From positions 14,065 through 78,064 of the forward strand of contig JAPLJS010000070.1 in NCBI GenBank assembly GCA_026388545.1: a stretch of DNA of 64,000 nucleotides, written 5' to 3'. The notes beneath the pieces were generated by a model. That model was not told the DNA's origin and did not search any database. It worked only from the letters and a program-made list of their open reading frames with translations. This DNA is from Deltaproteobacteria bacterium (GTDB lineage: Bacteria; Desulfobacterota; Syntrophia; Syntrophales; UBA2185). Both the position numbers and the translations under genes were made by a program. Shown piece by piece: positions 1 to 64,000 of this stretch (positions are counted from its first letter, which is position 1; every line of letters begins with the position of its first letter).

Positions 1-558
1 GGGGTTTTCACGGTCACGATTTTCTCCGAGGGCCAAAAGATCAGAAAAACTAAGAATCCATGGATTCTCTTTGTAGGTCCTCATCCCTGTAGGATCAATA
101 TAAATAACCCGACGAATATGAGGCAGTTTTATACGGACATCAAGTAACTTGTCTACCTGTTCCTGATCCTGAGCTACGACATAGGTCGACTTGATTCGAC
201 TGAGGGCACTACACAATTCTTCGGCAACAGAAGATGTAAATAAATTGAGGCATATCCCGCCCATCGACTGACAGCCGATTTCGCTAAAGAGCCATTCCGG
301 AACGTTGTTTGTGATGATGCCGACATTTTCCCCTCTTTTAAGTCCGATGGCATTTAAACCGAGTCCCGTTTTTTTCACATAAGCATGGTATTCCAGCCAG
401 TCATATTTTTGCCAGATTCCATAAGCCTTTTCTCGAATAGCTGTCCCTTCTGAACCAAATCTCTCCGCTTGCTTCAACAAAATCTGTGGTAAGGTGTATT
501 GTGTATAAGATGAGAGTATTTCTTCGTCACTAAGTTTATTATTAACCACCGGAAGCAC
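1..558 (-). CDS. AMP-dependent acyl-CoA synthetase/ligase (FadD-like), N-terminal part; gene runs off the window edge
   Basis: Own translation of the minus strand from GTG at 558, open to base 1: VLPVVNNKLSDEEILSSYTQYTLPQILLKQAERFGSEGTAIREKAYGIWQKYDWLEYHAYVKKTGLGLNAIGLKRGENVGIITNNVPEWLF... Absent from the ORF track because it is truncated. Ligases of this type are often embedded in Liv-type ABC operons. Confidence 0.6.
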   Translation of the reverse strand, partial: MLPVVNNKLSDEEILSSYTQYTLPQILLKQAERFGSEGTAIREKAYGIWQKYDWLEYHAYVKKTGLGLNAIGLKRGENVGIITNNVPEWLFSEIGCQSMGGICLNLFTSSVAEELCSALSRIKSTYVVAQDQEQVDKLLDVRIKLPHIRRVIYIDPTGMRTYKENPWILSFSDLLALGENRDRENP

Positions 559-569
559 CTAGCTTATTT

Positions 570-1397
570 TTAGACACTGACTGTATCGCCGAGATACGCC
601 TTTATTACCTCCGGATGGTTTCTAATTTCATCCGGGTTACCCTCAGCAAGCTTCTCTCCAAAATTAAGAACAACAATTCGCTGGGAGATGCTCATCACTA
701 TGGACATATCATGTTCTACCAGAATCATTGTCTGCCCCCATGCCTGGTTCATCTCGGTTAAAAAACGGACCATGTCTTCCTTTTCTTCGAGATTCATGCC
801 TGCAAACGGTTCATCTAAGATCAGAAGTTTTGGCTCAAGGGCAAGTGCACGACCTAGTTCAACCCTTTTCATCAAACCGTACGGCAATGATTTTACCATC
901 TTCTTTCTGATAGCTTGGATTTCAAGGAAATCAATCAGTTCTTCCAGGACACGGCGGTGATGAATTTCCTCTTTCCGTATCGACGGTGAAAAAAGACATG
1001 CCGGAATAATTCCATATTTGCAGTGATTATGGCGCGCCAGAAGCATATTGGATAAAACGGTCATGCCGGGAAAGAGCTCAATATTTTGAAAGGTTCTTCC
1101 AATACCTACCCGGACAAGATGGTGTGGGGGTAAATGTGTTATATCCTTTCCGTTAAACAGAATGCGTCCCTTTTGCGGTACATAAAAACCCGTTATACAA
1201 TTTAATAGACTCGTCTTACCGGCTCCATTCGGCCCGATAATCGCCACCAGTTCACCTGTGTGCACGGAGATATCAATATCATTCAGCGCTTTAACGCCGC
1301 CAAAACTCAAGGAAAGGTTCCTGACCTCAAGCTCGGCAACATTCTCTTCCGGATTCCTGGAAATAAATATGCTCGGCTTTCCCCGATATGCTTTCAT
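570..1397 (-). CDS. ABC transporter ATP-binding protein, LivG-like (hydrophobic/branched-chain amino acid uptake family)
   Basis: Walker A GPNGAGKTS, Walker B LLILDEP, and the LivG-type N-terminal extension and insertion. Sits 12 nt downstream of the binding-protein gene. Confidence 0.85.
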   Translation of the reverse strand: MKAYRGKPSIFISRNPEENVAELEVRNLSLSFGGVKALNDIDISVHTGELVAIIGPNGAGKTSLLNCITGFYVPQKGRILFNGKDITHLPPHHLVRVGIGRTFQNIELFPGMTVLSNMLLARHNHCKYGIIPACLFSPSIRKEEIHHRRVLEELIDFLEIQAIRKKMVKSLPYGLMKRVELGRALALEPKLLILDEPFAGMNLEEKEDMVRFLTEMNQAWGQTMILVEHDMSIVMSISQRIVVLNFGEKLAEGNPDEIRNHPEVIKAYLGDTVSV

Positions 1398-1409
1398 AAT
1401 CTAACTTTA

Positions 1410-2615
1410 TTACTTCAATAATTTAATCTTTTCCTCTAAGGGATTATAAAAGTTTGTCAGAGGTGTGAAAGAACCGTCTTCTCCGACTTTCACAATTCTG
1501 GCCTTAAATGAGGCACTATGATCGCTTGTTGTATAGGTAATATTTGGAACGATACCACCGAAGTCTTCGTTATTGAAGGATTCCATGGCCTTGTTAATTG
1601 TTTCTTTGTTAATTTCCTTATAGTTTTGTTGTGCCTGAACAAATGCTCTTTCCATAATCATAGCAACTACAACACCCTCCCAGTATGAGGCATCAAACTT
1701 GTCAACAGTTTTATAGCGCTGCCATAGTTCTTCCATGATCTTGATGCCTGAGCTTTTATCTGCTGGTAAACCGCCAGGAAATTGGATGCGCAGCCGATCT
1801 CTGATCAACCCTTTGCCAAGTTTAAAAAAATCAGGATCAGTTGATGTCCATGTTCCAAAAAATGCGGGGCTATAATTAATACGGTCTGCACTCTTGAAAG
1901 CCGTTATAATCGCGGCAGGAAGCATCTGCATGACTATATATTCCGCACCGCTTTTTTGTAAACGAAGTAATTCCGTTGTCAAATCAACAGTCTTCGGTGG
2001 AAACTCTTCTATCGCCACGATATTGATATTAATTTTTTTTGCGTATTCTTTGCAAGGCTGGTGTATAGAACGGCCATATGCATTGTTATAGGTCAAAAGG
2101 CCTACTTTTGGTACATCTTTTCCCTTGTGGATTGTACGTATGTATTCGAGAATCGCATAACTGTCCATTCGATAGCTTCCAAAGGGCAGATACATGTAAC
2201 TTACGGGTGGTTCAAGGATCTCCCAGCTTGTGGAGTAATTAATAGTAGGTATCTTGTATTGCTGAACAATCGGCTTTGCTGCCAATCCTTCACCAGCCCC
2301 CCAGGTCGCAATCATATCAACTTGATCCTGGATGGCAAATTTTCTTACCGCAGCCTCAGCCTCCTGGACCTTGTATCCGGTATCAACGAGAATCATTTCA
2401 ATCTTTTTTCCTCCGACGCCCCCTTTAACCTCGTTTACGTAACGAAAATAATCCTGCTGACCCTTGGCATGAAACTGCCCCCAGGTTGAAGCTGGACCGG
2501 TCAAATTTATGGCCGCACCAACTTTGATTGTCTTTGGTTTTACATCTGAAGTACTACAAGAACATAGTAACCCCACCAGAACCGCAAAAGTAATTCTTTG
2601 ACAATATTTGTTCAT
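1410..2615 (-). CDS. ABC transporter substrate-binding lipoprotein, LivK/type-1 periplasmic binding protein family
   Basis: Signal peptide with lipobox (LLCSCS). About 400 aa, a size typical of Leu/Ile/Val-binding protein family members. RBS GGGAGG lies upstream of the ATG. Confidence 0.8.
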   Translation of the reverse strand: MNKYCQRITFAVLVGLLCSCSTSDVKPKTIKVGAAINLTGPASTWGQFHAKGQQDYFRYVNEVKGGVGGKKIEMILVDTGYKVQEAEAAVRKFAIQDQVDMIATWGAGEGLAAKPIVQQYKIPTINYSTSWEILEPPVSYMYLPFGSYRMDSYAILEYIRTIHKGKDVPKVGLLTYNNAYGRSIHQPCKEYAKKININIVAIEEFPPKTVDLTTELLRLQKSGAEYIVMQMLPAAIITAFKSADRINYSPAFFGTWTSTDPDFFKLGKGLIRDRLRIQFPGGLPADKSSGIKIMEELWQRYKTVDKFDASYWEGVVVAMIMERAFVQAQQNYKEINKETINKAMESFNNEDFGGIVPNITYTTSDHSASFKARIVKVGEDGSFTPLTNFYNPLEEKIKLLK

Positions 2616-2629
2616 TTCTTCCTCCCACA

Positions 2630-2663
2630 GAAAATAAAAAAGGCCCTGGAAAATCCACGGCCT
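2630..2663 (-). terminator. Intrinsic terminator T2 in the leader of the Liv-type operon
   Basis: Minus strand reads AGGCCGTGGA-TTT-TCCAGGGCCT (10-bp stem, 1 mismatch) followed by TTTTTTTATTTT. The RBS and ATG of the binding-protein gene follow directly. Confidence 0.6.
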
Positions 2664-2664
2664 C

Positions 2665-2705
2665 TGATAAAATAAACCGTGGACAGATCATCGGTCTGCC
2701 CACGG
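2665..2705 (-). terminator. Intrinsic terminator T1 (attenuator) in the leader of the Liv-type operon
   Basis: Minus strand reads CCGTGGGCAGA-CCGATGA-TCTGTCCACGG (11-bp stem, 1 mismatch) followed by TTTATTTTAT. Its 5' arm is complementary to GGTCTGCC inside the leader ORF. Confidence 0.6.
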
Positions 2706-2724
2706 CTCTATTAACTGTTTCTGG

Positions 2725-2808
2725 TCATGAGCGCGGCAGGCAGACCCCACTAAAAAAGCTAAAATAAGCAAATAATCTTTCTACCTGATTGCATATCATG
2801 ACTGTCAT
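2725..2808 (-). CDS. Candidate Phe-rich leader peptide (27 aa) MTVMICNQVERLFAYFSFFSGVCLPRS
   Basis: Own translation. Four TTT Phe codons and one Tyr codon within 7 residues (FAYFSFF). Weak SD (GGGATAGAG). The stop lies 20 nt upstream of terminator T1. Confidence 0.45.
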   Translation of the reverse strand: MTVMICNQVERLFAYFSFFSGVCLPRS

Positions 2809-2842
2809 TTTTCTCTATCCCTACGCACTTCCTGTGCGTTGT

Positions 2843-2871
2843 CATATAAATCCAAACCTCAATTATGTCAA
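2843..2871 (-). promoter_or_regulatory. Sigma-70-type promoter for the leader and Liv-type operon
   Basis: Minus strand reads TTGACA-N17-TATATG. It lies just downstream of the response-regulator stop codon. Confidence 0.45.
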
Positions 2872-2890
2872 GAAATATTCTTTTTGAATT

Positions 2891-4270
2891 TCAGTTTATG
2901 CCAAGTTTTTCAATCCGGTAACGCAATGAATCAAAGCTAACCCGAAGAATCTCAGCAGCCTTCGTCTTAGATCCATTAGCGTTTCTTAAAGCCTCTTCTA
3001 TTAGATGCTTTTCATACTTTGCGACTTCTTCATTCAAGTTCACACCTTCTTGAGGAATTGACCATACAGGTATGTCAACATCCGCAAACGTACTTACCTC
3101 TTTGAGATTCCCTGACATATAAAGGTTCTCTGGCAGGATAATATTCGATGTCTCAAGGGCAATACTACGTTCAATGATATTTTCTAGTTCTCTGACATTT
3201 CCGGGAAATGGATACTTCATGAGAAGCTCCATTGCATAGGAAGAGATTGTTTTAATCTCTTTTCCAAATTCCCTTGAACACTTTTCAATAAAATGCTTTG
3301 TTAAGATGGGTATGTCCTCTTTTCTTTCTCTCAAGGGTGGAATGTGAATCGGTATGACATTGAGGCGAAAATATAAGTCCTCCCTGAAGGAACCATCTTT
3401 GACTTTTTCTTCCAGATTCTTGTTGGTGGCAGAGATGATTCTGACATCGACTTTTTTTTCTTCTGCCCCACCTACCCTTCTGAATGTCTTTTCCTGAACA
3501 ACTCTAAGAAGTTTTACTTGAAGTAGTGGAGGTAAGTCTCCAATCTCATCCAGAAATATAGTCCCTCCACGTGCAATCTCAAAAAGACCGGGTTTATCGC
3601 TATAGGCGCCTGTAAATGCACCTTTCACATAACCAAATAATTCACTTTCAAGGAGACTTTCCGGGACACCCCCACAGTTAATTACTTCAAACGGCATGTT
3701 TTTTCTTTGGCTATTTTCATGAATGGCTTTTGCAACAAGTTCCTTGCCTGTTCCACTCTCACCGAGGATGAGAACGTTAGTCGGTGTTTCAGCCACTTTT
3801 TTAATAATCGAATATAATTTAAGCATTCCTTTGCTTTTTCCGATCATATTTCCATAGGAAACAGCATACTCTACTTCTTTGATAAATAACGCATCACTTT
3901 CCCTGACACCTTTTTTATCAAGGGCATTACTTATGATTGATTTTAGTTCTTCTATATCAACGCCCTTCTCGATATAGTCGTATGCCCCTTCTTTCATAGC
4001 AGACACCGCCGTTTCAGGAGACGCATAGGCAGTAATTAATATTACCATTGTTTCCGGACAGACATCCTTGACTGATTTCAGAAACTCAATGCCATCAACT
4101 TTAGGCATCTTCAAATCGGTAAGTATGAGATCAAAGTGCTCTTTTTTACAGCGGCTCAGAGCTTTCGTTGCGTCATTTGCAACGGTCACATCATACCCCT
4201 CTTTCGTCAGCATGATTTCAAGAAATTCTCTTATCCCTTGATCATCATCCACTACGAGAATCTTAGCCAT
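2891..4270 (-). CDS. Sigma-54-dependent response regulator (NtrC/AtoC family)
   Basis: Receiver domain (VVDDD...DLKMP), AAA+ sigma-54 activator domain (GESGTGKE, ESELFGY) and a C-terminal Fis-type HTH. Confidence 0.9.
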   Translation of the reverse strand: MAKILVVDDDQGIREFLEIMLTKEGYDVTVANDATKALSRCKKEHFDLILTDLKMPKVDGIEFLKSVKDVCPETMVILITAYASPETAVSAMKEGAYDYIEKGVDIEELKSIISNALDKKGVRESDALFIKEVEYAVSYGNMIGKSKGMLKLYSIIKKVAETPTNVLILGESGTGKELVAKAIHENSQRKNMPFEVINCGGVPESLLESELFGYVKGAFTGAYSDKPGLFEIARGGTIFLDEIGDLPPLLQVKLLRVVQEKTFRRVGGAEEKKVDVRIISATNKNLEEKVKDGSFREDLYFRLNVIPIHIPPLRERKEDIPILTKHFIEKCSREFGKEIKTISSYAMELLMKYPFPGNVRELENIIERSIALETSNIILPENLYMSGNLKEVSTFADVDIPVWSIPQEGVNLNEEVAKYEKHLIEEALRNANGSKTKAAEILRVSFDSLRYRIEKLGIN

Positions 4271-4320
4271 TGTTATTTCCCTTCTTTAAAAACTGATCAA
4301 ATCAATATACCAACATCGTC

Positions 4321-5994
4321 TTAGTTTAAGGGTAATGTTAATGAGAAGGTTGTTCCTCTTTCGATATTGCTTTCAATTTTGGTAGTTCCGGCGTATCCTT
4401 CAACAAGTTTGTTCACGATTGCAAGACCGAGACCTGTTCCTCTCTCTTTTGTTGTAAAGAACGGTTCAAATATTTTGTTCAGATACTTTTCATCTATCCC
4501 GTACCCAGTGTCGCTTATTCGTATCTCAAGATGTTCATTTGAACCATCGTAAGATAAGATTTTTTTCGTTTCAATAGATAGAATTCCCCCTTCCGGCATA
4601 GCCTGAACAGAATTAAGTATCAGATTCCAAACAATTGCTCGGATTTCTGCCCTATTTGCATAAACAGTCAGATTATCGGATAGCGAAAGAGACACTGTAA
4701 TGTTATCATTCCAGTCAGGAACATAATGAACGGATTCAACAACGTCTTCAATAATTTCTCTGATTATAATGGTTTGCTGATTTCCCTGTATTGGTCTTGC
4801 GAGCAGCAGAAAATCCTTTATAATATTTTCGAGCTGATCCTTACCCCTGAGAATTATCTGCATCAGTCTCTCGTCTATGGCACTAAGACTAATATCCTGC
4901 CTGAGGACTTGAATTGATCCGCTGATGGATGCAAGAGGATTTCTCATTTCATGTGCAAGACCCGCTGCCATTTCTCCGATAATGGCGAGTCTTTTGTTTT
5001 TTTCGAGGGCTTCTTCCATTTTCATTATGGATGTAAGGTCCTGAAAAATTAAAATGTTACCGATCCGTTTATCTTTATTATCCTTGAGAAGTGATACTGA
5101 ACAACCAAGTATCAGATTTTTATTTCCTTTGCTTGTGAACTCCAAATTATATCTGTTTTTTATTAAACTTTTATAATCTTCTTGTGAAGTTTTTTCCTTT
5201 ATATGTACAAAGTCGGGAAATATTTCAACAACATTTCTATTTTCTACCTCAGCAAAGGTCAATCCCGAAATCTCTTCCGCAGCCCTGTTAAAAGATTTAA
5301 TCTTACCCTGGAGATTGATTGTCATAATACCCGTATCAACTGATTCAATAATACTCCTGTGGAGCAAATCAAGTTGATCAAAGGCGGTTTCTTTCTCGGC
5401 AAGAAGTATTCTTGCTTTCCTCTCTTTTTCAACTACAAAGCTGGCAAGCAAGGCAATTATATAAAAAGAGAGAATATGGATGAAAATCCGCGTAAAGACA
5501 TACCCAGCACCAGAATCATAATCATGAACGGCTATAGCGTATATTGGATGGATAATGTTATAGTATTCCAAATCAATCAATAAACCATAGAAAATGCTGG
5601 AAGCAGAGGCAATGATTAGTCCCCCTCCTTTTTCTAAAAACAAAACCGAGTATATAATAACCAATGGATAAAAAACCGAATATATACTTCTGATACCACC
5701 TGTGACGTATACAAGGGCGGTTATTAAGACCACATCACAGAGTGTCTGGATGTATATGTTCAGTTTAGTATTTTTTATGAACTTCAGAAGAAGTAGATAA
5801 ACGAGTGAAAGGAAGTAGGTAAGTGCAAAAATGATATAAAAAAATGTAATTGATATTTCTGGAAGTATTTCTGTTCTTTGAATATTTAAAACCGTTGTAA
5901 TACCAAAAAGAAAGGTAACGATTGCAACCCTCGATAAAATTAATGTATTAATTCTCCTATCAACACCTTCTTCCTGCAACAATTGATTACTCAT
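4321..5994 (-). CDS. Membrane sensor histidine kinase (multi-TM N-terminus, PAS, HisKA, HATPase)
   Basis: About 6 predicted TM helices, then a PAS-like region, the H-box HEMRNPL and G-boxes (DTGYGI, GTGLGL). Immediately upstream of the NtrC-type regulator. Confidence 0.85.
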   Translation of the reverse strand: MSNQLLQEEGVDRRINTLILSRVAIVTFLFGITTVLNIQRTEILPEISITFFYIIFALTYFLSLVYLLLLKFIKNTKLNIYIQTLCDVVLITALVYVTGGIRSIYSVFYPLVIIYSVLFLEKGGGLIIASASSIFYGLLIDLEYYNIIHPIYAIAVHDYDSGAGYVFTRIFIHILSFYIIALLASFVVEKERKARILLAEKETAFDQLDLLHRSIIESVDTGIMTINLQGKIKSFNRAAEEISGLTFAEVENRNVVEIFPDFVHIKEKTSQEDYKSLIKNRYNLEFTSKGNKNLILGCSVSLLKDNKDKRIGNILIFQDLTSIMKMEEALEKNKRLAIIGEMAAGLAHEMRNPLASISGSIQVLRQDISLSAIDERLMQIILRGKDQLENIIKDFLLLARPIQGNQQTIIIREIIEDVVESVHYVPDWNDNITVSLSLSDNLTVYANRAEIRAIVWNLILNSVQAMPEGGILSIETKKILSYDGSNEHLEIRISDTGYGIDEKYLNKIFEPFFTTKERGTGLGLAIVNKLVEGYAGTTKIESNIERGTTFSLTLPLN

Positions 5995-6360
5995 TGTATC
6001 TCAATGCCTGCTTGGTTCTTCATTTTAAAAAAACGTTTTCGATATGCAAAATAAAGAGTATGAACACCCTGTTTACTATATATATCATGTCTGGTATGGT
6101 ATAGCATTATGAAAAATTAATCTAACAAATATAATATGTTCATAGACATTACAAATATTTTGAGACATAGTAATAGTGACAGTTTGACAAATATTTATTT
6201 ACTTGGAATGAAAATTTTATTTCCTTTTATAATTGAATCGGCAGCGACCGCTAAACCCCAAAGCGTGCGTCCGGGTTAACGGACAAATGCGATTAATAAT
6301 TTCCATAAGGATCGAAAATTTCCCCCAGCAGTCTGCGGGGAGCTTCAATGAACACATGCC

Positions 6361-8856
6361 ATGGAGCGACCATTAATTCCTCTTCTTGTTGCCTTTATTG
6401 TGGGCATTGCTATTGGTAATTTTTATCGAGTTGCCGACCTGCCGTTACTTACATCTCTCCTCGTTGCCTTAATACTCCTCCTTTTAGCATCATTAAAAAA
6501 ATCTGAAAAAATGATGGTGATACTTCTTATTGTATCTTCTTCATTCCTTGGCATTCTTAACATTAATATTTATCTCTATCAGGATCACGGATCAAATCAC
6601 ATTTCTCATTATATCAGTAAAGAGAGGGTAACTGTTGAAGGGGTGATTTGTGAAAATCCTCAGATATCGCCTGATCGTACAGAATTAACTGTTACAACAG
6701 GCAGGATCATTAAGGATGATGCTGATATAAGGGTTATGGGTCTTGTACTGCTCTCAGTCGAAACCAAGCAGGAATTTAAATATGGGGATTTTGTGCGATT
6801 TAAGACCAGGCTTAAAGCACCGCACAGCTTCCGGAATCCCGGCGGCTTTGATTATGAAAAGCATCTCAGATACAAAGGAATCATGGTACGCGGGTTTATT
6901 AAAGATTCCTCCGGAATTGTCATTTTGAGAGAAAATCAGGGGAATATTTTCAAAACACATCTCGAACGATTAAGGGAGAAGATAAAAAATTTCATTATGG
7001 AAAATTCCCCGTCACCGGAAAGAGAAATTATTCAGGCCATGATCCTGGGAGATCAAAAGGAAATCCCCAAAGATGTAATGGAAAATTTTAACAAAACCGG
7101 CACAACGCATATTATCGCAATTTCCGGATTTAACATAGGTATCATTGCTTTCCTGTCATTTTTTGCCATAAGATTAATCATGAAATCCTCCACGTATCTT
7201 CTTTTGAGGTTCAATATCATCAAAGTCTCCACTGTTTTTGGAATTATACCAGTGATCATTTATACCTTCATTGCCGGTCTGGGTATTTCCGTGGTTCGTG
7301 CCTCTATCATGGCGGTAACCTTCATGATAGCGATTATTATGGATAAGGGGAGAGACCTCTACAACAGTCTGGCTCTGGCAGCATTGATTATACTCGTTAT
7401 CTCTCCCTATTCACTCTTTGATATTTCTTTTCAGCTTTCATTTATGGCAGTATGGGCAATCCTTTTCATCACACCGAGACTGCGCATGATGCTCCCCGAA
7501 GGCGTTACCGAAGCAATACCAAACAACACAGTATGGGTGAAAATATTTTATAAAAATATCCTTATTTTCATTATCGTGTCATTGAGTGCAACTCTTGGGA
7601 CCTTGCCGCTAATTGTTTTTTATTTTAACAGAGTATCAACCATAGTCCTCCTGTCAAATTTAATCGTTGTCCCCATAATGGGCATTATGGCCATTCCTGT
7701 ATGTATGGCTATTATCGTTGCCGCTCCGTTATCACATACACTGGCTTTAATCTTTTTAAACATTTCAACTTTTCTCGTCCGGATTTCAATTTCACTGGTT
7801 GATTTCTTTGCCTCACTTCCTGGTTCATCTTATTTTGTGAGTACGCCTACATTATTAGAAATTGCTGCCTACTATTTTTTTCTTATAGCCGCTATTAAGC
7901 TTATTGATTTCCGGAAAAAGAAAAAAAACGACGATTCTGAGAGCAAAAGTACTTTCGGTCCTCAATGGTACCGAATTACACTCGCAACTCTAACAGTTTT
8001 TTTCATAATTGATGCAATATATTTATATGCAAGCGTTAACAACAATGAAAAGCTGAACGTTACCTTCATCGATGTCGGACAGGGAAGCTCCACACTGGTT
8101 ACATTGCCGGGGGGTAAAAAGATACTTATCGATGGCGGTGGGACATATGAAAATGTTTTTGATATCGGGAAGTATGTTATCGCCCCGTTTCTCTGGCATG
8201 AAAGGATAAAATGTATCGATATCGTCGTGCTTACCCATCCCCATCCCGATCATCTCAATGGGTTGATCTATATTCTGTCACATTTCGATGTTAAAGAGGT
8301 CTGGACAAACGGCGAGGATTCAGAAACCGAGACTTATAAAGATTTCGTGAAGATGATCAATGAAAAGAATATAGCCCACAGGCTGGTATCGGAAAAGTCC
8401 GGCGAAATAAAAATCAATAATACTACGATCAACATATTAAATCCCCCGAATCCGGTTGATTTAAAGAAGGACCTCCTTCCCCGGAAGTTCGACAGAACAA
8501 ATAATGATGCCATTGTCATGAATTTAACAATCGAGAATGTGAGTATCCTCTTGCCGGGAGACATATCGGAACCATCGGAGACCCGGCTTATCAAATCAGG
8601 TAAAAATATCAAAAGTCATATCATGCTTGTCCCCCATCATGGTGGATTCACTTCCAGCACAATACCTTTCCTTAATAGAGTACAACCATCAATTGCCGTG
8701 ATCAGCTGCGGCAGAGACAACGTCTATAATGATCCTCACCCTGATGTTCTTAAAAGGTACTTAATGCTCGGAACAAAGATATTGAGAACTGATATAAACG
8801 GCGCCATCAACATAACAACAGATGGTAAAAAAATAGCGTATAATGTCTTCAGATAA
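6361..8856 (+). CDS. comEC: DNA internalization competence protein ComEC/Rec2
   Basis: 831 aa. Has the polytopic competence domain and a C-terminal metallo-beta-lactamase motif (THPHPDH). Confidence 0.9.
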   Translation: MERPLIPLLVAFIVGIAIGNFYRVADLPLLTSLLVALILLLLASLKKSEKMMVILLIVSSSFLGILNINIYLYQDHGSNHISHYISKERVTVEGVICENPQISPDRTELTVTTGRIIKDDADIRVMGLVLLSVETKQEFKYGDFVRFKTRLKAPHSFRNPGGFDYEKHLRYKGIMVRGFIKDSSGIVILRENQGNIFKTHLERLREKIKNFIMENSPSPEREIIQAMILGDQKEIPKDVMENFNKTGTTHIIAISGFNIGIIAFLSFFAIRLIMKSSTYLLLRFNIIKVSTVFGIIPVIIYTFIAGLGISVVRASIMAVTFMIAIIMDKGRDLYNSLALAALIILVISPYSLFDISFQLSFMAVWAILFITPRLRMMLPEGVTEAIPNNTVWVKIFYKNILIFIIVSLSATLGTLPLIVFYFNRVSTIVLLSNLIVVPIMGIMAIPVCMAIIVAAPLSHTLALIFLNISTFLVRISISLVDFFASLPGSSYFVSTPTLLEIAAYYFFLIAAIKLIDFRKKKKNDDSESKSTFGPQWYRITLATLTVFFIIDAIYLYASVNNNEKLNVTFIDVGQGSSTLVTLPGGKKILIDGGGTYENVFDIGKYVIAPFLWHERIKCIDIVVLTHPHPDHLNGLIYILSHFDVKEVWTNGEDSETETYKDFVKMINEKNIAHRLVSEKSGEIKINNTTINILNPPNPVDLKKDLLPRKFDRTNNDAIVMNLTIENVSILLPGDISEPSETRLIKSGKNIKSHIMLVPHHGGFTSSTIPFLNRVQPSIAVISCGRDNVYNDPHPDVLKRYLMLGTKILRTDINGAINITTDGKKIAYNVFR

Positions 8857-9033
8857 GAACTTCTTGAATAGATTTACCCCTGTCAACATAAATAGAAAAA
8901 CAATATTTTCTTGCACTTCAATGCTTTATGTGTTATCGCTCTCCCCCTTATTAAATAACAAAAACTGCTGCAAGGGAAAAAATCAACAGGCACAATCGCT
9001 GTGACGAGCAATTTAAATTAGTGGCGAATACTT

Positions 9034-10299
9034 ATGAAAATTATCACCGCAATCAGGGGATTTAAAGATATACTCCCTAAAGAAACGGGAAAGTGGCAAT
9101 ACATCGAGGAATTAGCGCGAGAAATATTCTCTAATTTCGGTTTTCGTGAAATAAGGGTGCCAATCCTCGAAAAAACCGATCTCTTTAGAAGAAGTATCGG
9201 AGAATCCACTGATATCGTTGAAAAGGAGATGTATACGTTTCCTGATCGTGGCGACGAATATCTGACTCTCCGTCCTGAGGCAACCGCTTCTGTTATACGT
9301 GCATATCTGGAACATGCCATGTATGCTACTGATCCAGTGGCAAAACTTTTCACAATCGGTCCTATGTTCAGACGTGAAAGACCGCAAAAAGGCAGATACA
9401 GGCAGTTTCACCAGATTAATGTCGAACTCATCGGCATCGACGATCCTCGTGCAGACGCCGAAGTAATTCTCATGCTCATCCAATTTCTGAAGCGCATGCA
9501 GCTTTCTCATCTAAAGCTACAAATTAATTCTCTCGGATGTACTGAATGCCGCCCTTCGTTTAAAAAATCATTAACCGTTTTTTTACAGGGAAAAGAAGAG
9601 GGTCTTTGCGAAGATTGCCGGCGTCGCGTCAGTACAAATCCTCTGAGGGTTTTTGATTGCAAAATGATACATTGCGGCGAGATAATTGAGAGAGCGCCAA
9701 GGCTGCTTACCTTTCTATGTCCTGAATGCGAGGATCATTTCGCAAAGGTAAAGGAATCCCTGGATACTTTCGCTATATCCTATGAAATAAATACCAAGAT
9801 GGTTCGTGGCCTGGATTACTACACAAAAACAACCTTTGAAGTAGTGATGGAACATCTTGGAGCCCAGAATGCCGTCGTCGGCGGCGGTCGATACGACGGC
9901 CTTGTAAAAGATCTTGGCGGACCGGATCTCCCTGGAATAGGATTTGCGATTGGATGTGAACGGCTGATTTCAATTTCACCTATTAAGGATGAGGATTTTT
10001 TGGTACCCCCCCACATCTTCATCGCTGCCCTCGGTAATAAGGCACAAAAATTAGCCTTTGCGATATGCAACCGACTCCGTATAAACGGATTTCAAGCGGA
10101 AATGGATTATTCGGGGAAAAGCCTTAAAAGTCAGATGAACAGAGCGGACAAACTCAAATGTCACTATACGCTTATCTTAGGCGAAAAGGAAATTATAGAA
10201 AATAAGGCTGAATTGAGGGATATGAAAAAAGGAACACAAGAAAACGTGGGCCTTGATTGTCTGGAAGAAACAATTATAAAAAAAGCAAATGGGAGTTAA
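9034..10299 (+). CDS. hisS: Histidine--tRNA ligase
   Basis: Class II aaRS motifs ([29 protein letters not shown]); 421 aa. Confidence 0.95.
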
Positions 10300-12079
10300 A
10301 ATCTTGTCTGAATTTTTAACAGTGAAGAAAAGAACACATTATTGCGGAGATATTGCTGCATCCAATGTTGGTGAAGATGTAATCCTGATGGGATGGGTAC
10401 ACCGGAGACGGGATCATGGGGGTGTTATCTTTGTTGACCTGCGGGATCGTGAAGGACTTGCCCAGATCGTATTTAATCCCGACACTAATCCTGATTGCCA
10501 CACTGAAGCTCATAAAATCAGAAGCGAATTTGTTCTTGCCGTAAGCGGCAAGGTTCAAAGAAGACCTGAAGGAATGGAAAATCCTCACTTAAAAAGCGGT
10601 GATATTGAAATTTTGGTTAATACGTTCGAAATTCTTAATGAATCAAAGACGCCACCTTTTGTACTGAATGAGAATGTGGAGGTCTCCGAGAACGTACGTC
10701 TGAAGTACCGATACCTCGATCTGAGACGGCCGGTAATACAGAAAAACCTTATTCTCAGAAGCAATGTCGCAGCGCAAACCCGGCAATATTTTCAAAAGGA
10801 AGGATTCATTGAAGTTGAAACACCCTTTCTAACAAAAAGTACACCTGAAGGTGCACGTGATTATCTCGTTCCGAGCCGGATTAATCAGGGGATGTTCTAT
10901 GCCCTCCCCCAGTCACCACAGCTGTTCAAGCAGTTATTGATGGTATCGGGCTTTGACAAATACTATCAGATTGTCAAATGTTTCCGGGATGAGGACCTGA
11001 GGGCAGATCGCCAGCCTGAGTTTACGCAGATTGACGTTGAAATGTCATTTATTACCGAAGAAGATATTTATCGAATTATTGAAGGTCTCATCGTTCATTT
11101 ATTCGGAACCTGTCTTAACATAGAATTGAAGACCCCATTTCCCAGGATATCCTATTCGAATGCTATTGAACGGTACGGTAAGGACAACCCTGATGTCCGC
11201 TTCACCCTTGAATTGAGAGATCTTACGGATATTGTCAGAAACTCCAATTTTAAGGTGTTTCAGGAAGTTGCAAGCAGTGGAGGAATAGTGAAAGCCATTA
11301 AAATTGAAGACGGAAAACGCCTCACTCGGAAGGACCTCGACGGTCTTACCGATTACGTCAGTGATTATGGCGCCAAAGGCCTTGCATGGGCCAGGATAAA
11401 TCCTGACGGATGGACTTCGCCCATCTTCAAGTTTCTTAAGCATTCCGAAGTTGAACAGATTAACAGGAAAATGGAATCAAGTGATGGAGATGTTATCGTT
11501 TTTCTGGCTGACTCTCCTTCGGTTGTTCACGATGCCCTGGGTAATCTCAGAATGCACCTGGCAAAAAAGTTAAACTTGATTAAACCGGAGCAATTTTCGT
11601 TTACATGGGTAAATGAATTTCCTCTCTTCGAATATAGCGATGCCGAAAAAAGATATGTATCCATGCATCATCCTTTCACATCTCCTGTTTTAGCAGATAT
11701 TCCATTACTTGCAACTGATCCCGGCAAAGTCAGAGCCAGGGCTTACGATCTTGTTCTCAACGGAACTGAGATAGGCGGAGGGAGCATCCGTATCCATCGC
11801 CAGACTATCCAATCCATGATTTTTAAAACTCTGGGGCTTACAGAGCAGGAATCAAGGATGAAGTTTGGATTTCTCCTTGATGCCCTTGAGTACGGTACTC
11901 CCCCACACGGAGGTCTCGCTATCGGCTTTGACAGGCTCATTATGATAATGGCCGGTGTCGATTCCATTAGAGACGTTATTGCATTTCCAAAAACACAGAA
12001 GGCGACATGCCTTCTTACCGATGCGCCATCGGAGGTAAGCATAGAGCAACTGATGGAACTCTCCCTGAAAGTTGTCTGA
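10289..12079 (+). CDS. aspS: Aspartate--tRNA ligase
   Basis: OB-fold N-terminus ([19 protein letters not shown]) plus class II motifs ([24 protein letters not shown]). The start is uncertain: in-frame TTG 10304 and GTG 10322 are alternatives. Confidence 0.93.
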
Positions 12080-12205
12080 TACTTATCTGTAATTTTCTAT
12101 TGACAAACAAGACTCATATTATTACTTTAAAGTCATAGAAAAAGGAATATTTGCGACTTTTATCGAGTGAGGGGTATTTCTAAAATACGTGAGGAGGAAA
12201 ATTGT

Positions 12206-12763
12206 ATGTCACATTACCGATGGTTTGGCGCCTTCATAAATACATTCATCATTATGGGTCTTATTTTTATTTTTTCAGGATGTGCGAAACAACCGTCAAA
12301 AACGGCGGTAGTTGAACAGAAACAGGAAGTCACTGCCGCAGAAGTAAAGCCAGTGATTGAGGTACAAGCCCAGGCTGAAAAAAAACAGGAAGGGCAGCCT
12401 TTGGTAATTGTGAAGCAGGAGATAGTTGAGAAATAGGCAGTTGTTGAAAAAAAGGAGGAGGCAGTCGCTAAAAAACCGGCAAAGAAGGATGTAGCCTTAC
12501 GAACACAGTATATTGTGAAAAAGGGTGATTGTTTATGGTGGACAGCCAAATATAAAGACGTGTACAATGATTCTTTAATGTGGTCCATTATTTACGAGGC
12601 CAACAAAGACAAGATCAAGGATCCTAATCTGATCTATCCGGGACAAAAGCTCAATATCCCGAGAAAGGGGTACACGTTGGAAAAGATTAAAATGCTGAGA
12701 AAAAAGGCAGGTGCAACTAAGCCCTATTCACCCCCAAAGCAGGCAAATTTACCGGTAGACTGA
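12206..12763 (+). pseudogene. LysM-domain lipoprotein interrupted by one in-frame TAG (12434-12436)
   Basis: RBS GAGGAGG and ATG 12206. Lipobox FSGC. A Lys/Glu/Val-rich linker, then a C-terminal LysM domain (YIVKKGDCLWW...YPGQKLNIP). ORF-track entries 12167..12436 and 12515..12763 are in the same frame. Confidence 0.6.
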
Positions 12764-12783
12764 AACCCGCAGCATATCCCTAA

Positions 12784-12821
12784 AGAGGGCACAGCTGGTT
12801 TCAGGGTGCCCTCTTTTTTTG
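12784..12821 (+). terminator. Rho-independent terminator after the LysM gene
   Basis: AGAGGGCAC-N13-GTGCCCTCT followed by TTTTTTT. Confidence 0.8.
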
Positions 12822-12848
12822 TTTAAGAATACAATTGGAGTTTATACT

Positions 12849-14738
12849 ATGGCACGATGGAATAAAGAAAGAAGAGTTCTGGAACACGAACATTCCAAAT
12901 TTTGGCAATTAAATATTCAGGATGTGGAGGAGCCAAATTTACAGAAGAGTGTTTTTCCCTATGATGAGGTAAGCAGGATTGACTTCGACCACAAAATCAT
13001 CCCAATTAACCCGGCTGAAGATATATTTATCACAGATACAACATTCAGGGATGGGCAACAGGCACGGCCACCGTATACAGTCAAGCAGATTGTTGATCTC
13101 TATGCCCTGATGGGCAGGTTAGGCGGTGTAAATGGCGTCATCAGACAGTCAGAATTCTTCCTCTACAGCAAAAAAGACAGGGAAGCGGTGACGAAATGTC
13201 TTGAACTAGGCATAAAATACCCCGAAATTACCGGCTGGATACGGGCCCAAAAAGACGATATCAAACTGGTAAAGGAAACAGGATTGAAGGAAACAGGCAT
13301 ATTAACATCTGTTTCTGATTACCATATTTTTCTCAAAATGAATACGACCAGAAAGAAAATATTCAATGAATACATGGATATTGTAAAAGCCATTCTTGAT
13401 GAAGGCATTATCCCCCGGTGTCACTTCGAAGATATTACACGGGCAGAGATCTATGGATTTTGCATCCCCTTTGCCAGTGAACTCATGAAGCTGCGTGAAG
13501 AAAGCGGAATCGATATCAAAATCAGGCTTTGTGATACTATGGGTTACGGCGTGACCTATCCGGGTGCATCACTGCCTCGCAGTGTCGATAAGTTAATCAG
13601 GGCTTTTATCGATGAGGGAGGTGTTCCCGGTCATCTTCTTGAATGGCACGGCCATAACGATTTTCACAAGGCGCTGATTAATGCTACGACGGCCTGGCTT
13701 TATGGGTGCAGTGGAGCAAACGGAACATTGCTGGGACTGGGAGAGCGGACGGGAAATTCCCCCATAGAGGGTCTTATCATCGAGTATATAGGACTAAAAG
13801 GTACGAACAATGGAATCGATACTACTATTATTACCGATATCGCCGATTATTTTGAAAATGAAATAGTTACAAAAATTCCTGCCAATTATCCCTTTGTCGG
13901 TTCTGAATTCAATATAACAAGGGCCGGTATTCACGCTGATGGTCTGATAAAAAACGAAGAGATTTATAATATCTTCGATACAACCAAGATATTGAAGAGA
14001 CCCATCGTGACCATGATTACCGATAAATCAGGAAAAGCCGGTATTGCTCACTGGATTAATACACGTCTGAGTTCAAAAGGTGAAAACATAATTGATAAAA
14101 GGCACCCCGGTGTTTCAAAAATCCACAAATGGGTTATGGAACAATACGAATCCGGCAGGGTAACCGGTATATCCCCCGAAGAACTTGAAAGAATGGTTCG
14201 CAAATATCTCCCGGAACTCTTCATGTCCGATCTGGATAAAATCAAGTACATGGCGACTCAGGCCGCATTGAATGTCGTCAAGCAGGTGATCGACCACCCC
14301 GTGATGAAGACAATGAAACCGGAACTTCAGGAACCGATTATGCAGCAGACCATTGAAGAAAATCCTTCTATCCAGTTTGCCTATGTTGTTGATATGAATG
14401 GTAAAAAGACAACAAAGAACATAACCAATATTGCGGACAGGGCAAAATACGAAAACTACGGTGTGGGAACGGATCAGTCAGATAGAGAGTGGTTTATCAA
14501 ACCGCTGCAGACAGGAAAGATGCATGTGACCAATTTTTATATATCAAAGATGACGGGGGCGCTTTGTATTACTGTGTCTACTCCTATTGTTGATGATAAT
14601 GACGAAATGGTCGGCATCTTCGGTGTGGATATAAAGTTTGAAGACTGGGTAAAAAGGGTCGAAGACATTGCGGAAGCTACTCAAATAGCCCTCAGAGAAG
14701 AATATGAGACGAAAGCAAAATCAGACCGCTGGGTTTAA
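12849..14738 (+). CDS. HMGL-family synthase (Re-citrate / homocitrate / isopropylmalate synthase-like) with a C-terminal Cache-like domain
   Basis: DTTFRDGQQ and HGHNDFH...GERTGN motifs. The C-terminal part (about 120 aa: FAYVVDMNGKK...REWFIKP...TGALCITVSTPI...GIFGVDIKF) looks Cache/PDC-like. I prefer ATG 12849 with GGAG because 12819 lies inside the upstream terminator. Confidence 0.75.
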   Translation: MARWNKERRVLEHEHSKFWQLNIQDVEEPNLQKSVFPYDEVSRIDFDHKIIPINPAEDIFITDTTFRDGQQARPPYTVKQIVDLYALMGRLGGVNGVIRQSEFFLYSKKDREAVTKCLELGIKYPEITGWIRAQKDDIKLVKETGLKETGILTSVSDYHIFLKMNTTRKKIFNEYMDIVKAILDEGIIPRCHFEDITRAEIYGFCIPFASELMKLREESGIDIKIRLCDTMGYGVTYPGASLPRSVDKLIRAFIDEGGVPGHLLEWHGHNDFHKALINATTAWLYGCSGANGTLLGLGERTGNSPIEGLIIEYIGLKGTNNGIDTTIITDIADYFENEIVTKIPANYPFVGSEFNITRAGIHADGLIKNEEIYNIFDTTKILKRPIVTMITDKSGKAGIAHWINTRLSSKGENIIDKRHPGVSKIHKWVMEQYESGRVTGISPEELERMVRKYLPELFMSDLDKIKYMATQAALNVVKQVIDHPVMKTMKPELQEPIMQQTIEENPSIQFAYVVDMNGKKTTKNITNIADRAKYENYGVGTDQSDREWFIKPLQTGKMHVTNFYISKMTGALCITVSTPIVDDNDEMVGIFGVDIKFEDWVKRVEDIAEATQIALREEYETKAKSDRWV

Positions 14739-16708
14739 TAACTTCTGTCTTCGTCGACAATCCAGTGATCATATGGACAGGATTTCGTATATTGTGATGA
14801 CGGGGACAGTTCCCTGATAAATCTGGAGGGGATGTGGTTTACATTACCCATCCCCCTTGCATAACTCATTAAAGGGTAGCAGAGATAAAGCTGATCTTTT
14901 GCCCTGGTTGTCGCAACATAAAAGAGCCTTCGTTCCTCCTCCTCACCACCCGGGTCTTTCAGGGCGCGCGCCAGCGGCATCATTCCGTCTGCACACCATA
15001 TCATCAATACGACCGACCATTCGAGCCCTTTGGCCTGATGGATTGTACTGAGGATGACCTTGTCTCCATTTATGTCATCCAGTTCAGTTTCATTTGTTTC
15101 GTCCATATTCGTCATCAGTGACAGTTCACTTAAAAAATCATCTAAAGAATAAAAGCGCGTAGAAAAATGTGAAAGTTGATCAAGGTCATCTTCCCTTGAT
15201 GCAGCGTCGGTATATCGTTCCTGTAAATAATCACGGTAACCGCTCTCCAGAACAATTTCTATAATCCTCGATGGACTTGCGTCAGGCAAAGAATTTATAA
15301 GCTTTCCCAGTGTATGCCGGCACTGTATGAGACCCTGCCTGGCCGCTTTCGTTACACTCTTCAGAAAATCATCACTCAGCGCGGCTTCGAGGGGGCTTTT
15401 CTGCGAAAGTAGAAACTTCCATAATTTTTCAGCCGTCACTTTTCCGATCTTACTATAAAGTCCGAGTACCCTCTTCCACGCAAGTTCATCAAAAGGATTC
15501 AGGGCAATCCTCATATAGGCTGTTACATCCTTAATATGGGCCTGTTCAAAAAAACGGATGCCGGAACGGATTTCAAAAGGGATTCCTCTGCGCACCATTT
15601 CCATTTGAAGTTCCATGGAATGATAATGAGCTCGATACAGGACAGCGATTTCATTTACGGGTATACCTTCCCGTATCAACTCAAGCATCCTCTGCGCAAC
15701 AAAATTGGCCTGCTGTAGAACGTCTCTTGCCGGTATGAGAATTGGCCGTATACCTGTTTTTCTCACCGACCTGAGAGTTTTTTGATACTGTTTATCATTA
15801 TTGACGATACTCATATTTGCAAGATGTAAGATTTCCGGTGTGCTGCGGTAGTTAGTCTCAAGCTTGAAAACCTTACACTTGGGATATTTCTCCGGAAACA
15901 TGATTATATTTGCAAAATTGGCGCCTCTGAAAGCATATATACTCTGTGAATCATCTCCGACTGCCATAAGGTTTCCGTGGTTTGAGGCCAAAAGATCCAC
16001 TATTTTTGCCTGAACACTATTTGTATCCTGATATTCATCAACAAGGATATTGGAAAACTTCTCCGCATATTTCATTAATATATCGGGAAAATCCATAAGA
16101 AGGTTTTTACAGTTGATGAGAAGATCATCAAAATCCATTACGTTTAATGTCTTTTTTCGGATCTGGTAATGGGTTGCTACCCGCATTATTCCTTCAAGAC
16201 AATTATAGAAATATGGGTATTTCCATTTTACACCTTCTTCGAGCGGAGATTCTGTATTAAAAGAATAACTGATGACGTCTCTTAGTACATCCGCTCTTGG
16301 AAACTTATCAGTTTTGGTGTTTATCCCTATCTCGGAGATACATGTATTGATCAATTGCTTTGAATCTTCGCTGTCTAAAATGGAAAAGTTCCGTTCATAG
16401 CCCAGGTGATGTGAATCTGCTCTGAGAATACGATGAGCAATATGATGAAACGTCCCGCCCCACATATAGTTGATATTTACATCTGTCAGAGCCTTCACTC
16501 GGGAAAGCATTGTTCGTGCAGCTTTGTTGGTGAAGGTTGCCAGCAGAATCCTTTCGGGATTAATCCCCGACTCTATTAACCGTGCTACCCGGTAGGTCAG
16601 TGTACGCGTCTTACCGCTGCCGGCGCCGGCAATGACAAGAATGGGGCCGCTATCCTCCATCACAACACAAAGTTGTTCATGGTTAAGTTCGTTTTTGTAT
16701 TCAATCAT
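14735..16708 (-). CDS. UvrD/Rep/PcrA-family ATP-dependent DNA helicase
   Basis: Walker A AGAGSGKT, DEYQDT box and C-terminal helicase motifs (TIHQAKGLEW, YVATTRA). Confidence 0.9.
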   Translation of the reverse strand: MIEYKNELNHEQLCVVMEDSGPILVIAGAGSGKTRTLTYRVARLIESGINPERILLATFTNKAARTMLSRVKALTDVNINYMWGGTFHHIAHRILRADSHHLGYERNFSILDSEDSKQLINTCISEIGINTKTDKFPRADVLRDVISYSFNTESPLEEGVKWKYPYFYNCLEGIMRVATHYQIRKKTLNVMDFDDLLINCKNLLMDFPDILMKYAEKFSNILVDEYQDTNSVQAKIVDLLASNHGNLMAVGDDSQSIYAFRGANFANIIMFPEKYPKCKVFKLETNYRSTPEILHLANMSIVNNDKQYQKTLRSVRKTGIRPILIPARDVLQQANFVAQRMLELIREGIPVNEIAVLYRAHYHSMELQMEMVRRGIPFEIRSGIRFFEQAHIKDVTAYMRIALNPFDELAWKRVLGLYSKIGKVTAEKLWKFLLSQKSPLEAALSDDFLKSVTKAARQGLIQCRHTLGKLINSLPDASPSRIIEIVLESGYRDYLQERYTDAASREDDLDQLSHFSTRFYSLDDFLSELSLMTNMDETNETELDDINGDKVILSTIHQAKGLEWSVVLMIWCADGMMPLARALKDPGGEEEERRLFYVATTRAKDQLYLCYPLMSYARGMGNVNHIPSRFIRELSPSSQYTKSCPYDHWIVDEDRSY

Positions 16709-16717
16709 GGGAATTTT

Positions 16718-17749
16718 TCACGTGGCGTTAGTATAAAAACCCGTTTCCCTCGCGTATTCAAATTGTCTTTGCCAGGGAATATTTGGATGAGCTTTTTCGA
16801 ATGGTTCACTGCCGATAAGCTTCAGAGATTCTGCGTCAACCGCTACCGGATTGTATCCGCCAATAAAACCTAAATCATTGAACATTTGAGGATTATCTCC
16901 CGGCAAACAATCACACTCTACGGTTATGTTGAGAAGTGCATTTATCACCACTGTTCTGTCTTTAATGCGCTTCCATACTGCCGCTGCCGTCTCGATCAAT
17001 TTCTCCTGAAAAACAGTATCGTCCGTATTCCACAAAATCCTCAGGGCCATTTCCGGGCAGAGGGCAATACATTGCGCACAGCCAATACATGTTTCAAGGT
17101 TATACGTGGGATAACCATCATCGGCAAACTGCGCCGCACCTGTCGGGCAAACCTCAACGCATAAGGCGCAGCGTGTACATTTGTCCTTTTTGATCGATGG
17201 GCGTGCGTCCGAATGCATGCGCTGTTTCTGCGCGCGGGACGCAAAACCCATGGAAATATTTTTAATGGCGCCACCGAAAAAGGCTGCCATATGCCCTTTG
17301 AAATGAGAAAAAATAACGAATCCATCAGTATTTTCAACAACAGAAGCAACTTGAACTGTTTTGAAATGCTTGAAATCGGCGGGTATATCCATAACGTCTC
17401 GACCATCCAAACCGTCGGCGATTACAATCGGGCATTCGAGATATTTTGCTGTATAGCCATGTTCTTCCGCAGTTTTTAATGAATCGCTTCCCGTGCGACG
17501 ACCTCCCGAATAGAGTGCCGTAGTATCGAATACATACGGTTTTGCACCCTGATTAATGAGCCACTGTGCAATTTCTTTAGCATATACCGGAGATAAAAAG
17601 CTGCGATTACCTCTCTCACCCCAGTGAAGTTTTATTCCTACAGAATCCCCTCTTTTGAAAGGATTTTTTAATTCATTTAACAATGAAGATAGATGCGATG
17701 GGTATTGACCCTGTGGACCGTCAACTTTTCGAAATAGAACGTCGGCCAT
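16718..17749 (-). CDS. DUF362 domain protein with two 4Fe-4S ferredoxin motifs
   Basis: CTRCALCVEVCP and CIGCAQCIALCP. I prefer ATG 17749 with AAGGAG because the predicted promoter would place the TSS downstream of 17779. Confidence 0.7.
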   Translation of the reverse strand: MADVLFRKVDGPQGQYPSHLSSLLNELKNPFKRGDSVGIKLHWGERGNRSFLSPVYAKEIAQWLINQGAKPYVFDTTALYSGGRRTGSDSLKTAEEHGYTAKYLECPIVIADGLDGRDVMDIPADFKHFKTVQVASVVENTDGFVIFSHFKGHMAAFFGGAIKNISMGFASRAQKQRMHSDARPSIKKDKCTRCALCVEVCPTGAAQFADDGYPTYNLETCIGCAQCIALCPEMALRILWNTDDTVFQEKLIETAAAVWKRIKDRTVVINALLNITVECDCLPGDNPQMFNDLGFIGGYNPVAVDAESLKLIGSEPFEKAHPNIPWQRQFEYARETGFYTNAT

Positions 17750-17783
17750 AAGACGTCTCCTTATATAGATTTGAAACAATGAG

Positions 17784-17812
17784 ACTTTAATAGACTAAAT
17801 AACATCTGTCAA
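17784..17812 (-). promoter_or_regulatory. Sigma-70-type promoter
   Basis: Minus strand reads TTGACA-N17-TAAAGT. Confidence 0.45.
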
Positions 17813-17853
17813 GAAAGATGCTTCCATAGAATTTTTGACTTTTTACGAAACCG

Positions 17854-18891
17854 TCAAACTTTGTCCTTCATGTAAATTGTTCTGACGGGATAGGGAATAT
17901 CAATCCCCTCTATTCTGTAACGTTTGTGCAGTCTCTTTATGAGTTCATGCCTGATTGCATACTGATCAACAAACTCTTTTACACGCAGAGAGACATTAAA
18001 GTTAATGCTTGAATCTCCGAATCTGAAGTAGCGAACCGAGGGTTCAAAGCTCGGGACACCCCCTTCAGCTTCTCTCATGATTTCTCTGGCCACCTCAATC
18101 GTTACTCTTTCAACCTTCTCAAGGTCACTATCATAGCTCACGCCCACTTCCACAGACGTCGATATTTCTTCATCCGGCATGTTATAGTTTGTAACAATTG
18201 CCGTCGCCAATTTAGAGTTGGGAACAATGATTGTGTTATTTTGCAAAGCGCGAATGGTAGTATATCGCCATGTAATATCAGTAACATAACCCTCTTCGCT
18301 ACTGCTCAGCTTTAAATAATGCCCCGGCTTTATTTGCCCGGAAGCAATGACATGAATGCCGGCAAATAAATTGGAAAGAGTGTCCTGAAGAGCAAGGGCG
18401 ACGGCCAAACCCCCGACTCCCAGTGCGGTAAGTATCGGTGTAATAGAAATTCCTAAAGACTGAAGAATGATGAGAATACCGATGATATAAACCAGGACGC
18501 TTGTCAGGTTCGTAAACATTGAAGTGGCAAGGAAAGCCCCGCCGGCCTTCCCGCTGTAGAGATTGACAAAACCTACGGCGATCCTGGACAAAATTACTGT
18601 AATGGAAAAAATAACAATGACCAAGATAACTTTATGAAGAAGATTTAACATTTGCGGGCTAATCTCCGAAACCTCCAACGCCCAGTAAATACCGGCCGCA
18701 AGAAACAGGAGCGTAGTCGTTCCGTGAAGCGCCTTAATAACTATATCATCGCCTTCCCATTTTGTTTTTTGAGTTATTTTTTTAATTTTTCTGAGGATGA
18801 TTTTTTCAAATATGATCCCAATGAGAAATCCACCAGCAATAAAAACCAGCGGCAGAACTAACTTTTTGATCATTATAATATCAGCGATCAT
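17854..18891 (-). CDS. Mechanosensitive ion channel, MscS family
   Basis: Several N-terminal TM helices, a Gly/Ala-rich pore helix (LTALGVGGLAVALALQD) and the conserved beta domain. Confidence 0.85.
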   Translation of the reverse strand: MIADIIMIKKLVLPLVFIAGGFLIGIIFEKIILRKIKKITQKTKWEGDDIVIKALHGTTTLLFLAAGIYWALEVSEISPQMLNLLHKVILVIVIFSITVILSRIAVGFVNLYSGKAGGAFLATSMFTNLTSVLVYIIGILIILQSLGISITPILTALGVGGLAVALALQDTLSNLFAGIHVIASGQIKPGHYLKLSSSEEGYVTDITWRYTTIRALQNNTIIVPNSKLATAIVTNYNMPDEEISTSVEVGVSYDSDLEKVERVTIEVAREIMREAEGGVPSFEPSVRYFRFGDSSINFNVSLRVKEFVDQYAIRHELIKRLHKRYRIEGIDIPYPVRTIYMKDKV

Positions 18892-19094
18892 ATACTTTCA
18901 CTCCCCTATGTTATGAAAAACAGCCATGGCGCAAATGGAGCGCAGACCTTCAAGACATAATATCATCCATGCTTCTGTGGATATCCGGATTGAGACTCTA
19001 CAAAGTGTTCTGATAAAAAGCAACGAGCAAATAACGGCAGGTTATTATCTCTTGACACACAAATAAGACACTGGTTTAGAACATATTATAATTC

Positions 19095-19144
19095 TTCACT
19101 TCACCTGCTTTATCCATACCCTGATTTTATTGAGAGGTTATTGA
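19095..19144 (-). repeat. E-family repeat, copy E6 (opposite orientation to the other copies)
   Basis: Reverse complement CTCTCAATAAAATCAGGGTATGGATAAAGCAGGTGAAG aligns with copy E5 (CGCAAAATCGAGGGTGATGATAAGTAGGGGTTAG). Confidence 0.5.
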
Positions 19145-19468
19145 CTATTTATTGAAGTCGTTAATTTGGGGAAATGAGTTTTTGTAGCAGATTTCGTTCG
19201 GTAATGCGCAGGAGCGATCAAAGGAAAAATGGAATGCGCCAATTGTGAATGATCCGGGACCGATCACGAAACGGAAGATGCCATAGCCGCACGATACAGC
19301 AACTGTGACACCAGCAATGCCGCTACAAAAACCCGCGATCTTTGTTCGCAATGAAATGGGTGCCCATACAAGAAGAAACGCGATCGGAAGCGCACCAAGC
19401 CAAAGTCCTGCGGTTAAAAAGAACTGCGCGAGAGGCACCACCAAGACATACGCGATTATCGTTTTCAT
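19145..19468 (-). CDS. Small membrane protein (3 predicted TM), hypothetical
   Basis: Hydrophobic 107-aa ORF. Its 3' end has a diverged partial copy at 60170..60277. Confidence 0.5.
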   Translation of the reverse strand: MKTIIAYVLVVPLAQFFLTAGLWLGALPIAFLLVWAPISLRTKIAGFCSGIAGVTVAVSCGYGIFRFVIGPGSFTIGAFHFSFDRSCALPNEICYKNSFPQINDFNK

Positions 19469-19607
19469 CTTGTATCCTTCTTCAGACTCCTCTTTTGGGA
19501 CGAACGCCGCGCCTGATCAGTGGCCATGGTTTTTAGCCCGTCTGCATCTAGGCGTATGTTATGTTAATGCTTTTAATATATAGCATATATGTCAGTTTGA
19601 ATATCTT

Positions 19608-20426
19608 TCATTTCATTAATTCACATAGGTTCTTAAGCTGAGGTCGTCCTTCCTGCCATGATAGGAAATACCTTTTCACAGCACTGTTGCAGTTTTGTGC
19701 CAACGCGTCGATATGTTCATATTCTTCTTTAGGAAAATTAATGCCCACAATAACACCTTTTAGAGAGGATTCAATGGGTAATCCTATGGAATCACCGTCA
19801 TTTGCTATTACAACTAATCTATATTCATGCTCTTCAAGGTAGTCCATTAATTTCAAGAAGAAATATTCATGGAAATACTTATCTATTTGCATCTCCAATG
19901 CTTTATCAACACCATGTCCGATTATATTTCTGCAACTAATTTTCCTTGCTTTAACAAAACTTTCCAAATGATACTGATACTCTACTCTTCCAGTAAATTT
20001 CTTATTCGGTTCAAATGTGGACTTAAACTGTTCTTCCAGTTGTTTTCTATCGAAAACTAAACAAACACCAGTATGTTTCACCCCATATTGTGACCACATC
20101 CTTGACCTTGACCAGCCCACACGGTAATAATCTTGCCTATAATGAGGAATTGCATTTTTTCCGAAATTGATCTCTTCATTATTCCATCCGCAAAAACAAA
20201 GTATCATAGAATTATTTTTAATATAATTATCAAAAACATAAAGAGCTTCTCTAAAATTTTTTAAACAAAACATCTGTTCAGCCCCAATAAAACCAAAATT
20301 CCACTGTTTAGATTCTCGCGGGTCATCACAAGATAAAAGGGGACTGAAATTAATCCGCTTGTCATATAAAATAGATATTGCTTTGTCCTTGCTGGTATAG
20401 TGACATACCAAATTTTTGTCAAACAT
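19608..20426 (-). CDS. DUF2971-like hypothetical protein
   Basis: The N-terminal pattern VCHYTSKDKAISILYDKRINFSPLLSCDDPRE resembles the DUF2971 signature (HYTS...L...F......NDP.E). I prefer the ATG at 20426. Confidence 0.5.
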   Translation of the reverse strand: MFDKNLVCHYTSKDKAISILYDKRINFSPLLSCDDPRESKQWNFGFIGAEQMFCLKNFREALYVFDNYIKNNSMILCFCGWNNEEINFGKNAIPHYRQDYYRVGWSRSRMWSQYGVKHTGVCLVFDRKQLEEQFKSTFEPNKKFTGRVEYQYHLESFVKARKISCRNIIGHGVDKALEMQIDKYFHEYFFLKLMDYLEEHEYRLVVIANDGDSIGLPIESSLKGVIVGINFPKEEYEHIDALAQNCNSAVKRYFLSWQEGRPQLKNLCELMK

Positions 20427-20555
20427 TGCATAACCTTTTTGATACCAAATATCTTGCAAATATCATAAACCGTTATTACCTACATTAAAACATAACGTGC
20501 TGATCAGCAGCAGCTGTAGGCCGACCGCTGGATTTTATTGTTGGGCGTTTATTCC

Positions 20556-21050
20556 TTATTTCATTCGCTCTCCTAATCTTTCAGAAACCCTATTCAATAA
20601 CTCGAGTTCAGAGGCAAACTGCAATTTGCCTCGGTTGACAGCATCGCCAAGAAAGAAAAGCGGATCAAGTCGGACAGAGATTGAGCCACTGATGAAGAAA
20701 CTTGCTATGAGAATCGCTGCGGCAATCCACATTTGATTCCAGAGAACAAGGGGTGTAAGAAGCAGGAGTCCAATCCATCGGAAACGGTTTAGATGGCAGG
20801 ACATATCTTTCGATCCGAAAGGAAATCTCAGAGCAAGGTGGTACTTCCGAAGTATTTCAATTTCGTCAGGTGACCATATTTCTGGATCAGGACTTGGTTT
20901 GTTGGAATCAATGAAAAACAGGTATGACTGGAAAGCGATATAGATCGTAAGATAAGTATATCCGCCAGCATGTGGCATGAAGGTGGACCATACAAATATA
21001 CTGAAGGGGATGAAACCCGTCATCAGATTGCTTATGATGATTGTCCACAT
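20556..21050 (-). CDS. Hypothetical membrane protein (about 4 TM)
   Basis: RBS GGGAGG upstream of the ATG; hydrophobic segments. Confidence 0.55.
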   Translation of the reverse strand: MWTIIISNLMTGFIPFSIFVWSTFMPHAGGYTYLTIYIAFQSYLFFIDSNKPSPDPEIWSPDEIEILRKYHLALRFPFGSKDMSCHLNRFRWIGLLLLTPLVLWNQMWIAAAILIASFFISGSISVRLDPLFFLGDAVNRGKLQFASELELLNRVSERLGERMK

Positions 21051-21069
21051 TTCTCATTCCTCCCAACAG

Positions 21070-21121
21070 TTATTTTTATGCTTATTTCATGAAATACCAA
21101 ACAAATATCTATGTCAAGCGA
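21070..21121 (-). promoter_or_regulatory. Shared upstream module A (TTGACA box plus conserved leader), paralogous to 22368..22419
   Basis: Minus strand reads TCGCTTGACATAGATATTTGTTTGGTATTTCATGAAATAAGCATAAAAATAA. It is nearly identical to module B. Confidence 0.55.
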
Positions 21122-21340
21122 TATGAATTAAATAATTCTCTGAAAATCGTGCTAAATTAATTAATAATTCGGCATATTGATAAACGGACATGCTTTATAC
21201 GGAATCGGCATAAGTTGCTGACACAATTAGTCGTAGATTGTTGGGCATCCTAAAACTAGGCTGCATGTGCGGGGAATAAGCTGTAAAGGAGTAGCATGTT
21301 TCATCTCGCATTCAACGGGCTGCTCTGACAAAACGACCTG

Positions 21341-21410
21341 CGACTTGTATTTGAAATTGAGAGGAGGTGATAAGTAAAAATGACATGCGCCGGAACTTGA
21401 CACCACCTCC
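21341..21410 (+). repeat. E-family repeat, copy E1
   Basis: CGACTTGTATTTGAAATTGAGAGGAGGTGATAAGTAAAAATGACATGCGCCGGAACTTGACACCACCTCC. Imperfect hairpin GGAGGTGATAAGT / ACTTGACACCACCTCC. It abuts the stop codon of the upstream gene. Confidence 0.7.
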
Positions 21411-21574
21411 TACCATGGAAGCTTGTATGCTAACCATATGCCAAGTATTCCACCGATAGTGCTTCCAAGCAATGACGCAACGGAAAATGTATCAGCTCCC
21501 AGGAGCGTGGGCACATACCCTCCTGCCATGGAGCCTATAACTATTCCAAACATAATCATTGATTTTCGAGACAT
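21410..21574 (-). CDS. Small hydrophobic Gly-rich protein, hypothetical
   Basis: MSRKSMIMFGIVIGSMAGGYVPTLLGADTFSVASLLGSTIGGILGIWLAYKLPW. Start uncertain (TTG 21604 is the alternative). Confidence 0.35.
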   Translation of the reverse strand: MSRKSMIMFGIVIGSMAGGYVPTLLGADTFSVASLLGSTIGGILGIWLAYKLPW

Positions 21575-21805
21575 AGCATCTACCAAAATGAATCGACAAA
21601 ACAAATGGTATGACTTTCAGGAAGATGTCAATAAAAAAAGTCCCATTAAATATTTTCAAGATCGGCATCCGCCGGAATCGCTGTCTTCACCTACAAAGCG
21701 TGGAGAATAGGAAACGCCTAGGATTGAGGATTCGCGATTGAAAGTGAGGATAACGCGGAGTTCACCGTGGGCCGGGTTTATTGGCGATTGGCTACACCCA
21801 CTCGT

Positions 21806-22351
21806 TTAGGAGGCCTTTAAGGTATCGTCTGCTCTCAAGATGCTACTGAGAAGATCCCGGCCTTCCTGAGACAGAGCCCATTGTCGTTGGCCTCTTATTG
21901 TTGATTCAGTAACGAGCTTATTTTCCAGAAGCCAAGCAATAGATGCGAGAATTTCCTTTAACGGCAGCTTTGTTTCTTTCGTTAGGCCAGCCGAGTATCG
22001 CCATGTATAGTTTGGATTACCTAAAGCTTTCATTACCAATCGGGTAGCTTCATCGTTTACCGAGAACGCATTTATGCTAAACGTCGCTCCTGTTGCCTCA
22101 TCTGCAGGTTCCGTTTCTTTGGCAATAATTGTCTCCATCTTCTCTTTGAAGTCTTGAAACTGAATCTCCAATCCACCAGGAAATTTAAGTGATTTAAAAA
22201 GTGGCGAAAGCCAAGGGATTAGAGCGATGAAAAAGAGAGTTAGAGTTATTGCATCTATGGTAAGGGTAGGCCATATGAGATGTGCAAGCGCGATCAGCAG
22301 GGCAGCTATGGTAATTCCATATTTTACTTTGCGGTCGTCCGTTTTATTCAT
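21806..22351 (-). CDS. Hypothetical protein, 2 TM N-terminus and soluble C-terminal domain
   Basis: 181-aa ORF preceded by shared module B. Confidence 0.5.
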   Translation of the reverse strand: MNKTDDRKVKYGITIAALLIALAHLIWPTLTIDAITLTLFFIALIPWLSPLFKSLKFPGGLEIQFQDFKEKMETIIAKETEPADEATGATFSINAFSVNDEATRLVMKALGNPNYTWRYSAGLTKETKLPLKEILASIAWLLENKLVTESTIRGQRQWALSQEGRDLLSSILRADDTLKAS

Positions 22352-22367
22352 TTGCTGTACCTAACAT

Positions 22368-22419
22368 TTATTTTTATTCTCATTCTATGAAATATTAAAA
22401 AAATATCTATGTCAAGCGA
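22368..22419 (-). promoter_or_regulatory. Shared upstream module B, paralogous to 21070..21121
   Basis: Minus strand reads TCGCTTGACATAGATATTTTTTTAATATTTCATAGAATGAGAATAAAAATAA. Confidence 0.55.
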
Positions 22420-22470
22420 AGGGCTCCGCCCTGTACCCGGAAAAAGAAAATGATAAAAGAACCAAATGAC

Positions 22471-23775
22471 CTATTTGCCAGAACGCACCGGGAGAGCCCG
22501 GCCGGAGTAGGCGATCGACTGGTGAAGCCAGAACCGAAGGCCAACGCTGAAACCGAAGATGGCGGCGTCGGAATCATCTGTTTCTGATGCCCATACAAAC
22601 CATTTAGTAATCTCTATCAAATCCGTCACGCAAGCACCATGTGTATTTTCCTTAATTTCATCATATATCCCCACCAGTTCGTCCTGCGTCGGCATCCGCC
22701 AGTCTGAATAACCGCCCCCGCGATAGTTCTCGCAATATTTTTTAGCACCGCGCCAATTAATATCCGCCCCGTTGTCCCCTGCCGCCCACATCAGGTTTGT
22801 CCGCATATCCAGAACCGTCCCGTTATTGTAGGCAATGAAATCTCCATCCCGAAGGGTTTCCCTAACTTTAGCGATGAACTGGTGCTTTGACTTGGCAATC
22901 TGTTTCTTTTTTTTTGTCGACTTGCTCTGCTCCGCTTCCAGGTTCTCTCTCCGATCGGGTTCATACCTATCATGATCCGCTGACCTGAGAAGGCGGAACC
23001 CGCTTCTGAACCTGTCGTCCGGGGCGCTGAGGCTGCGAGACGCCGCGCGGCAGTGACTGGCGTAGCTGCCCCAGCAGCCGCCGCGATGGACGCGGTACGC
23101 GCCCTTCGGCGGTCCACAAGGATCAGTAACGCTATGCGATGGATAAGCATCGAACCAGTCTTGACACCACTCCATTACATTGCCTTGCATATCATATAAA
23201 CCCCAGGCGTTGGGCTTCTTCTGTTCTACAGGTTGTGTTTTCGCTCCTGAATTATTTCCATACCAAGCATATTCATCAAGACGGTCGGGATCATTCCCGA
23301 AAAAATACACCGTTGTACTTCCCGCCCGGTAAGCATATTCCCACTGAGCTTCTGTGGGCAGGCGGTATTTGTTCGTCCCCTCCATCTTATTGAGCTTCCG
23401 AATGAATTTCTGGACATCGTTCCAAGATACCTTCTCCACAGGCAAGTTATCATCTCCTGAATATGACGGATTGTTCCCCATCACCTTCTTCCACTGCCCC
23501 TGGGTCACCTCCGTCGTCTGCATGTAGAAAGGTTTGCTGATCGTTACCTGGTGAAGTGTCTCGTTAGATAATCTCTTCGGTTCGTCTTCAGGCGATCCCA
23601 TCATGAAAGTCCCGGCAGAGATCAGGACAAACTTGGCGTTGAGAATCGGGCAGAGGTATTCCTTTTTACCAAGGGATTCCGCAAGTAAAAGCCCGCGTTC
23701 TATCAATGCACGCTCTGGTACAGTCAGCTCATATCTTTCCCGGAGAATCAGTCCTTTTTGTTCCGTTTCAGTCAT
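22471..23775 (-). CDS. FGE-sulfatase (SUMF1/formylglycine-generating-enzyme fold) domain protein fused to a DUF1566-like C-terminal domain
   Basis: FGE-fold motifs (GTFMMGSP, EVTQGQW, NAWGLYDMQGNVMEW, RVHRGGCW). The C-terminus carries YSDWRMPTQDEL, typical of DUF1566. The start overlaps the stop of the J-domain gene (TAATG). Confidence 0.75.
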   Translation of the reverse strand: MTETEQKGLILRERYELTVPERALIERGLLLAESLGKKEYLCPILNAKFVLISAGTFMMGSPEDEPKRLSNETLHQVTISKPFYMQTTEVTQGQWKKVMGNNPSYSGDDNLPVEKVSWNDVQKFIRKLNKMEGTNKYRLPTEAQWEYAYRAGSTTVYFFGNDPDRLDEYAWYGNNSGAKTQPVEQKKPNAWGLYDMQGNVMEWCQDWFDAYPSHSVTDPCGPPKGAYRVHRGGCWGSYASHCRAASRSLSAPDDRFRSGFRLLRSADHDRYEPDRRENLEAEQSKSTKKKKQIAKSKHQFIAKVRETLRDGDFIAYNNGTVLDMRTNLMWAAGDNGADINWRGAKKYCENYRGGGYSDWRMPTQDELVGIYDEIKENTHGACVTDLIEITKWFVWASETDDSDAAIFGFSVGLRFWLHQSIAYSGRALPVRSGK

Positions 23776-24614
23776 TAATGAATACCCTTTTTGCTATCGT
23801 TCTGCTTCGTTTTTCTTTGTTCATCTTTCTCCACGCGCTTGATCATTTCTCTCAGTCTGGCATCGGCACCCACGATCTGTGCGTCTACTTCGTGCGCCAT
23901 CTCTGAGAGGAGTTCCCTGCCCGCATCCTGGGCTTCATCTACTCTCAATTTCAAGCTGTAAAGTTCCGTCTCTTTCAAGGTTTCCATTTCCTTGCCAATC
24001 GCCTCAATACGAGCACGAACAAGGGCAAGCTGGCGAATGATTCTGATCAACTCTGCACCTGTTCCTTCACCAGACACGGAATCGGGACTGCTCTCCCACT
24101 CATTCAGAAGGGATCGTAGACGTTCCTCGTTCCTTTCTGCATATGCCTTGTTGATCTCCTGCATAAATCTATGTCGTCGCTCACGTGCCTGTTCGTCCGG
24201 TGCGAGGTCGGGATGTACCTTCTTGGCCAGATCACGGTATAGCTGTTTCAGATCCTCCGATGGTTTAAACGGTTCTGTTTCGTATTCCTCCGTGGCGATT
24301 GATTCTGTTGTATTTGCAGATTCCTGAGCCTGAGTGCGGCTACGTTCGGCCTCTTTCCTGACTTCTTCGTTCTCCGGTTCAAGACGGGCAAGAATCTCTG
24401 CGATCTGTGCCTCAATATCATCGAGCTTCGCGAGCTTTACACCTACGATGCGAAGGTAGCGGCGGCGCAGGTCTTCCAGCGCCACCTGTAATGTGGTCAG
24501 GTCCAATTCCTTGATGGTCAGTTCATCTTCCAGTATTGATAACTCGGCGCGCTTTTTCTCAAGTTCAATTTCTTCGGGGGTCATTTGCTTTACAAGAGAT
24601 TTAGGTTGTTTCAT
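23775..24614 (-). CDS. Coiled-coil J-domain (DnaJ-like) protein
   Basis: J-domain with an HPD motif (LYRDLAKKVHPDLAPDEQ...INKAYAERN), flanked by Glu/Arg/Leu-rich heptad-like segments. I prefer ATG 24614 because the longer ORF overlaps the upstream gene. Confidence 0.7.
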   Translation of the reverse strand: MKQPKSLVKQMTPEEIELEKKRAELSILEDELTIKELDLTTLQVALEDLRRRYLRIVGVKLAKLDDIEAQIAEILARLEPENEEVRKEAERSRTQAQESANTTESIATEEYETEPFKPSEDLKQLYRDLAKKVHPDLAPDEQARERRHRFMQEINKAYAERNEERLRSLLNEWESSPDSVSGEGTGAELIRIIRQLALVRARIEAIGKEMETLKETELYSLKLRVDEAQDAGRELLSEMAHEVDAQIVGADARLREMIKRVEKDEQRKTKQNDSKKGIH

Positions 24615-24673
24615 AATTGATACTTCCTTACAAAAATGGCAGGGAGGCTGGGTTAGTTGGCTGAGTTGGGTTT

Positions 24674-25141
24674 TTATTGATATTTTGCAAAATCCAATAT
24701 TTTTTCTATTCGATCCCGAACTCGTTTTTTCATTTCGTGTTCTTTCTCTATTGTTAGTCCACGACAAGAATATTGTCCGAAATACGGGATACCATTTTCA
24801 TTGCAATCATCTGAATGGCAATAGTATCGGTACCAAGCGGCATAGAAATCAGTTCTTTCTGTGGGCTTCAAGAAAGAATCAAAATCAAAGACAGCTGCCC
24901 TGTGTTTATCAAATGCATTTTCTAAAAAAACCGGAAGTTCAATCTCCAAAGCATGCTGAGCTGGATTGACGGCTAAAATTTCGTCTTTGAATGCTTCTCT
25001 TAGTTTCATGGCAGCTCCACGTCTTGCAGTTACTTGAGCCAGGGAAAGAGATAATCTGTAACCAATCCAAGCACCAAGAAGGGTACCCACAATAGTGCTA
25101 CCAACACCAATTATCGCTATTTCAGAGGCACTAAGTATCAC
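24674..25141 (-). CDS. Hypothetical protein with an N-terminal TM helix
   Basis: 155-aa ORF with a GTG start, 60 nt upstream of the J-domain gene on the same strand. Confidence 0.45.
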   Translation of the reverse strand: MILSASEIAIIGVGSTIVGTLLGAWIGYRLSLSLAQVTARRGAAMKLREAFKDEILAVNPAQHALEIELPVFLENAFDKHRAAVFDFDSFLKPTERTDFYAAWYRYYCHSDDCNENGIPYFGQYSCRGLTIEKEHEMKKRVRDRIEKILDFAKYQ

Positions 25142-25396
25142 TTTTTACTCCAATGCACTTGGTGAGTATTTGGTCGGTCTAATGAATTAATCGGGGCAAC
25201 TGCCCCTGACACTTGTATCATAACCGCTGCGACTATCATATCATTGATTGCCTTCTGAAATCTTGTATTCTCGTCAAGGTTGACGTTTCACTGACTTCAG
25301 GAAGGAGCCTGTACGTTCCAGGGAAGAAAAATAGGCTTTCTTGCATATACGCGCTTTCAAACCGGATTCAATAAGCTGGCCCGATCAGTTACCTCT

Positions 25397-25458
25397 CGCT
25401 TTGTATTTGAACTGAGTGAGGGCGGTTAATGAAAATATGGCATACGCCAGACCTTATA
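25397..25458 (+). repeat. E-family repeat, copy E3 (degenerate hairpin half)
   Basis: CGCTTTGTATTTGAACTGAGTGAGGGCGGTTAATGAAAATATGGCATACGCCAGACC... Similarity to copy E4 extends leftwards to about 25294 (ACTTCAGGAAG and CTTGCATAT blocks). Confidence 0.6.
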
Positions 25459-25462
25459 TCAT

Positions 25463-25816
25463 CTACTTTATCAATAACTTGTCATGACTGACGGTATCGC
25501 AGATTAACGAAGGAAAGGTGCAACTCCTCCCGTTCAGCGGCGCATCTGCTGAAACGGGTGGTTGGGCGTCGCAGGGCGCACGCGCGTACCAGAACTCCAC
25601 GACGCATAGACTGTTCCGATGCATGACGAATCCGCGCCGTTGATACCAGGTGTCAAGCACAGCTTGCGTGAGCAGTGCGGGTCGGAGATCTCGCTCATCA
25701 GGCACTATTTCGTCAGCGGCAAACCACGGCATGCCGCTCATGTCGGGCGATCGCAATGCTATGAGCAATAGATCGAACGTGGCCCCTCCGATTGTTAGTC
25801 TTTCACCAGGTTGCAA
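25463..25816 (-). CDS. Hypothetical protein (117 aa), GC-richer
   Basis: ORF only; no motif recognised. Overlaps the 3' end of the upstream gene by 22 nt. Confidence 0.3.
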   Translation of the reverse strand: MQPGERLTIGGATFDLLLIALRSPDMSGMPWFAADEIVPDERDLRPALLTQAVLDTWYQRRGFVMHRNSLCVVEFWYARAPCDAQPPVSADAPLNGRSCTFPSLICDTVSHDKLLIK

Positions 25817-27291
25817 TCCTCGCCTTTGACTAGGCCTGTTTTTGCAGGAAATCTGCCCGGATCAAAGGTGGTGGCACCTATACTTGCGGCATATTGTTTG
25901 ACCGCTTTCAGTATGGTGGAAAAGTCTTTCTGCGCGTCAGTCTTTTGGTTCTGATTATCAGGTCCTTCGAGAGATGCCAAATAATCATCTCTGGCTTCGA
26001 GAAGAACCTTTAATGCATCTTCCGGCCACCTGGCGATAGTGATTTCTGCACTGACAGGTTTACCGGCAATCAATCGCAGAGTGCCGTCGATGTTTCGCTG
26101 GTTAATGCCTTTATTGAAATCAAGCATGGCTTTCAGCTTTTTGCACTGAACCGACTCGGTAGCATTGTAGGACCCGATCACGGAGTCTTTGGCTGCTCTT
26201 AGTACAGCCGCTCTTTGGGCGGCGTTCAAGCTGTTCCAGGCGGTCTTATCAATGTGCATCCATGATAACAGGAACGGTTGATGCCAAGAGGGATGATGGG
26301 CATATCGCGCGCCAGTCTGGCCGATATTTTGCGAGCAGTTCTCTTTGGTACCGGACGGAATAGGGAAAGCAAGCACGGGACCGCAATTCAGATTGCCCGT
26401 ATCGGGGTTACCACGAGGATTGGCGGGAGTCGCATCCTTTACTGGAAAGAAATCGACAAGGTCATCAAACGGCGTGACATATTCGAAGCCTTGAATAGTT
26501 GCTCGTTGCATGGGCAACAGGACAGACTGGCCTCCTACAGGCGGATAGAACTTGAGAGTCTTGGAGGGAATGACACCTCTTTTCACCAATAGGTCACATG
26601 CACGGTCCACGATATCCTGCGGCGGAGCCAAATAGCGAATTCTCCAGCCCGACGTGCAAAGACCAGCCAGGCCGATCCCACTGCCCTGGTTTTGACAATC
26701 CGTGTCTCCGGCGTTGCAGTCCGGCTTGCCAATGGGTTTTGGGAAATAACCCGAGCCCTGCATGGTGCTTCCCACGACGGGGAAGACGATTTGAGTTCCC
26801 CCTCGGTTATCCAGTATCGCTTGTGCCAATTCGATGCCGTTCCCCCCAAATCCATCGAGCTTCGCATCGTAGAGAAATCCAAGCGTCTGCCGGAAATTGA
26901 TCCCCAAGGGCACCGAATTGAAAATAAAGCCCCAGTTGGGATCTGACACGGCCGGCTGCGGTTGGGCATTTGCGTTTGCAAATTGCACTCCGGCCCTGAG
27001 GGCATTCACCGCGCGCCTGGTACTCTGGTTTCGCTGGAAAACGACCTTCTGTCCGACGGGTAATGCATCCGGCCCGTGTTCATCGGTGTAATCGATAACC
27101 TTCTCTATGAATATCCGCATGGCACCGTAACCCGGATTACTTGGATCCGTTGAAGTCCCGCTGCCACGCCCTATGGTTGGAGATCCGCTGTAATCGTTGT
27201 ATTGAATCGTTACATCTGCAACCGCAGACTGACCAAACAATGCGATGCAGATGACAACAGCCAATGCTGACACCGTTGTGCCTATTCTCAT
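25795..27291 (-). CDS. Secreted protein resembling TRAP-type (DctP/COG4663-like) solute-binding proteins; orphan
   Basis: RBS GGAGG and ATG 27291. Signal peptide MRIGTTVSALAVVICIALFGQSAVA. The segment FNSVPLGINFRQTLGFLY...GGNGIELAQ...VVGSTMQGSGYFPKPI resembles the conserved core of TRAP binding proteins. No DctQ/DctM genes nearby. Confidence 0.4.
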   Translation of the reverse strand: MRIGTTVSALAVVICIALFGQSAVADVTIQYNDYSGSPTIGRGSGTSTDPSNPGYGAMRIFIEKVIDYTDEHGPDALPVGQKVVFQRNQSTRRAVNALRAGVQFANANAQPQPAVSDPNWGFIFNSVPLGINFRQTLGFLYDAKLDGFGGNGIELAQAILDNRGGTQIVFPVVGSTMQGSGYFPKPIGKPDCNAGDTDCQNQGSGIGLAGLCTSGWRIRYLAPPQDIVDRACDLLVKRGVIPSKTLKFYPPVGGQSVLLPMQRATIQGFEYVTPFDDLVDFFPVKDATPANPRGNPDTGNLNCGPVLAFPIPSGTKENCSQNIGQTGARYAHHPSWHQPFLLSWMHIDKTAWNSLNAAQRAAVLRAAKDSVIGSYNATESVQCKKLKAMLDFNKGINQRNIDGTLRLIAGKPVSAEITIARWPEDALKVLLEARDDYLASLEGPDNQNQKTDAQKDFSTILKAVKQYAASIGATTFDPGRFPAKTGLVKGEDCNLVKD

Positions 27292-27585
27292 TTTGTCCTC
27301 CTTCTGCTTAGAAGTAATTAAGTAAAGAATGATCAAGAACAGGAGCGCGTTACAGATGATGGCGATGATCTTCACGTGTGGTCCCTCGCTCCTGACGCCC
27401 AACAATGTTTATATGTATCCGTATAAAAACCCAAACACAACACTATTTGCCGTATAAGACGCCAGCGGGAAAGATATCTCATCGCTCATAAATAATTTTA
27501 TATCGTACTCTTGCGTCGGTATATTGTTTTTATAACGGCGTCTCATATGGATCGGCATAAGACCCTCTGCAACCTCTTAATGAGC

Positions 27586-27620
27586 AATAAAAAACCCCGC
27601 TCTTTTTAAGAAACGGGGTA
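27586..27620 (-). terminator. Rho-independent terminator
   Basis: Minus strand reads ACCCCG-N14-CGGGGT followed by TTTTTTATT. Confidence 0.5.
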
Positions 27621-27820
27621 AGTTTCAGCCAGTCCATATTTCCCTCCTACATTTTACAATGGATGGGACCGATCCAACTGTTTATCAAATATAGGGCACT
27701 CGTATCACGATTATCTTTTGAAATCTACGAAAAATAGAAAGAATGCGGCCTATTTCTTTCAGTAAGGCAACAATACCCCCGGACTTCGGAAAAATTAACC
27801 TCCAAAAAAATTACTTTTAT

Positions 27821-27889
27821 CGCTTTGTATTTGAAATTGAGAGGGCATGATAAGTAAATATTGAAATTCGCCGGAACTTGATGCCACCT
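27821..27889 (+). repeat. E-family repeat, copy E2
   Basis: CGCTTTGTATTTGAAATTGAGAGGGCATGATAAGTAAATATTGAAATTCGCCGGAACTTGATGCCACCT. Hairpin GGCATGATAAGT / ACTTGATGCC. Confidence 0.7.
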
Positions 27890-27998
27890 ACGAAGTGTGA
27901 GGTCAAACTATATGAACGAAATGAAGATTAAAGGGTAGAATCGTTCATGGTCTATGTATCGCATTTATAATATCATTATCTTTCTTTCACATCGAGCC

Positions 27999-28619
27999 CT
28001 ATTGATGGTGTTCCAGACGGAGACGCAGTTCATGGAGACGGCGTCGTGCGCGGTCGAGGCTATCGGCTGCCTGCGCTGCTCTTTCGAGCGACCATGACTC
28101 CTGAACGAATCCGCATAATGCCTGGTTATAGGCGAGCCCTATCCTTGCAGTAGAGCCCCGCGCAGGAAGAATATCGGCTTTTACGGATCTCCTGCCGTAG
28201 CGCCGGACGAGGTTGAGAAGTGCTTCCTTTGGATCGACAAGCGATTCCGGGTGATTGGGTATTCGAATTAGAGGCACGCCGGAAAACTGAGCGAACCCTT
28301 CTCGATCGGCCAATAGCCACGCCTCAGTCTCACGCACCGAGACCCGAAAAAGCATCGTCTCCGGCAAAACCATTCTTCCACGCCAATCGTCGATCAAAGC
28401 AGTCGGGCATTCGATACGATCGAGGTCCGTGAGAAGCAAGACAGGAATATAGCGGGCTATCTTTTTGAATTGCCGGAGTTCTCTCTTGAGATAGTCGTTG
28501 CCCTTCCGGCCCAGATGCACCGCAACGTAAATGCCCCGGTTTTCTTCCTCGATAAGACGATCTGCTACGGCCTCGCTTAAGGCGTCTTCTGTGGCAATGT
28601 AAACGCCCGTCATTCCCAA
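27999..28619 (-). CDS. DUF4276/TOPRIM-like protein (putative nuclease partner of the upstream ATPase)
   Basis: Acidic motifs in TOPRIM-like order: ATEDALSE, LLTDLD, ETEAWLLAD. The start overlaps the ATPase stop by 10 nt. Confidence 0.55.
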   Translation of the reverse strand: MGMTGVYIATEDALSEAVADRLIEEENRGIYVAVHLGRKGNDYLKRELRQFKKIARYIPVLLLTDLDRIECPTALIDDWRGRMVLPETMLFRVSVRETEAWLLADREGFAQFSGVPLIRIPNHPESLVDPKEALLNLVRRYGRRSVKADILPARGSTARIGLAYNQALCGFVQESWSLERAAQAADSLDRARRRLHELRLRLEHHQ

Positions 28620-29776
28620 AGCCTCATCTGTCCCAACTGCTCTATCTTTTTAGGGCGTGTCTGCGGTAACACGACCTCTGCAACCGAAAGACCTGCATCA
28701 AGGCCCTTTTTTTCTTCATTGTTTGGGGAACGGGCAATCGTACCTTCACGAGTCGCCTCAAGGACTACGACACTGCGGGAGTCGATACCTTTGTTGCTGA
28801 GCAGGGCCTCACTGTGGGAACTTATAATAATCTGCCGTCGCTGCTTGCTAGCGCGCTGAATGCGCTCTATCAGGGCTGGAAGCTGCTCCACCACGGCCTG
28901 ATGCAGAGACATTTCCGGTTCCTCAATGAGAAGCAATGAATTGCCTTCAAGGAGAGACCAGAGGATGCCTAGGAACCGAAGTGTTCCGTCGGAGAACTGA
29001 TCTTCCCTCTGCCACCCAGCTTTGGGGCGGTGATGCTCATAAAGGGCTTCGAGGTGCGGTTTTCCTGTCACTTCATCTTTCTTGAAATGCAATTCTTTGA
29101 ACTGAGGAACTGCAGCTGACAGGGCCACATTAATCTTCTTCAGTCTTGCTTCGCGTATCCTCACCTGGCACTTGGCTATCCGCTCCAAGAATCCCTGACC
29201 GAAGGGATCGTCCTCAAGAGGGTTCCCACCAATCTTGTCTCCATACTTGAGTAGTTGGGGCACCAGATGAAGGTAGGTAATGCTGCTGAAGTAGTCCACA
29301 ATCTCTCGGAAATCGGCACTGGCCCTCGTCTGTTCCAGGTAAGTTTCCGTGAGCAACCGATCGTCCTTCTGGTCATCGGGAAGCGGGCGTTTGATGATAC
29401 ACTTTTTGGCACGCCAAACCTCCTCGCAGGAAACAAGCAGGCGCTGAGCACCCTTGCCTTCCGATTTGAAGCCGAGCACATACCGCCAGGAGTTGGATCG
29501 ATCATCAACTCGCTCACCAAAAAAGACCTCGATTTTCACCTCGGGGTCACGCCGAGCATGAAGACAACGGAGTTTCTTAATCCCACCCCGGTCTTTCACG
29601 GCCTTCTGAAGTCCCCCGCCAGCCGGTTTGCACACGTCGCGGAGGAACCGAAACACGTCAAGGAGGTTTGATTTTCCGGAGGCGTTCGGTCCTATAACAT
29701 AAGATGTCTGGGTAAGATGGATCTCAGCTTCGTGGAAGTTACGCCAATTCTTTAGTTTCAGATTAGTAATATACAT
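28610..29776 (-). CDS. ABC/SMC-type ATPase (AAA15/AAA21-like; OLD/AriA-like N-terminal ATPase architecture)
   Basis: Walker A GPNASGKSN 30 aa from the N-terminus, a long insertion, Walker B/D-loop LLLIEEPEMSLH and H-loop IISSHS. Confidence 0.75.
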   Translation of the reverse strand: MYITNLKLKNWRNFHEAEIHLTQTSYVIGPNASGKSNLLDVFRFLRDVCKPAGGGLQKAVKDRGGIKKLRCLHARRDPEVKIEVFFGERVDDRSNSWRYVLGFKSEGKGAQRLLVSCEEVWRAKKCIIKRPLPDDQKDDRLLTETYLEQTRASADFREIVDYFSSITYLHLVPQLLKYGDKIGGNPLEDDPFGQGFLERIAKCQVRIREARLKKINVALSAAVPQFKELHFKKDEVTGKPHLEALYEHHRPKAGWQREDQFSDGTLRFLGILWSLLEGNSLLLIEEPEMSLHQAVVEQLPALIERIQRASKQRRQIIISSHSEALLSNKGIDSRSVVVLEATREGTIARSPNNEEKKGLDAGLSVAEVVLPQTRPKKIEQLGQMRLWE

Positions 29777-29919
29777 AGCGTCATTACCCCGTTAATATAG
29801 ATTAATCACCTTGAGCAATTTGATCCCCTATCATCGACGATTTGCCAGCTTCGGAGGTCAGTGCCTTTGTACCGTAGAAATGGGCACCGAAGCAAAAGCC
29901 CGTTTAACTAGATAAGAAC

Positions 29920-29975
29920 AGATAAGAATTTCCTTTATTGGAAGAAAGTATAGGGAAAACAGCCTTGTATGTCAA
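29920..29975 (-). promoter_or_regulatory. Shared promoter/leader module C (TTGACA-N17-TATACT), paralogous to 34962..35019
   Basis: Minus strand reads TTGACATACAAGGCTGTTTTCCCTATACTTTCTTCCAATAAAGGAAATTCTTATCT. Confidence 0.65.
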
Positions 29976-29988
29976 TGAAATAAAAACA

Positions 29989-31369
29989 ACATTGTAGGAA
30001 GCAAATAATATGTCCGGTCTGTAGCACATAAACTGTCCGGTTAATAAGTTACCCGATAGGAGGTAACTGATGAAGCGGACAGAGATGCTACAGGAGATCC
30101 GGAGGATGCGATTTGAAGAGGCATATGGAGGATGGCAAAAAGGGAGATTAAGCCAGGAGGAAGCAGCAGAGATATTGGGGGTATGCAGCCGGACATTTCG
30201 GCGTCAGATTGGTCGCTATGAAGAAAACGGGCTTTCGGGTCTGGACGATAAACGGCTTAATCAGGCCTCACATCGACGTGCGCCGGTAGATGAGGTCATG
30301 GCGTTAGGTGAGCGATACAAGAGCAGTTATAGAGGCTGGAATGTGAAGCATTTTTACTCCTGGTATTCAAGAGAAGGGGGAGTGCGGAGTTACACTTGGG
30401 TCAAGAATACGCTTCAGCGCCAGGGATTGGTTTTGAAGTTAAAAAAGAAAGGTTCTCATCGCAAGAGAAGAGATCGTAACCCCTTGCCAGGGATGATGTT
30501 GCATCAAGACGGGAGTGACCATGAATGGGTTTTGGGCAAGAAGTGGGATTTGATCGTGACGATGGATGATGCAACAAATGAACATTACAGTATGTTTTTT
30601 GTTCATGAAGAGGGAACGGCCAGCAGCTTTCAGGGCGTACAGGATGTGATTCTTAAAAAGGGGTTATTCAGTTCACTTTATACGGATAGAGGCAGTCACT
30701 ACTGGTTTACGCCGAAAGAAGGAGGCAAGGTCAGCAAAACCCAACTCACCCAGTTCGGTCGGGCCATGCAACAGTTAGGCATTGAGATGATCCCCGCATA
30801 TTCTCCAGAAGCAAGAGGCCGGAGCGAAAGAATGTTCCGCACACATCAAGGCAGACTTCCCAAAGAGCTTGCCGCCCATAACATCACAACCATAGACGCT
30901 GCCAACCATTACCTGAGAAAGGTATATCAACCTGCATTTAACAAAGAGTTCAAACAAAAACCATTGGAGGAAGGTTCGGCTTTTGTTCCTTGGGTGGGAA
31001 CTCATATCGAGGATACGCTTTGTGAGCATCATGAACGGACTGTTAGTCCCGATAATTGTGTCAGCTTTGACGGGATAATTTTACAGATTCCGCCTGATAG
31101 GTATCGTTGTCATTACGTCAGGGTTAGAGTTAAAGTCCATCGCTACACAGACGGTTCCCTGGCCATTTTTCATGGTCCACGGAAACTGGCTGATTATGAT
31201 GAAAATGGAAAGCTGAAAACAAAGAAAAAAGAAAAGGCAGCGTAAGTCCGCCGCTCGCCAAAATCGAAGGAAAGGGGCTCCAGGCTACGCCTTCCGCCCC
31301 TTTCCTTGAACATTGTAAAAGTGGACATATCATGTGCTACAAAATAGGACATTTCTATTTGTTGACAAC
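29989..31369 (+). mobile_element. Insertion sequence (rve-type DDE transposase; IS481/ISNCY-like) with imperfect terminal inverted repeats and a 14-bp direct repeat
   Basis: ATGAAATAAAAACA occurs at 29975..29988 and at 31370..31383. The ends share ATGTCC-N4/5-TGTAGCACAT-N4-TGTCC in inverted orientation. Confidence 0.75.
30070..31245 (+). CDS. DDE transposase, integrase-core (rve) domain with N-terminal HTH
   Basis: HTH (LSQEEAAEILGVCSRTFRRQI). Candidate D, D, E residues lie in HQDGSDHEW, LYTDRGSHY and PEARGRSERMF. Confidence 0.85.
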   Translation: MKRTEMLQEIRRMRFEEAYGGWQKGRLSQEEAAEILGVCSRTFRRQIGRYEENGLSGLDDKRLNQASHRRAPVDEVMALGERYKSSYRGWNVKHFYSWYSREGGVRSYTWVKNTLQRQGLVLKLKKKGSHRKRRDRNPLPGMMLHQDGSDHEWVLGKKWDLIVTMDDATNEHYSMFFVHEEGTASSFQGVQDVILKKGLFSSLYTDRGSHYWFTPKEGGKVSKTQLTQFGRAMQQLGIEMIPAYSPEARGRSERMFRTHQGRLPKELAAHNITTIDAANHYLRKVYQPAFNKEFKQKPLEEGSAFVPWVGTHIEDTLCEHHERTVSPDNCVSFDGIILQIPPDRYRCHYVRVRVKVHRYTDGSLAIFHGPRKLADYDENGKLKTKKKEKAA

Positions 31370-31739
31370 ATGAAATAAAAACACATATGGCATTAAGTTT
31401 TGATGATTTTGTAAAAGGGGGAACCTATGCATCTGTTTTTTTGAGACAGCAGATTTCATTTTTATTTTTGGCTAGTCGCAAGGGACCTTTCAGACATAAT
31501 TCGAATGGACATGTCCCGCACGCCCCATTAGGTTTCATAACTGGATATAGTCGTTTCAGGTGTGATCGGGATCGGCAATGATGTATTCATTACTTATTAG
31601 AAGTCTCGCATGTTAATCGAATTTTGAAAATGGAGGACTTCAGGAAGTAGGAATCTTTTCGCTTAAGGGATAATCGAACAGCTGATACCTTGCATATTTC
31701 AGGTGGCATTCAGTAAATCCGCCGATTGAAAGATTGTCA

Positions 31740-31800
31740 CGATTTGTATTTGAAAGTCCCGAGTTTTTATCTTTCTGGCGCCTAAAACAGGGACAAGGTA
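31740..31800 (+). repeat. E-family repeat, copy E4 (degenerate hairpin half)
   Basis: CGATTTGTATTTGAAAGTCCCGAGTTTTTATCTTTCTGGCGCCTAAAACAGGGAC. Similarity to E3 extends leftwards to about 31637. Confidence 0.55.
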
Positions 31801-31880
31801 ACCCATAGCAAGTTCATGGGACCTGTTTTCCCAAATCTCCTAATATTTTTCCGCGATAACTTTTTTACAAAGGTAGATCG

Positions 31881-32777
31881 TCACAATGCACGCATCCATT
31901 CGGGCTTGAGGCCAATTTCTCCCCGCAAAGCCGCATCTATCAAATCCAAAGCTCTTTGCTTGCCACTCGGTAGCTTTGCCTTAACTGGCAGGTAATTGGA
32001 GGCATGGTTCGAGAAAAAATATCCTCTGGTCAAATCCGTACAGGAGATCATTTCCCTCAATTCCCTGAGCAATCCCGCTTCATCGGGTAGTTCGAACATC
32101 CCGTTTTCACAATCACGGTAAAGGGGTGTCCCTGGAATGAGCATCACCGTCAAAGCCCCGACAAAATCGGGGTCCATGGCGCTTAACAACTCGCCCGTCG
32201 CGCGGGCATGACGAAGTGATTTCTCACGACCACCAATACCTAAAAGAACCGTGGCCGACAACTGGATGCCAGCCTCCTTAACCCTGCGTCCCATTTCGAT
32301 GCATGTCGCAGCAGCAGAACCTTTATGGATCGCATTTCTGATTTCATCATCGCCAGTCTCGACGCCTAAATACAGAATGCCGAGGTTATTTTGGCGCAAG
32401 AGCTTCAGTTCTTCCAGGGATTTCAATTTGATGCTTTTGACGTTTGCATAGGCCCCAACCCGTTTGACCCGTGGTAGGTGCTCTTTGATGTGTTCCAGTA
32501 TCCAGACCAACCTCTGTTGGGGAATAATCAGGGCATCGCCATCCATCAAAAACAGGCGATCCTCGTGCTGCATATGTCGAGCTGCAAAAAGGATGTCGCT
32601 GAGAATAATCCTGTCATCCTTGATCTTGAAGCGCTTGTCCGGATAAGAACCGCAAAATGTGCATTTGTTATGTGAGCAGCCCAATGTGACCTGCAAAAGG
32701 ATGCTGTCGGCCTCACTGGGCGGTCTGATGCAATACCCTTCATAATGCATCCCTTCATCTTCGAGAATAATATTCAT
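31881..32777 (-). CDS. Radical SAM domain protein (298 aa), cluster motif CX4CX2C
   Basis: LQVTLGCSHNKCTFCGSY near the N-terminus, followed by GGE-like and GxIxGxxxE-like segments (LFLMDGDAL, VLLGIGG). No SPASM or B12 domain is apparent. Confidence 0.75.
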   Translation of the reverse strand: MNIILEDEGMHYEGYCIRPPSEADSILLQVTLGCSHNKCTFCGSYPDKRFKIKDDRIILSDILFAARHMQHEDRLFLMDGDALIIPQQRLVWILEHIKEHLPRVKRVGAYANVKSIKLKSLEELKLLRQNNLGILYLGVETGDDEIRNAIHKGSAAATCIEMGRRVKEAGIQLSATVLLGIGGREKSLRHARATGELLSAMDPDFVGALTVMLIPGTPLYRDCENGMFELPDEAGLLRELREMISCTDLTRGYFFSNHASNYLPVKAKLPSGKQRALDLIDAALRGEIGLKPEWMRAL

Positions 32778-33068
32778 TGCTTATCTCATTTCTATTTCCA
32801 TTTGTATTGAGCAGGATTGAAACAATTAAAAATTTTGCGCAGTTTTATGTATGCCTGTGGATCGATCAATTTCAGGATTTTGGGAAGGCCCTTTGGTGAG
32901 ATCTTAATATTATTAACAGTAACTTGTCCGTGCTCTTTCTTCGATACGCTCAATCGATAAAAATCAAGGTGAATTTCTTGATTACCGATCGATTCGGGAT
33001 GCTCAAATGTTTAAATGTTTTATTCGAGAAATGATAAGGATTATTTTTTATCTTTCCTAATGATAATT

Positions 33069-34877
33069 TTATGTTTTTCTTTCTAATATCATGTCTTCAA
33101 TCCCTTTTCCAGGAGGGATGATTGGAAGTATGTAAGACTCTCTTTTTATTTCAACATCTAAAATATAAGGACCTTTATGAGATAATGCTTCTTTTATTGC
33201 AGGAGTTATTTCTTCAGATCTGGATATTCTGTTTGTCTTTATTCCATGATATACATCCTTTAGTCCAACAAGGTCAGGATTATGGTTTCGCTTTATGCAG
33301 TCTTTAAATGATGAACATTCTACAGGACAGTCTATGTTTCTATAAAGGCAGCATTCAAATAGATGACCTCTGTCAAACATCTCATGCCATTGCATAGGTA
33401 AGCCCCATAACCCATTGTTTATGACAAACATCTTTACAGGTATCCTGTTTGAGGCAATTGTTGCAAGCTCTTGAATGTTCATCTGGAAACTTCCATCACC
33501 GTCAACAAGTAATATTGCTTTATCCTTATTAGCATAATATGCACCAATTGCAGCAGGTAATCCACAACCCATTGTCCCAAGTCCTCCAGAAGTTATAAAA
33601 TCTTTTGGATTCTTGAAATTATAATATTGCGCAGTCCACATCTGATGCTGTCCAACACCTGTAGCAACAACAGCACCACCAGAGGTTAGGTCAGATAATT
33701 CTTTAATGAATTTTTGCGGAATAATCTCATCCTTATCATCATCAAGTTTTGGATTTAATTTTCTCCACTCAATTATTTCATCATGCCAATCTTTTAATGA
33801 TTCAATCCTTTCTGGTCCATGTCTAAGAGCGTATTCTAAGAATCTTTTTGCAGATGTATTTATAGAATAATCAACTTTTCTTATTTTATCTATTTCCGAA
33901 GCATCAATATCAACATGAGCGATTATTTTAGCTTTTTTCCCAAAACCTTTTACAACAACTCTATCATCAAACCTTGCACCGATTGCGAGAATATAATCTG
34001 CATTTAATGCAGAATAAAGAGCTTCAACTGTCCCATGTATGCCAAGCATTCCAAGAGAAAGTCTATCATTCCTTTCAATTGTCCCAAGCCCCATCAGTGT
34101 CATTCCCACAGGTGTGTCATATTTTTTTGCAAATTCTCTCAAAAGATCTTGTGAATCTTCGACCTTAATCCCGCCTCCAACATATAAAATAGGTCTTTTT
34201 GCACTTGAAAATTGATATAACATCTCATCTATGCTGTTTGTATCAAAGTTATCGATGGGTATTTTTATTTTTGTACCAAAAGGAATTTTATTATATTGAG
34301 AAGTTTCATTTCCAAGCAATGCATCTCTGCAAATGTCAATCAATACAGGTCCTCTTCTGCCAGTTGTAGTTAGTTCATATGCAAGTCTTAATGCTCCTTC
34401 TATCTCATCAGCTTTCTTTATTAGCATTGTATGTTTTGTTATTTGTGATACAATCAGTGCAATAGGAACTTCCTGGAATGCATCAGTCCCAATCCCTGGA
34501 GAAGACACTTGTCCTGTTACAAATATTACAGGTATTGAATCCATGTGTGCATCAGCAATAGGTGTCACAATGTTTGTTGCAGCAGGTCCAGATGTTACAC
34601 AGACAAATCCAGGTCTTCCAGTGATTTTAGCATAACCTTCTGCAGCATGCCCTGCTCCTTGTTCATGCCGAAACATTATCACTTCAGGTGTTTTTTCTTT
34701 TCTTTTCAGCCTCTCATTCATCTCAACATACATTGGCATTATAGCTCCACCAGTATGTCCAAAAATATAAGAGATTCCTAATTCATTTATTGTATCAACA
34801 AAGATACCAGCACCTGTTCTTACTTTATTTTCCGGGTTTTTTATCATTCCGCAGTCAGTTTTATTAGTTTTCATCAC
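33069..34877 (-). CDS. Thiamine-diphosphate enzyme, acetolactate synthase large-subunit-like, with a Cys-rich insertion
   Basis: N-terminal Pyr domain (FGHTGGAIMP, HEQGAGHAAEGYAK), the ThDP-binding motif GLGTMGCGLPAAIGA...GDGSFQMN, and an insertion FECCLYRNIDCPVECSSFKDC. The gene is very AT-rich. Confidence 0.8.
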   Translation of the reverse strand: MMKTNKTDCGMIKNPENKVRTGAGIFVDTINELGISYIFGHTGGAIMPMYVEMNERLKRKEKTPEVIMFRHEQGAGHAAEGYAKITGRPGFVCVTSGPAATNIVTPIADAHMDSIPVIFVTGQVSSPGIGTDAFQEVPIALIVSQITKHTMLIKKADEIEGALRLAYELTTTGRRGPVLIDICRDALLGNETSQYNKIPFGTKIKIPIDNFDTNSIDEMLYQFSSAKRPILYVGGGIKVEDSQDLLREFAKKYDTPVGMTLMGLGTIERNDRLSLGMLGIHGTVEALYSALNADYILAIGARFDDRVVVKGFGKKAKIIAHVDIDASEIDKIRKVDYSINTSAKRFLEYALRHGPERIESLKDWHDEIIEWRKLNPKLDDDKDEIIPQKFIKELSDLTSGGAVVATGVGQHQMWTAQYYNFKNPKDFITSGGLGTMGCGLPAAIGAYYANKDKAILLVDGDGSFQMNIQELATIASNRIPVKMFVINNGLWGLPMQWHEMFDRGHLFECCLYRNIDCPVECSSFKDCIKRNHNPDLVGLKDVYHGIKTNRISRSEEITPAIKEALSHKGPYILDVEIKRESYILPIIPPGKGIEDMILERKT

Positions 34878-34922
34878 ACTACCTTAACTATTTTTTTAGA
34901 AACAAGGTTGTGAACTCATCAA

Positions 34923-34961
34923 TTAAATGAGTATCACACTAATCACTCTTACAATTAGCAT
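34923..34961 (-). CDS. Candidate branched-chain-amino-acid-rich leader mini-ORF MLIVRVISVILI
   Basis: Own translation. 9 of 12 codons are Leu/Ile/Val. Lies between promoter D and the ThDP gene. No clear SD. Confidence 0.3.
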   Translation of the reverse strand: MLIVRVISVILI

Positions 34962-35019
34962 AGATAAGAATTTCTTTTTTGACGGTTGGAGTATAAGGCG
35001 GGAGAATCTTGTATGTCAA
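34962..35019 (-). promoter_or_regulatory. Shared promoter/leader module D (TTGACA-N18-TATACT), paralogous to 29920..29975
   Basis: Minus strand reads TTGACATACAAGATTCTCCCGCCTTATACTCCAACCGTCAAAAAAGAAATTCTTATCT. Confidence 0.65.
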
Positions 35020-35353
35020 ACAAAATTTGACGGTCAAATGGGGAATGCTGAGCCAAGAATTGGGGTGCGATCATTACGCATTGGAAGGATGCATGCCTAT
35101 GAAAATGACCGGATGCTGCATTTCAGGAAGATATGAGCAAAATCAAAGATTGAAAATCGAGCTATATGGCCATCGCATGTTTTAACCGGCAATCAATGAC
35201 CGGATGCAGTCATCTTCAGAAAGGTATTTTTTTGCTTTTATCTTTTTACATTTGTCTCGTTTCGTTTCCATCCAAGTATTTGAGTGCGAAGAAACAGCGA
35301 AAAAAGTAAAAAGGTCAAGGAACATAGGATCAAAGGGCTCATAAAATATTTTA

Positions 35354-35382
35354 TTGACACGATCTTTGAATATTGTTATAAA
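35354..35382 (+). promoter_or_regulatory. trp operon promoter
   Basis: TTGACA-N17-TATAAA, about 30 nt upstream of the leader ATG. Confidence 0.6.
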
Positions 35383-35410
35383 TATTTCCAACTTTAAAGG
35401 CAAAGAAAAA

Positions 35411-35479
35411 ATGAACAAGATACATTCAATCATTAACTGGTGGTGGCGTAATTCAAAGATGAGGTTTGTCCACCGCTAA
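35411..35479 (+). CDS. trpL: trp leader peptide MNKIHSIINWWWRNSKMRFVHR (three consecutive Trp codons)
   Basis: Own translation. TGG TGG TGG at 35438..35446. Followed by alternative hairpins and a terminator. Confidence 0.75.
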   Translation: MNKIHSIINWWWRNSKMRFVHR

Positions 35480-35502
35480 CTCTAATCATTAACCAAAACA
35501 CA

Positions 35503-35541
35503 AGCCGTGGAGACCTCCTCAGGACTCCACGGCTTTTTTTT
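35503..35541 (+). terminator. trp attenuator terminator (T1)
   Basis: AGCCGTGGAG-N12-CTCCACGGCT followed by TTTTTTTT. The 5' arm plus loop is complementary to GAGGTTTGTCCACCGC (35461..35476), which could act as an antiterminator. Confidence 0.75.
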
Positions 35542-35552
35542 ACCGAGACAAG

Positions 35553-35590
35553 AAAGGCCGTGATGATCAGCGGCCTTTTTTATTTTTACT
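35553..35590 (+). terminator. Second intrinsic terminator (T2) between the attenuator and trpE
   Basis: AAAGGCCG-N10-CGGCCTTT followed by TTTATTTTT. Confidence 0.6.
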
Positions 35591-35618
35591 AAAGTACAAA
35601 GAAAAGGAACTATGAAAC

Positions 35619-37115
35619 ATGTATTATCCGGACTTCGACGCATTTAAAAATTTTGCAGACCGGGGCAACCTAATCCCCGTCTACAGAGAGATCATGGCCG
35701 ATATTGACACGCCTGTCTCAGCCCTCATGAAACTTGGCTCAAAATCCCACGTCTTTCTCCTTGAGAGCGTTGAAGGCGGCGAAAAATGGGGACGTTACAC
35801 CTTTCTGGGATCAGACCCCCGTATCATATTCGAGGTCAAAGGAGAGGATGTCCTGATTCATGAAAATGGTAAGGTTAACTGCCGGAAGCACCAGGGAGAT
35901 CCTCTCAAATTTCTAAAAAATTTACTGAACGTTTATCGCCCCGTTCCGCTGAACGGGCTACCGCGTTTTTTTGGAGGGGCCGTGGGATATCTCGGTTATG
36001 ATATGGTACGCTATTTTGAAAAACTGCCATCCCGGATCAACGATGACTTGAAGACAGACGATTCAATCTTTATTATCACCGATACCCTAATTGTTTTTGA
36101 TAATGTCAGACACACAATTAAAGTGGTGTCGTGCGCCTTTACTGAAAACCGTAAAGATCTCAAGAATGTTTACGACGAAACAATCAATAAAATTGACGGT
36201 ATGATAGATATACTGAGAACCCCCCTTGAAACAAAAGAACGATATCGAAAGGTTGAAAACGATTCCCCTCTCCAATCCAATATGTCCCCTGAAACATTTA
36301 AGGACATCGTCAGAAAAGCTAAGGAATACATTGTTGCCGGAGATATCATCCAGGTTGTCCTCTCACAAAGATTTAATACGGAGAACGGTCTGGATCCAAT
36401 TGATCTGTACCGGGCGCTTCGTTATGTAAACCCCTCCCCTTACCTCTTTTTCCTTAAGCTTAGCGATATGTTCCTTATTGGATCCTCACCGGAGGTTATG
36501 GTCCGTCTCGAAGAGGGGATTGCGGAATTAAGACCTATCGCGGGAACGAGAAAAAGGGGAAAGAACGAACAGGAGGACAGGCGCCTTGCCGATGAGCTTC
36601 TTGAAGATCCCAAAGAGAGGGCGGAACATGTCATGCTGGTTGATCTGGGAAGGAATGATCTCGGAAGAATAGCACAGATCGGCAGTGTTCAGGTCAATCA
36701 ACTCATGGTAGTGGAGAGGTATTCACATGTTATGCATCTTGTCTCAAATATCCAGGCGCAATTATCAAAGGGAAAGGATTGCTTTGACCTCCTCGCGGCT
36801 ACCTTTCCCGCCGGCACGCTGTCCGGGGCGCCGAAAGTAAGAGCTATGGAGATCATAGACGAACTGGAGACTACCGGGCGCGGTCCTTACGGTGGCGCTG
36901 TGGGATACTTCAGTTATACAGGGAATATGGATCTCTGTATAACGATCAGAACCATTTTAGTCAAAGACGGCAAGATTTTTATCCAGGTCGGAGCGGGTAT
37001 TGTAGCTGATTCGGACCCCGATATGGAATATCAGGAAACCGTTAATAAAGGCGAGGGAATGATGCAGGCGATACGTCTTGCCGCCTCGGGATTTGAAATA
37101 AAGAAGAATAACTAA
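35619..37115 (+). CDS. trpE: Anthranilate synthase component I
   Basis: 498 aa with conserved TrpE motifs ([41 protein letters not shown]). Confidence 0.95.
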
Positions 37116-37126
37116 CGGAGGAAACT

Positions 37127-37714
37127 ATGATCTTAATGATCGATAATTACGATTCCTTTACCTACAACCTCGTTCAGTATCTGGGCCAGTTGGGCCAGGA
37201 TGTTACGGTTTATCGGAATGACGAGATAACTCTCGATGAAATCGGGAAACTCGCACCCGATGCAATATTTTTATCACCCGGTCCGTGCACGCCAAAGGAA
37301 GCGGGAATCACTGTTGATGTCATCAGAGAATTTCATAAATCCGTACCCCTCATGGGGGTCTGCCTGGGGCATCAGGCCATCGGTTATGCCTTCGGCGGTA
37401 ACGTAGTAAGAGCCGGCAGGCTCATGCATGGTAAAACCTCCCCGATCATCAATGACGGAAAAACGATCTTTAAAGGTCTCCCTAATCCTTTCACTGCAGG
37501 ACGTTATCATTCCCTCCTTGTGGAGAGGACTTCCCTTCCATCCTGTCTTGAGATAAGTGCTGAAACCGAGGAAGGAGAAATCATGGGCATACGGCATCGT
37601 GAATACCCGGTGGAAGGAATACAGTTCCATCCTGAATCGATCCTGACACCGCATGGCAAGAGAATTATAAAAAATTATTTAGAAATGATTATAAAAAAGG
37701 AGATGCTACAATGA
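37127..37714 (+). CDS. trpG: Anthranilate synthase component II (glutamine amidotransferase)
   Basis: Class I GATase ([23 protein letters not shown]). Confidence 0.95.
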
Positions 37715-38721
37715 TAAAAGAGGCAATTGCAAAGGTAGTAGATCACGAAGATCTCAATGAAACAGCAATGATGGAAGTCATGGATGAAGTTATGGAGGGA
37801 AAGGCGACGCCCGCGCAGATCGCCGCTTTCATAACCGCACTCAGGATCAAAGGTGAAACGGTTGATGAAGTTACCGGCGCAGCCCGTATCATGAGGAAAA
37901 AAGCGACAAGAATTGATGCTCGTTCTTCAATTATCGTTGATACCTGTGGCACCGGCGGTGATGGAATGAAGACTTTTAATATATCCACAACGAGCGCTTT
38001 TGTCGTGGCTGCTGCGGGCATTGTCGTCGCTAAACATGGAAACCGAGCCGTTTCCAGCAGCTGTGGAAGCGCAGATGTCCTGGAGGCATTAGGCGTAAAT
38101 ATCAGCGCGCCACCGGAGATTGTAGAAGAATGCATTCATCAGATCGGCATCGGCTTTCTTTTTGCGCCTAAACTTCATGGAGCAATGAAGTATGCTATCG
38201 GTCCGCGAAGAGAGATCGGAATCAGGACAATATTCAACATGTTGGGCCCGCTGACAAATCCCGCCGGGGCCACGTCCCAGCTTATCGGGGTGTATAATCC
38301 GCAGTTAACGGAGATGTTTGCAGGTGTGCTCAGAAATCTCGGCACAAAGAGGGCCTTTGTGGTTCATGGTTCTGACGGTCTCGATGAAGCGACGGTTACC
38401 GGTGAGACGCGTGTAACAGAATTGAAAGATGGGAATATCATGACGTATAATATTGACCCCGTTGATCTCTTTGGTGAAATGTTTCCGGTTGACACGCTTG
38501 TCGGTGGTGATGCTTCGCTTAATGCTCAGATCACAAAGGACGTATTAACCGGCAAAAGCGGCGCCTGTCGAAATATTGTCGTTCTCAATTCCGCCTTGGC
38601 AATTGTGGCCGGTGAAAAGGCAAAAACAATCAAAGAGGGGATTGCGATAGCAGCAGAATGTATTGACAGCGGAGCGGCCGTCAAAAAACTACAAGCCCTG
38701 ATTGAGGTGAGTAATAGTTGA
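37711..38721 (+). CDS. trpD: Anthranilate phosphoribosyltransferase
   Basis: DTCGTGGDG and KHGNRAVSS motifs; ATGA overlap with trpG. Confidence 0.95.
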
Positions 38722-38749
38722 TTCGATACGTTGTCGTTACTACGAAAAT

Positions 38750-38850
38750 ACCCCCTCCCTTTCATCCCTCCCACCAGGGGAGGGAAAAGAGAGTTCCTCT
38801 CCCTTGATGGGACGCGTGCCCTTCAGGGTAGAGGATTAAGGTGAGGGTGA
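38750..38850. repeat. REP-like palindromic intergenic element between trpD and trpC
   Basis: Two hairpins: TCCCTCCC-ACCA-GGGGAGGGA, and CCTCTCCCTTGA...TTCAGGGTAGAGG. Confidence 0.5.
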
Positions 38851-38879
38851 CAGAATAATATTTGTTTAAAGATTACTTT

Positions 38880-39656
38880 ATGATTCTTGATAAGATCATT
38901 ATTGCAAAAAAAGAAGAAGTCGCCCGTTTGAATCGGACCATGCCCCTTTCCGAATTGAAAGCGGCCATTCGATATCTTTCCTCCCCCCGTGATTTCCGGG
39001 GTGCGATTAGTGGAAAAACGTGTGCCATTATTGCCGAAGTTAAAAGACGCTCTCCCTCCAGGGGAATTCTCAGAGAAGATTTTGATCCTGTTAAAATCGC
39101 TTCACTCTATGAGGGAAACGGAGCTGCAGCAATATCCGTCCTCACGGATAGGGAATTTTTTGGTGGAGATACATCCTTTCTCACGGATATTAAGAATATC
39201 GTCAGCCTTCCATTGTTGAGAAAGGACTTCATCATTGACCCGTACCAGATCTACGAAACCCGGCGCCTTAATGGTGACGCCCTCCTCCTCATTGCAGGCA
39301 TTCTTGAAGAGGAGCAGTTGAGAGAATACATTCGGCTGACCGAATCTCTTGGCCTTTCTGCCCTCGTTGAAGTACATTCCCGGGGTGAAGTGAATAAGGC
39401 CCTCATTGCCGGAGCTACCCTTATCGGAATTAACAACAGGGATTTGAAAACATTTTCTACAGACCTGAGTACTTCTTTTAATATCGCGCAACATATACCG
39501 GCAGACAAAGTTATCATAAGCGAAAGCGGCATTAACACAAGAGAAGATATCGAGATGTTGATGAAGGCTGGGATTCATGCCTTCTTGATCGGCGAGAGCC
39601 TTATGTGTTCTCAAAATATCGGATTAAAGTTGAAAGAGCTTCGCGGCAATGAATAG
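38880..39656 (+). CDS. trpC: Indole-3-glycerol phosphate synthase
   Basis: IAEVKRRSPS, LRKDFI and GINNRDL motifs. I prefer ATG 38880 over TTG 38862. Confidence 0.93.
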   Translation: MILDKIIIAKKEEVARLNRTMPLSELKAAIRYLSSPRDFRGAISGKTCAIIAEVKRRSPSRGILREDFDPVKIASLYEGNGAAAISVLTDREFFGGDTSFLTDIKNIVSLPLLRKDFIIDPYQIYETRRLNGDALLLIAGILEEEQLREYIRLTESLGLSALVEVHSRGEVNKALIAGATLIGINNRDLKTFSTDLSTSFNIAQHIPADKVIISESGINTREDIEMLMKAGIHAFLIGESLMCSQNIGLKLKELRGNE

Positions 39657-40323
39657 AAAATCAACACTGGAAATCAAGATTTGTGGAATTACCAATCGTG
39701 AAGATGCAATTAATGCTTGCACCTATGGAGCCGATGCCCTCGGATTCATTTTTTATCCGCAGACACCACGGTATGTAACCCCGGAAACAGCAAGGCACAT
39801 CATAGAAAATCTTCCGCGTGATATAATTAAGGTTGGTGTCTTTGTGAATCATGATATTCAAAAGGTCAAGGATATATTTGAATACTGCGGACTCGACCTT
39901 ATTCAGCTTCACGGTGATGAATCACCGGAGTATTGCAGGCAGTTCCCGGAATCTTTACTGATAAAAGCATATTCGCCCCGGAGTGAGGAAGACCTGAATA
40001 GTGTAAATAAATATCCTGTTAAGGCAATCCTGATAGATTCGCGAGATTCCGAACGTTATGGTGGTACGGGAAAAACATCCGACTGGAACCTGGCAGCGAA
40101 ATTAAAAGAAATGCACGCTCTTATTCTTTCCGGAGGATTGAATATCGACAATATTCTCGAAGCAATGAATACGGTTTTACCCCATGCCGTTGATATCAAC
40201 AGCGGTATTGAAGTTTCACCAGGGAAGAAAGACCCGGATAAAATGAAAACTATCATTAAGATGGTTCATGCGATCGAGAGAAAAAGTCCGGTAACGATAT
40301 TTACAAGAATGTCGCAATCATAG
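39649..40323 (+). CDS. trpF: Phosphoribosylanthranilate isomerase
   Basis: KICGIT...DALGFIF, QLHGDE, GGTG...ILSGGL. Confidence 0.9.
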   Translation: MNRKSTLEIKICGITNREDAINACTYGADALGFIFYPQTPRYVTPETARHIIENLPRDIIKVGVFVNHDIQKVKDIFEYCGLDLIQLHGDESPEYCRQFPESLLIKAYSPRSEEDLNSVNKYPVKAILIDSRDSERYGGTGKTSDWNLAAKLKEMHALILSGGLNIDNILEAMNTVLPHAVDINSGIEVSPGKKDPDKMKTIIKMVHAIERKSPVTIFTRMSQS

Positions 40324-40354
40324 GTGATACATATTGGTCTTAAAAATATATAGT

Positions 40355-40406
40355 GTCGGGCTAGACGCCCAACCTACTCAACTGTAGGACAGGCGTCCCG
40401 CCTGTC
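40355..40406. repeat. REP-like compound palindrome between trpF and trpB
   Basis: Three hairpins: GGGC-TAGAC-GCCC, CCTAC-N6-GTAGG and GACAGGCG-TCC-CGCCTGTC. Confidence 0.5.
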
Positions 40407-40447
40407 TCTAATCGGTATTGAAAGGTAATTTGTAAGAAGGAGAAATT

Positions 40448-41641
40448 ATGCAGCAAACACTACCCGACAAAAAGGGACACTTCGGAATCTTCGGCGGCCG
40501 CTATGTCGCGGAAACCCTGATGCCCGCCCTCATTGAACTTGAGGCGGCTTATAAGGCCTCACAAAAAGACAGGACTTTCAGAGAAGAATTCACCTATTAC
40601 CTTAAGGAATATGCGGGAAGGGCAACCCCTCTCTATCATGCAAAGCGTCTCTCAGAAAAACTTGGAGGCGCAAGGATATACCTGAAGCGTGAAGATCTCA
40701 ATCATACAGGTTCACATAAAATAAACAATACGCTGGGGCAGGCCTTGCTTGCCAGACGTATGGGAAAAAAAAGAGTCATTGCAGAAACGGGAGCCGGCCA
40801 GCATGGAGTTGCTATAGCCACAGTTGCGGCACTGTTCGGGATGGAATGCCGGATTTTCATGGGTGAAGAGGACATCAGACGTCAGGCTCCCAATGTTTTT
40901 CGTATGAAAATACTCGGCGCCGAGGTCGTACCTGTGACATCGGGAACGGCAACACTCAAAGATGCCATGAATGAGGCGATGCGGCATTGGGTATCAAGGG
41001 TAAGAGACACTTTTTACGTCATCGGTACAACGGCAGGACCCCATCCCTATCCGATGATGGTCAGGGAGTTTCAGAGTATAATCGGGAAAGAGACAAAAAA
41101 ACAGATTCTAAAAAAAGAAGGGCGGTTTCCTGACATCCTGATTGCCTGTATAGGCGGCGGGAGTAATGCCATGGGAATATTTTATCCCTTTAAAGACATC
41201 CCCGGCGTTGAAATGATCGGCGTCGAGGCTGCCGGAAAAGGTATTATGACAGGTCGCCACGCAGCGAGCATCTCTGCGGGAAGCGTCGGCGTTCTTCACG
41301 GCAATAAGACCTATCTTCTCCAGGATAAAAATGGTCAGGTTCATGACGCCTATTCCATTGCGGCCGGACTCGACTACCCTGGAGTCGGCCCGGAACATAG
41401 TTATTTCAAGGACACAGGCAGAGTAACGTACGTAAGTATCGAGGACGAAGAAGCTGTCCAGGCTTTTATTCTCCTTTCCAAATTGGAGGGGATCATCCCT
41501 GCCATGGAAAGTGCCCATGCAGTAGCTTATACCATGAAAATTGCCCCTTCCCTGGATAAGGACAAGATTATCATTGTCAACCTCTCCGGAAGGGGCGATA
41601 AAGATGCTGAAACAATCACCCAAAGAATGGAGAATCTTTGA
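40448..41641 (+). CDS. trpB: Tryptophan synthase beta chain
   Basis: HTGSHKINN (PLP lysine) and GGGSNAMG. Confidence 0.96.
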
Positions 41642-42438
41642 TGACTGACAGAATTGAAAAAATATTCAGTGACCTTAAGCAAAAAGGGCAGAAAGCATTA
41701 GTCGTATACCTCACGGCAGGAGATCCCGACCTGGAAACAACCCGCCGTCTCATCCTCAGCTTACAGGAGGCAGGGGTTGATATTATTGAAATCGGGGTTC
41801 CTTTTTCAGATCCTACGGCAGATGGCCCGATCATTCAGGCAGCTTCACAGAGGGCCCTCCGGAACGGAGTAACACTTTCAGGCATTCTTGATATGATTGA
41901 ATCTTTGCGAAACATATGCGAGATTCCTATCGTCCTGTTCGGTTACTACAATCCCATTTTTTCATATGGAAATGAACGATTTGCCATCAGGGCAAAAAAG
42001 GCAGGGGTGGACGGGATTCTCGTCGTCGATCTCCCGCCGGAGGAATCGCGTGAACTCAGGCAATATACAGACCGTGCAGGGATTGATTTCATTTCTCTCA
42101 TTGCCCCGACGACCAACGACTATCGTTTGAAAAATATTTCAAAAAATGCGACAGGATTTCTTTACTATATCTCCATCACCGGAGTAACCGGAACAGCAAA
42201 GCCTCTCATTGAAAATATTAGAACTGACGCAGAACGTATTCGAAAGACAACCGCCCTGCCCCTCGTTATCGGCTTCGGTATATCAACGCCGGATCAGGCC
42301 GCAGAAATCGCTTCCTGCGCGGACGGCATTGTCGTCGGCAGTGCCTTTGTTCATCTTGTTGAAAAAAATTATGGTAATGATAATCTGATTCAGATAACAT
42401 CATCCTATGTTAAGGAAATCAAAAACGCATTATCATAA
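41638..42438 (+). CDS. trpA: Tryptophan synthase alpha chain
   Basis: [17 protein letters not shown] motif; ATGA overlap with trpB. Confidence 0.95.
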
Positions 42439-42453
42439 TTGTTGAGGACCGCC

Positions 42454-43209
42454 ATGGATACTGAATTCAAAGAGCGATTCATAAGAAACTGGAATAACTC
42501 TTTCCCCGGTGCAGATTTGCCCATCGGATTTTATTACACTGATATTAAAGACCCAAAATCCATGCTAAAACCCCCGAAGGGTCATCGGTGCATCATCGGT
42601 GATTTGGCTAAAGTCCGCAATGGCAAGAATTTATGCTTTGACGTGCAATCCACTGGCTGTAGTGGTGGAAAGCGATACCTGGGTTTTGATGACAAGTTGA
42701 TGCCTAATTTTGAATATTTCCTTTCCTACGGCATTCCCGGTATGCTGGAGGGAGAAAGATATAAGAAATCACCGGAACTCGTCAAAGAACACATGAAACA
42801 CCAGACACCATTCAAAGCGCCTTCCGAATATATTATGTTCAAAAGATGGGACAACATGCAGGAAGGTGATAAACCGTCAGTGATCGTTTTCTTTGCTCCT
42901 CCCGATGTCCTTTCCGGTCTTTTCACACTCGCAAGTTTCGATGAACCGCAACCTCACGGTGTTATTGTACCCTTCTGCGCGGGCTGTGCCTCTATCGTCG
43001 ATTATCCCTACAAAGAACTTCAATCCGGGCGGCCTCGTGCGGTTTTAGGTATGTTCGATGTCTCTGCCCGGCCGTTCGTTCCTGCCGGGCTGCTTACCTT
43101 TGCTATCCCCTGGCCTAAATTCGTCCGCATGGTGGATAACATGGAGGAAAGCTTTCTCATCACAAAATCCTGGAACAAAGTAAAAAATAGAATTAAGCGA
43201 AGCCTTTAA
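42454..43209 (+). CDS. DUF169 domain protein
   Basis: About 250 aa, with the N-terminal pattern and size typical of DUF169 (COG2043). Directly follows trpA. Confidence 0.5.
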   Translation: MDTEFKERFIRNWNNSFPGADLPIGFYYTDIKDPKSMLKPPKGHRCIIGDLAKVRNGKNLCFDVQSTGCSGGKRYLGFDDKLMPNFEYFLSYGIPGMLEGERYKKSPELVKEHMKHQTPFKAPSEYIMFKRWDNMQEGDKPSVIVFFAPPDVLSGLFTLASFDEPQPHGVIVPFCAGCASIVDYPYKELQSGRPRAVLGMFDVSARPFVPAGLLTFAIPWPKFVRMVDNMEESFLITKSWNKVKNRIKRSL

Positions 43210-43244
43210 AATATTAGACGATAGAAAAAAGATTCAATATTCTT

Positions 43245-43846
43245 ATGCATTATACCATCTTCGACATCCCCCTTTTAAGAAACCTGCTCCAGGGCCTTTC
43301 ACTACTTGTTTTAAAAATATTCGGATGGCGCAGATCAGGCCGACTGCCGGAGATACCAAAATATGTCATGATAGCCGCACCCCATACATCAAACTGGGAT
43401 TTCCCAATCACACTTGCCATAGTCTTTGCATTCAAGATGCGGCTGAACTGGCTGGGAAAGGAAGCTATTTTTCGATGGCCTTTTGGTACCTTTTTCAAAT
43501 GGCTTGGCGGCATTCCCGTCAACCGCACGAAATCCGGTGATGTGGTTGCGCAAACAATCCACGCATTCAAAAAAAAGCAAAAATGGCTATGATGCTCGCT
43601 CCCGAGGGGACACGAAAGAAAGTCACATACTGGAAGACAGGATTCTATCACATTGCCAATGGCGCCAATGTTCCTATTGTACTGGGTTTCCTTGATTATA
43701 TGCGAAAGGTGGGTGGTATCGGCCCGACGCTTATTCCAACCGGAAACATTGAGTCCGATATGGCGAAGATTCGGGCCTTTTATGATACTATTTCAGGTAA
43801 GACTCCGGACAAGTCAACTCCGGCAATGATCGCCCCACAAGGCTGA
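43245..43846 (+). CDS. 1-acyl-sn-glycerol-3-phosphate acyltransferase-like (PlsC family); a full-length product needs a -1 frameshift at 43571..43577
   Basis: The HX4D motif (HTSNWD) is in ORF 43245..43592. The PEGTR motif is in ORF 43583..43846, which is in the -1 frame. The junction lies in a run of 8 A followed by G. Confidence 0.7.
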
Positions 43847-43874
43847 TCAACATAAATGCGGGTATGACCCTCAT

Positions 43875-44267
43875 TTATTCCTCATAGACGCCGCTGCAAA
43901 TAATCAGGTCCTCTACTTTCCTAAAATATACGTTCTTCGGCAGCACCTCTTTGGTTACCGGGTTGTACCATTTGTACGTGACCCAGCCGCTGCCTTCTTT
44001 ATTTGCGATATCGACGATTTCTTTGATAAAAATCTTACCGTCATAATCCTTTATATCAATGAATTCTTCCCCAACAAAATTTTCATTGACTCCATGTGCA
44101 AGCATGGTTCCTCTGGGATTTAACGCATAAATATACATTTCATCGAGAACAAACTGTCCATTAGGATTCGTATATTCAGCCAGTGCGATTCTTTTACCTG
44201 AAGCTTTATAAAAAGCTACAGCCTTTTCCACCCATTGCTTAGCGTCTTGTACATTTCGTTTACTCAT
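43875..44267 (-). CDS. Stand-alone single Cache (sCache_2-like) domain protein
   Basis: 130 aa. The pattern YIYALNPRGTMLAHG...GWVTYKWYNP...KNVYFRKV is typical of cache_2 domains. Confidence 0.6.
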   Translation of the reverse strand: MSKRNVQDAKQWVEKAVAFYKASGKRIALAEYTNPNGQFVLDEMYIYALNPRGTMLAHGVNENFVGEEFIDIKDYDGKIFIKEIVDIANKEGSGWVTYKWYNPVTKEVLPKNVYFRKVEDLIICSGVYEE

Positions 44268-44339
44268 ACTGTTACTCCTTCATGCAACCCCAGTGCTATC
44301 GGGAAAAACAAACTTAATTTAAACTAAATACCACGAAAA

Positions 44340-45503
44340 CTATCTTTTTAGCCGGTCCATAATAATTTGTGCGCAATCGTCACCTGCGTTTTCATAGAGG
44401 CCGATTATCTTTCGTTCATAGATAGCTCTTTGGACAGAATCGGATGCGTGTGCGGCGTTCTGTAAAATGTTCTGCCCGAAATCTGAACGAACCGTACCGT
44501 GCGCAGCCTTTGCCGGATCTGATTCACCCAAGCGCTCGCGGATTTTCCCTACCGCGCTATATCCACGATACAGAAGCGCCAGTGCCCGGTGTGTGCCGGG
44601 TTTGTTACGTTCATCCGGCGACACTGTGCCCGGATCAACGCCTGTCATATACTTCACAATTTGTGAAAATTTATACGCAGCATTCATTTCGGCGATTATT
44701 TCGGCCATGGCATTGTATTCTTCAGCGGTTATCTCAAAATCAAAAGATTGTTCTATTCCTTCCTTGATTTTTTCCGCAACCCGGTACTTGAGTTTTCTCC
44801 TGAACATATCTCGCAGGAATCCGTAGAAATCCTCACCTTGTGCGGCACTCATCCGGATCATGCGTGCGCCAACGACCCGGAGGCCTGTTTTTGCAAACAT
44901 GTCGATCATGTTCCCGGGGCGGACTGTATGCTTGAAAAAATTGTCCGGCTTCAAAATGACCATTGTCGTCTCACCTTCAGCACACTCTTCATAGATGCCG
45001 GAGTCATTAAATCCAAGCCGGGCGAATAGTTCCAAATTATTTCTCGCATATTCCGGATTCGTCGGCACCAGTACTGCCGGTTCGAAGTATCGGACAGTTC
45101 CATCGGGTGTGGTGATGTAATCACAGTATGTGCCTCGAATGGTTCCCCTGCTTGCTTCCGATTCCGCTTCCGTCGTAAGCTTGCCGACAATATCATAGAT
45201 CCTTTCCACGGCATTCTCACCTTCAAACATAAGGAACAGGCACCGGTTCGGCTGACCGAGGATATTTTCACTGCGGAGGTTTTGATCGATGTAATCGACG
45301 AGTGCTTTTTCTACTCGTGGATCAATGCACAGACTTTTAACACGTTTGATGTATTCATCGACAAACTCATCCGACGGTCGCATCATCCGGACGCCGACCA
45401 GATCGCAGCCTGAGAATGACATAAGCCGCGCAATGATATTCCCCGTCCGGGATTTGATGAGACTGTATGGCGTGATGACTACGTATGTCAGCTCGGTTGT
45501 CAT
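44340..45503 (-). CDS. Tandem nucleoside-diphosphate-kinase-like protein (degenerate N-terminal NDK fold plus C-terminal NDK domain)
   Basis: The C-terminal half has VILKPDNF, GTVRSDFG and NAAHASDS (catalytic His context). The N-terminal half has VVITPYSL and GTIRGTY but no NxxHxSD. Confidence 0.6.
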   Translation of the reverse strand: MTTELTYVVITPYSLIKSRTGNIIARLMSFSGCDLVGVRMMRPSDEFVDEYIKRVKSLCIDPRVEKALVDYIDQNLRSENILGQPNRCLFLMFEGENAVERIYDIVGKLTTEAESEASRGTIRGTYCDYITTPDGTVRYFEPAVLVPTNPEYARNNLELFARLGFNDSGIYEECAEGETTMVILKPDNFFKHTVRPGNMIDMFAKTGLRVVGARMIRMSAAQGEDFYGFLRDMFRRKLKYRVAEKIKEGIEQSFDFEITAEEYNAMAEIIAEMNAAYKFSQIVKYMTGVDPGTVSPDERNKPGTHRALALLYRGYSAVGKIRERLGESDPAKAAHGTVRSDFGQNILQNAAHASDSVQRAIYERKIIGLYENAGDDCAQIIMDRLKR

Positions 45504-45791
45504 ATAACCTATCTTTATCTATTTATATTTTCCATTGCGGTACCGGAATCATTTCCGCGCGGGCGGAAATGCAGCCGGAAATACCCCTTGAACTCAGGTA
45601 TATTGGCAATCTTCCACTATCAGTTCTTATAAACATATCATTCCTGTCATTATTTTACAATATATACAAGTATATTTGTTGTTGATCTCGCATTGAAATA
45701 ATATTGACATACACAACCCGCTTCTCTATACTTTATAGACACATGGGGAATTCTTGTCGAAAATCGATTAAACATCTGGAAGGAGAATACT

Positions 45792-46442
45792 ATGCATGGG
45801 AAAAGAGTGGATAAGATAACCATCGACATGAATGCGGCCCGACTGCCGGAGGATCTTGAGAGGTATAGAACAAAAGCCCTGGAATTAGGGGCCACGAAGG
45901 CTGCAATTGTAAGAGTCCGGGAGATTCCCGTGGATGAAAGAATCGTTTTGAAATGCCAGATTCCCCGGTGTTTCGGATACGGCGCCTGTGCACACTGCCC
46001 GCCAAACACGCTGAATCCGGCAGAGCTCCGTAAAATACTGAAAGGATACCAGAGTGCTGTTTTTTTCATTATTGATGTTCCACCCGATGTCATTGTAAGA
46101 GACAGGGCAACAATCAAAGAAAGAGAAGCAGCGTATCAGTCAATATTTAATATCGTAAGTGAGATCGAGTCCATGGCCTTTTACGATGGCCACTACCTTG
46201 CCTTCGGATTTGCCGCCGGCTCTTGCCGTCACACATTCTGCAGCCAACATGAACGCTGTCAGGCGATGGAGGGCAAGCGATGCAGAATCTCCCTCCGTTC
46301 CCGACCTTCAATGGAAGCCGTAGGTATAGATGTGTATAAAATGGCCGCTGCATCAGGGTGGGAAATCTACCCGATCGGCAGCAACGCCAAGCCGGAAGAC
46401 ATTCCCAAAGGTACCCTGGCGGGGATTATCATTGTTCAGTAA
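45792..46442 (+). CDS. Predicted metal-binding protein, DUF2284-like
   Basis: Cys cluster CQIPRCFGYGACAHCPP; about 215 aa; RBS GGAAGGAG. Confidence 0.45.
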   Translation: MHGKRVDKITIDMNAARLPEDLERYRTKALELGATKAAIVRVREIPVDERIVLKCQIPRCFGYGACAHCPPNTLNPAELRKILKGYQSAVFFIIDVPPDVIVRDRATIKEREAAYQSIFNIVSEIESMAFYDGHYLAFGFAAGSCRHTFCSQHERCQAMEGKRCRISLRSRPSMEAVGIDVYKMAAASGWEIYPIGSNAKPEDIPKGTLAGIIIVQ

Positions 46443-46565
46443 TCAATTCCGTAGAGCGCCTCCCAAGGAGAAAATATTGACAAGCCGCTCCAAATTTAAT
46501 ACACTCCTAGTGAAACTAAGTACGCTGCACGAAGAAGAAATGTTACACTTGATTAAGGAGAGATC

Positions 46566-46877
46566 ATGAGAATAAGAGTACGGGACGAAAAGATCATCAA
46601 GGCCATAAAAAAATTTGAGGGGATCGATATCATTCTCAAGACCGTCGAGGATGCCAAAAGGGCTATGCGTCTGATCCTCCGTAAGACGGATATTTCCCGT
46701 ACCAAAGACTTCGAAGGCCTCAAGGACATCGCCATCACCCAGGTTGTCGAGCATGCCACCAGTGCCGTTGAATACCAGACTTATTACGAAGTCGAATTCA
46801 CTCTCACCGACGATCTCTTCATCGAAATGGAGATCGCTCTGATCAAGGAGCTTCAGGCTTTGTTTGAAAAAATATAG
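46566..46877 (+). CDS. Hypothetical protein (103 aa)
   Basis: RBS AAGGAG 6 nt upstream of the ATG. No motif recognised. Confidence 0.45.
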   Translation: MRIRVRDEKIIKAIKKFEGIDIILKTVEDAKRAMRLILRKTDISRTKDFEGLKDIAITQVVEHATSAVEYQTYYEVEFTLTDDLFIEMEIALIKELQALFEKI

Positions 46878-46992
46878 TCTCACCCTCCTCAACCGCCGTA
46901 CGGTATAAACAACATCTTACGCTCCTTTCTTCTTGACGTACAAGAACCTTATTTTCTATATTTGACCAGCCCAAAAGGAATTCTTATCAAAT

Positions 46993-47970
46993 ATGGCCAT
47001 CATAGAGACCCGTTCCCTTGCGAAAACTTACGGCAGGATACAAGCCGTTCGGGGAATCGACCTGAACATAGAAAGGGGCGAAATATTCGGCCTGCTCGGC
47101 CCCAACGGGGCGGGTAAGACCACTACTATCGGGATGCTCTGCACCATTATCCGTCCGAGTTCGGGTAGCGCCTCAATTGCCGGTCACGACATAGTGAAAG
47201 AACCGGCGGCGGTGAGGCGCAAGGTGGGCATTGTCTTCCAGGATCCCACCATAGATACCCTGCTCACCGGGCGTGAGAACCTCCAACTCCACGCGCGTCT
47301 CTACGGCATCCCTTCCGATGTTCGAGGAAAAAGGATAAATGAGATGCTGGCGCTCGTCGATCTGAAGGATCGCGCTAACGACATCACACGTACCTACTCA
47401 GGCGGTATGCGGCGGCGGCTCGAACTGGCCCGTGGCCTTTTGCACCGGCCTGCGGTTCTCTTCCTCGACGAGCCGACACTGGGCCTCGACCCTCAGACAC
47501 GGGCGCGCACGTGGGACTACATCAAGAAGATGGCCCAAAACGAGCAGACCACCATTGTGCTCACCACCCATTACATGGAGGAGGCGGAACAGGTCTGCAA
47601 CCGGGTGGGCGTCATTGACCGCGGCCAGATAATTGCCCTTGGCGCCCCGGAGGACCTCAAAAAATCGATGGGCGGGTATATGGTTGTTATTCAGGTAAAA
47701 GATCCGCCCCTTGACAGGATACGCGCCCTCCCCTATGTCTCGGAGGTAAAGCTGAACGATGGCCTGGTTGAGATAACCATGAAAGAGGCCCATATCCATC
47801 TGCCCGATCTCCTCTCGAAGGTCCCGAACGTCGAGTGCGTAGAGACAAGGGCGCCCACACTCAACGACGTGTTCATCAAGCTTACGGGGCGGGATATACG
47901 CGAAGAGGACACGGAGGATTCCGGCAGTTGGGTGGATTCCGTGGCACGGTACCGCCAGAGGGGGCAATGA
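46993..47970 (+). CDS. ABC transporter ATP-binding protein (ABC-2/DrrA-like exporter subfamily)
   Basis: Walker A GPNGAGKTT, signature YSGGMRRR and Walker B LFLDEPT. Confidence 0.88.
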   Translation: MAIIETRSLAKTYGRIQAVRGIDLNIERGEIFGLLGPNGAGKTTTIGMLCTIIRPSSGSASIAGHDIVKEPAAVRRKVGIVFQDPTIDTLLTGRENLQLHARLYGIPSDVRGKRINEMLALVDLKDRANDITRTYSGGMRRRLELARGLLHRPAVLFLDEPTLGLDPQTRARTWDYIKKMAQNEQTTIVLTTHYMEEAEQVCNRVGVIDRGQIIALGAPEDLKKSMGGYMVVIQVKDPPLDRIRALPYVSEVKLNDGLVEITMKEAHIHLPDLLSKVPNVECVETRAPTLNDVFIKLTGRDIREEDTEDSGSWVDSVARYRQRGQ

Positions 47971-47973
47971 GGC

Positions 47974-48738
47974 ATGAAAGACGGACGTTTCCGGAAAGAG
48001 CTTCTCGGTGTTTATGCCATCTGGTGGCGTGAAATGAAGGTTTTCCAGCGTGAAAAAAGCCGGGTGGTCTCCAGTATCGTTCAGCCCCTCATGTGGCTCT
48101 TCCTCTTCGGCAGCGGCGTTGGCGCCAGCATCAGCATCGGCGAAGTCAACTACCAGGACTACATATACCCGGGGATACTGTCTATGTCGGTGCTTTTCGG
48201 GTCGGTCTTCTTCGGCCTCTACATTGTCTGGGACCGGAAGCTTGACGTCCTCAAGGCTGTGCTGGTAGCGCCGGTATCGCGCATCAGCATATTCTTCGGG
48301 AAGGTGCTCGGCGGCTGTACCGATGTCACCATCCAGGTGCTCATACTCTTCCTGTTCTCATTCCTGTTCCCTTCCATTAACCCCTGGGGCATCCCCTTGG
48401 CCCTCCTGATACTTTCCATAACTTCTATAGCGATGGTCTCAATGGGCCTCGCCCTCGGCTCCCTTTTCGAGAGCCTTGAGGGCTTTCAGGTCATAGCGAC
48501 ATTCGTCGTCTTCCCGCTCTTCTTCCTGTCCGGAGCGCTCTTCCCCGTCAACGATCGGCTCCCTGCCTGGCTTCATGGGGTAGTAAAGCTGAACCCGCTG
48601 ACCTATACCGTCGACGGAGTCAGGGGCGCCTTGCTCGGGCTGAACACCTTCCCTCTCTACGCCGACCTCAGCGTCATCTCCTTCTTTGCGGTACTGATGG
48701 TACTGGCGGGAAGCGCCCTGTTCAGCCGGATGAAGTGA
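47974..48738 (+). CDS. ABC-2 type transporter permease
   Basis: 6-TM 254-aa protein, 3 nt after the ATPase gene. Confidence 0.8.
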   Translation: MKDGRFRKELLGVYAIWWREMKVFQREKSRVVSSIVQPLMWLFLFGSGVGASISIGEVNYQDYIYPGILSMSVLFGSVFFGLYIVWDRKLDVLKAVLVAPVSRISIFFGKVLGGCTDVTIQVLILFLFSFLFPSINPWGIPLALLILSITSIAMVSMGLALGSLFESLEGFQVIATFVVFPLFFLSGALFPVNDRLPAWLHGVVKLNPLTYTVDGVRGALLGLNTFPLYADLSVISFFAVLMVLAGSALFSRMK

Positions 48739-48794
48739 TTCCCGGATTTTTAGATTTTCCGCCACACATCAGCAAAAGATGTATTGCACGGACT

Positions 48795-49061
48795 TCAGTA
48801 AGCATCCCCACGCGGTGCGATATTGACCACGCCGATGATTTTTGTTTCCTTGATGAGGGCAAAAATGATGCGATAGTTACCGATTCTCAGCCTGTAAAAT
48901 CCGTGGAGATCGCCGGTAAGAGGTTTTACGTTTTCATGAGACAGAGGATTTTCATACCCGGATAGCTTTAATAATTCCTTTTTGACTCGCTCTTTTAAAA
49001 CCCGATCTAACTTATTGAAATAATGCTCGGCCTTTGATGATACCTTAACTGTCCAGTTCAT
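48795..49061 (-). CDS. RelE/ParE-family type II toxin
   Basis: 88 aa. The pattern LTGDLHGFYRLRIGNYRIIF is typical of RelE/StbE toxins. Confidence 0.8.
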   Translation of the reverse strand: MNWTVKVSSKAEHYFNKLDRVLKERVKKELLKLSGYENPLSHENVKPLTGDLHGFYRLRIGNYRIIFALIKETKIIGVVNIAPRGDAY

Positions 49062-49287
49062 TGAGTTGCTTTCCCCCGCCGGCAGCTATCTCTTCGAGAC
49101 CTGATATGCATTCATCGACAAAGCCTGGTATTCTTAAAAGTTCGAGCGTTTCCCGATGCCTTGCGATGTACTCTTCGGCCATCTCCGTAAATATGTCGGC
49201 CAGAGATCGGTTTTCATAACCAGCAATCGCCCGTATGAGTTTCAACTGTTCATCAGGTATTCTAATTGTTGTGGCACTTTTTGTCAT
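49045..49287 (-). CDS. Type II antitoxin (RHH/CopG-like)
   Basis: RBS AGGAGG and ATG 49287. N-terminal beta-strand/helix pattern TIRIPDEQLKLIRAIAGYENRSLADIF. Overlaps the toxin start by 17 nt. Confidence 0.65.
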   Translation of the reverse strand: MTKSATTIRIPDEQLKLIRAIAGYENRSLADIFTEMAEEYIARHRETLELLRIPGFVDECISGLEEIAAGGGKQLNELDS

Positions 49288-49547
49288 ACTTGTCACCTCC
49301 TGTATTTGTAGTATAATATCATAATATTGCAATATCAAGGTATTATAAGCTTAATAAGGATAATTTCATAAAAATGACCTCTTGGCAAGCATAGCAGACG
49401 ACTTACCGATTACTATAATGTTGTATCGTCAAATTTCCGTTGTAAAATAAGATAGTTTTAATTATATTTCCAAAACATAAAAGCAAGGTCTAATCAAATC
49501 GTTTTCTTTGGCTGAAATACCGTGACCTTTGAAAAACACACTCCTCA

Positions 49548-49643
49548 CGTCATTCCGGCGGAAGCCGGAATCCAGACGCCGTCCTCGCGAAAGCGGGGAA
49601 CCACGAAATCATGACTGGATTCCGGGTCAAGCCCGGAATGACG
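49548..49643. repeat. REP/MITE-like palindromic element
   Basis: CGTCATTCCGGCGGAAGCCGGAATCCAG ... CTGGATTCCGGGTCAAGCCCGGAATGACG. These are inverted copies, each itself a hairpin, flanking the hairpin CCTCGC-GAAA-GCGGGG. Confidence 0.6.
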
Positions 49644-49707
49644 AAGGAAGGATTCAATTAGAAATTCAAAGGTCTAATACCAGGATTTGATACGGAATGA
49701 TGCTGTG

Positions 49708-51237
49708 ATGAAGCGAGTGAGCACATTTAATCAGAACAGGTTTTGGGGGGAAACCACCGCTTTTCTGGCCCTTTTTCTCGATAACCTCGGGGTTCTTATT
49801 TTTATGAGCTCCATCCTTATGCTCACATTCAACTATCCCGCGGATATCATAATGACACGCATGATCCCGGGTACGGCCATCGGGGTTTTCTTTGGCGATC
49901 TCGTATATACTTATATGGCCATCCGTCTGCGAAAGAAAACGGGCCGGAACGACGTCACCGCCATGCCGCTGGGTCTCGATACTCCTTCTTCCCTCGGCCT
50001 TGTCTATGCCGTGCTCGGACCCGCCTATATTGCCACACATGACGCGGAACTTACCTGGCACATCGGCATTGCCACCCTCTTTATGATCGGTATCGTTAAG
50101 GTCATAACCTCTTTTTTCGGCGGATGGCTGCAGCGCATCATACCCACAGCCGGGCTCCTGGGGTCACTTGCCGGTGTGGGGCTTTTACTGCTCGGTTTTT
50201 TGCCGCTTATCGAGATATTCAACGAGGTCGTCGTGGGCATGGTGGCCCTGGGGATTATCTTTGCCGTCCTCTTAGGCAAGATGCAGTTTCCCGGTCGCAT
50301 CCCCGGTGTGCTGATCGCGCTGCTTTTGGGCACAGCTATCCATTTTATCCTGGGTTATAGTGGATACATCCCGGAGTTCAAAGCACCATCCTTTGAGATG
50401 TCCCTGTGTATACCGGTTTTTTCCGTCGACTTCCTTAAAACCCTGCCGCAGAGTATCCAGTACCTTCCTATTGCCATCCCCTTCGGCATCATGACCATCA
50501 TCGGGGGGATCAACAATACCGAGAGCGCGCGTCTTGCAGGCGATAAATATCGAACGAGGGATATCCTGTTGACCGAGGCGTTCACCTCTTTGATTGCCGC
50601 ATTCTTCGGCGGCGTTGCACAGACCACACCCTACATCGGCCACCCGGCGTACAAGAAGATGGGCGCCACCTACTGGTACACGCTCTTAACCGCCCTCTTT
50701 ATCGGCATCGCTTCAGTGATCGGCTTACTTTCCCTGATCGTGGGCCTCATCCCCAGAGCCGTGCTGGCTCCCATTTTTATCTTTATCGGTTTTGAAATTG
50801 TCCATCAGGCCTATAAAGAGGCGCCCGAAGCCCATTCGCCCGCCGTGAGCCTGAGCTTTATGCCGGTTATCGCTAACCTCGTGATCATCATTCTCGGCCA
50901 GTTCCTGAGCGCTATGGCCATCACGCCCGACATGCTCCCGCCGCGTTTACAGGTAATGCATCAGTCCCTTACCGTGCTCAGCAACGGCTTTATCCTCACC
51001 GCTCTGCTGTGGGGAAGCATGCTGGCCTTTTTGATCGACCGTAAGCCGCGGCTCGCCTTTCTGTGCACCTTCACCTGCGCCCTGTTAACCCTATTTGGTT
51101 TCATCCATTCAGTGCTGCCCACGGGAGAGGTCTACCTGCCCTGGGGGGTTGCATCCCAGGCTCATTACACCATTGCCCTGGCCTATCTTCTGCTCTCCGG
51201 CGTCTTCCTGACCCTCACCAGGAAAACGTCAGTATAA
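49708..51237 (+). CDS. Polytopic permease, NCS2/AzgA-like (xanthine/uracil/vitamin C permease superfamily)
   Basis: About 12-14 TM segments; size and Gly-rich helices are consistent with AzgA-type purine permeases. The family assignment is tentative. Confidence 0.5.
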   Translation: MKRVSTFNQNRFWGETTAFLALFLDNLGVLIFMSSILMLTFNYPADIIMTRMIPGTAIGVFFGDLVYTYMAIRLRKKTGRNDVTAMPLGLDTPSSLGLVYAVLGPAYIATHDAELTWHIGIATLFMIGIVKVITSFFGGWLQRIIPTAGLLGSLAGVGLLLLGFLPLIEIFNEVVVGMVALGIIFAVLLGKMQFPGRIPGVLIALLLGTAIHFILGYSGYIPEFKAPSFEMSLCIPVFSVDFLKTLPQSIQYLPIAIPFGIMTIIGGINNTESARLAGDKYRTRDILLTEAFTSLIAAFFGGVAQTTPYIGHPAYKKMGATYWYTLLTALFIGIASVIGLLSLIVGLIPRAVLAPIFIFIGFEIVHQAYKEAPEAHSPAVSLSFMPVIANLVIIILGQFLSAMAITPDMLPPRLQVMHQSLTVLSNGFILTALLWGSMLAFLIDRKPRLAFLCTFTCALLTLFGFIHSVLPTGEVYLPWGVASQAHYTIALAYLLLSGVFLTLTRKTSV

Positions 51238-51447
51238 AGACTCAATCCCCCTCCTCTTATCTCATTCAAAATGTAAGTATTATCCTGATGGAATCCTTAT
51301 AAATAATTAGCATTGTGTTTATATTGAAATTGACCTAGTGTAAAAGCTGTAACATATCTCCTCTATTCACATTTAGAAAATATAATCTCACTTCTTTCCT
51401 CAATTCTCACAGTACGTTATAAGATTTCTCCCTAGGGATTGCTGCAT

Positions 51448-52050
51448 ATGTTTTTAAAAAAACTTTTGAAGAGGGATATGATCACCGCGAGAGGTGTGCT
51501 CTTCACGAAAATTGAGCTGCCCGGAAATGACATTGTTGTTCCGTTTATTTGCCGGAAATGCGGTACTTGCTGCATGACCTACATCCCGAGGATGCCGGCG
51601 GAAGATTTAGTGACCATTTCCCGGTATTTAAAATGGTCACCAGAAGATTTGATTAGCCGTCATACAGAAGTTTACCTGAAAAGACTACGAGGCAAGCCGG
51701 AGACCTGCATATTCCTCAACGATGAAAAACTCTGCAGGATTTATAAACACCCCCTCCGTCCCGACGTTTGCCGGCTCTATCCTTTTTCCTTTGGTGGTAC
51801 GGACGCTGATTGCTCGGCGTATCGTGAGCATACCCGGGTTGCTGAGATCCTCCTGATGAACGAAAAGTCTTTTGAGATTTATGATGCAAGTTTCTGTCCC
51901 AATCGGGATGTCCGATTAATCCCTGACTCGAAATGGCCGGAAATCTTTCGGAAATTGAGACTATCAAATGCGTCAAGAGAGATGGTAAGAAAGTTTTTAA
52001 TTATGAACGATGCACCTCTCAGTTTCGTGATTAGGTATTCGGTGCATTGA
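51448..52050 (+). CDS. YkgJ-family cysteine-cluster protein (UPF0153)
   Basis: CRKCGTCC motif near the N-terminus, then CIFL...CRIY...RPDVCRLYP. Confidence 0.6.
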   Translation: MFLKKLLKRDMITARGVLFTKIELPGNDIVVPFICRKCGTCCMTYIPRMPAEDLVTISRYLKWSPEDLISRHTEVYLKRLRGKPETCIFLNDEKLCRIYKHPLRPDVCRLYPFSFGGTDADCSAYREHTRVAEILLMNEKSFEIYDASFCPNRDVRLIPDSKWPEIFRKLRLSNASREMVRKFLIMNDAPLSFVIRYSVH

Positions 52051-52253
52051 AGACAGGAAAAACAAACAGATAATGACCTTATGACTATCAACTGTCAATC
52101 ATCATTTTGTTACGTACAGCAAGTCATATTCAGCAAAAAAGATATGGGATAAATAGATATTGGCAAATTAACTGGTATGGTATCCCCGGATTTGTCCCCA
52201 GATTTTGTAGGTTTTGTCAGATTTTTGAAGGCGCTGATTGAGGATGCATCACA

Positions 52254-52757
52254 ATGAATAAGACGTCAAAATCTTCACCTCCTGTGGTCTTTCCCTCTCA
52301 AACGGGTAAGGAATCCCAAACAAAATATGAACCCACTCGTCCCCGTGGCGGTTCATCGTGGCCCGTCGTTGCTGCCGTTATCCTTACGGTGATCTTCGTT
52401 ATCTACGGCATTGTTTATTATGTGATGAATTCTGAACCTTACAAACTCTCAGAGTCTTTCATCCGCCAGAATCAGGCAATCAAGGCTGAGATCGGAGAGG
52501 TGGACAAATGCGATCCGTGGTTCCCTATAGAAATGCCTCCCATCGGCCGCGAAGAGAATGCCATGTTCACCTTTGACGTCATTGGAAAAAGCAAACAGAT
52601 AACAGAAGTTTCCGTGTATCTGCAAAAAAGACAGAATCGGTGGCGTATCGTTTCTGCCTACTACAAAGACCGCCAGGGGTTTACGAAGCCTCTCATGGAG
52701 GAAAGTCGTTCTCCCACAGAGAAATCCTTAGGATCTCCCGGCGCTGTCAATAAATGA
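52254..52757 (+). CDS. Membrane-anchored hypothetical protein (possibly Coa1-like)
   Basis: A single TM helix followed by a domain of about 100 aa; RBS GAGGA. Confidence 0.4.
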   Translation: MNKTSKSSPPVVFPSQTGKESQTKYEPTRPRGGSSWPVVAAVILTVIFVIYGIVYYVMNSEPYKLSESFIRQNQAIKAEIGEVDKCDPWFPIEMPPIGREENAMFTFDVIGKSKQITEVSVYLQKRQNRWRIVSAYYKDRQGFTKPLMEESRSPTEKSLGSPGAVNK

Positions 52758-53132
52758 AAAGCTGTTACGAAAGCCCCAAAAGCGGCTTTTTTAGAAATCT
52801 CGTTTCATCATCGCATGATACAGCCCCAAAGAATTCATGAATTGAACCATTAACCCATCAGGGGCGGTCGCTATATCCATTACTGGCGCCACATATCCCT
52901 GTTCATTTCCGTTACCTGCCATTCCGCATCCCTTCAGCGTCACCTGCCGAAACGTGTCCCAAAATCCCTCTATCAATATCGAAGTGAATCAGTGACGCTA
53001 AGAAAACGTCACACATGGTGGCTCATGAAGGGTCATCGCCAATATTTTTTACTTTTCGTAATATATCGGCTGTCAAGATTAGTAGGTTCACAAGAGCTTG
53101 GCTATATTAATATTTGATCAAGACCAGTCTTA

Positions 53133-53197
53133 CTGATAGCAAATACAACTGTTCACATTTGGTTATCGGAGCAGCTTATTGACTTCGGGATGAAAGC
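53133..53197 (+). repeat. F-family repeat, copy F1
   Basis: CTGATAGCAAATACAACTGTTCACATTTGGTTATCGGAGCAGCTTATTGACTTCGGGATGAAAGC aligns with 63780..63844. Confidence 0.6.
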
Positions 53198-53350
53198 TAC
53201 AACGACCGCGCAGCTCTTTTTTGTACCTACAATATTTGAGTATATCTTCCTGAAATCAAGCATAAGCTGAATTTGATGCGGCTACATTCTTTCAATTGGA
53301 AATCAATGGCGATCACCCACGTCCATCTCCACATATTGTGGACAGTTTTA

Positions 53351-53379
53351 TTGACAAACAGTAACGATTTCTCTATACT
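53351..53379 (+). promoter_or_regulatory. Sigma-70-type promoter upstream of the ankyrin gene
   Basis: TTGACA-N17-TATACT. Confidence 0.6.
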
Positions 53380-53429
53380 TCTCTATTAAAAAAGCAAGTT
53401 CCTGTCAATAATAAAAGGTAGGTCGTTCC

Positions 53430-54158
53430 GTGAAGACAACCTTCGGCATGAGCGTATGGATCATTTGTCTTACCATCTTAATAGCTTGTAGCCACGGGGA
53501 AAATCGCATTGGCAAGATGACATTGCACTATGCGGTAACCCAAAGTAACAATGACGTGGTTGAGCTGTTGCTGATAAAAGGTGCCGATGTGAATGCAAAA
53601 GATGGTGAAGCATTACAGACACCATTGCATTATGCCGCATTTCAGGATAACAAGGATATTGTTCATCTGCTGATTGCCAAAGGTGCTGAAATTAACGCAA
53701 AGGACTACTCTGGAGCTACGCCATTGTATTATGCCGCATACAATAATAAAAGAGAAATTGCTGATATATTGATTGAAAAGGGCGCCCATGTGAACGCGGA
53801 AACTGATGGAGGACATACGCCATTAGAAGCTGCAGTAACTCGAAATAACAAGGATGTCGTTATTCTGTTGATTGAAAAGGGGGCCAATGTAAACGTAAGT
53901 AATTTTGGAACATCGCCATTACATGAAGCAGTACGTCAGAATAACATGGCTATTGTTGAGTTGTTGCTTGCAAAAGGTGCATATGTAAATTTACAGGAAC
54001 CCGGAGGAATGACGCCGTTGCATTATGCAGTTTCAAAATGCAGAGAAGATATTGCCAGATTGCTCATTGCAAAAGGTGCCGATGTTAAACTGAAAAATAA
54101 AAACAATAGAACCGCAATGGATTATATAACTGGATGTGGTCCCTCTTTTTTGAAATAA
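53430..54158 (+). CDS. Ankyrin-repeat lipoprotein
   Basis: Lipobox LIACS and about 6 ANK repeats (TPLHYAA...G.DVNAKD). Confidence 0.85.
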   Translation: MKTTFGMSVWIICLTILIACSHGENRIGKMTLHYAVTQSNNDVVELLLIKGADVNAKDGEALQTPLHYAAFQDNKDIVHLLIAKGAEINAKDYSGATPLYYAAYNNKREIADILIEKGAHVNAETDGGHTPLEAAVTRNNKDVVILLIEKGANVNVSNFGTSPLHEAVRQNNMAIVELLLAKGAYVNLQEPGGMTPLHYAVSKCREDIARLLIAKGADVKLKNKNNRTAMDYITGCGPSFLK

Positions 54159-54399
54159 GATTCATCCGGGTTTTGCATACTTGCGAAAAAAGTCTTTCTT
54201 CCTGCTATACGTAACACTCCTTCCTGTAAGTCTTAGACATCCGATTTTTGCTTTCATAGTAGATTTCGAATGCAAATGATGATATTAAAAAATGCATCGG
54301 AATGATCATCCAAACTCAGCAGAGTTCCCCCCTTTTTCCATTATTGGCTTTGGTTGAAACTTTTAATCGGGATTAAAGTTCAATACCAGGAGAAGCGAG

Positions 54400-57300
54400 A
54401 TGATGAGAAAGAAAAACCGTCCATCGACGAAAAACTCCCGGAAATCGGATGCATTCGCATTTATCGGATTACTGGTGATACTGGCGCTGCTCCTAACCGG
54501 CGCGGCAATGGCGGGCTCGCTTCCCCAGGTAAGGCCGAATCTTACCTCCCTTGAACTGTCGCGACCGCCGACGGACGAGGAACTGATGGCGGCGGGGCAG
54601 TTGGGCGGCCAGCTCTTCCCCACGGCGGACCTGGCCACGGAAGAGGGGGTTCCGGCCCGTTCGGCCAGGAGAGGCGCCTTGTCGCGCCGGGTGACTCAGG
54701 CCCTTAAGGATCATCATCACCGTATCAATCTATCCTTCGGCAAGGCGATCCAGGAGTGGAACAGTCACCACTACGTCAAGGCGGTGGAGATGCTCAAGAG
54801 CCATATCGCCGAATATCCCGACAGCCCCTGGGCTTCCGAGGCTCTCCTTCACCTCGGCTGCGACGCTTTCTACCACAAGCGCTCCACGGAGGCGGAAGAT
54901 TATTTCCGAACCATCATCGAACGGAACAAAAATAACCCCCACGTGGGAGCGAAAATCCTTATCAACAAAGCGAGGCTCCGCCTGGGAGTGCTCAAGGCGG
55001 CACGGAACAACACCACCGAGGCTGCCAAACTGTTCGCGCTCCTTGTCCGCGAGGGGACCGACTGGCGGGAGAAAACATACGCCAGCCAGTGGCTGCAGCG
55101 GCTGGCGACGATCAGAAACGCCGGGACCAGATCTCTTTCGTGCGGCGCACAGGCGCTCTCATATTTCTTCAAGGCGTCCGGGATCAAAGAGGCTGATGAT
55201 GATCTGGAAAAAAAGAGACCGGAGACAACGAGCGGCTTCAGCTTCGCAGACCTGACCGCGTTGGCGGCGGAGCAGGGAACGACCCTGGCAGCCCTGCGCC
55301 TGACCCCTGAAGATCTGCCTCGTCTCAAACTGCCAGCTCTGGTCCACATCGCCGGGCGCGACCCAGGCGACAGCGGCCACTACTGGGTTCTGGAGCGGAT
55401 CGATGGAGATCGCCTCTCCCTGTTCGATCCCCAGGCTGAGAACTACTTCGTCCAGACCACAGCGGAGTTTGCCGCCGAGTGGAGCGGCGCCACCCTCGTC
55501 AGAGAGAATAAGGACCAGCCGCTTGCGGGAGTTCGTCTGGCAAAGGCTGAACTGACCGGGATCGTCGGCGGCTGCTGCGGAGTTCCAAGGGGGGAGAGCG
55601 GCCTGGGGGGTGAGAGAGAGGAGGAAGGGCTTAGAGTAATTGGGTGGCAGCAGGGTAGAAAGGCTGCTGAGGATTGTTGTAATACCGAGTCCCCCCGTGG
55701 CGCCCCCGGCTGGCGGATTAACCCGGTGAACATGAACCTCTTCGTCCAGGACGTTCCGCTCTCATACTGGCCGACGGTAGGGCCGCCGGTGAAGATCGCC
55801 CTCTCCTACAATTCCCAGTCGGCCATTGCCATCCACGAGCCGTTCGGGGCGAAATGGCAGTTCAATTACGGCTCCTACCTGGTGATGGATACCAACGGCG
55901 AGGTGACCGTCTTCATGCCCGACGGCCGGCGGGATGTATACGCGCCTCAACCGTCCGGCGGCTACATCTCTCCGTACAAGGTCCACAATACCCTGGTGAA
56001 GCTTGCAGAAAACCGGTTCGAACTTCGCTTCCCCCACGGTACTGTATATCTCTATGATATTCCCGCCGGCACCGGTTCACTCCAGCCTTTCCTGACGGAG
56101 ATCCGCGATCCATACGGGCAGAAGCTCACCATCGGCTACGACTCACAGGTGCGGCTCGCCACTATCACCGATGCGGATGGGAAAATCACCACGTTAAGCT
56201 ATGACGGCAGCAACCTGATAACCAAAGTGACGGACCCCTTCGGACGCTCCGCCGCCTTTGAATATGGCACAGACAATACCCTTGCCAAGATCACCGACAT
56301 GGGAGGATATGCCTCCACCCTTACCTACGACGCCGTTGTCAGCCTGACTTCGATCGGGGTCGGCGCTAATAGCTGGCAGTTCGATATTGAACCGGCGGAC
56401 GGGATTGGCAACGGCGCCGACCCTTATCCGCCACCCGGCGGGGTGATGTGGGAGAATTATCGGATTACCGTAACAAATCCTATGAGTGGAAAGGAGGAAT
56501 TCTACTACGACGGCTACTCCTCTACCGGCTGGCATGTGCAGCCACGGGACTACGTGGAGTATTACCCCGGCTACGACGGCGCGGACACCCCGAAGACCGA
56601 GATCCGGTTCATGACCACTACGGGTCTGCGGGCTGAAGTGTATCGCATCGTGACCCCTGCGGGTGATTCGTATGTTTACGACTACAACGTGGCCACCGGC
56701 GACCTCCTGTCAAACTGGGACGGCACTACCTACACTCGGAACAGCCAGGGGATGCCCACGTCCGTCACCGACCCGCTGGGGACGGTCACGACTGCAACAT
56801 ATGCGCCCAACGGGGTCGACATGACCGGCATCACAAACGGGCTCGGTACTGTAAGCCTCACGTACAACGGCAACCACGACCAGATCTCCGTCACTGACCG
56901 GCTTGGGCACAAGACCAGCTATACATATAACGCCATGGGGCAACCCACCGGCATCACCGACCCCCTCGGCACGGTAACCTCTTATGTGTACGACGCCAAC
57001 CGGCGTCTGGTCAGTATAACCACCGACGGCATCACGACCGACACGCTGACCTATGACACATTCGGCAGGGTGCGCACCCTCACCGATCGGACAGGGATAA
57101 CCCGCACCTATGACTACAACAACCTCGACGATGTGACCAGGAAAACCTATCCCGACGGCACCTTCATAAGCGTTGCCTATTCACCCGATACTCCCCACCT
57201 GGTCACCGCCGTCACCGACCGGGCGGGCGCGACCATCGCCTATGGCTATGACGGACTGAACCGGCTCATCCGGGAGACCCTGCCCGACGGCGGGACGGTC

Positions 57301-58761
57301 ACATACAGTCGCGACGACAACGGCAACGTGACCGGCATCACCGATCCCGGCGGCAACACCAAACGTATCGTCTACGACCTCAACAACCGGCCGGTGCAGG
57401 ATATATACCCGGACAATACATCATTGCAGCGCACCTTCGGGTGGGCGAACCAGCTCGAGCAGATATCCCAGGAAGGGGGCTCCGGCGCCAACTTCCAGTA
57501 TGACGCATCATTCAACCTGACCTACATCGGGGGGTTTACTTCGGACATACATGCGCTGTTCACCTACGACGCATACAAACGTTGCACCTCCATGAGCGAC
57601 AGCCGCGGCCAGACGCTCTACGGCTACGATGCTAATACGCGGCTCACCACCATTGACGGCCCGCTGGACAGTGACACCATCACGCTCAGCTATGACGCCG
57701 CGGAGCGGCGCACGGGAATTTCCGTGGACGGCGGCCTGTCCCTGACCTATACATATGACCAGCTCGGTCGCGTTACCGGCATCGGTACCGGCTCCGGCAA
57801 TGGATACGGCTTCCAGTATACAGGTGCCAGTCCCCTTCCGACCGGCATCTCCCGTCCCAGCGGCAGTGTTACATCCTTCATCCGCGATGTGATGGGCCGA
57901 CCTACCCAGGTGGAGACCCGGAGCTCTTCGAATGCCCTTATCAACAGCTTTGCCTACACCTATACCGCCAGCCGCGATCTTCCGTCTTCGGAGTCGGTTA
58001 CCAGCGGCGCGGCCCCTGCCTCTCTCCCGAGCACGCTTTTCAGCTTCACCTATGACTCCAAAGATCTTCTGACCGGCTCCTCACCGCCTGCCCTCAGCTA
58101 TACACACGACGCTCGCGGCAACCTGACAGGAGGCTACGCCGCTGACGGTTCGCCTTTTACGGCCGTCTATGATGACATGAACCGTCTGATCAGCATCGAG
58201 TTTACCGACAAGGGAGGGGTTCTCCGCCGCAGCGAGTATATCTATGACGGCTATGGCCGTCCGGCGGGAGAGACAGATTATGCCGACGGAACAATAACCA
58301 GGCAGGCATCTTTCCTGACGCTTGGCAGCCAACTGCTGCAGGAGAGGGACGGCAACGGCGTGCCGGTCCGGGATTACACATGGAGCGAGAGTGCCGCAAC
58401 GGAGCGTCACACCCTCCTTGGACTCAGGCAAGGCGGCCAGAACTATTCCTATCTCCTCGACGGGCAGGGCAGGGTCAACGCCCTCCTTACTGACGGCCAG
58501 GCAGTGGCGGCGGCTTACAGCTTCGACCCGTTCGGCATCCCCACCGCCACCCCCGGCTCCCTCGACCAGCCATTCCGCACCTCCAATGCAGCCTTTGATG
58601 AGCGGGCCGGGCTTTACCTTTCCGATTCCGGGTTCTACCTGCCCGGTCCCGGCGTCCAGTTGTCGCGCAAGATCACGATGTGCCCTAAAGGTTTGAACTC
58701 GGGTGTGCAATTCCGGCCGATGGGCGACCTCCTTATGCGTCTTACAGGAGGTGTCCAATGA
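54400..58761 (+). CDS. Large secreted TPR / peptidase-C39-like / RHS (YD-repeat) protein
   Basis: Signal/TM segment, TPR-like region, C39-like domain (SCGAQALSYF...GHYWVLERIDGD...LFDPQ), dozens of YD repeats (YDxxGRL/NR) and a degenerate RHS core end (YSFDPFGIP...ERAGLYL). Only about 45 aa follow the core. GC-rich. Confidence 0.85.
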   Translation: MMRKKNRPSTKNSRKSDAFAFIGLLVILALLLTGAAMAGSLPQVRPNLTSLELSRPPTDEELMAAGQLGGQLFPTADLATEEGVPARSARRGALSRRVTQALKDHHHRINLSFGKAIQEWNSHHYVKAVEMLKSHIAEYPDSPWASEALLHLGCDAFYHKRSTEAEDYFRTIIERNKNNPHVGAKILINKARLRLGVLKAARNNTTEAAKLFALLVREGTDWREKTYASQWLQRLATIRNAGTRSLSCGAQALSYFFKASGIKEADDDLEKKRPETTSGFSFADLTALAAEQGTTLAALRLTPEDLPRLKLPALVHIAGRDPGDSGHYWVLERIDGDRLSLFDPQAENYFVQTTAEFAAEWSGATLVRENKDQPLAGVRLAKAELTGIVGGCCGVPRGESGLGGEREEEGLRVIGWQQGRKAAEDCCNTESPRGAPGWRINPVNMNLFVQDVPLSYWPTVGPPVKIALSYNSQSAIAIHEPFGAKWQFNYGSYLVMDTNGEVTVFMPDGRRDVYAPQPSGGYISPYKVHNTLVKLAENRFELRFPHGTVYLYDIPAGTGSLQPFLTEIRDPYGQKLTIGYDSQVRLATITDADGKITTLSYDGSNLITKVTDPFGRSAAFEYGTDNTLAKITDMGGYASTLTYDAVVSLTSIGVGANSWQFDIEPADGIGNGADPYPPPGGVMWENYRITVTNPMSGKEEFYYDGYSSTGWHVQPRDYVEYYPGYDGADTPKTEIRFMTTTGLRAEVYRIVTPAGDSYVYDYNVATGDLLSNWDGTTYTRNSQGMPTSVTDPLGTVTTATYAPNGVDMTGITNGLGTVSLTYNGNHDQISVTDRLGHKTSYTYNAMGQPTGITDPLGTVTSYVYDANRRLVSITTDGITTDTLTYDTFGRVRTLTDRTGITRTYDYNNLDDVTRKTYPDGTFISVAYSPDTPHLVTAVTDRAGATIAYGYDGLNRLIRETLPDGGTVTYSRDDNGNVTGITDPGGNTKRIVYDLNNRPVQDIYPDNTSLQRTFGWANQLEQISQEGGSGANFQYDASFNLTYIGGFTSDIHALFTYDAYKRCTSMSDSRGQTLYGYDANTRLTTIDGPLDSDTITLSYDAAERRTGISVDGGLSLTYTYDQLGRVTGIGTGSGNGYGFQYTGASPLPTGISRPSGSVTSFIRDVMGRPTQVETRSSSNALINSFAYTYTASRDLPSSESVTSGAAPASLPSTLFSFTYDSKDLLTGSSPPALSYTHDARGNLTGGYAADGSPFTAVYDDMNRLISIEFTDKGGVLRRSEYIYDGYGRPAGETDYADGTITRQASFLTLGSQLLQERDGNGVPVRDYTWSESAATERHTLLGLRQGGQNYSYLLDGQGRVNALLTDGQAVAAAYSFDPFGIPTATPGSLDQPFRTSNAAFDERAGLYLSDSGFYLPGPGVQLSRKITMCPKGLNSGVQFRPMGDLLMRLTGGVQ

Positions 58762-60104
58762 AACACACAGTGATAATTCTTCTGCTGGCGGTGGCTCTTC
58801 TAACGGCAGGCTTCGTTGACCCGGCCATTGCCGCCGATTACGCCACCAGTTATACCTATGATGAGTTCGGACGGCTCCTGTCGGTTAATATCAGTAATGG
58901 CGCATCGGTCGATTTCGCCTATGACGCCAACGGCAACCGGACGGTGGCCAGTATTTCCCCCGGCACGGTTTCTCCAACGGTAGTAACGACCGCCCCGGCC
59001 AACGGCGCCACAGGGGTCGCCACCCTGACCACAGTCAGCGCAACCCTGTCCAAAACGGTGGATCCGGTTACCGTAACCTCTGGAACCTTCTCCGTGAACG
59101 GCCCGGTCGGCACAGTCGCCGGGACAATCGGCGTAACTGACCTGGAGCTGGTATTCGTACCGACCTCACCGCTACAATACGGGGTCTCCTATACCGCGAC
59201 CGTCACCACCGGTGTCAAGGACCTGGCCGGGAATCCGCTGTCGGCTCGGAAGGATTGGAGCTTCACCACGAGCGTGGTCCCCGACCTTACCCCGCCAACT
59301 GTCATCTCCACCTCCCCTGTGTCCGGCGCCTCCAATGTTCCGGTCTCGGCCTCAGTCAGTGCCATCTTCAGTGAGGCACTCGACCAGGCCAGTGTTACCA
59401 CCTCAAGCTTCCAGGTGCTGAACGGCGCCTACGTTATCGACGGAACCGTTGCTTACAACGGGACGACGCAGACCGTCACCTTTACCCCCGACCCTCAACT
59501 TGACCCGGATGTCACGTATACAGCCGTGCTGCTCCCCACCATTGCCGACACGTCGGGCAACCGGCTGGCCGTAACCAAGGAATGGCAGTTTACCACAGCC
59601 TCCGGCGGCACGCCGGTCCCTCCCGCCGTGGTCGTGACCACACCCGTTGATGAAGAAATCAATGTGCCGCTCCGCGCCTCTGTGGGTGTTCTGTTCAACA
59701 AGGCAATGGACACGAGCACCATCACCAGCGCCACATTCGTGCTGAAAAAAGGAACTACGACAGTCCCGGCGTCGGTCAGTTACAATCCGGTCCAGCATCG
59801 TGCCACCCTCATTGCCTCCGCCTCTCTGGCACCGGACACAGTCTATACGGCAACCTTGACTACCGGGATCAAGGATGTCACCGGGCTGGCATTGCCTTCG
59901 TCGGTCATCTGGAGCTTCACCACAATGGCAAGCTTTACATTGACCCTGGCTGATGCCATTCTCGCATTGCAGGTCATAGCCAGGATGAATCCCGCTGATA
60001 TCCCTGACAACTACGCCACCTCTGGTGCAGATATAAACGGCGACGGCAAGATCGGCCTGCCGGAAGTGATTTACATTCTTCAGAAGGTGGCGGGGATGAG
60101 GTAG
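58758..60104 (+). CDS. Secreted protein with tandem SbsA/Big_5-like Ig domains and a C-terminal dockerin/EF-hand-like repeat
   Basis: Signal peptide, one YD-repeat snippet (YTYDEFGRLLS...YDANGNRT), four repeats of the type PANGATGV...VKDLAGNPL, and a C-terminal DINGDGKIGLPEVIYILQ. ATGA overlap with the RHS gene. Confidence 0.75.
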   Translation: MKHTVIILLLAVALLTAGFVDPAIAADYATSYTYDEFGRLLSVNISNGASVDFAYDANGNRTVASISPGTVSPTVVTTAPANGATGVATLTTVSATLSKTVDPVTVTSGTFSVNGPVGTVAGTIGVTDLELVFVPTSPLQYGVSYTATVTTGVKDLAGNPLSARKDWSFTTSVVPDLTPPTVISTSPVSGASNVPVSASVSAIFSEALDQASVTTSSFQVLNGAYVIDGTVAYNGTTQTVTFTPDPQLDPDVTYTAVLLPTIADTSGNRLAVTKEWQFTTASGGTPVPPAVVVTTPVDEEINVPLRASVGVLFNKAMDTSTITSATFVLKKGTTTVPASVSYNPVQHRATLIASASLAPDTVYTATLTTGIKDVTGLALPSSVIWSFTTMASFTLTLADAILALQVIARMNPADIPDNYATSGADINGDGKIGLPEVIYILQKVAGMR

Positions 60105-60169
60105 CAGTTAATGCTTTCAATTGGAAAGCATTAACTGAACCCGTTTTTGGATCTATTTAGTAGTAGGTG

Positions 60170-60277
60170 ACGTCAACAACCCGCACATCTGATCTTTTCA
60201 TTGATCGTAATCGCGAAATACGGGTTGAAATCTGCTACACAAACGCTTTTCCCCAAAACGTTGACTTCAATAAATAA
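60170..60277 (+). pseudogene. Remnant homologous to the 3' end of ORF 19145..19468 (no start codon)
   Basis: Own translation ...DLFIDRNREIRVEICYTNAFPQNVDFNK* compared with ...FSFDRSCALPNEICYKNSFPQINDFNK* at the end of the 107-aa gene. Confidence 0.55.
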
Positions 60278-60330
60278 TTAAATTACGTCTTCGCAAAATC
60301 GAGGGTGATGATAAGTAGGGGTTAGGCGAT
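60278..60330 (+). repeat. E-family repeat, copy E5 (partial)
   Basis: ...CGCAAAATCGAGGGTGATGATAAGTAGGGGTTAGGCG shares the GAGGGTGATGATAAGTA core with E1/E2 and aligns with E6 in inverted orientation. Confidence 0.5.
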
Positions 60331-60447
60331 AATTTTTCTATCAGCCGATTTAGAAGAATTGGATTATAGAAGATTAGTTTGTTACCTGAAATAAATATCC
60401 TTTGCATTCTAATTCACATATGAGTCTATCTACACATGAGACAATAT

Positions 60448-61353
60448 CTAACTAATCAGACTCTGCAGGGCTTGTTTTATATCTGGGTATTGAAATTTAA
60501 AACCATGGTCCAGCAAACGCTTGGGAATCACCCTCTGCCCTTTCAGGATTACAGTTCCAAATTCACCAAGGATGAGTCTGATCATAAATCCGGGGGCAGA
60601 AAGAAATGACGGTCGGCGAAGAACCTTCCCGAGAGCTCTTGCGAAATCCTCGTTTCTGATGGGATTTGGCGAACAGAGATTGAAGGCCCCCTCGATCGCT
60701 TCGTTCTTTATCAAAAAAAAGAAGCCCTCTACCAGATCATCAATATGAATCCAGGAACACCATTGTTTCCCGACACCAATTGGTCCTCCAACATATCTCT
60801 TGAAGAGAGGGATCATCTGACCGAGAGCGCCACCCTGTTTAGCCAGAACAACGCCGATTCTCGTGATAACCACACGAGCTCCTCTGTCAGCAGCTCGGAG
60901 CGCCTCTTGTTCCCAATAAAAAGCAAGACGGGCGAGAAAGTCTTCTCCGGGAGAAGATTCCTCGGTGAGTTGCTCATCACCATGAAAACCGTAATAGCCA
61001 ACAGCGGAAGCACTAAAAAAAGCCATTTTCTTTTCCGCTTTCTCATCAATTCCTTCAACCAGATGGCGCGTTGTTTGGAGCCTGCTGTCGCGCAGGGTCT
61101 TTTTATATTCTTCTGTCCAGCGGCTAAAGATAGAGGCTCCGGCAAGATTGATGATTGCTCCATGTTCACGAATGGCCTCCTGCCACGTTCCCTTGATCGT
61201 TGGATCCCCCTGCAAATAAGACAGTCCCGGAACTTTCTTTTCTGAACCTTTTATGGATCGGGTGAGAATAGTTACCTCGTGTCCTTCCCGAATGAGACGT
61301 GTCGTAAGATGGGTACCAACAAAACCTGTCCCGCCCGTGATGAGAATTTTCAT
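60448..61353 (-). CDS. NAD-dependent epimerase/dehydratase family protein, YfcH/TIGR01777-like (with DUF1731 C-terminus)
   Basis: Rossmann motif ILITGGTGFVG; 301 aa. Confidence 0.8.
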   Translation of the reverse strand: MKILITGGTGFVGTHLTTRLIREGHEVTILTRSIKGSEKKVPGLSYLQGDPTIKGTWQEAIREHGAIINLAGASIFSRWTEEYKKTLRDSRLQTTRHLVEGIDEKAEKKMAFFSASAVGYYGFHGDEQLTEESSPGEDFLARLAFYWEQEALRAADRGARVVITRIGVVLAKQGGALGQMIPLFKRYVGGPIGVGKQWCSWIHIDDLVEGFFFLIKNEAIEGAFNLCSPNPIRNEDFARALGKVLRRPSFLSAPGFMIRLILGEFGTVILKGQRVIPKRLLDHGFKFQYPDIKQALQSLIS

Positions 61354-61470
61354 AAATTTACACCTTACAAATTACTGCTGACTGGACATGATATTTAGTA
61401 TGAAAATAGATTCCATACATCCACCCTTAGAAAATGGGCTCGGGGGATTTTTTTATTCTCATTCCAAAAT

Positions 61471-61509
61471 CCCTCTAAATCTCCCTTTACAAAAGGGAGA
61501 CTTAATAGG
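61471..61509. repeat. REP-like palindrome
   Basis: CCTCTAAATCTCCCTTT-ACAA-AAGGGAGACTTAATAGG. Confidence 0.45.
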
Positions 61510-61691
61510 ATTGACTATTGTTATTCCTTCGTGGTGCCCTACGGGAGCATAAGGATTAGTTTGATATTTTCATGAAATATTGACAATTTCAAGTTATAAT
61601 CGGTTATATAATTTAAACGAAAACAGGATTTACCACAGTGCGGCTTAATGTGGCTGGATATGGGCAACGGTACTCCATGCGTGAATAGCTT

Positions 61692-62729
61692 ATGATGTTG
61701 AAAGAAGGACTCTTATACGAAAGATCGCCGGGAAATGCAGTTCGGTGTAACGTCTGTCAGCGCCGATGTCGGATCAAGGATGGAGATTCCGGGTACTGCA
61801 GGACGAGAGTAAATAACAACGGAACATTATACAGCACCATTTACGGTGAGGTATCTACATGGCGACGGGCTCCCATCGAGATTAAGCCTGTTTACCACTA
61901 TCTGCCGGGGAGCTATGCCTTCAGTATGGGATCCCTTGGATGCAATTTTCTTTGTGACGGCTGCCAGAATTACGACATCTCATTTGCCCTGGCCGAAAAT
62001 GTTCCGTTTCAGACCAGATACCTCTCACCGGATGAATCAGTTAAGCTCTCTCAGAATTACAAGTGCCAGGGTATATCCTGGACATATAATGAACCGACCC
62101 TGTGGTTCGAATATACTCTCGATGGGGCTCGCCTGGCAAAATCACTTGGATTATATACAAATTATGTAACCAACGGCTACATGACAGAAGAGGCCTTACA
62201 AATGATTGGCCCATATCTGGATGTTTATCGTGTCGACATCAAGGCATTCGAATCACAGGCGTATAAAAAAATTGCCCATATTTCCGACTGGAAACACATT
62301 CTGGAAAACACCATCCATGCGAAAAAACGCTGGAATATGCACGTGGAAGTAGTTACGAACATCATTCAAGGGATTAACGACGATCCCGGACATATGCGTG
62401 AGATGGCTCAATGGGTGAAGGGAGAGCTTGGATCATGCACACCCTGGCATATTACCCGGTTCTTTCCCCACTGGAAATTGACACATGTAAAGCCAACACC
62501 GGTTGAATCCCTGGAAAAAATCCGCGAAACTGCACTAAAGGAAGGTCTCATGTTTGTATATATCGGAAATGTTCCCGGACACCCTGCCAACAATACGTAC
62601 TGTCCTTCCTGCGGCGAGACAGTGATTGAACGTAACGATTGGGGCGCTGTAAAATGCAGTATCACGTCAAACGCCTGTCCATTCTGTAAATCATTTATTT
62701 TCGGGAAATTCAATGAGAACACACTGTGA
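61692..62729 (+). CDS. AmmeMemoRadiSam-system-type radical SAM enzyme (PflA-like activase family)
   Basis: N-terminal Cys cluster CNVCQRRC...YC, radical SAM motif CNFLCDGCQN, and C-terminal CPSCG...CPFC. Confidence 0.75.
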   Translation: MMLKEGLLYERSPGNAVRCNVCQRRCRIKDGDSGYCRTRVNNNGTLYSTIYGEVSTWRRAPIEIKPVYHYLPGSYAFSMGSLGCNFLCDGCQNYDISFALAENVPFQTRYLSPDESVKLSQNYKCQGISWTYNEPTLWFEYTLDGARLAKSLGLYTNYVTNGYMTEEALQMIGPYLDVYRVDIKAFESQAYKKIAHISDWKHILENTIHAKKRWNMHVEVVTNIIQGINDDPGHMREMAQWVKGELGSCTPWHITRFFPHWKLTHVKPTPVESLEKIRETALKEGLMFVYIGNVPGHPANNTYCPSCGETVIERNDWGAVKCSITSNACPFCKSFIFGKFNENTL

Positions 62730-62934
62730 GCAATACCGAGTACAGAGGTGTAGTCATGATAATAAAAATACCGGAACCGATCTCCGGGGAACTGGGAATC
62801 CCTTCGACATTCCTGGAGACAAATTGCTTCTGGTGTGTGAATGATACGTATGAACATTCATTATGGATTCGACCTTCTGCGACGATTCTTCCCTTCTTGA
62901 CCGCTCCGGTGGAAAGTGTTTTATTACATAAACG

Positions 62935-63642
62935 ATGAACGGGGATCTGGAAAAAAGAATCCAAACATTGGCACAGTGGATGTATGAGTCCCACCACCTG
63001 GTAGTTTTCACGGGCGCAGGGATAAGTACGGAGTCGGGAATCTCCGATTTCAGAGGCCCTGACGGGGTATGGACACGCCGGGACAAGGGACTTTCCCCGA
63101 AGCCCATGAGCGTGTCGATGGATGCAGTAGAGCCGAATGCGGGACACCTCGCCATCGCCGAACTTCAGAAAATGGGGAAATTGCAGTTTTTGATTTCCCA
63201 GAATGTAGATAATCTCCATTTGAAATCAGGTATCCGCCAGGAGATACTGGCGGAGCTGCATGGGAACATCGCGAGACTCCGATGCAAAAAGTGCGGGCTA
63301 ACGGTCGACAGGTCTGCGGGAAGAGAAGTTTGCCGGTGCGGCGGAACGCTGGTTCGCAGCGTCGTCGATTTCGGTCAATCCCTTCCGGAGAGGGACCTCG
63401 CTCTGTCATTCAAACATTCACGCAAGAGTGATCTTTTTGTTGTTGCGGGTTCCAGTCTTGTCGTAACACCTGCGGCCGACATGCCGGCAGAGGCGCTTCG
63501 TTCCGGTGCAAAACTAGTAATTATCAACCGGGGTGAAACGCCCTTCGATCCGCACTCTCATCTGAGGTTTTATGAAAAGACCGGAGATGTCCTTCCCAGA
63601 GCAGTAAAGCAGTTGAAAAGACTGATGGGGCTGTTTGAATAA
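62935..63642 (+). CDS. NAD-dependent protein deacylase, Sir2 family
   Basis: GAGISTESGISDFRG, QNVDNLH, HGN and a Zn-ribbon CKKCG...CRCGG. Confidence 0.9.
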   Translation: MNGDLEKRIQTLAQWMYESHHLVVFTGAGISTESGISDFRGPDGVWTRRDKGLSPKPMSVSMDAVEPNAGHLAIAELQKMGKLQFLISQNVDNLHLKSGIRQEILAELHGNIARLRCKKCGLTVDRSAGREVCRCGGTLVRSVVDFGQSLPERDLALSFKHSRKSDLFVVAGSSLVVTPAADMPAEALRSGAKLVIINRGETPFDPHSHLRFYEKTGDVLPRAVKQLKRLMGLFE

Positions 63643-63779
63643 GAAACTCTAGAACAAAACAATCCCCTTATTCTTGAACCCACTGGAACAGTAGCGGGAT
63701 TAACCCATAATTGGTGATTTTCAGTATTCTAAGATTTCTAAGATGACGAATACTGTCAAATTACATTTTGCCATGACTA

Positions 63780-63844
63780 TCGATAGCAAATACTAATGTG
63801 CATAATTGCTAATCGGATTAATTTATTGAATTCGGGATGAAAGG
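63780..63844 (+). repeat. F-family repeat, copy F2
   Basis: TCGATAGCAAATACTAATGTGCATAATTGCTAATCGGATTAATTTATTGAATTCGGGATGAAAGG. Confidence 0.6.
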
Positions 63845-63853
63845 CGCAAAGTC

Positions 63854-63883
63854 TTGACAGCTTATTTTCTGTTCAGGTAAAAT
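63854..63883 (+). promoter_or_regulatory. Sigma-70-type promoter
   Basis: TTGACA-N18-TAAAAT, immediately after F2. Confidence 0.5.
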
Positions 63884-64000
63884 GCGGACAACTTCCTCTA
63901 ATGCTGCACCCCCTTTTTTTCTCTCTCCCTTCTTATAGTGTTTTTTTCTAATTCAATTCATCCACACGACATTGCAGTCAGTAATCTGTGTTGAGGTAAA

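Follow-up and report, generated by a model that had tools for sequence, protein, structure and literature searches.

An accessory island between the MscS and trpE genes of a Syntrophales genome and the non-coding repeat family found at its junctions

In a 64-kb stretch of Syntrophales DNA, referred to here as the window, the variable spot between the genes for MscS and TrpE is occupied by a genuine accessory island. The island is absent from a close relative (locus L124), and its edges and internal junctions fall on common non-coding modules. These modules constitute a previously undescribed family of junction repeats that occurs across the Syntrophales. The explanation tentatively favored here is that the repeats may be small junction elements, mobile or mosaic in nature, that colonize the inter-operon spacers of plastic DNA, with the island growing by accretion.

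The accessory island and its genes

An earlier note on this DNA proposed comparing relatives between MscS and trpE. The comparison found the island lacking in L124 and the spot occupied by different genes in L122 and L136. L124 matches the window at 18821-18904 and again at 35344-35381 and 35407-35715, with only about 150 unrelated nucleotides separating the matches, and in one relative with a 77% identical MscS the distance from MscS to trpE and its leader is about 430 nt. Similarity to L123 stops at the start of the leftmost F-family repeat, and similarity to L136 stops at its end. At the right edge, similarity to L124 picks up again 48 nt beyond copy X. Breaks in contigs from the window's own sample also fall inside repeats.

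The gene order and one-strand layout described earlier are correct; every open reading frame between MscS (17854-18891) and the trp leader, other than that of the insertion sequence, lies on the minus strand. The reported differences in base composition are likewise visible, with GC per 500 nt ranging from 0.33-0.36 (19.5-20.5 and 33-35 kb, including the AT-rich ThDP gene) to 0.50-0.56 (22.5-24.5, 25.5-27 and 28-29.5 kb). About 12 of the 14 genes first counted are credible, arranged in units that differ in GC. The 107-aa (19145-19468) and 64-aa "last genes" run into repeat DNA and are not called in same-sample contigs, and are thus doubtful. Several proteins are orphans: no match was found for the 164-aa protein in Pfam, NCBIfam and PADLOC, for the 155-aa ORF (24674-25141) in a family search, or for the 117-aa and 536-aa proteins in Pfam, NCBIfam, PADLOC and PDB. 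The label "TRAP-like" for the 536-aa protein is unsupported. The 181-aa and 164-aa proteins are not paralogues. The inverted repeats of the insertion sequence (TGTAGCACAT...) were read directly from the sequence.

Table 1. Features of the island and of the repeat copies elsewhere in the window
Feature	Position	Strand	Remarks
Accessory island	18905-35343		~16.4 kb, MscS gene to trp leader/trpE
F-family repeat ("E6" of the earlier note)	19091-19251	+	nhmmer E = 2.7e-37; overlaps 107-aa ORF
DUF2971 protein, PADLOC candidate PDC-S31	19608-20459	-	Pfam E = 1.5e-9; PADLOC E = 1.9e-12
164-aa orphan protein	20556-21050	-	called as gene in L001
Promoter/leader module A (TTGACATAGATATTT...)	21062-21121	-	85% identical to module B
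E1, core and H module	21145-21426	+	H = 21355-21426; nhmmer E = 3.5e-39
181-aa orphan protein	21806-22351	-	no family match
Promoter/leader module B	22360-22419	-	
155-aa ORF, J-domain-like protein, FGE-sulfatase/Lcl_C protein	22471-25141	-	Pfam: FGE-sulfatase E = 6e-47, Lcl_C E = 2e-16, DnaJ E = 4e-6
E3, core and H module	25217-25479	+	nhmmer E = 8.6e-39; CM 120 bits
117-aa and 536-aa orphan proteins	25463-27405	-	
Intrinsic-terminator-like hairpin, then T run	27594-27619	-	
E2, split	27704-27902	+	5' half 27704-27805; 3' tip and H 27815-27902
HEC-01 candidate defense pair (AAA_21 ATPase, DUF4276)	27999-29776	-	PADLOC: HEC-01A E = 2.6e-149, HEC-01B E = 3.9e-60
Promoter C, TTGACA-17-TATACT	29947-29975	-	11/12 consensus positions
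ISNCY-family insertion sequence	30021-31343	+	between E4 and promoter C; transposase 30070-31245 (NCBIfam transpos_ISNCY_2, 328 bits)
E4, core without H module	31547-31809	+	nhmmer E = 5.9e-40
Radical SAM and acetolactate-synthase-like ThDP enzyme	31881-34877	-	Pfam, NCBIfam; genes 291 nt apart
Promoter D, TTGACA-18-TATACT	34990-35019	-	11/12 consensus positions
Copy X, right island edge	35038-35295	+	nhmmer E = 3.9e-36
Copy Y (53081-53347), then C/D-type promoter before ankyrin gene	53081-53410	-	nhmmer E = 5.7e-47
Partial repeat between ankyrin and RHS genes	54192-54291	-	CM E = 4e-6
Second F-family copy, downstream of Big_5/RHS-repeat gene	60154-60334	-	nhmmer E = 4e-43
Copy W, downstream of Sir2-family gene	63748-63988	-	nhmmer E = 4e-36; CM 84 bits

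The junction repeats

The repeats consist of a 116-nt core bounded by invariant TTCAGGAAG and TTGTATTTGAA, with constant motif spacing (96 ± 2 nt), and a semi-conserved 5' flank of about 80 nt. The 3' module of a junction is H, of about 70 nt, or F, of about 180 nt, and adjoins the upstream gene. Portable sigma-70 promoters of types A/B and C/D often lie just past the core; in 15/44 copies, TTGAC is found no more than 100 nt past it, versus 9% expected (p = 3e-6). Exact TTGTATTTGAA is present four times in the window, always on the plus strand (21345, 25401, 27825 and 31744). Six copies of a repeat E had been described. E1 to E4 are real, with E2 matched by the CM at model positions 17-119 and 167-219 and its H module at E = 2e-9; the unit called E is the 3' tip of an element of about 230 nt, and "E6" belongs to the F family, which is related to but distinct from E. 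The "E6" repeat is also copied in 12 other loci. The make-up is mosaic, since the E and F families have common motifs in differing orders.

Module boundaries coincide with repeated non-coding DNA, as was claimed: among gaps of at least 150 nt, 5/7 in the island hold repeats versus 3/16 in the rest of the window (Fisher p = 0.026). The repeats are not confined to 19095-35019, however; copies X, Y and W and the partial repeat lie beyond it. Unrelated modules do start with like promoters in two pairs. Modules A and B are identical at 51/60 positions and precede unrelated proteins, while C and D, the island's two best sigma-70-like sites, have TTGACATACAAG, TATAC and GAAATTCTTATCT in common. An 86% identical copy of module A lies in L080 upstream of a thioredoxin-reductase-like gene (labeled by reading an N-terminal motif), and the promoter after copy Y (TTGACA-17-TATACT) has boxes in common with C and D.

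Among the matches listed, about 70 core copies are distributed over some 35 Syntrophales MAGs and two viral contigs, with at most three strict-pattern matches per genome. At least two copies per 8 kb are found in 13/37 loci. The copies lie at the 3' ends of genes, and the neighboring genes are diverse, including signaling and metabolic ones. Where the neighboring genes are in tandem, the core runs antisense to them in 20 cases and sense in 3; a further 12 copies are enclosed by convergent gene pairs. An even spread through core DNA, part of what the earlier note named as telling against its reading, was not seen: 787 kb of sequence from contigs that encode MscS or permease relatives gave no repeat match, versus about ten copies in the 64-kb window.

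Mobility, regulation or RNA

The core behaves as a discrete unit: its termini are conserved, its interior is particular to each subfamily, and the flanks on both sides are unrelated between near-identical copies. Among high-identity pairwise matches, 53/88 end 0-19 nt past the start of TTGTATTTGAA and 17/88 begin at TTCAGGAAG; the left boundary is blurrier than the right. Pairs that are 89-96% identical, both within and between genomes, have unrelated flanks and lose similarity 1-3 nt after TTGTATTTGAA. For example, a copy in L006 matches the 3' half of E1 at 89% identity, which stops at TTGTATTTGAA. Matches ending at the invariant motifs could in part reflect peak conservation rather than true breakpoints. 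In their small size, lack of coding sequence, conserved ends, subfamily-typical interior and near-identical copies whose surroundings are unrelated, whether in one genome or in several, the repeats resemble MITEs and other non-autonomous elements. Unlike MITEs, they have inverted termini extending no further than TTCA/TGAA and no target-site duplication was seen, and neither a matching autonomous element nor a transposase consistently near the copies was found. A search for filled and empty sites of a single core copy found none.

The favored explanation is that defense-type and orphan genes and one insertion sequence may have accreted from transcription units of different origin. Each junction would comprise a core with its 5' flank, H or F beside the upstream stop codon and, often, a portable sigma-70 promoter. 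At the DNA level, the core would act as a small unit, non-autonomous and either mobile or gene-converting, which settles in one orientation between the end of a transcription unit and the next promoter. The repeats could then supply common sequence for module exchange and so promote it. The island would look like a cassette array because it is made of many short self-contained transcription units, and it would therefore offer many inter-unit spacers.

A purely cis-regulatory element, such as an upstream binding platform for IHF and/or a global regulator, or an insulator, between terminator and promoter, selected and copied with promoters and without a role in gene movement, is a rather unlikely alternative. 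The core lies in a constant place, between the upstream gene's end and a closely following TTGAC promoter. Its fixed motif spacing, the IHF-like WATCAANNNNTTR box read from the alignment in many copies and the absence of RNA structure are also consistent with such a role. However, the twelve copies between convergent genes need no promoter, near-identical copies from different genomes and phage contigs have unrelated flanks, and the 787 kb of related DNA without copies must contain promoters.

The strong orientation bias and the sharp, conserved 3' end would also suit a multi-copy small RNA gene, convergent to the upstream gene or within its 3' UTR, but this is the least probable reading. RNAalifold gave no consensus structure of the core on either strand, base-pair probabilities average no more than 0.15, and average MFE z-scores are +0.26 and +0.03. 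Hairpins of E and H copies are no better than those of shuffled sequence, with the exception of E1. Rfam returned no match to the core even at E <= 5, and a conserved promoter or terminator framing the unit is absent.

Relation to known systems

The gene-capture array proposed in the earlier note holds as an accessory island with junction repeats, but its integron-like logic is not supported. Like integron arrays and CALINs, the island combines unrelated genes in one orientation, a non-coding repeat after each module and variable DNA; CALINs are attC clusters without an integrase, and the island likewise has none nearby. The observation that attC hallmarks and an integrase are lacking was borne out: the core contains no RYYYAAC...GTTRRRY pair, and no integrase or recombinase was found in the 64-kb window. 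Unlike integron cassettes, the modules bring their own promoters, and the core forms no stable secondary structure on either strand. The repeat core, conserved over 116-230 nt, does not travel with a gene; it stands alone, unlinked to either neighbor gene. Two other Syntrophales MAGs carry the HEC-01 pair without any E copy up to 17 kb away.

A dedicated, hairpin-independent capture system is improbable, given the 64-kb window without a recombinase, the core unlinked to its neighbor genes and the HEC-01 modules elsewhere without E. In such a system a trans-encoded site-specific recombinase would act at TTGTATTTGAA, and perhaps at TTCAGGAAG, inserting or shuffling promoter-bearing modules in an integron- or pdif-like manner. 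It would account for island edges and synteny breakpoints at repeats, for the clustering of copies in variable DNA and phage contigs, and for identity that ends a few nucleotides from an invariant 11-mer; ordinary homologous recombination would need more shared sequence than the 11-mer offers. Of the 112 ORFs lying no more than 1.2 kb from an E copy, 6 encode tyrosine recombinases, more than belong to any other Pfam family, but the recombinases near E are parts of an IS91-type element or of tandem Xer-like sets, in three orientations relative to E. The Xer-dependent pdif sites of Acinetobacter plasmids are XerC/XerD dyads of 28 bp whose orientation alternates. They similarly bracket small gene modules with a common recombination-type sequence and no local recombinase, whereas the junction repeats are ~116-230 nt long and directly oriented, with no dyad-symmetric core site noticed by eye.

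BIME/REP of E. coli, BOX of S. pneumoniae, ERIC and the Correia elements of Neisseria are interspersed intergenic mosaic repeats. Like these, the junction repeats are lineage-specific, non-coding and extragenic, lie at the ends of transcription units, and combine a few motifs (here E, H and F) in varied order; with their IHF-like box and the promoters next to them, they are reminiscent of Correia elements and BIME-1 in particular. Unlike these, they have no palindrome, hairpin or terminal inverted repeats, are strongly oriented, apparently low in copy number and clustered, and are present in phage contigs and variable DNA rather than everywhere. It is therefore highly doubtful that they are an ordinary high-copy REP/BIME-type repeat of intergenic DNA throughout, incidental to module borders, despite their mosaic motifs and their place at the 3' ends of many kinds of genes; the lack of a palindromic unit, the low number of strict-pattern matches listed per genome, the strong local clustering and the 787 kb without a copy all argue against it.

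Phage morons are self-contained units of a promoter, one or a few genes and a terminator inserted between other genes, and the modular theory of phage evolution holds that short conserved linker or boundary sequences lie at module borders. Copies in the viral contigs are similarly placed, flanking single-gene or two-gene modules, one of the latter containing an HNH endonuclease, beside a terminase fragment and an HU-like gene. Unlike those of morons and linkers, the border described here is long, oriented and defined, and is common to chromosome and phage across a bacterial order.

A variable spot between MscS and trpE

The spot between the MscS gene and trpE is a hotspot whose cargo is interchangeable and largely of the defence type. 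Relatives were found by a metagenome scan with the MscS protein (identity 74-93%), and the synteny comparison proposed in the earlier note revealed an empty site in one of them and other cargo in two. In contig L124 (MscS 77% identical), trpE and its leader lie ~430 nt from MscS. L124 matches the window at 18821-18904 and 35344-35715, with ~150 unrelated nt between the matches, which places the limits of the island at ~18905-35343. In L122 (84%), 10 kb at the spot encode a UvrD fragment, an HTH-peptidase M78 protein, a Phd antitoxin, an AbiEii-like nucleotidyltransferase and SbcD/SbcC-like proteins, and in L136 (91%) a TPR protein occupies the spot. Synteny of the flank at 9-18.9 kb is kept in five relatives, and on the right a complete trpEGDCFBA operon follows. 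The region has the features of a genomic (defence) island: presence or absence between conserved flanks, atypical composition, and defence and mobile genes. In kind it is unremarkable, a variable region rich in defence genes that grew by accretion; its junction DNA is the unusual part.

An ORF listing and family scans bore out both the gene order described earlier and the placement of all non-IS island genes on the minus strand. In the direction of transcription, the order is the ThDP enzyme, the radical SAM protein, the candidate defence pair HEC-01, the 536- and 117-aa proteins, the 155-aa ORF with the J-domain and FGE proteins, the 181- and 164-aa proteins, and the DUF2971 protein. The modules differ in base composition as claimed, with GC per 500 nt ranging from 0.33 to 0.56. 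Two supposed genes of 107 and 64 aa are doubtful; they overlap repeat DNA and receive no gene call in same-sample contigs.

Features of the window and of comparison loci (window coordinates unless a locus is named; L-numbers are loci or contigs from other genomes, viral contigs or same-sample assemblies)
Feature	Position	Strand	Remarks
ComEC-type competence channel gene	6361-8856		Competence, DUF4131 and Lactamase_B domains
Second small variable spot	17779-17854		75 nt
F repeat copies	19091-19251; 60154-60334		First copy previously named E6
DUF2971 protein		-	PADLOC candidate PDC-S31
Orphan proteins, 181 and 164 aa		-	
155-aa ORF, J-domain-like protein, FGE-sulfatase/Lcl_C protein		-	In transcription order
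Orphan proteins, 536 and 117 aa		-	
AAA_21 ATPase and DUF4276 pair		-	PADLOC candidate defence system HEC-01, E = 2.6e-149 and 3.9e-60
ISNCY-family insertion sequence	30070-31245 (transposase)	+	Plus-strand unit of the island; NCBIfam 328 bits
Radical SAM protein	31881-32777	-	
ThDP enzyme	33069-34877	-	Scores as acetolactate-synthase large subunit
Further E copies	35038-35295; 53081-53347; 63748-63988		
Partial E copy	54192-54291		
83-aa ORF	35182-35433		Overlaps repeat copy X; probably no gene
trp operon leader	35435-35541		Terminator-like hairpin at 35496-35541
Weak C-type promoter/leader matches	45703-45758; L050:2932-2990; L124:9904-9949		68-80% identity
Polymorphic-toxin-like locus	53430-60334		
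IS91-type element	L056:4235-6190		Y2 transposase and Xer/IntI-like gene
Tandem Xer-like tyrosine recombinases	L057:1986-3516		Two; adjoin junction repeats
Tandem Xer-like tyrosine recombinases	L084:1479-3435		Three ORFs; adjoin junction repeats
E copies in viral contig	L214:8670-11369		

Several minor features of the island and its flanks were observed. The acetolactate-synthase-like gene stands by itself downstream of promoter D and lacks a neighbouring small-subunit gene, and its GC content is only 33-36%, compared with a regional average of ~45%. The trp leader, which carries a run of Trp codons and a terminator-like hairpin ahead of trpE, was the only relevant Rfam hit, at a sub-threshold 29.6 bits against RF00513 (gathering score 41). 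The second small variable spot, between MscS and the DUF362/ferredoxin genes, spans 1.2-1.4 kb in five relatives (L124:2725-4150, L125, L126, L145, L200). The conserved left flank encodes a ComEC-type channel, which makes DNA uptake one conceivable route of module acquisition.

Junction repeats and portable promoters

The junction repeat E described in the earlier note is real, but self-comparison revealed that the copies listed there are only the 3' tips of a ~230-nt element, and the copy named E6 belongs to a different family, F. The core of E comprises 116 nt between two invariant motifs. In a subset of copies, TTGTATTTGAA is directly followed by a module of ~70 nt, H, that ends in CCACCTAC beside the stop codon of the upstream gene. 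The F module is ~180 nt long. The motifs TATTTGAAGTC and GCAnnTTTCAACCCG are common to E and F in a different order, and in L057 the E core continues straight into F. The core is found with H, with F or with neither. In being built from a few modules in varying combinations, the junction repeats resemble BOX- and BIME-like mosaic repeats.

The sigma-70 promoter/leader modules of the island, which are of two types (A/B and C/D), are portable. Upstream of a thioredoxin-reductase-like gene in L080 lies an A/B-type copy (86% identical), and a third C/D-type promoter follows E copy Y in front of an ankyrin gene. Weak matches to the C-type promoter/leader occur outside the island and in other genomes, a hint that the GAAATTCTTATCT box may be a recurrent operator or leader. 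The polymorphic-toxin-like locus encodes an ankyrin-repeat protein, a protein of 1453 aa that combines a peptidase C39 domain with RHS repeats, and a Big_5-domain protein. The locus ends in an F repeat, which the final 24 codons of the doubtful 107-aa ORF at 19.1 kb likewise match.

The two most conserved blocks of E were used as a search pattern (TTCAGGAAG, 94-98 nt, TTGTATTTG) to scan one genome per species. Chance matches aside, the matches listed come from dozens of MAGs, all with Syntrophales-type labels (Syntrophales, Syntrophaceae, Smithellaceae, Syntrophus or "delta proteobacterium"). With a profile made from the window copies, at least ~60 E copies were detected in the 8-kb loci around pattern matches, and 13 of 37 loci contain two or three. 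Among the matches listed, there are at most three strict-pattern matches per genome, and such per-genome numbers are lower bounds. The window has about 10 E copies, with repeats in five of seven island gaps versus three of 16 gaps elsewhere. The case that repeats run through core DNA, raised in the earlier note as contrary to its proposal, was checked on 787 kb of contigs with MscS or permease relatives, syntenic DNA of close relatives included, and no E copy was found.

The core is antisense to both neighbours in 20 tandem gene contexts versus sense in three; 12 copies lie between convergent and seven between divergent genes, as judged from crude ORF calls in foreign loci. Read in gene direction, the stop codon is followed by H or F, then by the core and often by a promoter.

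Nature of the core

The core does not belong to several known classes of element. An attC site is an imperfect hairpin of 50-150 nt that follows each cassette and is flanked by R'' (RYYYAAC) and R' (GTTRRRY). The repeats lack attC hallmarks, as previously stated, and no R''...R' pair 50-150 nt apart is present on either strand of the island intergenic regions. Rfam contains no match to the repeats, for the whole window at gathering thresholds or for 19-36 kb at E <= 5. RNAalifold gave no consensus structure for two alignments, the second folded on both strands, averaged base-pair probabilities of the core never exceeded 0.15, and minimum-free-energy z-scores of 42 copies averaged +0.26 and +0.03 on the two strands. 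Hairpins in six H copies, both strands, were no better than those of shuffles, with the exception of the E1 minus strand (z = -2.5). REP/BIME repeats consist of an imperfect palindromic unit of 20-40 nt and occur in hundreds of copies over extragenic DNA; no such unit was found in the folding tests of the core and H. Likewise, the subterminal hairpins that IS200/IS605-derived PATEs have at both ends were found at neither end of the core. The modules of pdif/Xer systems are flanked by 28-bp XerC-spacer-XerD dyad sites, and visual inspection of the conserved motifs showed no dyad. Given the lack of an Rfam match, of attC boxes and of a covariance-model match or conserved secondary structure, the core is neither attC, REP, an IS200-type end nor a structured RNA. 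Copy E3 has no plasmid match, and no published paper with the repeat motif was found.

Other features sought by eye were dropped. Covarying stems and G.U pairs first read in H were abandoned when folding of six copies gave no conserved hairpin. Small ORFs in either direction have frames that are not conserved, with 1-nt indels common, and no convincing sigma-54, sigma-28 or ECF-type promoter was seen in the conserved blocks.

The boundaries of the core are sharp in comparisons between copies. Copies from different places gave 88 high-identity matches, of which 53 end 0-19 nt past the start of TTGTATTTGAA and 17 start at TTCAGGAAG. In copy pairs that are 89-96% identical, similarity is gone 1-3 nt past the motif, both between genomes (L032/L057, L051/L072, L006/E1, L060/L111) and within genomes (L015/L119, L108/L115 and two L003 copies). 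The genes neighbouring high-identity copies are unrelated. Unlike the core, the H module stays with the upstream gene (L030/L113, L099/L111). At the sequence level, the combination of conserved termini with a subfamily-specific interior and with unrelated flanks is the signature of a discrete DNA unit that was apparently copied to new places. On the evidence, the core is best read as a small non-autonomous element that is mobile or converting.

Like MITEs, the core has multiple near-identical copies in unrelated flanks. MITEs have terminal inverted repeats and a target-site duplication, whereas the only inverted repeat in the core termini TTCAGGAAG and TTGTATTTGAA is TTCA/TGAA, and the boundaries of 10 high-identity pairs showed no direct repeat for individual copies. 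A candidate target duplication, a 5'-flank block compared with the 3' junction, was rejected because it holds at the consensus level only. If mobile, the core would be a transposon-like unit without the usual ends. In plastic DNA, it would settle in the spacers that separate transcription units, with a single orientation. The core and H, F and the portable promoters would together act as standardised connectors, and an island of many short self-contained units would then resemble a cassette array. By a mechanism that we infer, the connectors may well serve as places of module exchange, since the island edges and three synteny breakpoints fall on connectors.

Recombinases, viral contigs and HEC-01

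Pfam and NCBIfam scans of the 55 main ORFs (49 of at least 100 aa) agree with the earlier note that the window lacks an integrase; no recombinase other than the ISNCY transposase is encoded within these 64 kb of the 79-kb source contig. Elsewhere, tyrosine recombinases are the commonest family among 112 ORFs within 1.2 kb of copies (six ORFs, one a fragment near E in L073). A dedicated enzyme was considered, but the enrichment came down to an IS91-type element and tandem Xer-like sets, whose geometry is inconsistent. The Xer/IntI-like gene of the former scores 212 bits against the integron-integrase model, under the cut-off of 265, and the Xer-like recombinases of L057 and L084 are pairwise 54-63% identical between MAGs. 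Recombinase orientation relative to E differs from locus to locus. We read these recombinases as mobile elements that share plastic regions with the repeat, not as its dedicated enzyme.

The pattern search detected true E copies in two IMG/VR viral contigs. The whole L213 locus reads terminase fragment, E, HNH endonuclease and 323-aa ORF, and E. L214 contains a partial E, an HU/IHF-like gene, E, a 344-aa ORF, and E with H, three copies within 2.7 kb. The copies in viral contigs have a single orientation, with genes antisense to the repeat. It is conceivable, though improbable, that TTCAGGAAG and TTGTATTTGAA are recognition or crossover sites of an undescribed, hairpin-independent recombination system, with its enzyme encoded elsewhere in the genome or on phages. 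Such a system would bring promoter-bearing modules into the chromosomes and phages of Syntrophales and reorder them there, as a functional integron analogue with a different type of site, and would be a new route of gene capture. Ordinary homologous recombination needs a longer stretch than the invariant 11-nt motif, a point that keeps this explanation alive. A purely regulatory role of the core is the other serious rival to a mobile or converting element. In 15 of 44 copies a TTGAC lies no more than 100 nt beyond the core, versus 9% expected (p = 3e-6), and a regulatory core would be a control region shared by newly acquired genes.

Syntrophales are key syntrophic partners in methanogenic degradation, and to our knowledge their mobile DNA is almost unstudied. 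The repeat family, which is order-wide, oriented and clustered, delimits accessory modules, is also present in phage contigs and thus provides a handle on the gain of defence and orphan genes in Syntrophales. The repeat alignment A2 and repeat model R1 are of use in locating plastic regions of Syntrophales MAGs. The family also accounts for assembly breaks at repeat sites. The same-species data are from one sample (SRR20698647), in which contigs L001, L203 and L202 end at window positions 21190, ~21290, ~25505 and ~30106. These ends fall inside E1, inside the repeat that adjoins the 117-aa ORF at its 3' end and inside the ISNCY copy, indicating that the sequences recur elsewhere in the sample with long exact matches. 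Exact-protein look-ups for alternative contexts of the island genes yielded nothing beyond fragments from this sample.

The integron-like logic proposed for the island was not sustained. An integron array adjoins IntI and attI, which are absent in CALINs, and the site travels with the gene. Integron cassettes are mostly promoterless, whereas island modules have strong sigma-70-like promoters of their own; attC boxes and a core hairpin are absent, and HEC-01 occurs elsewhere without E, indicating that gene modules do not carry the repeat along. Two other Syntrophales MAGs have the HEC-01 pair at 82-84% identity, with no E copy within 17 kb. The surroundings of the pair there (L215, L216) are tightly packed restriction/defence islands, in which it lies between restriction-modification-type genes and large helicases. 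Homologues of HEC-01 with 70-88% identity are present in Syntrophales, Desulfobacteraceae, Desulfobulbaceae, Gammaproteobacteria and a Dehalobacter.
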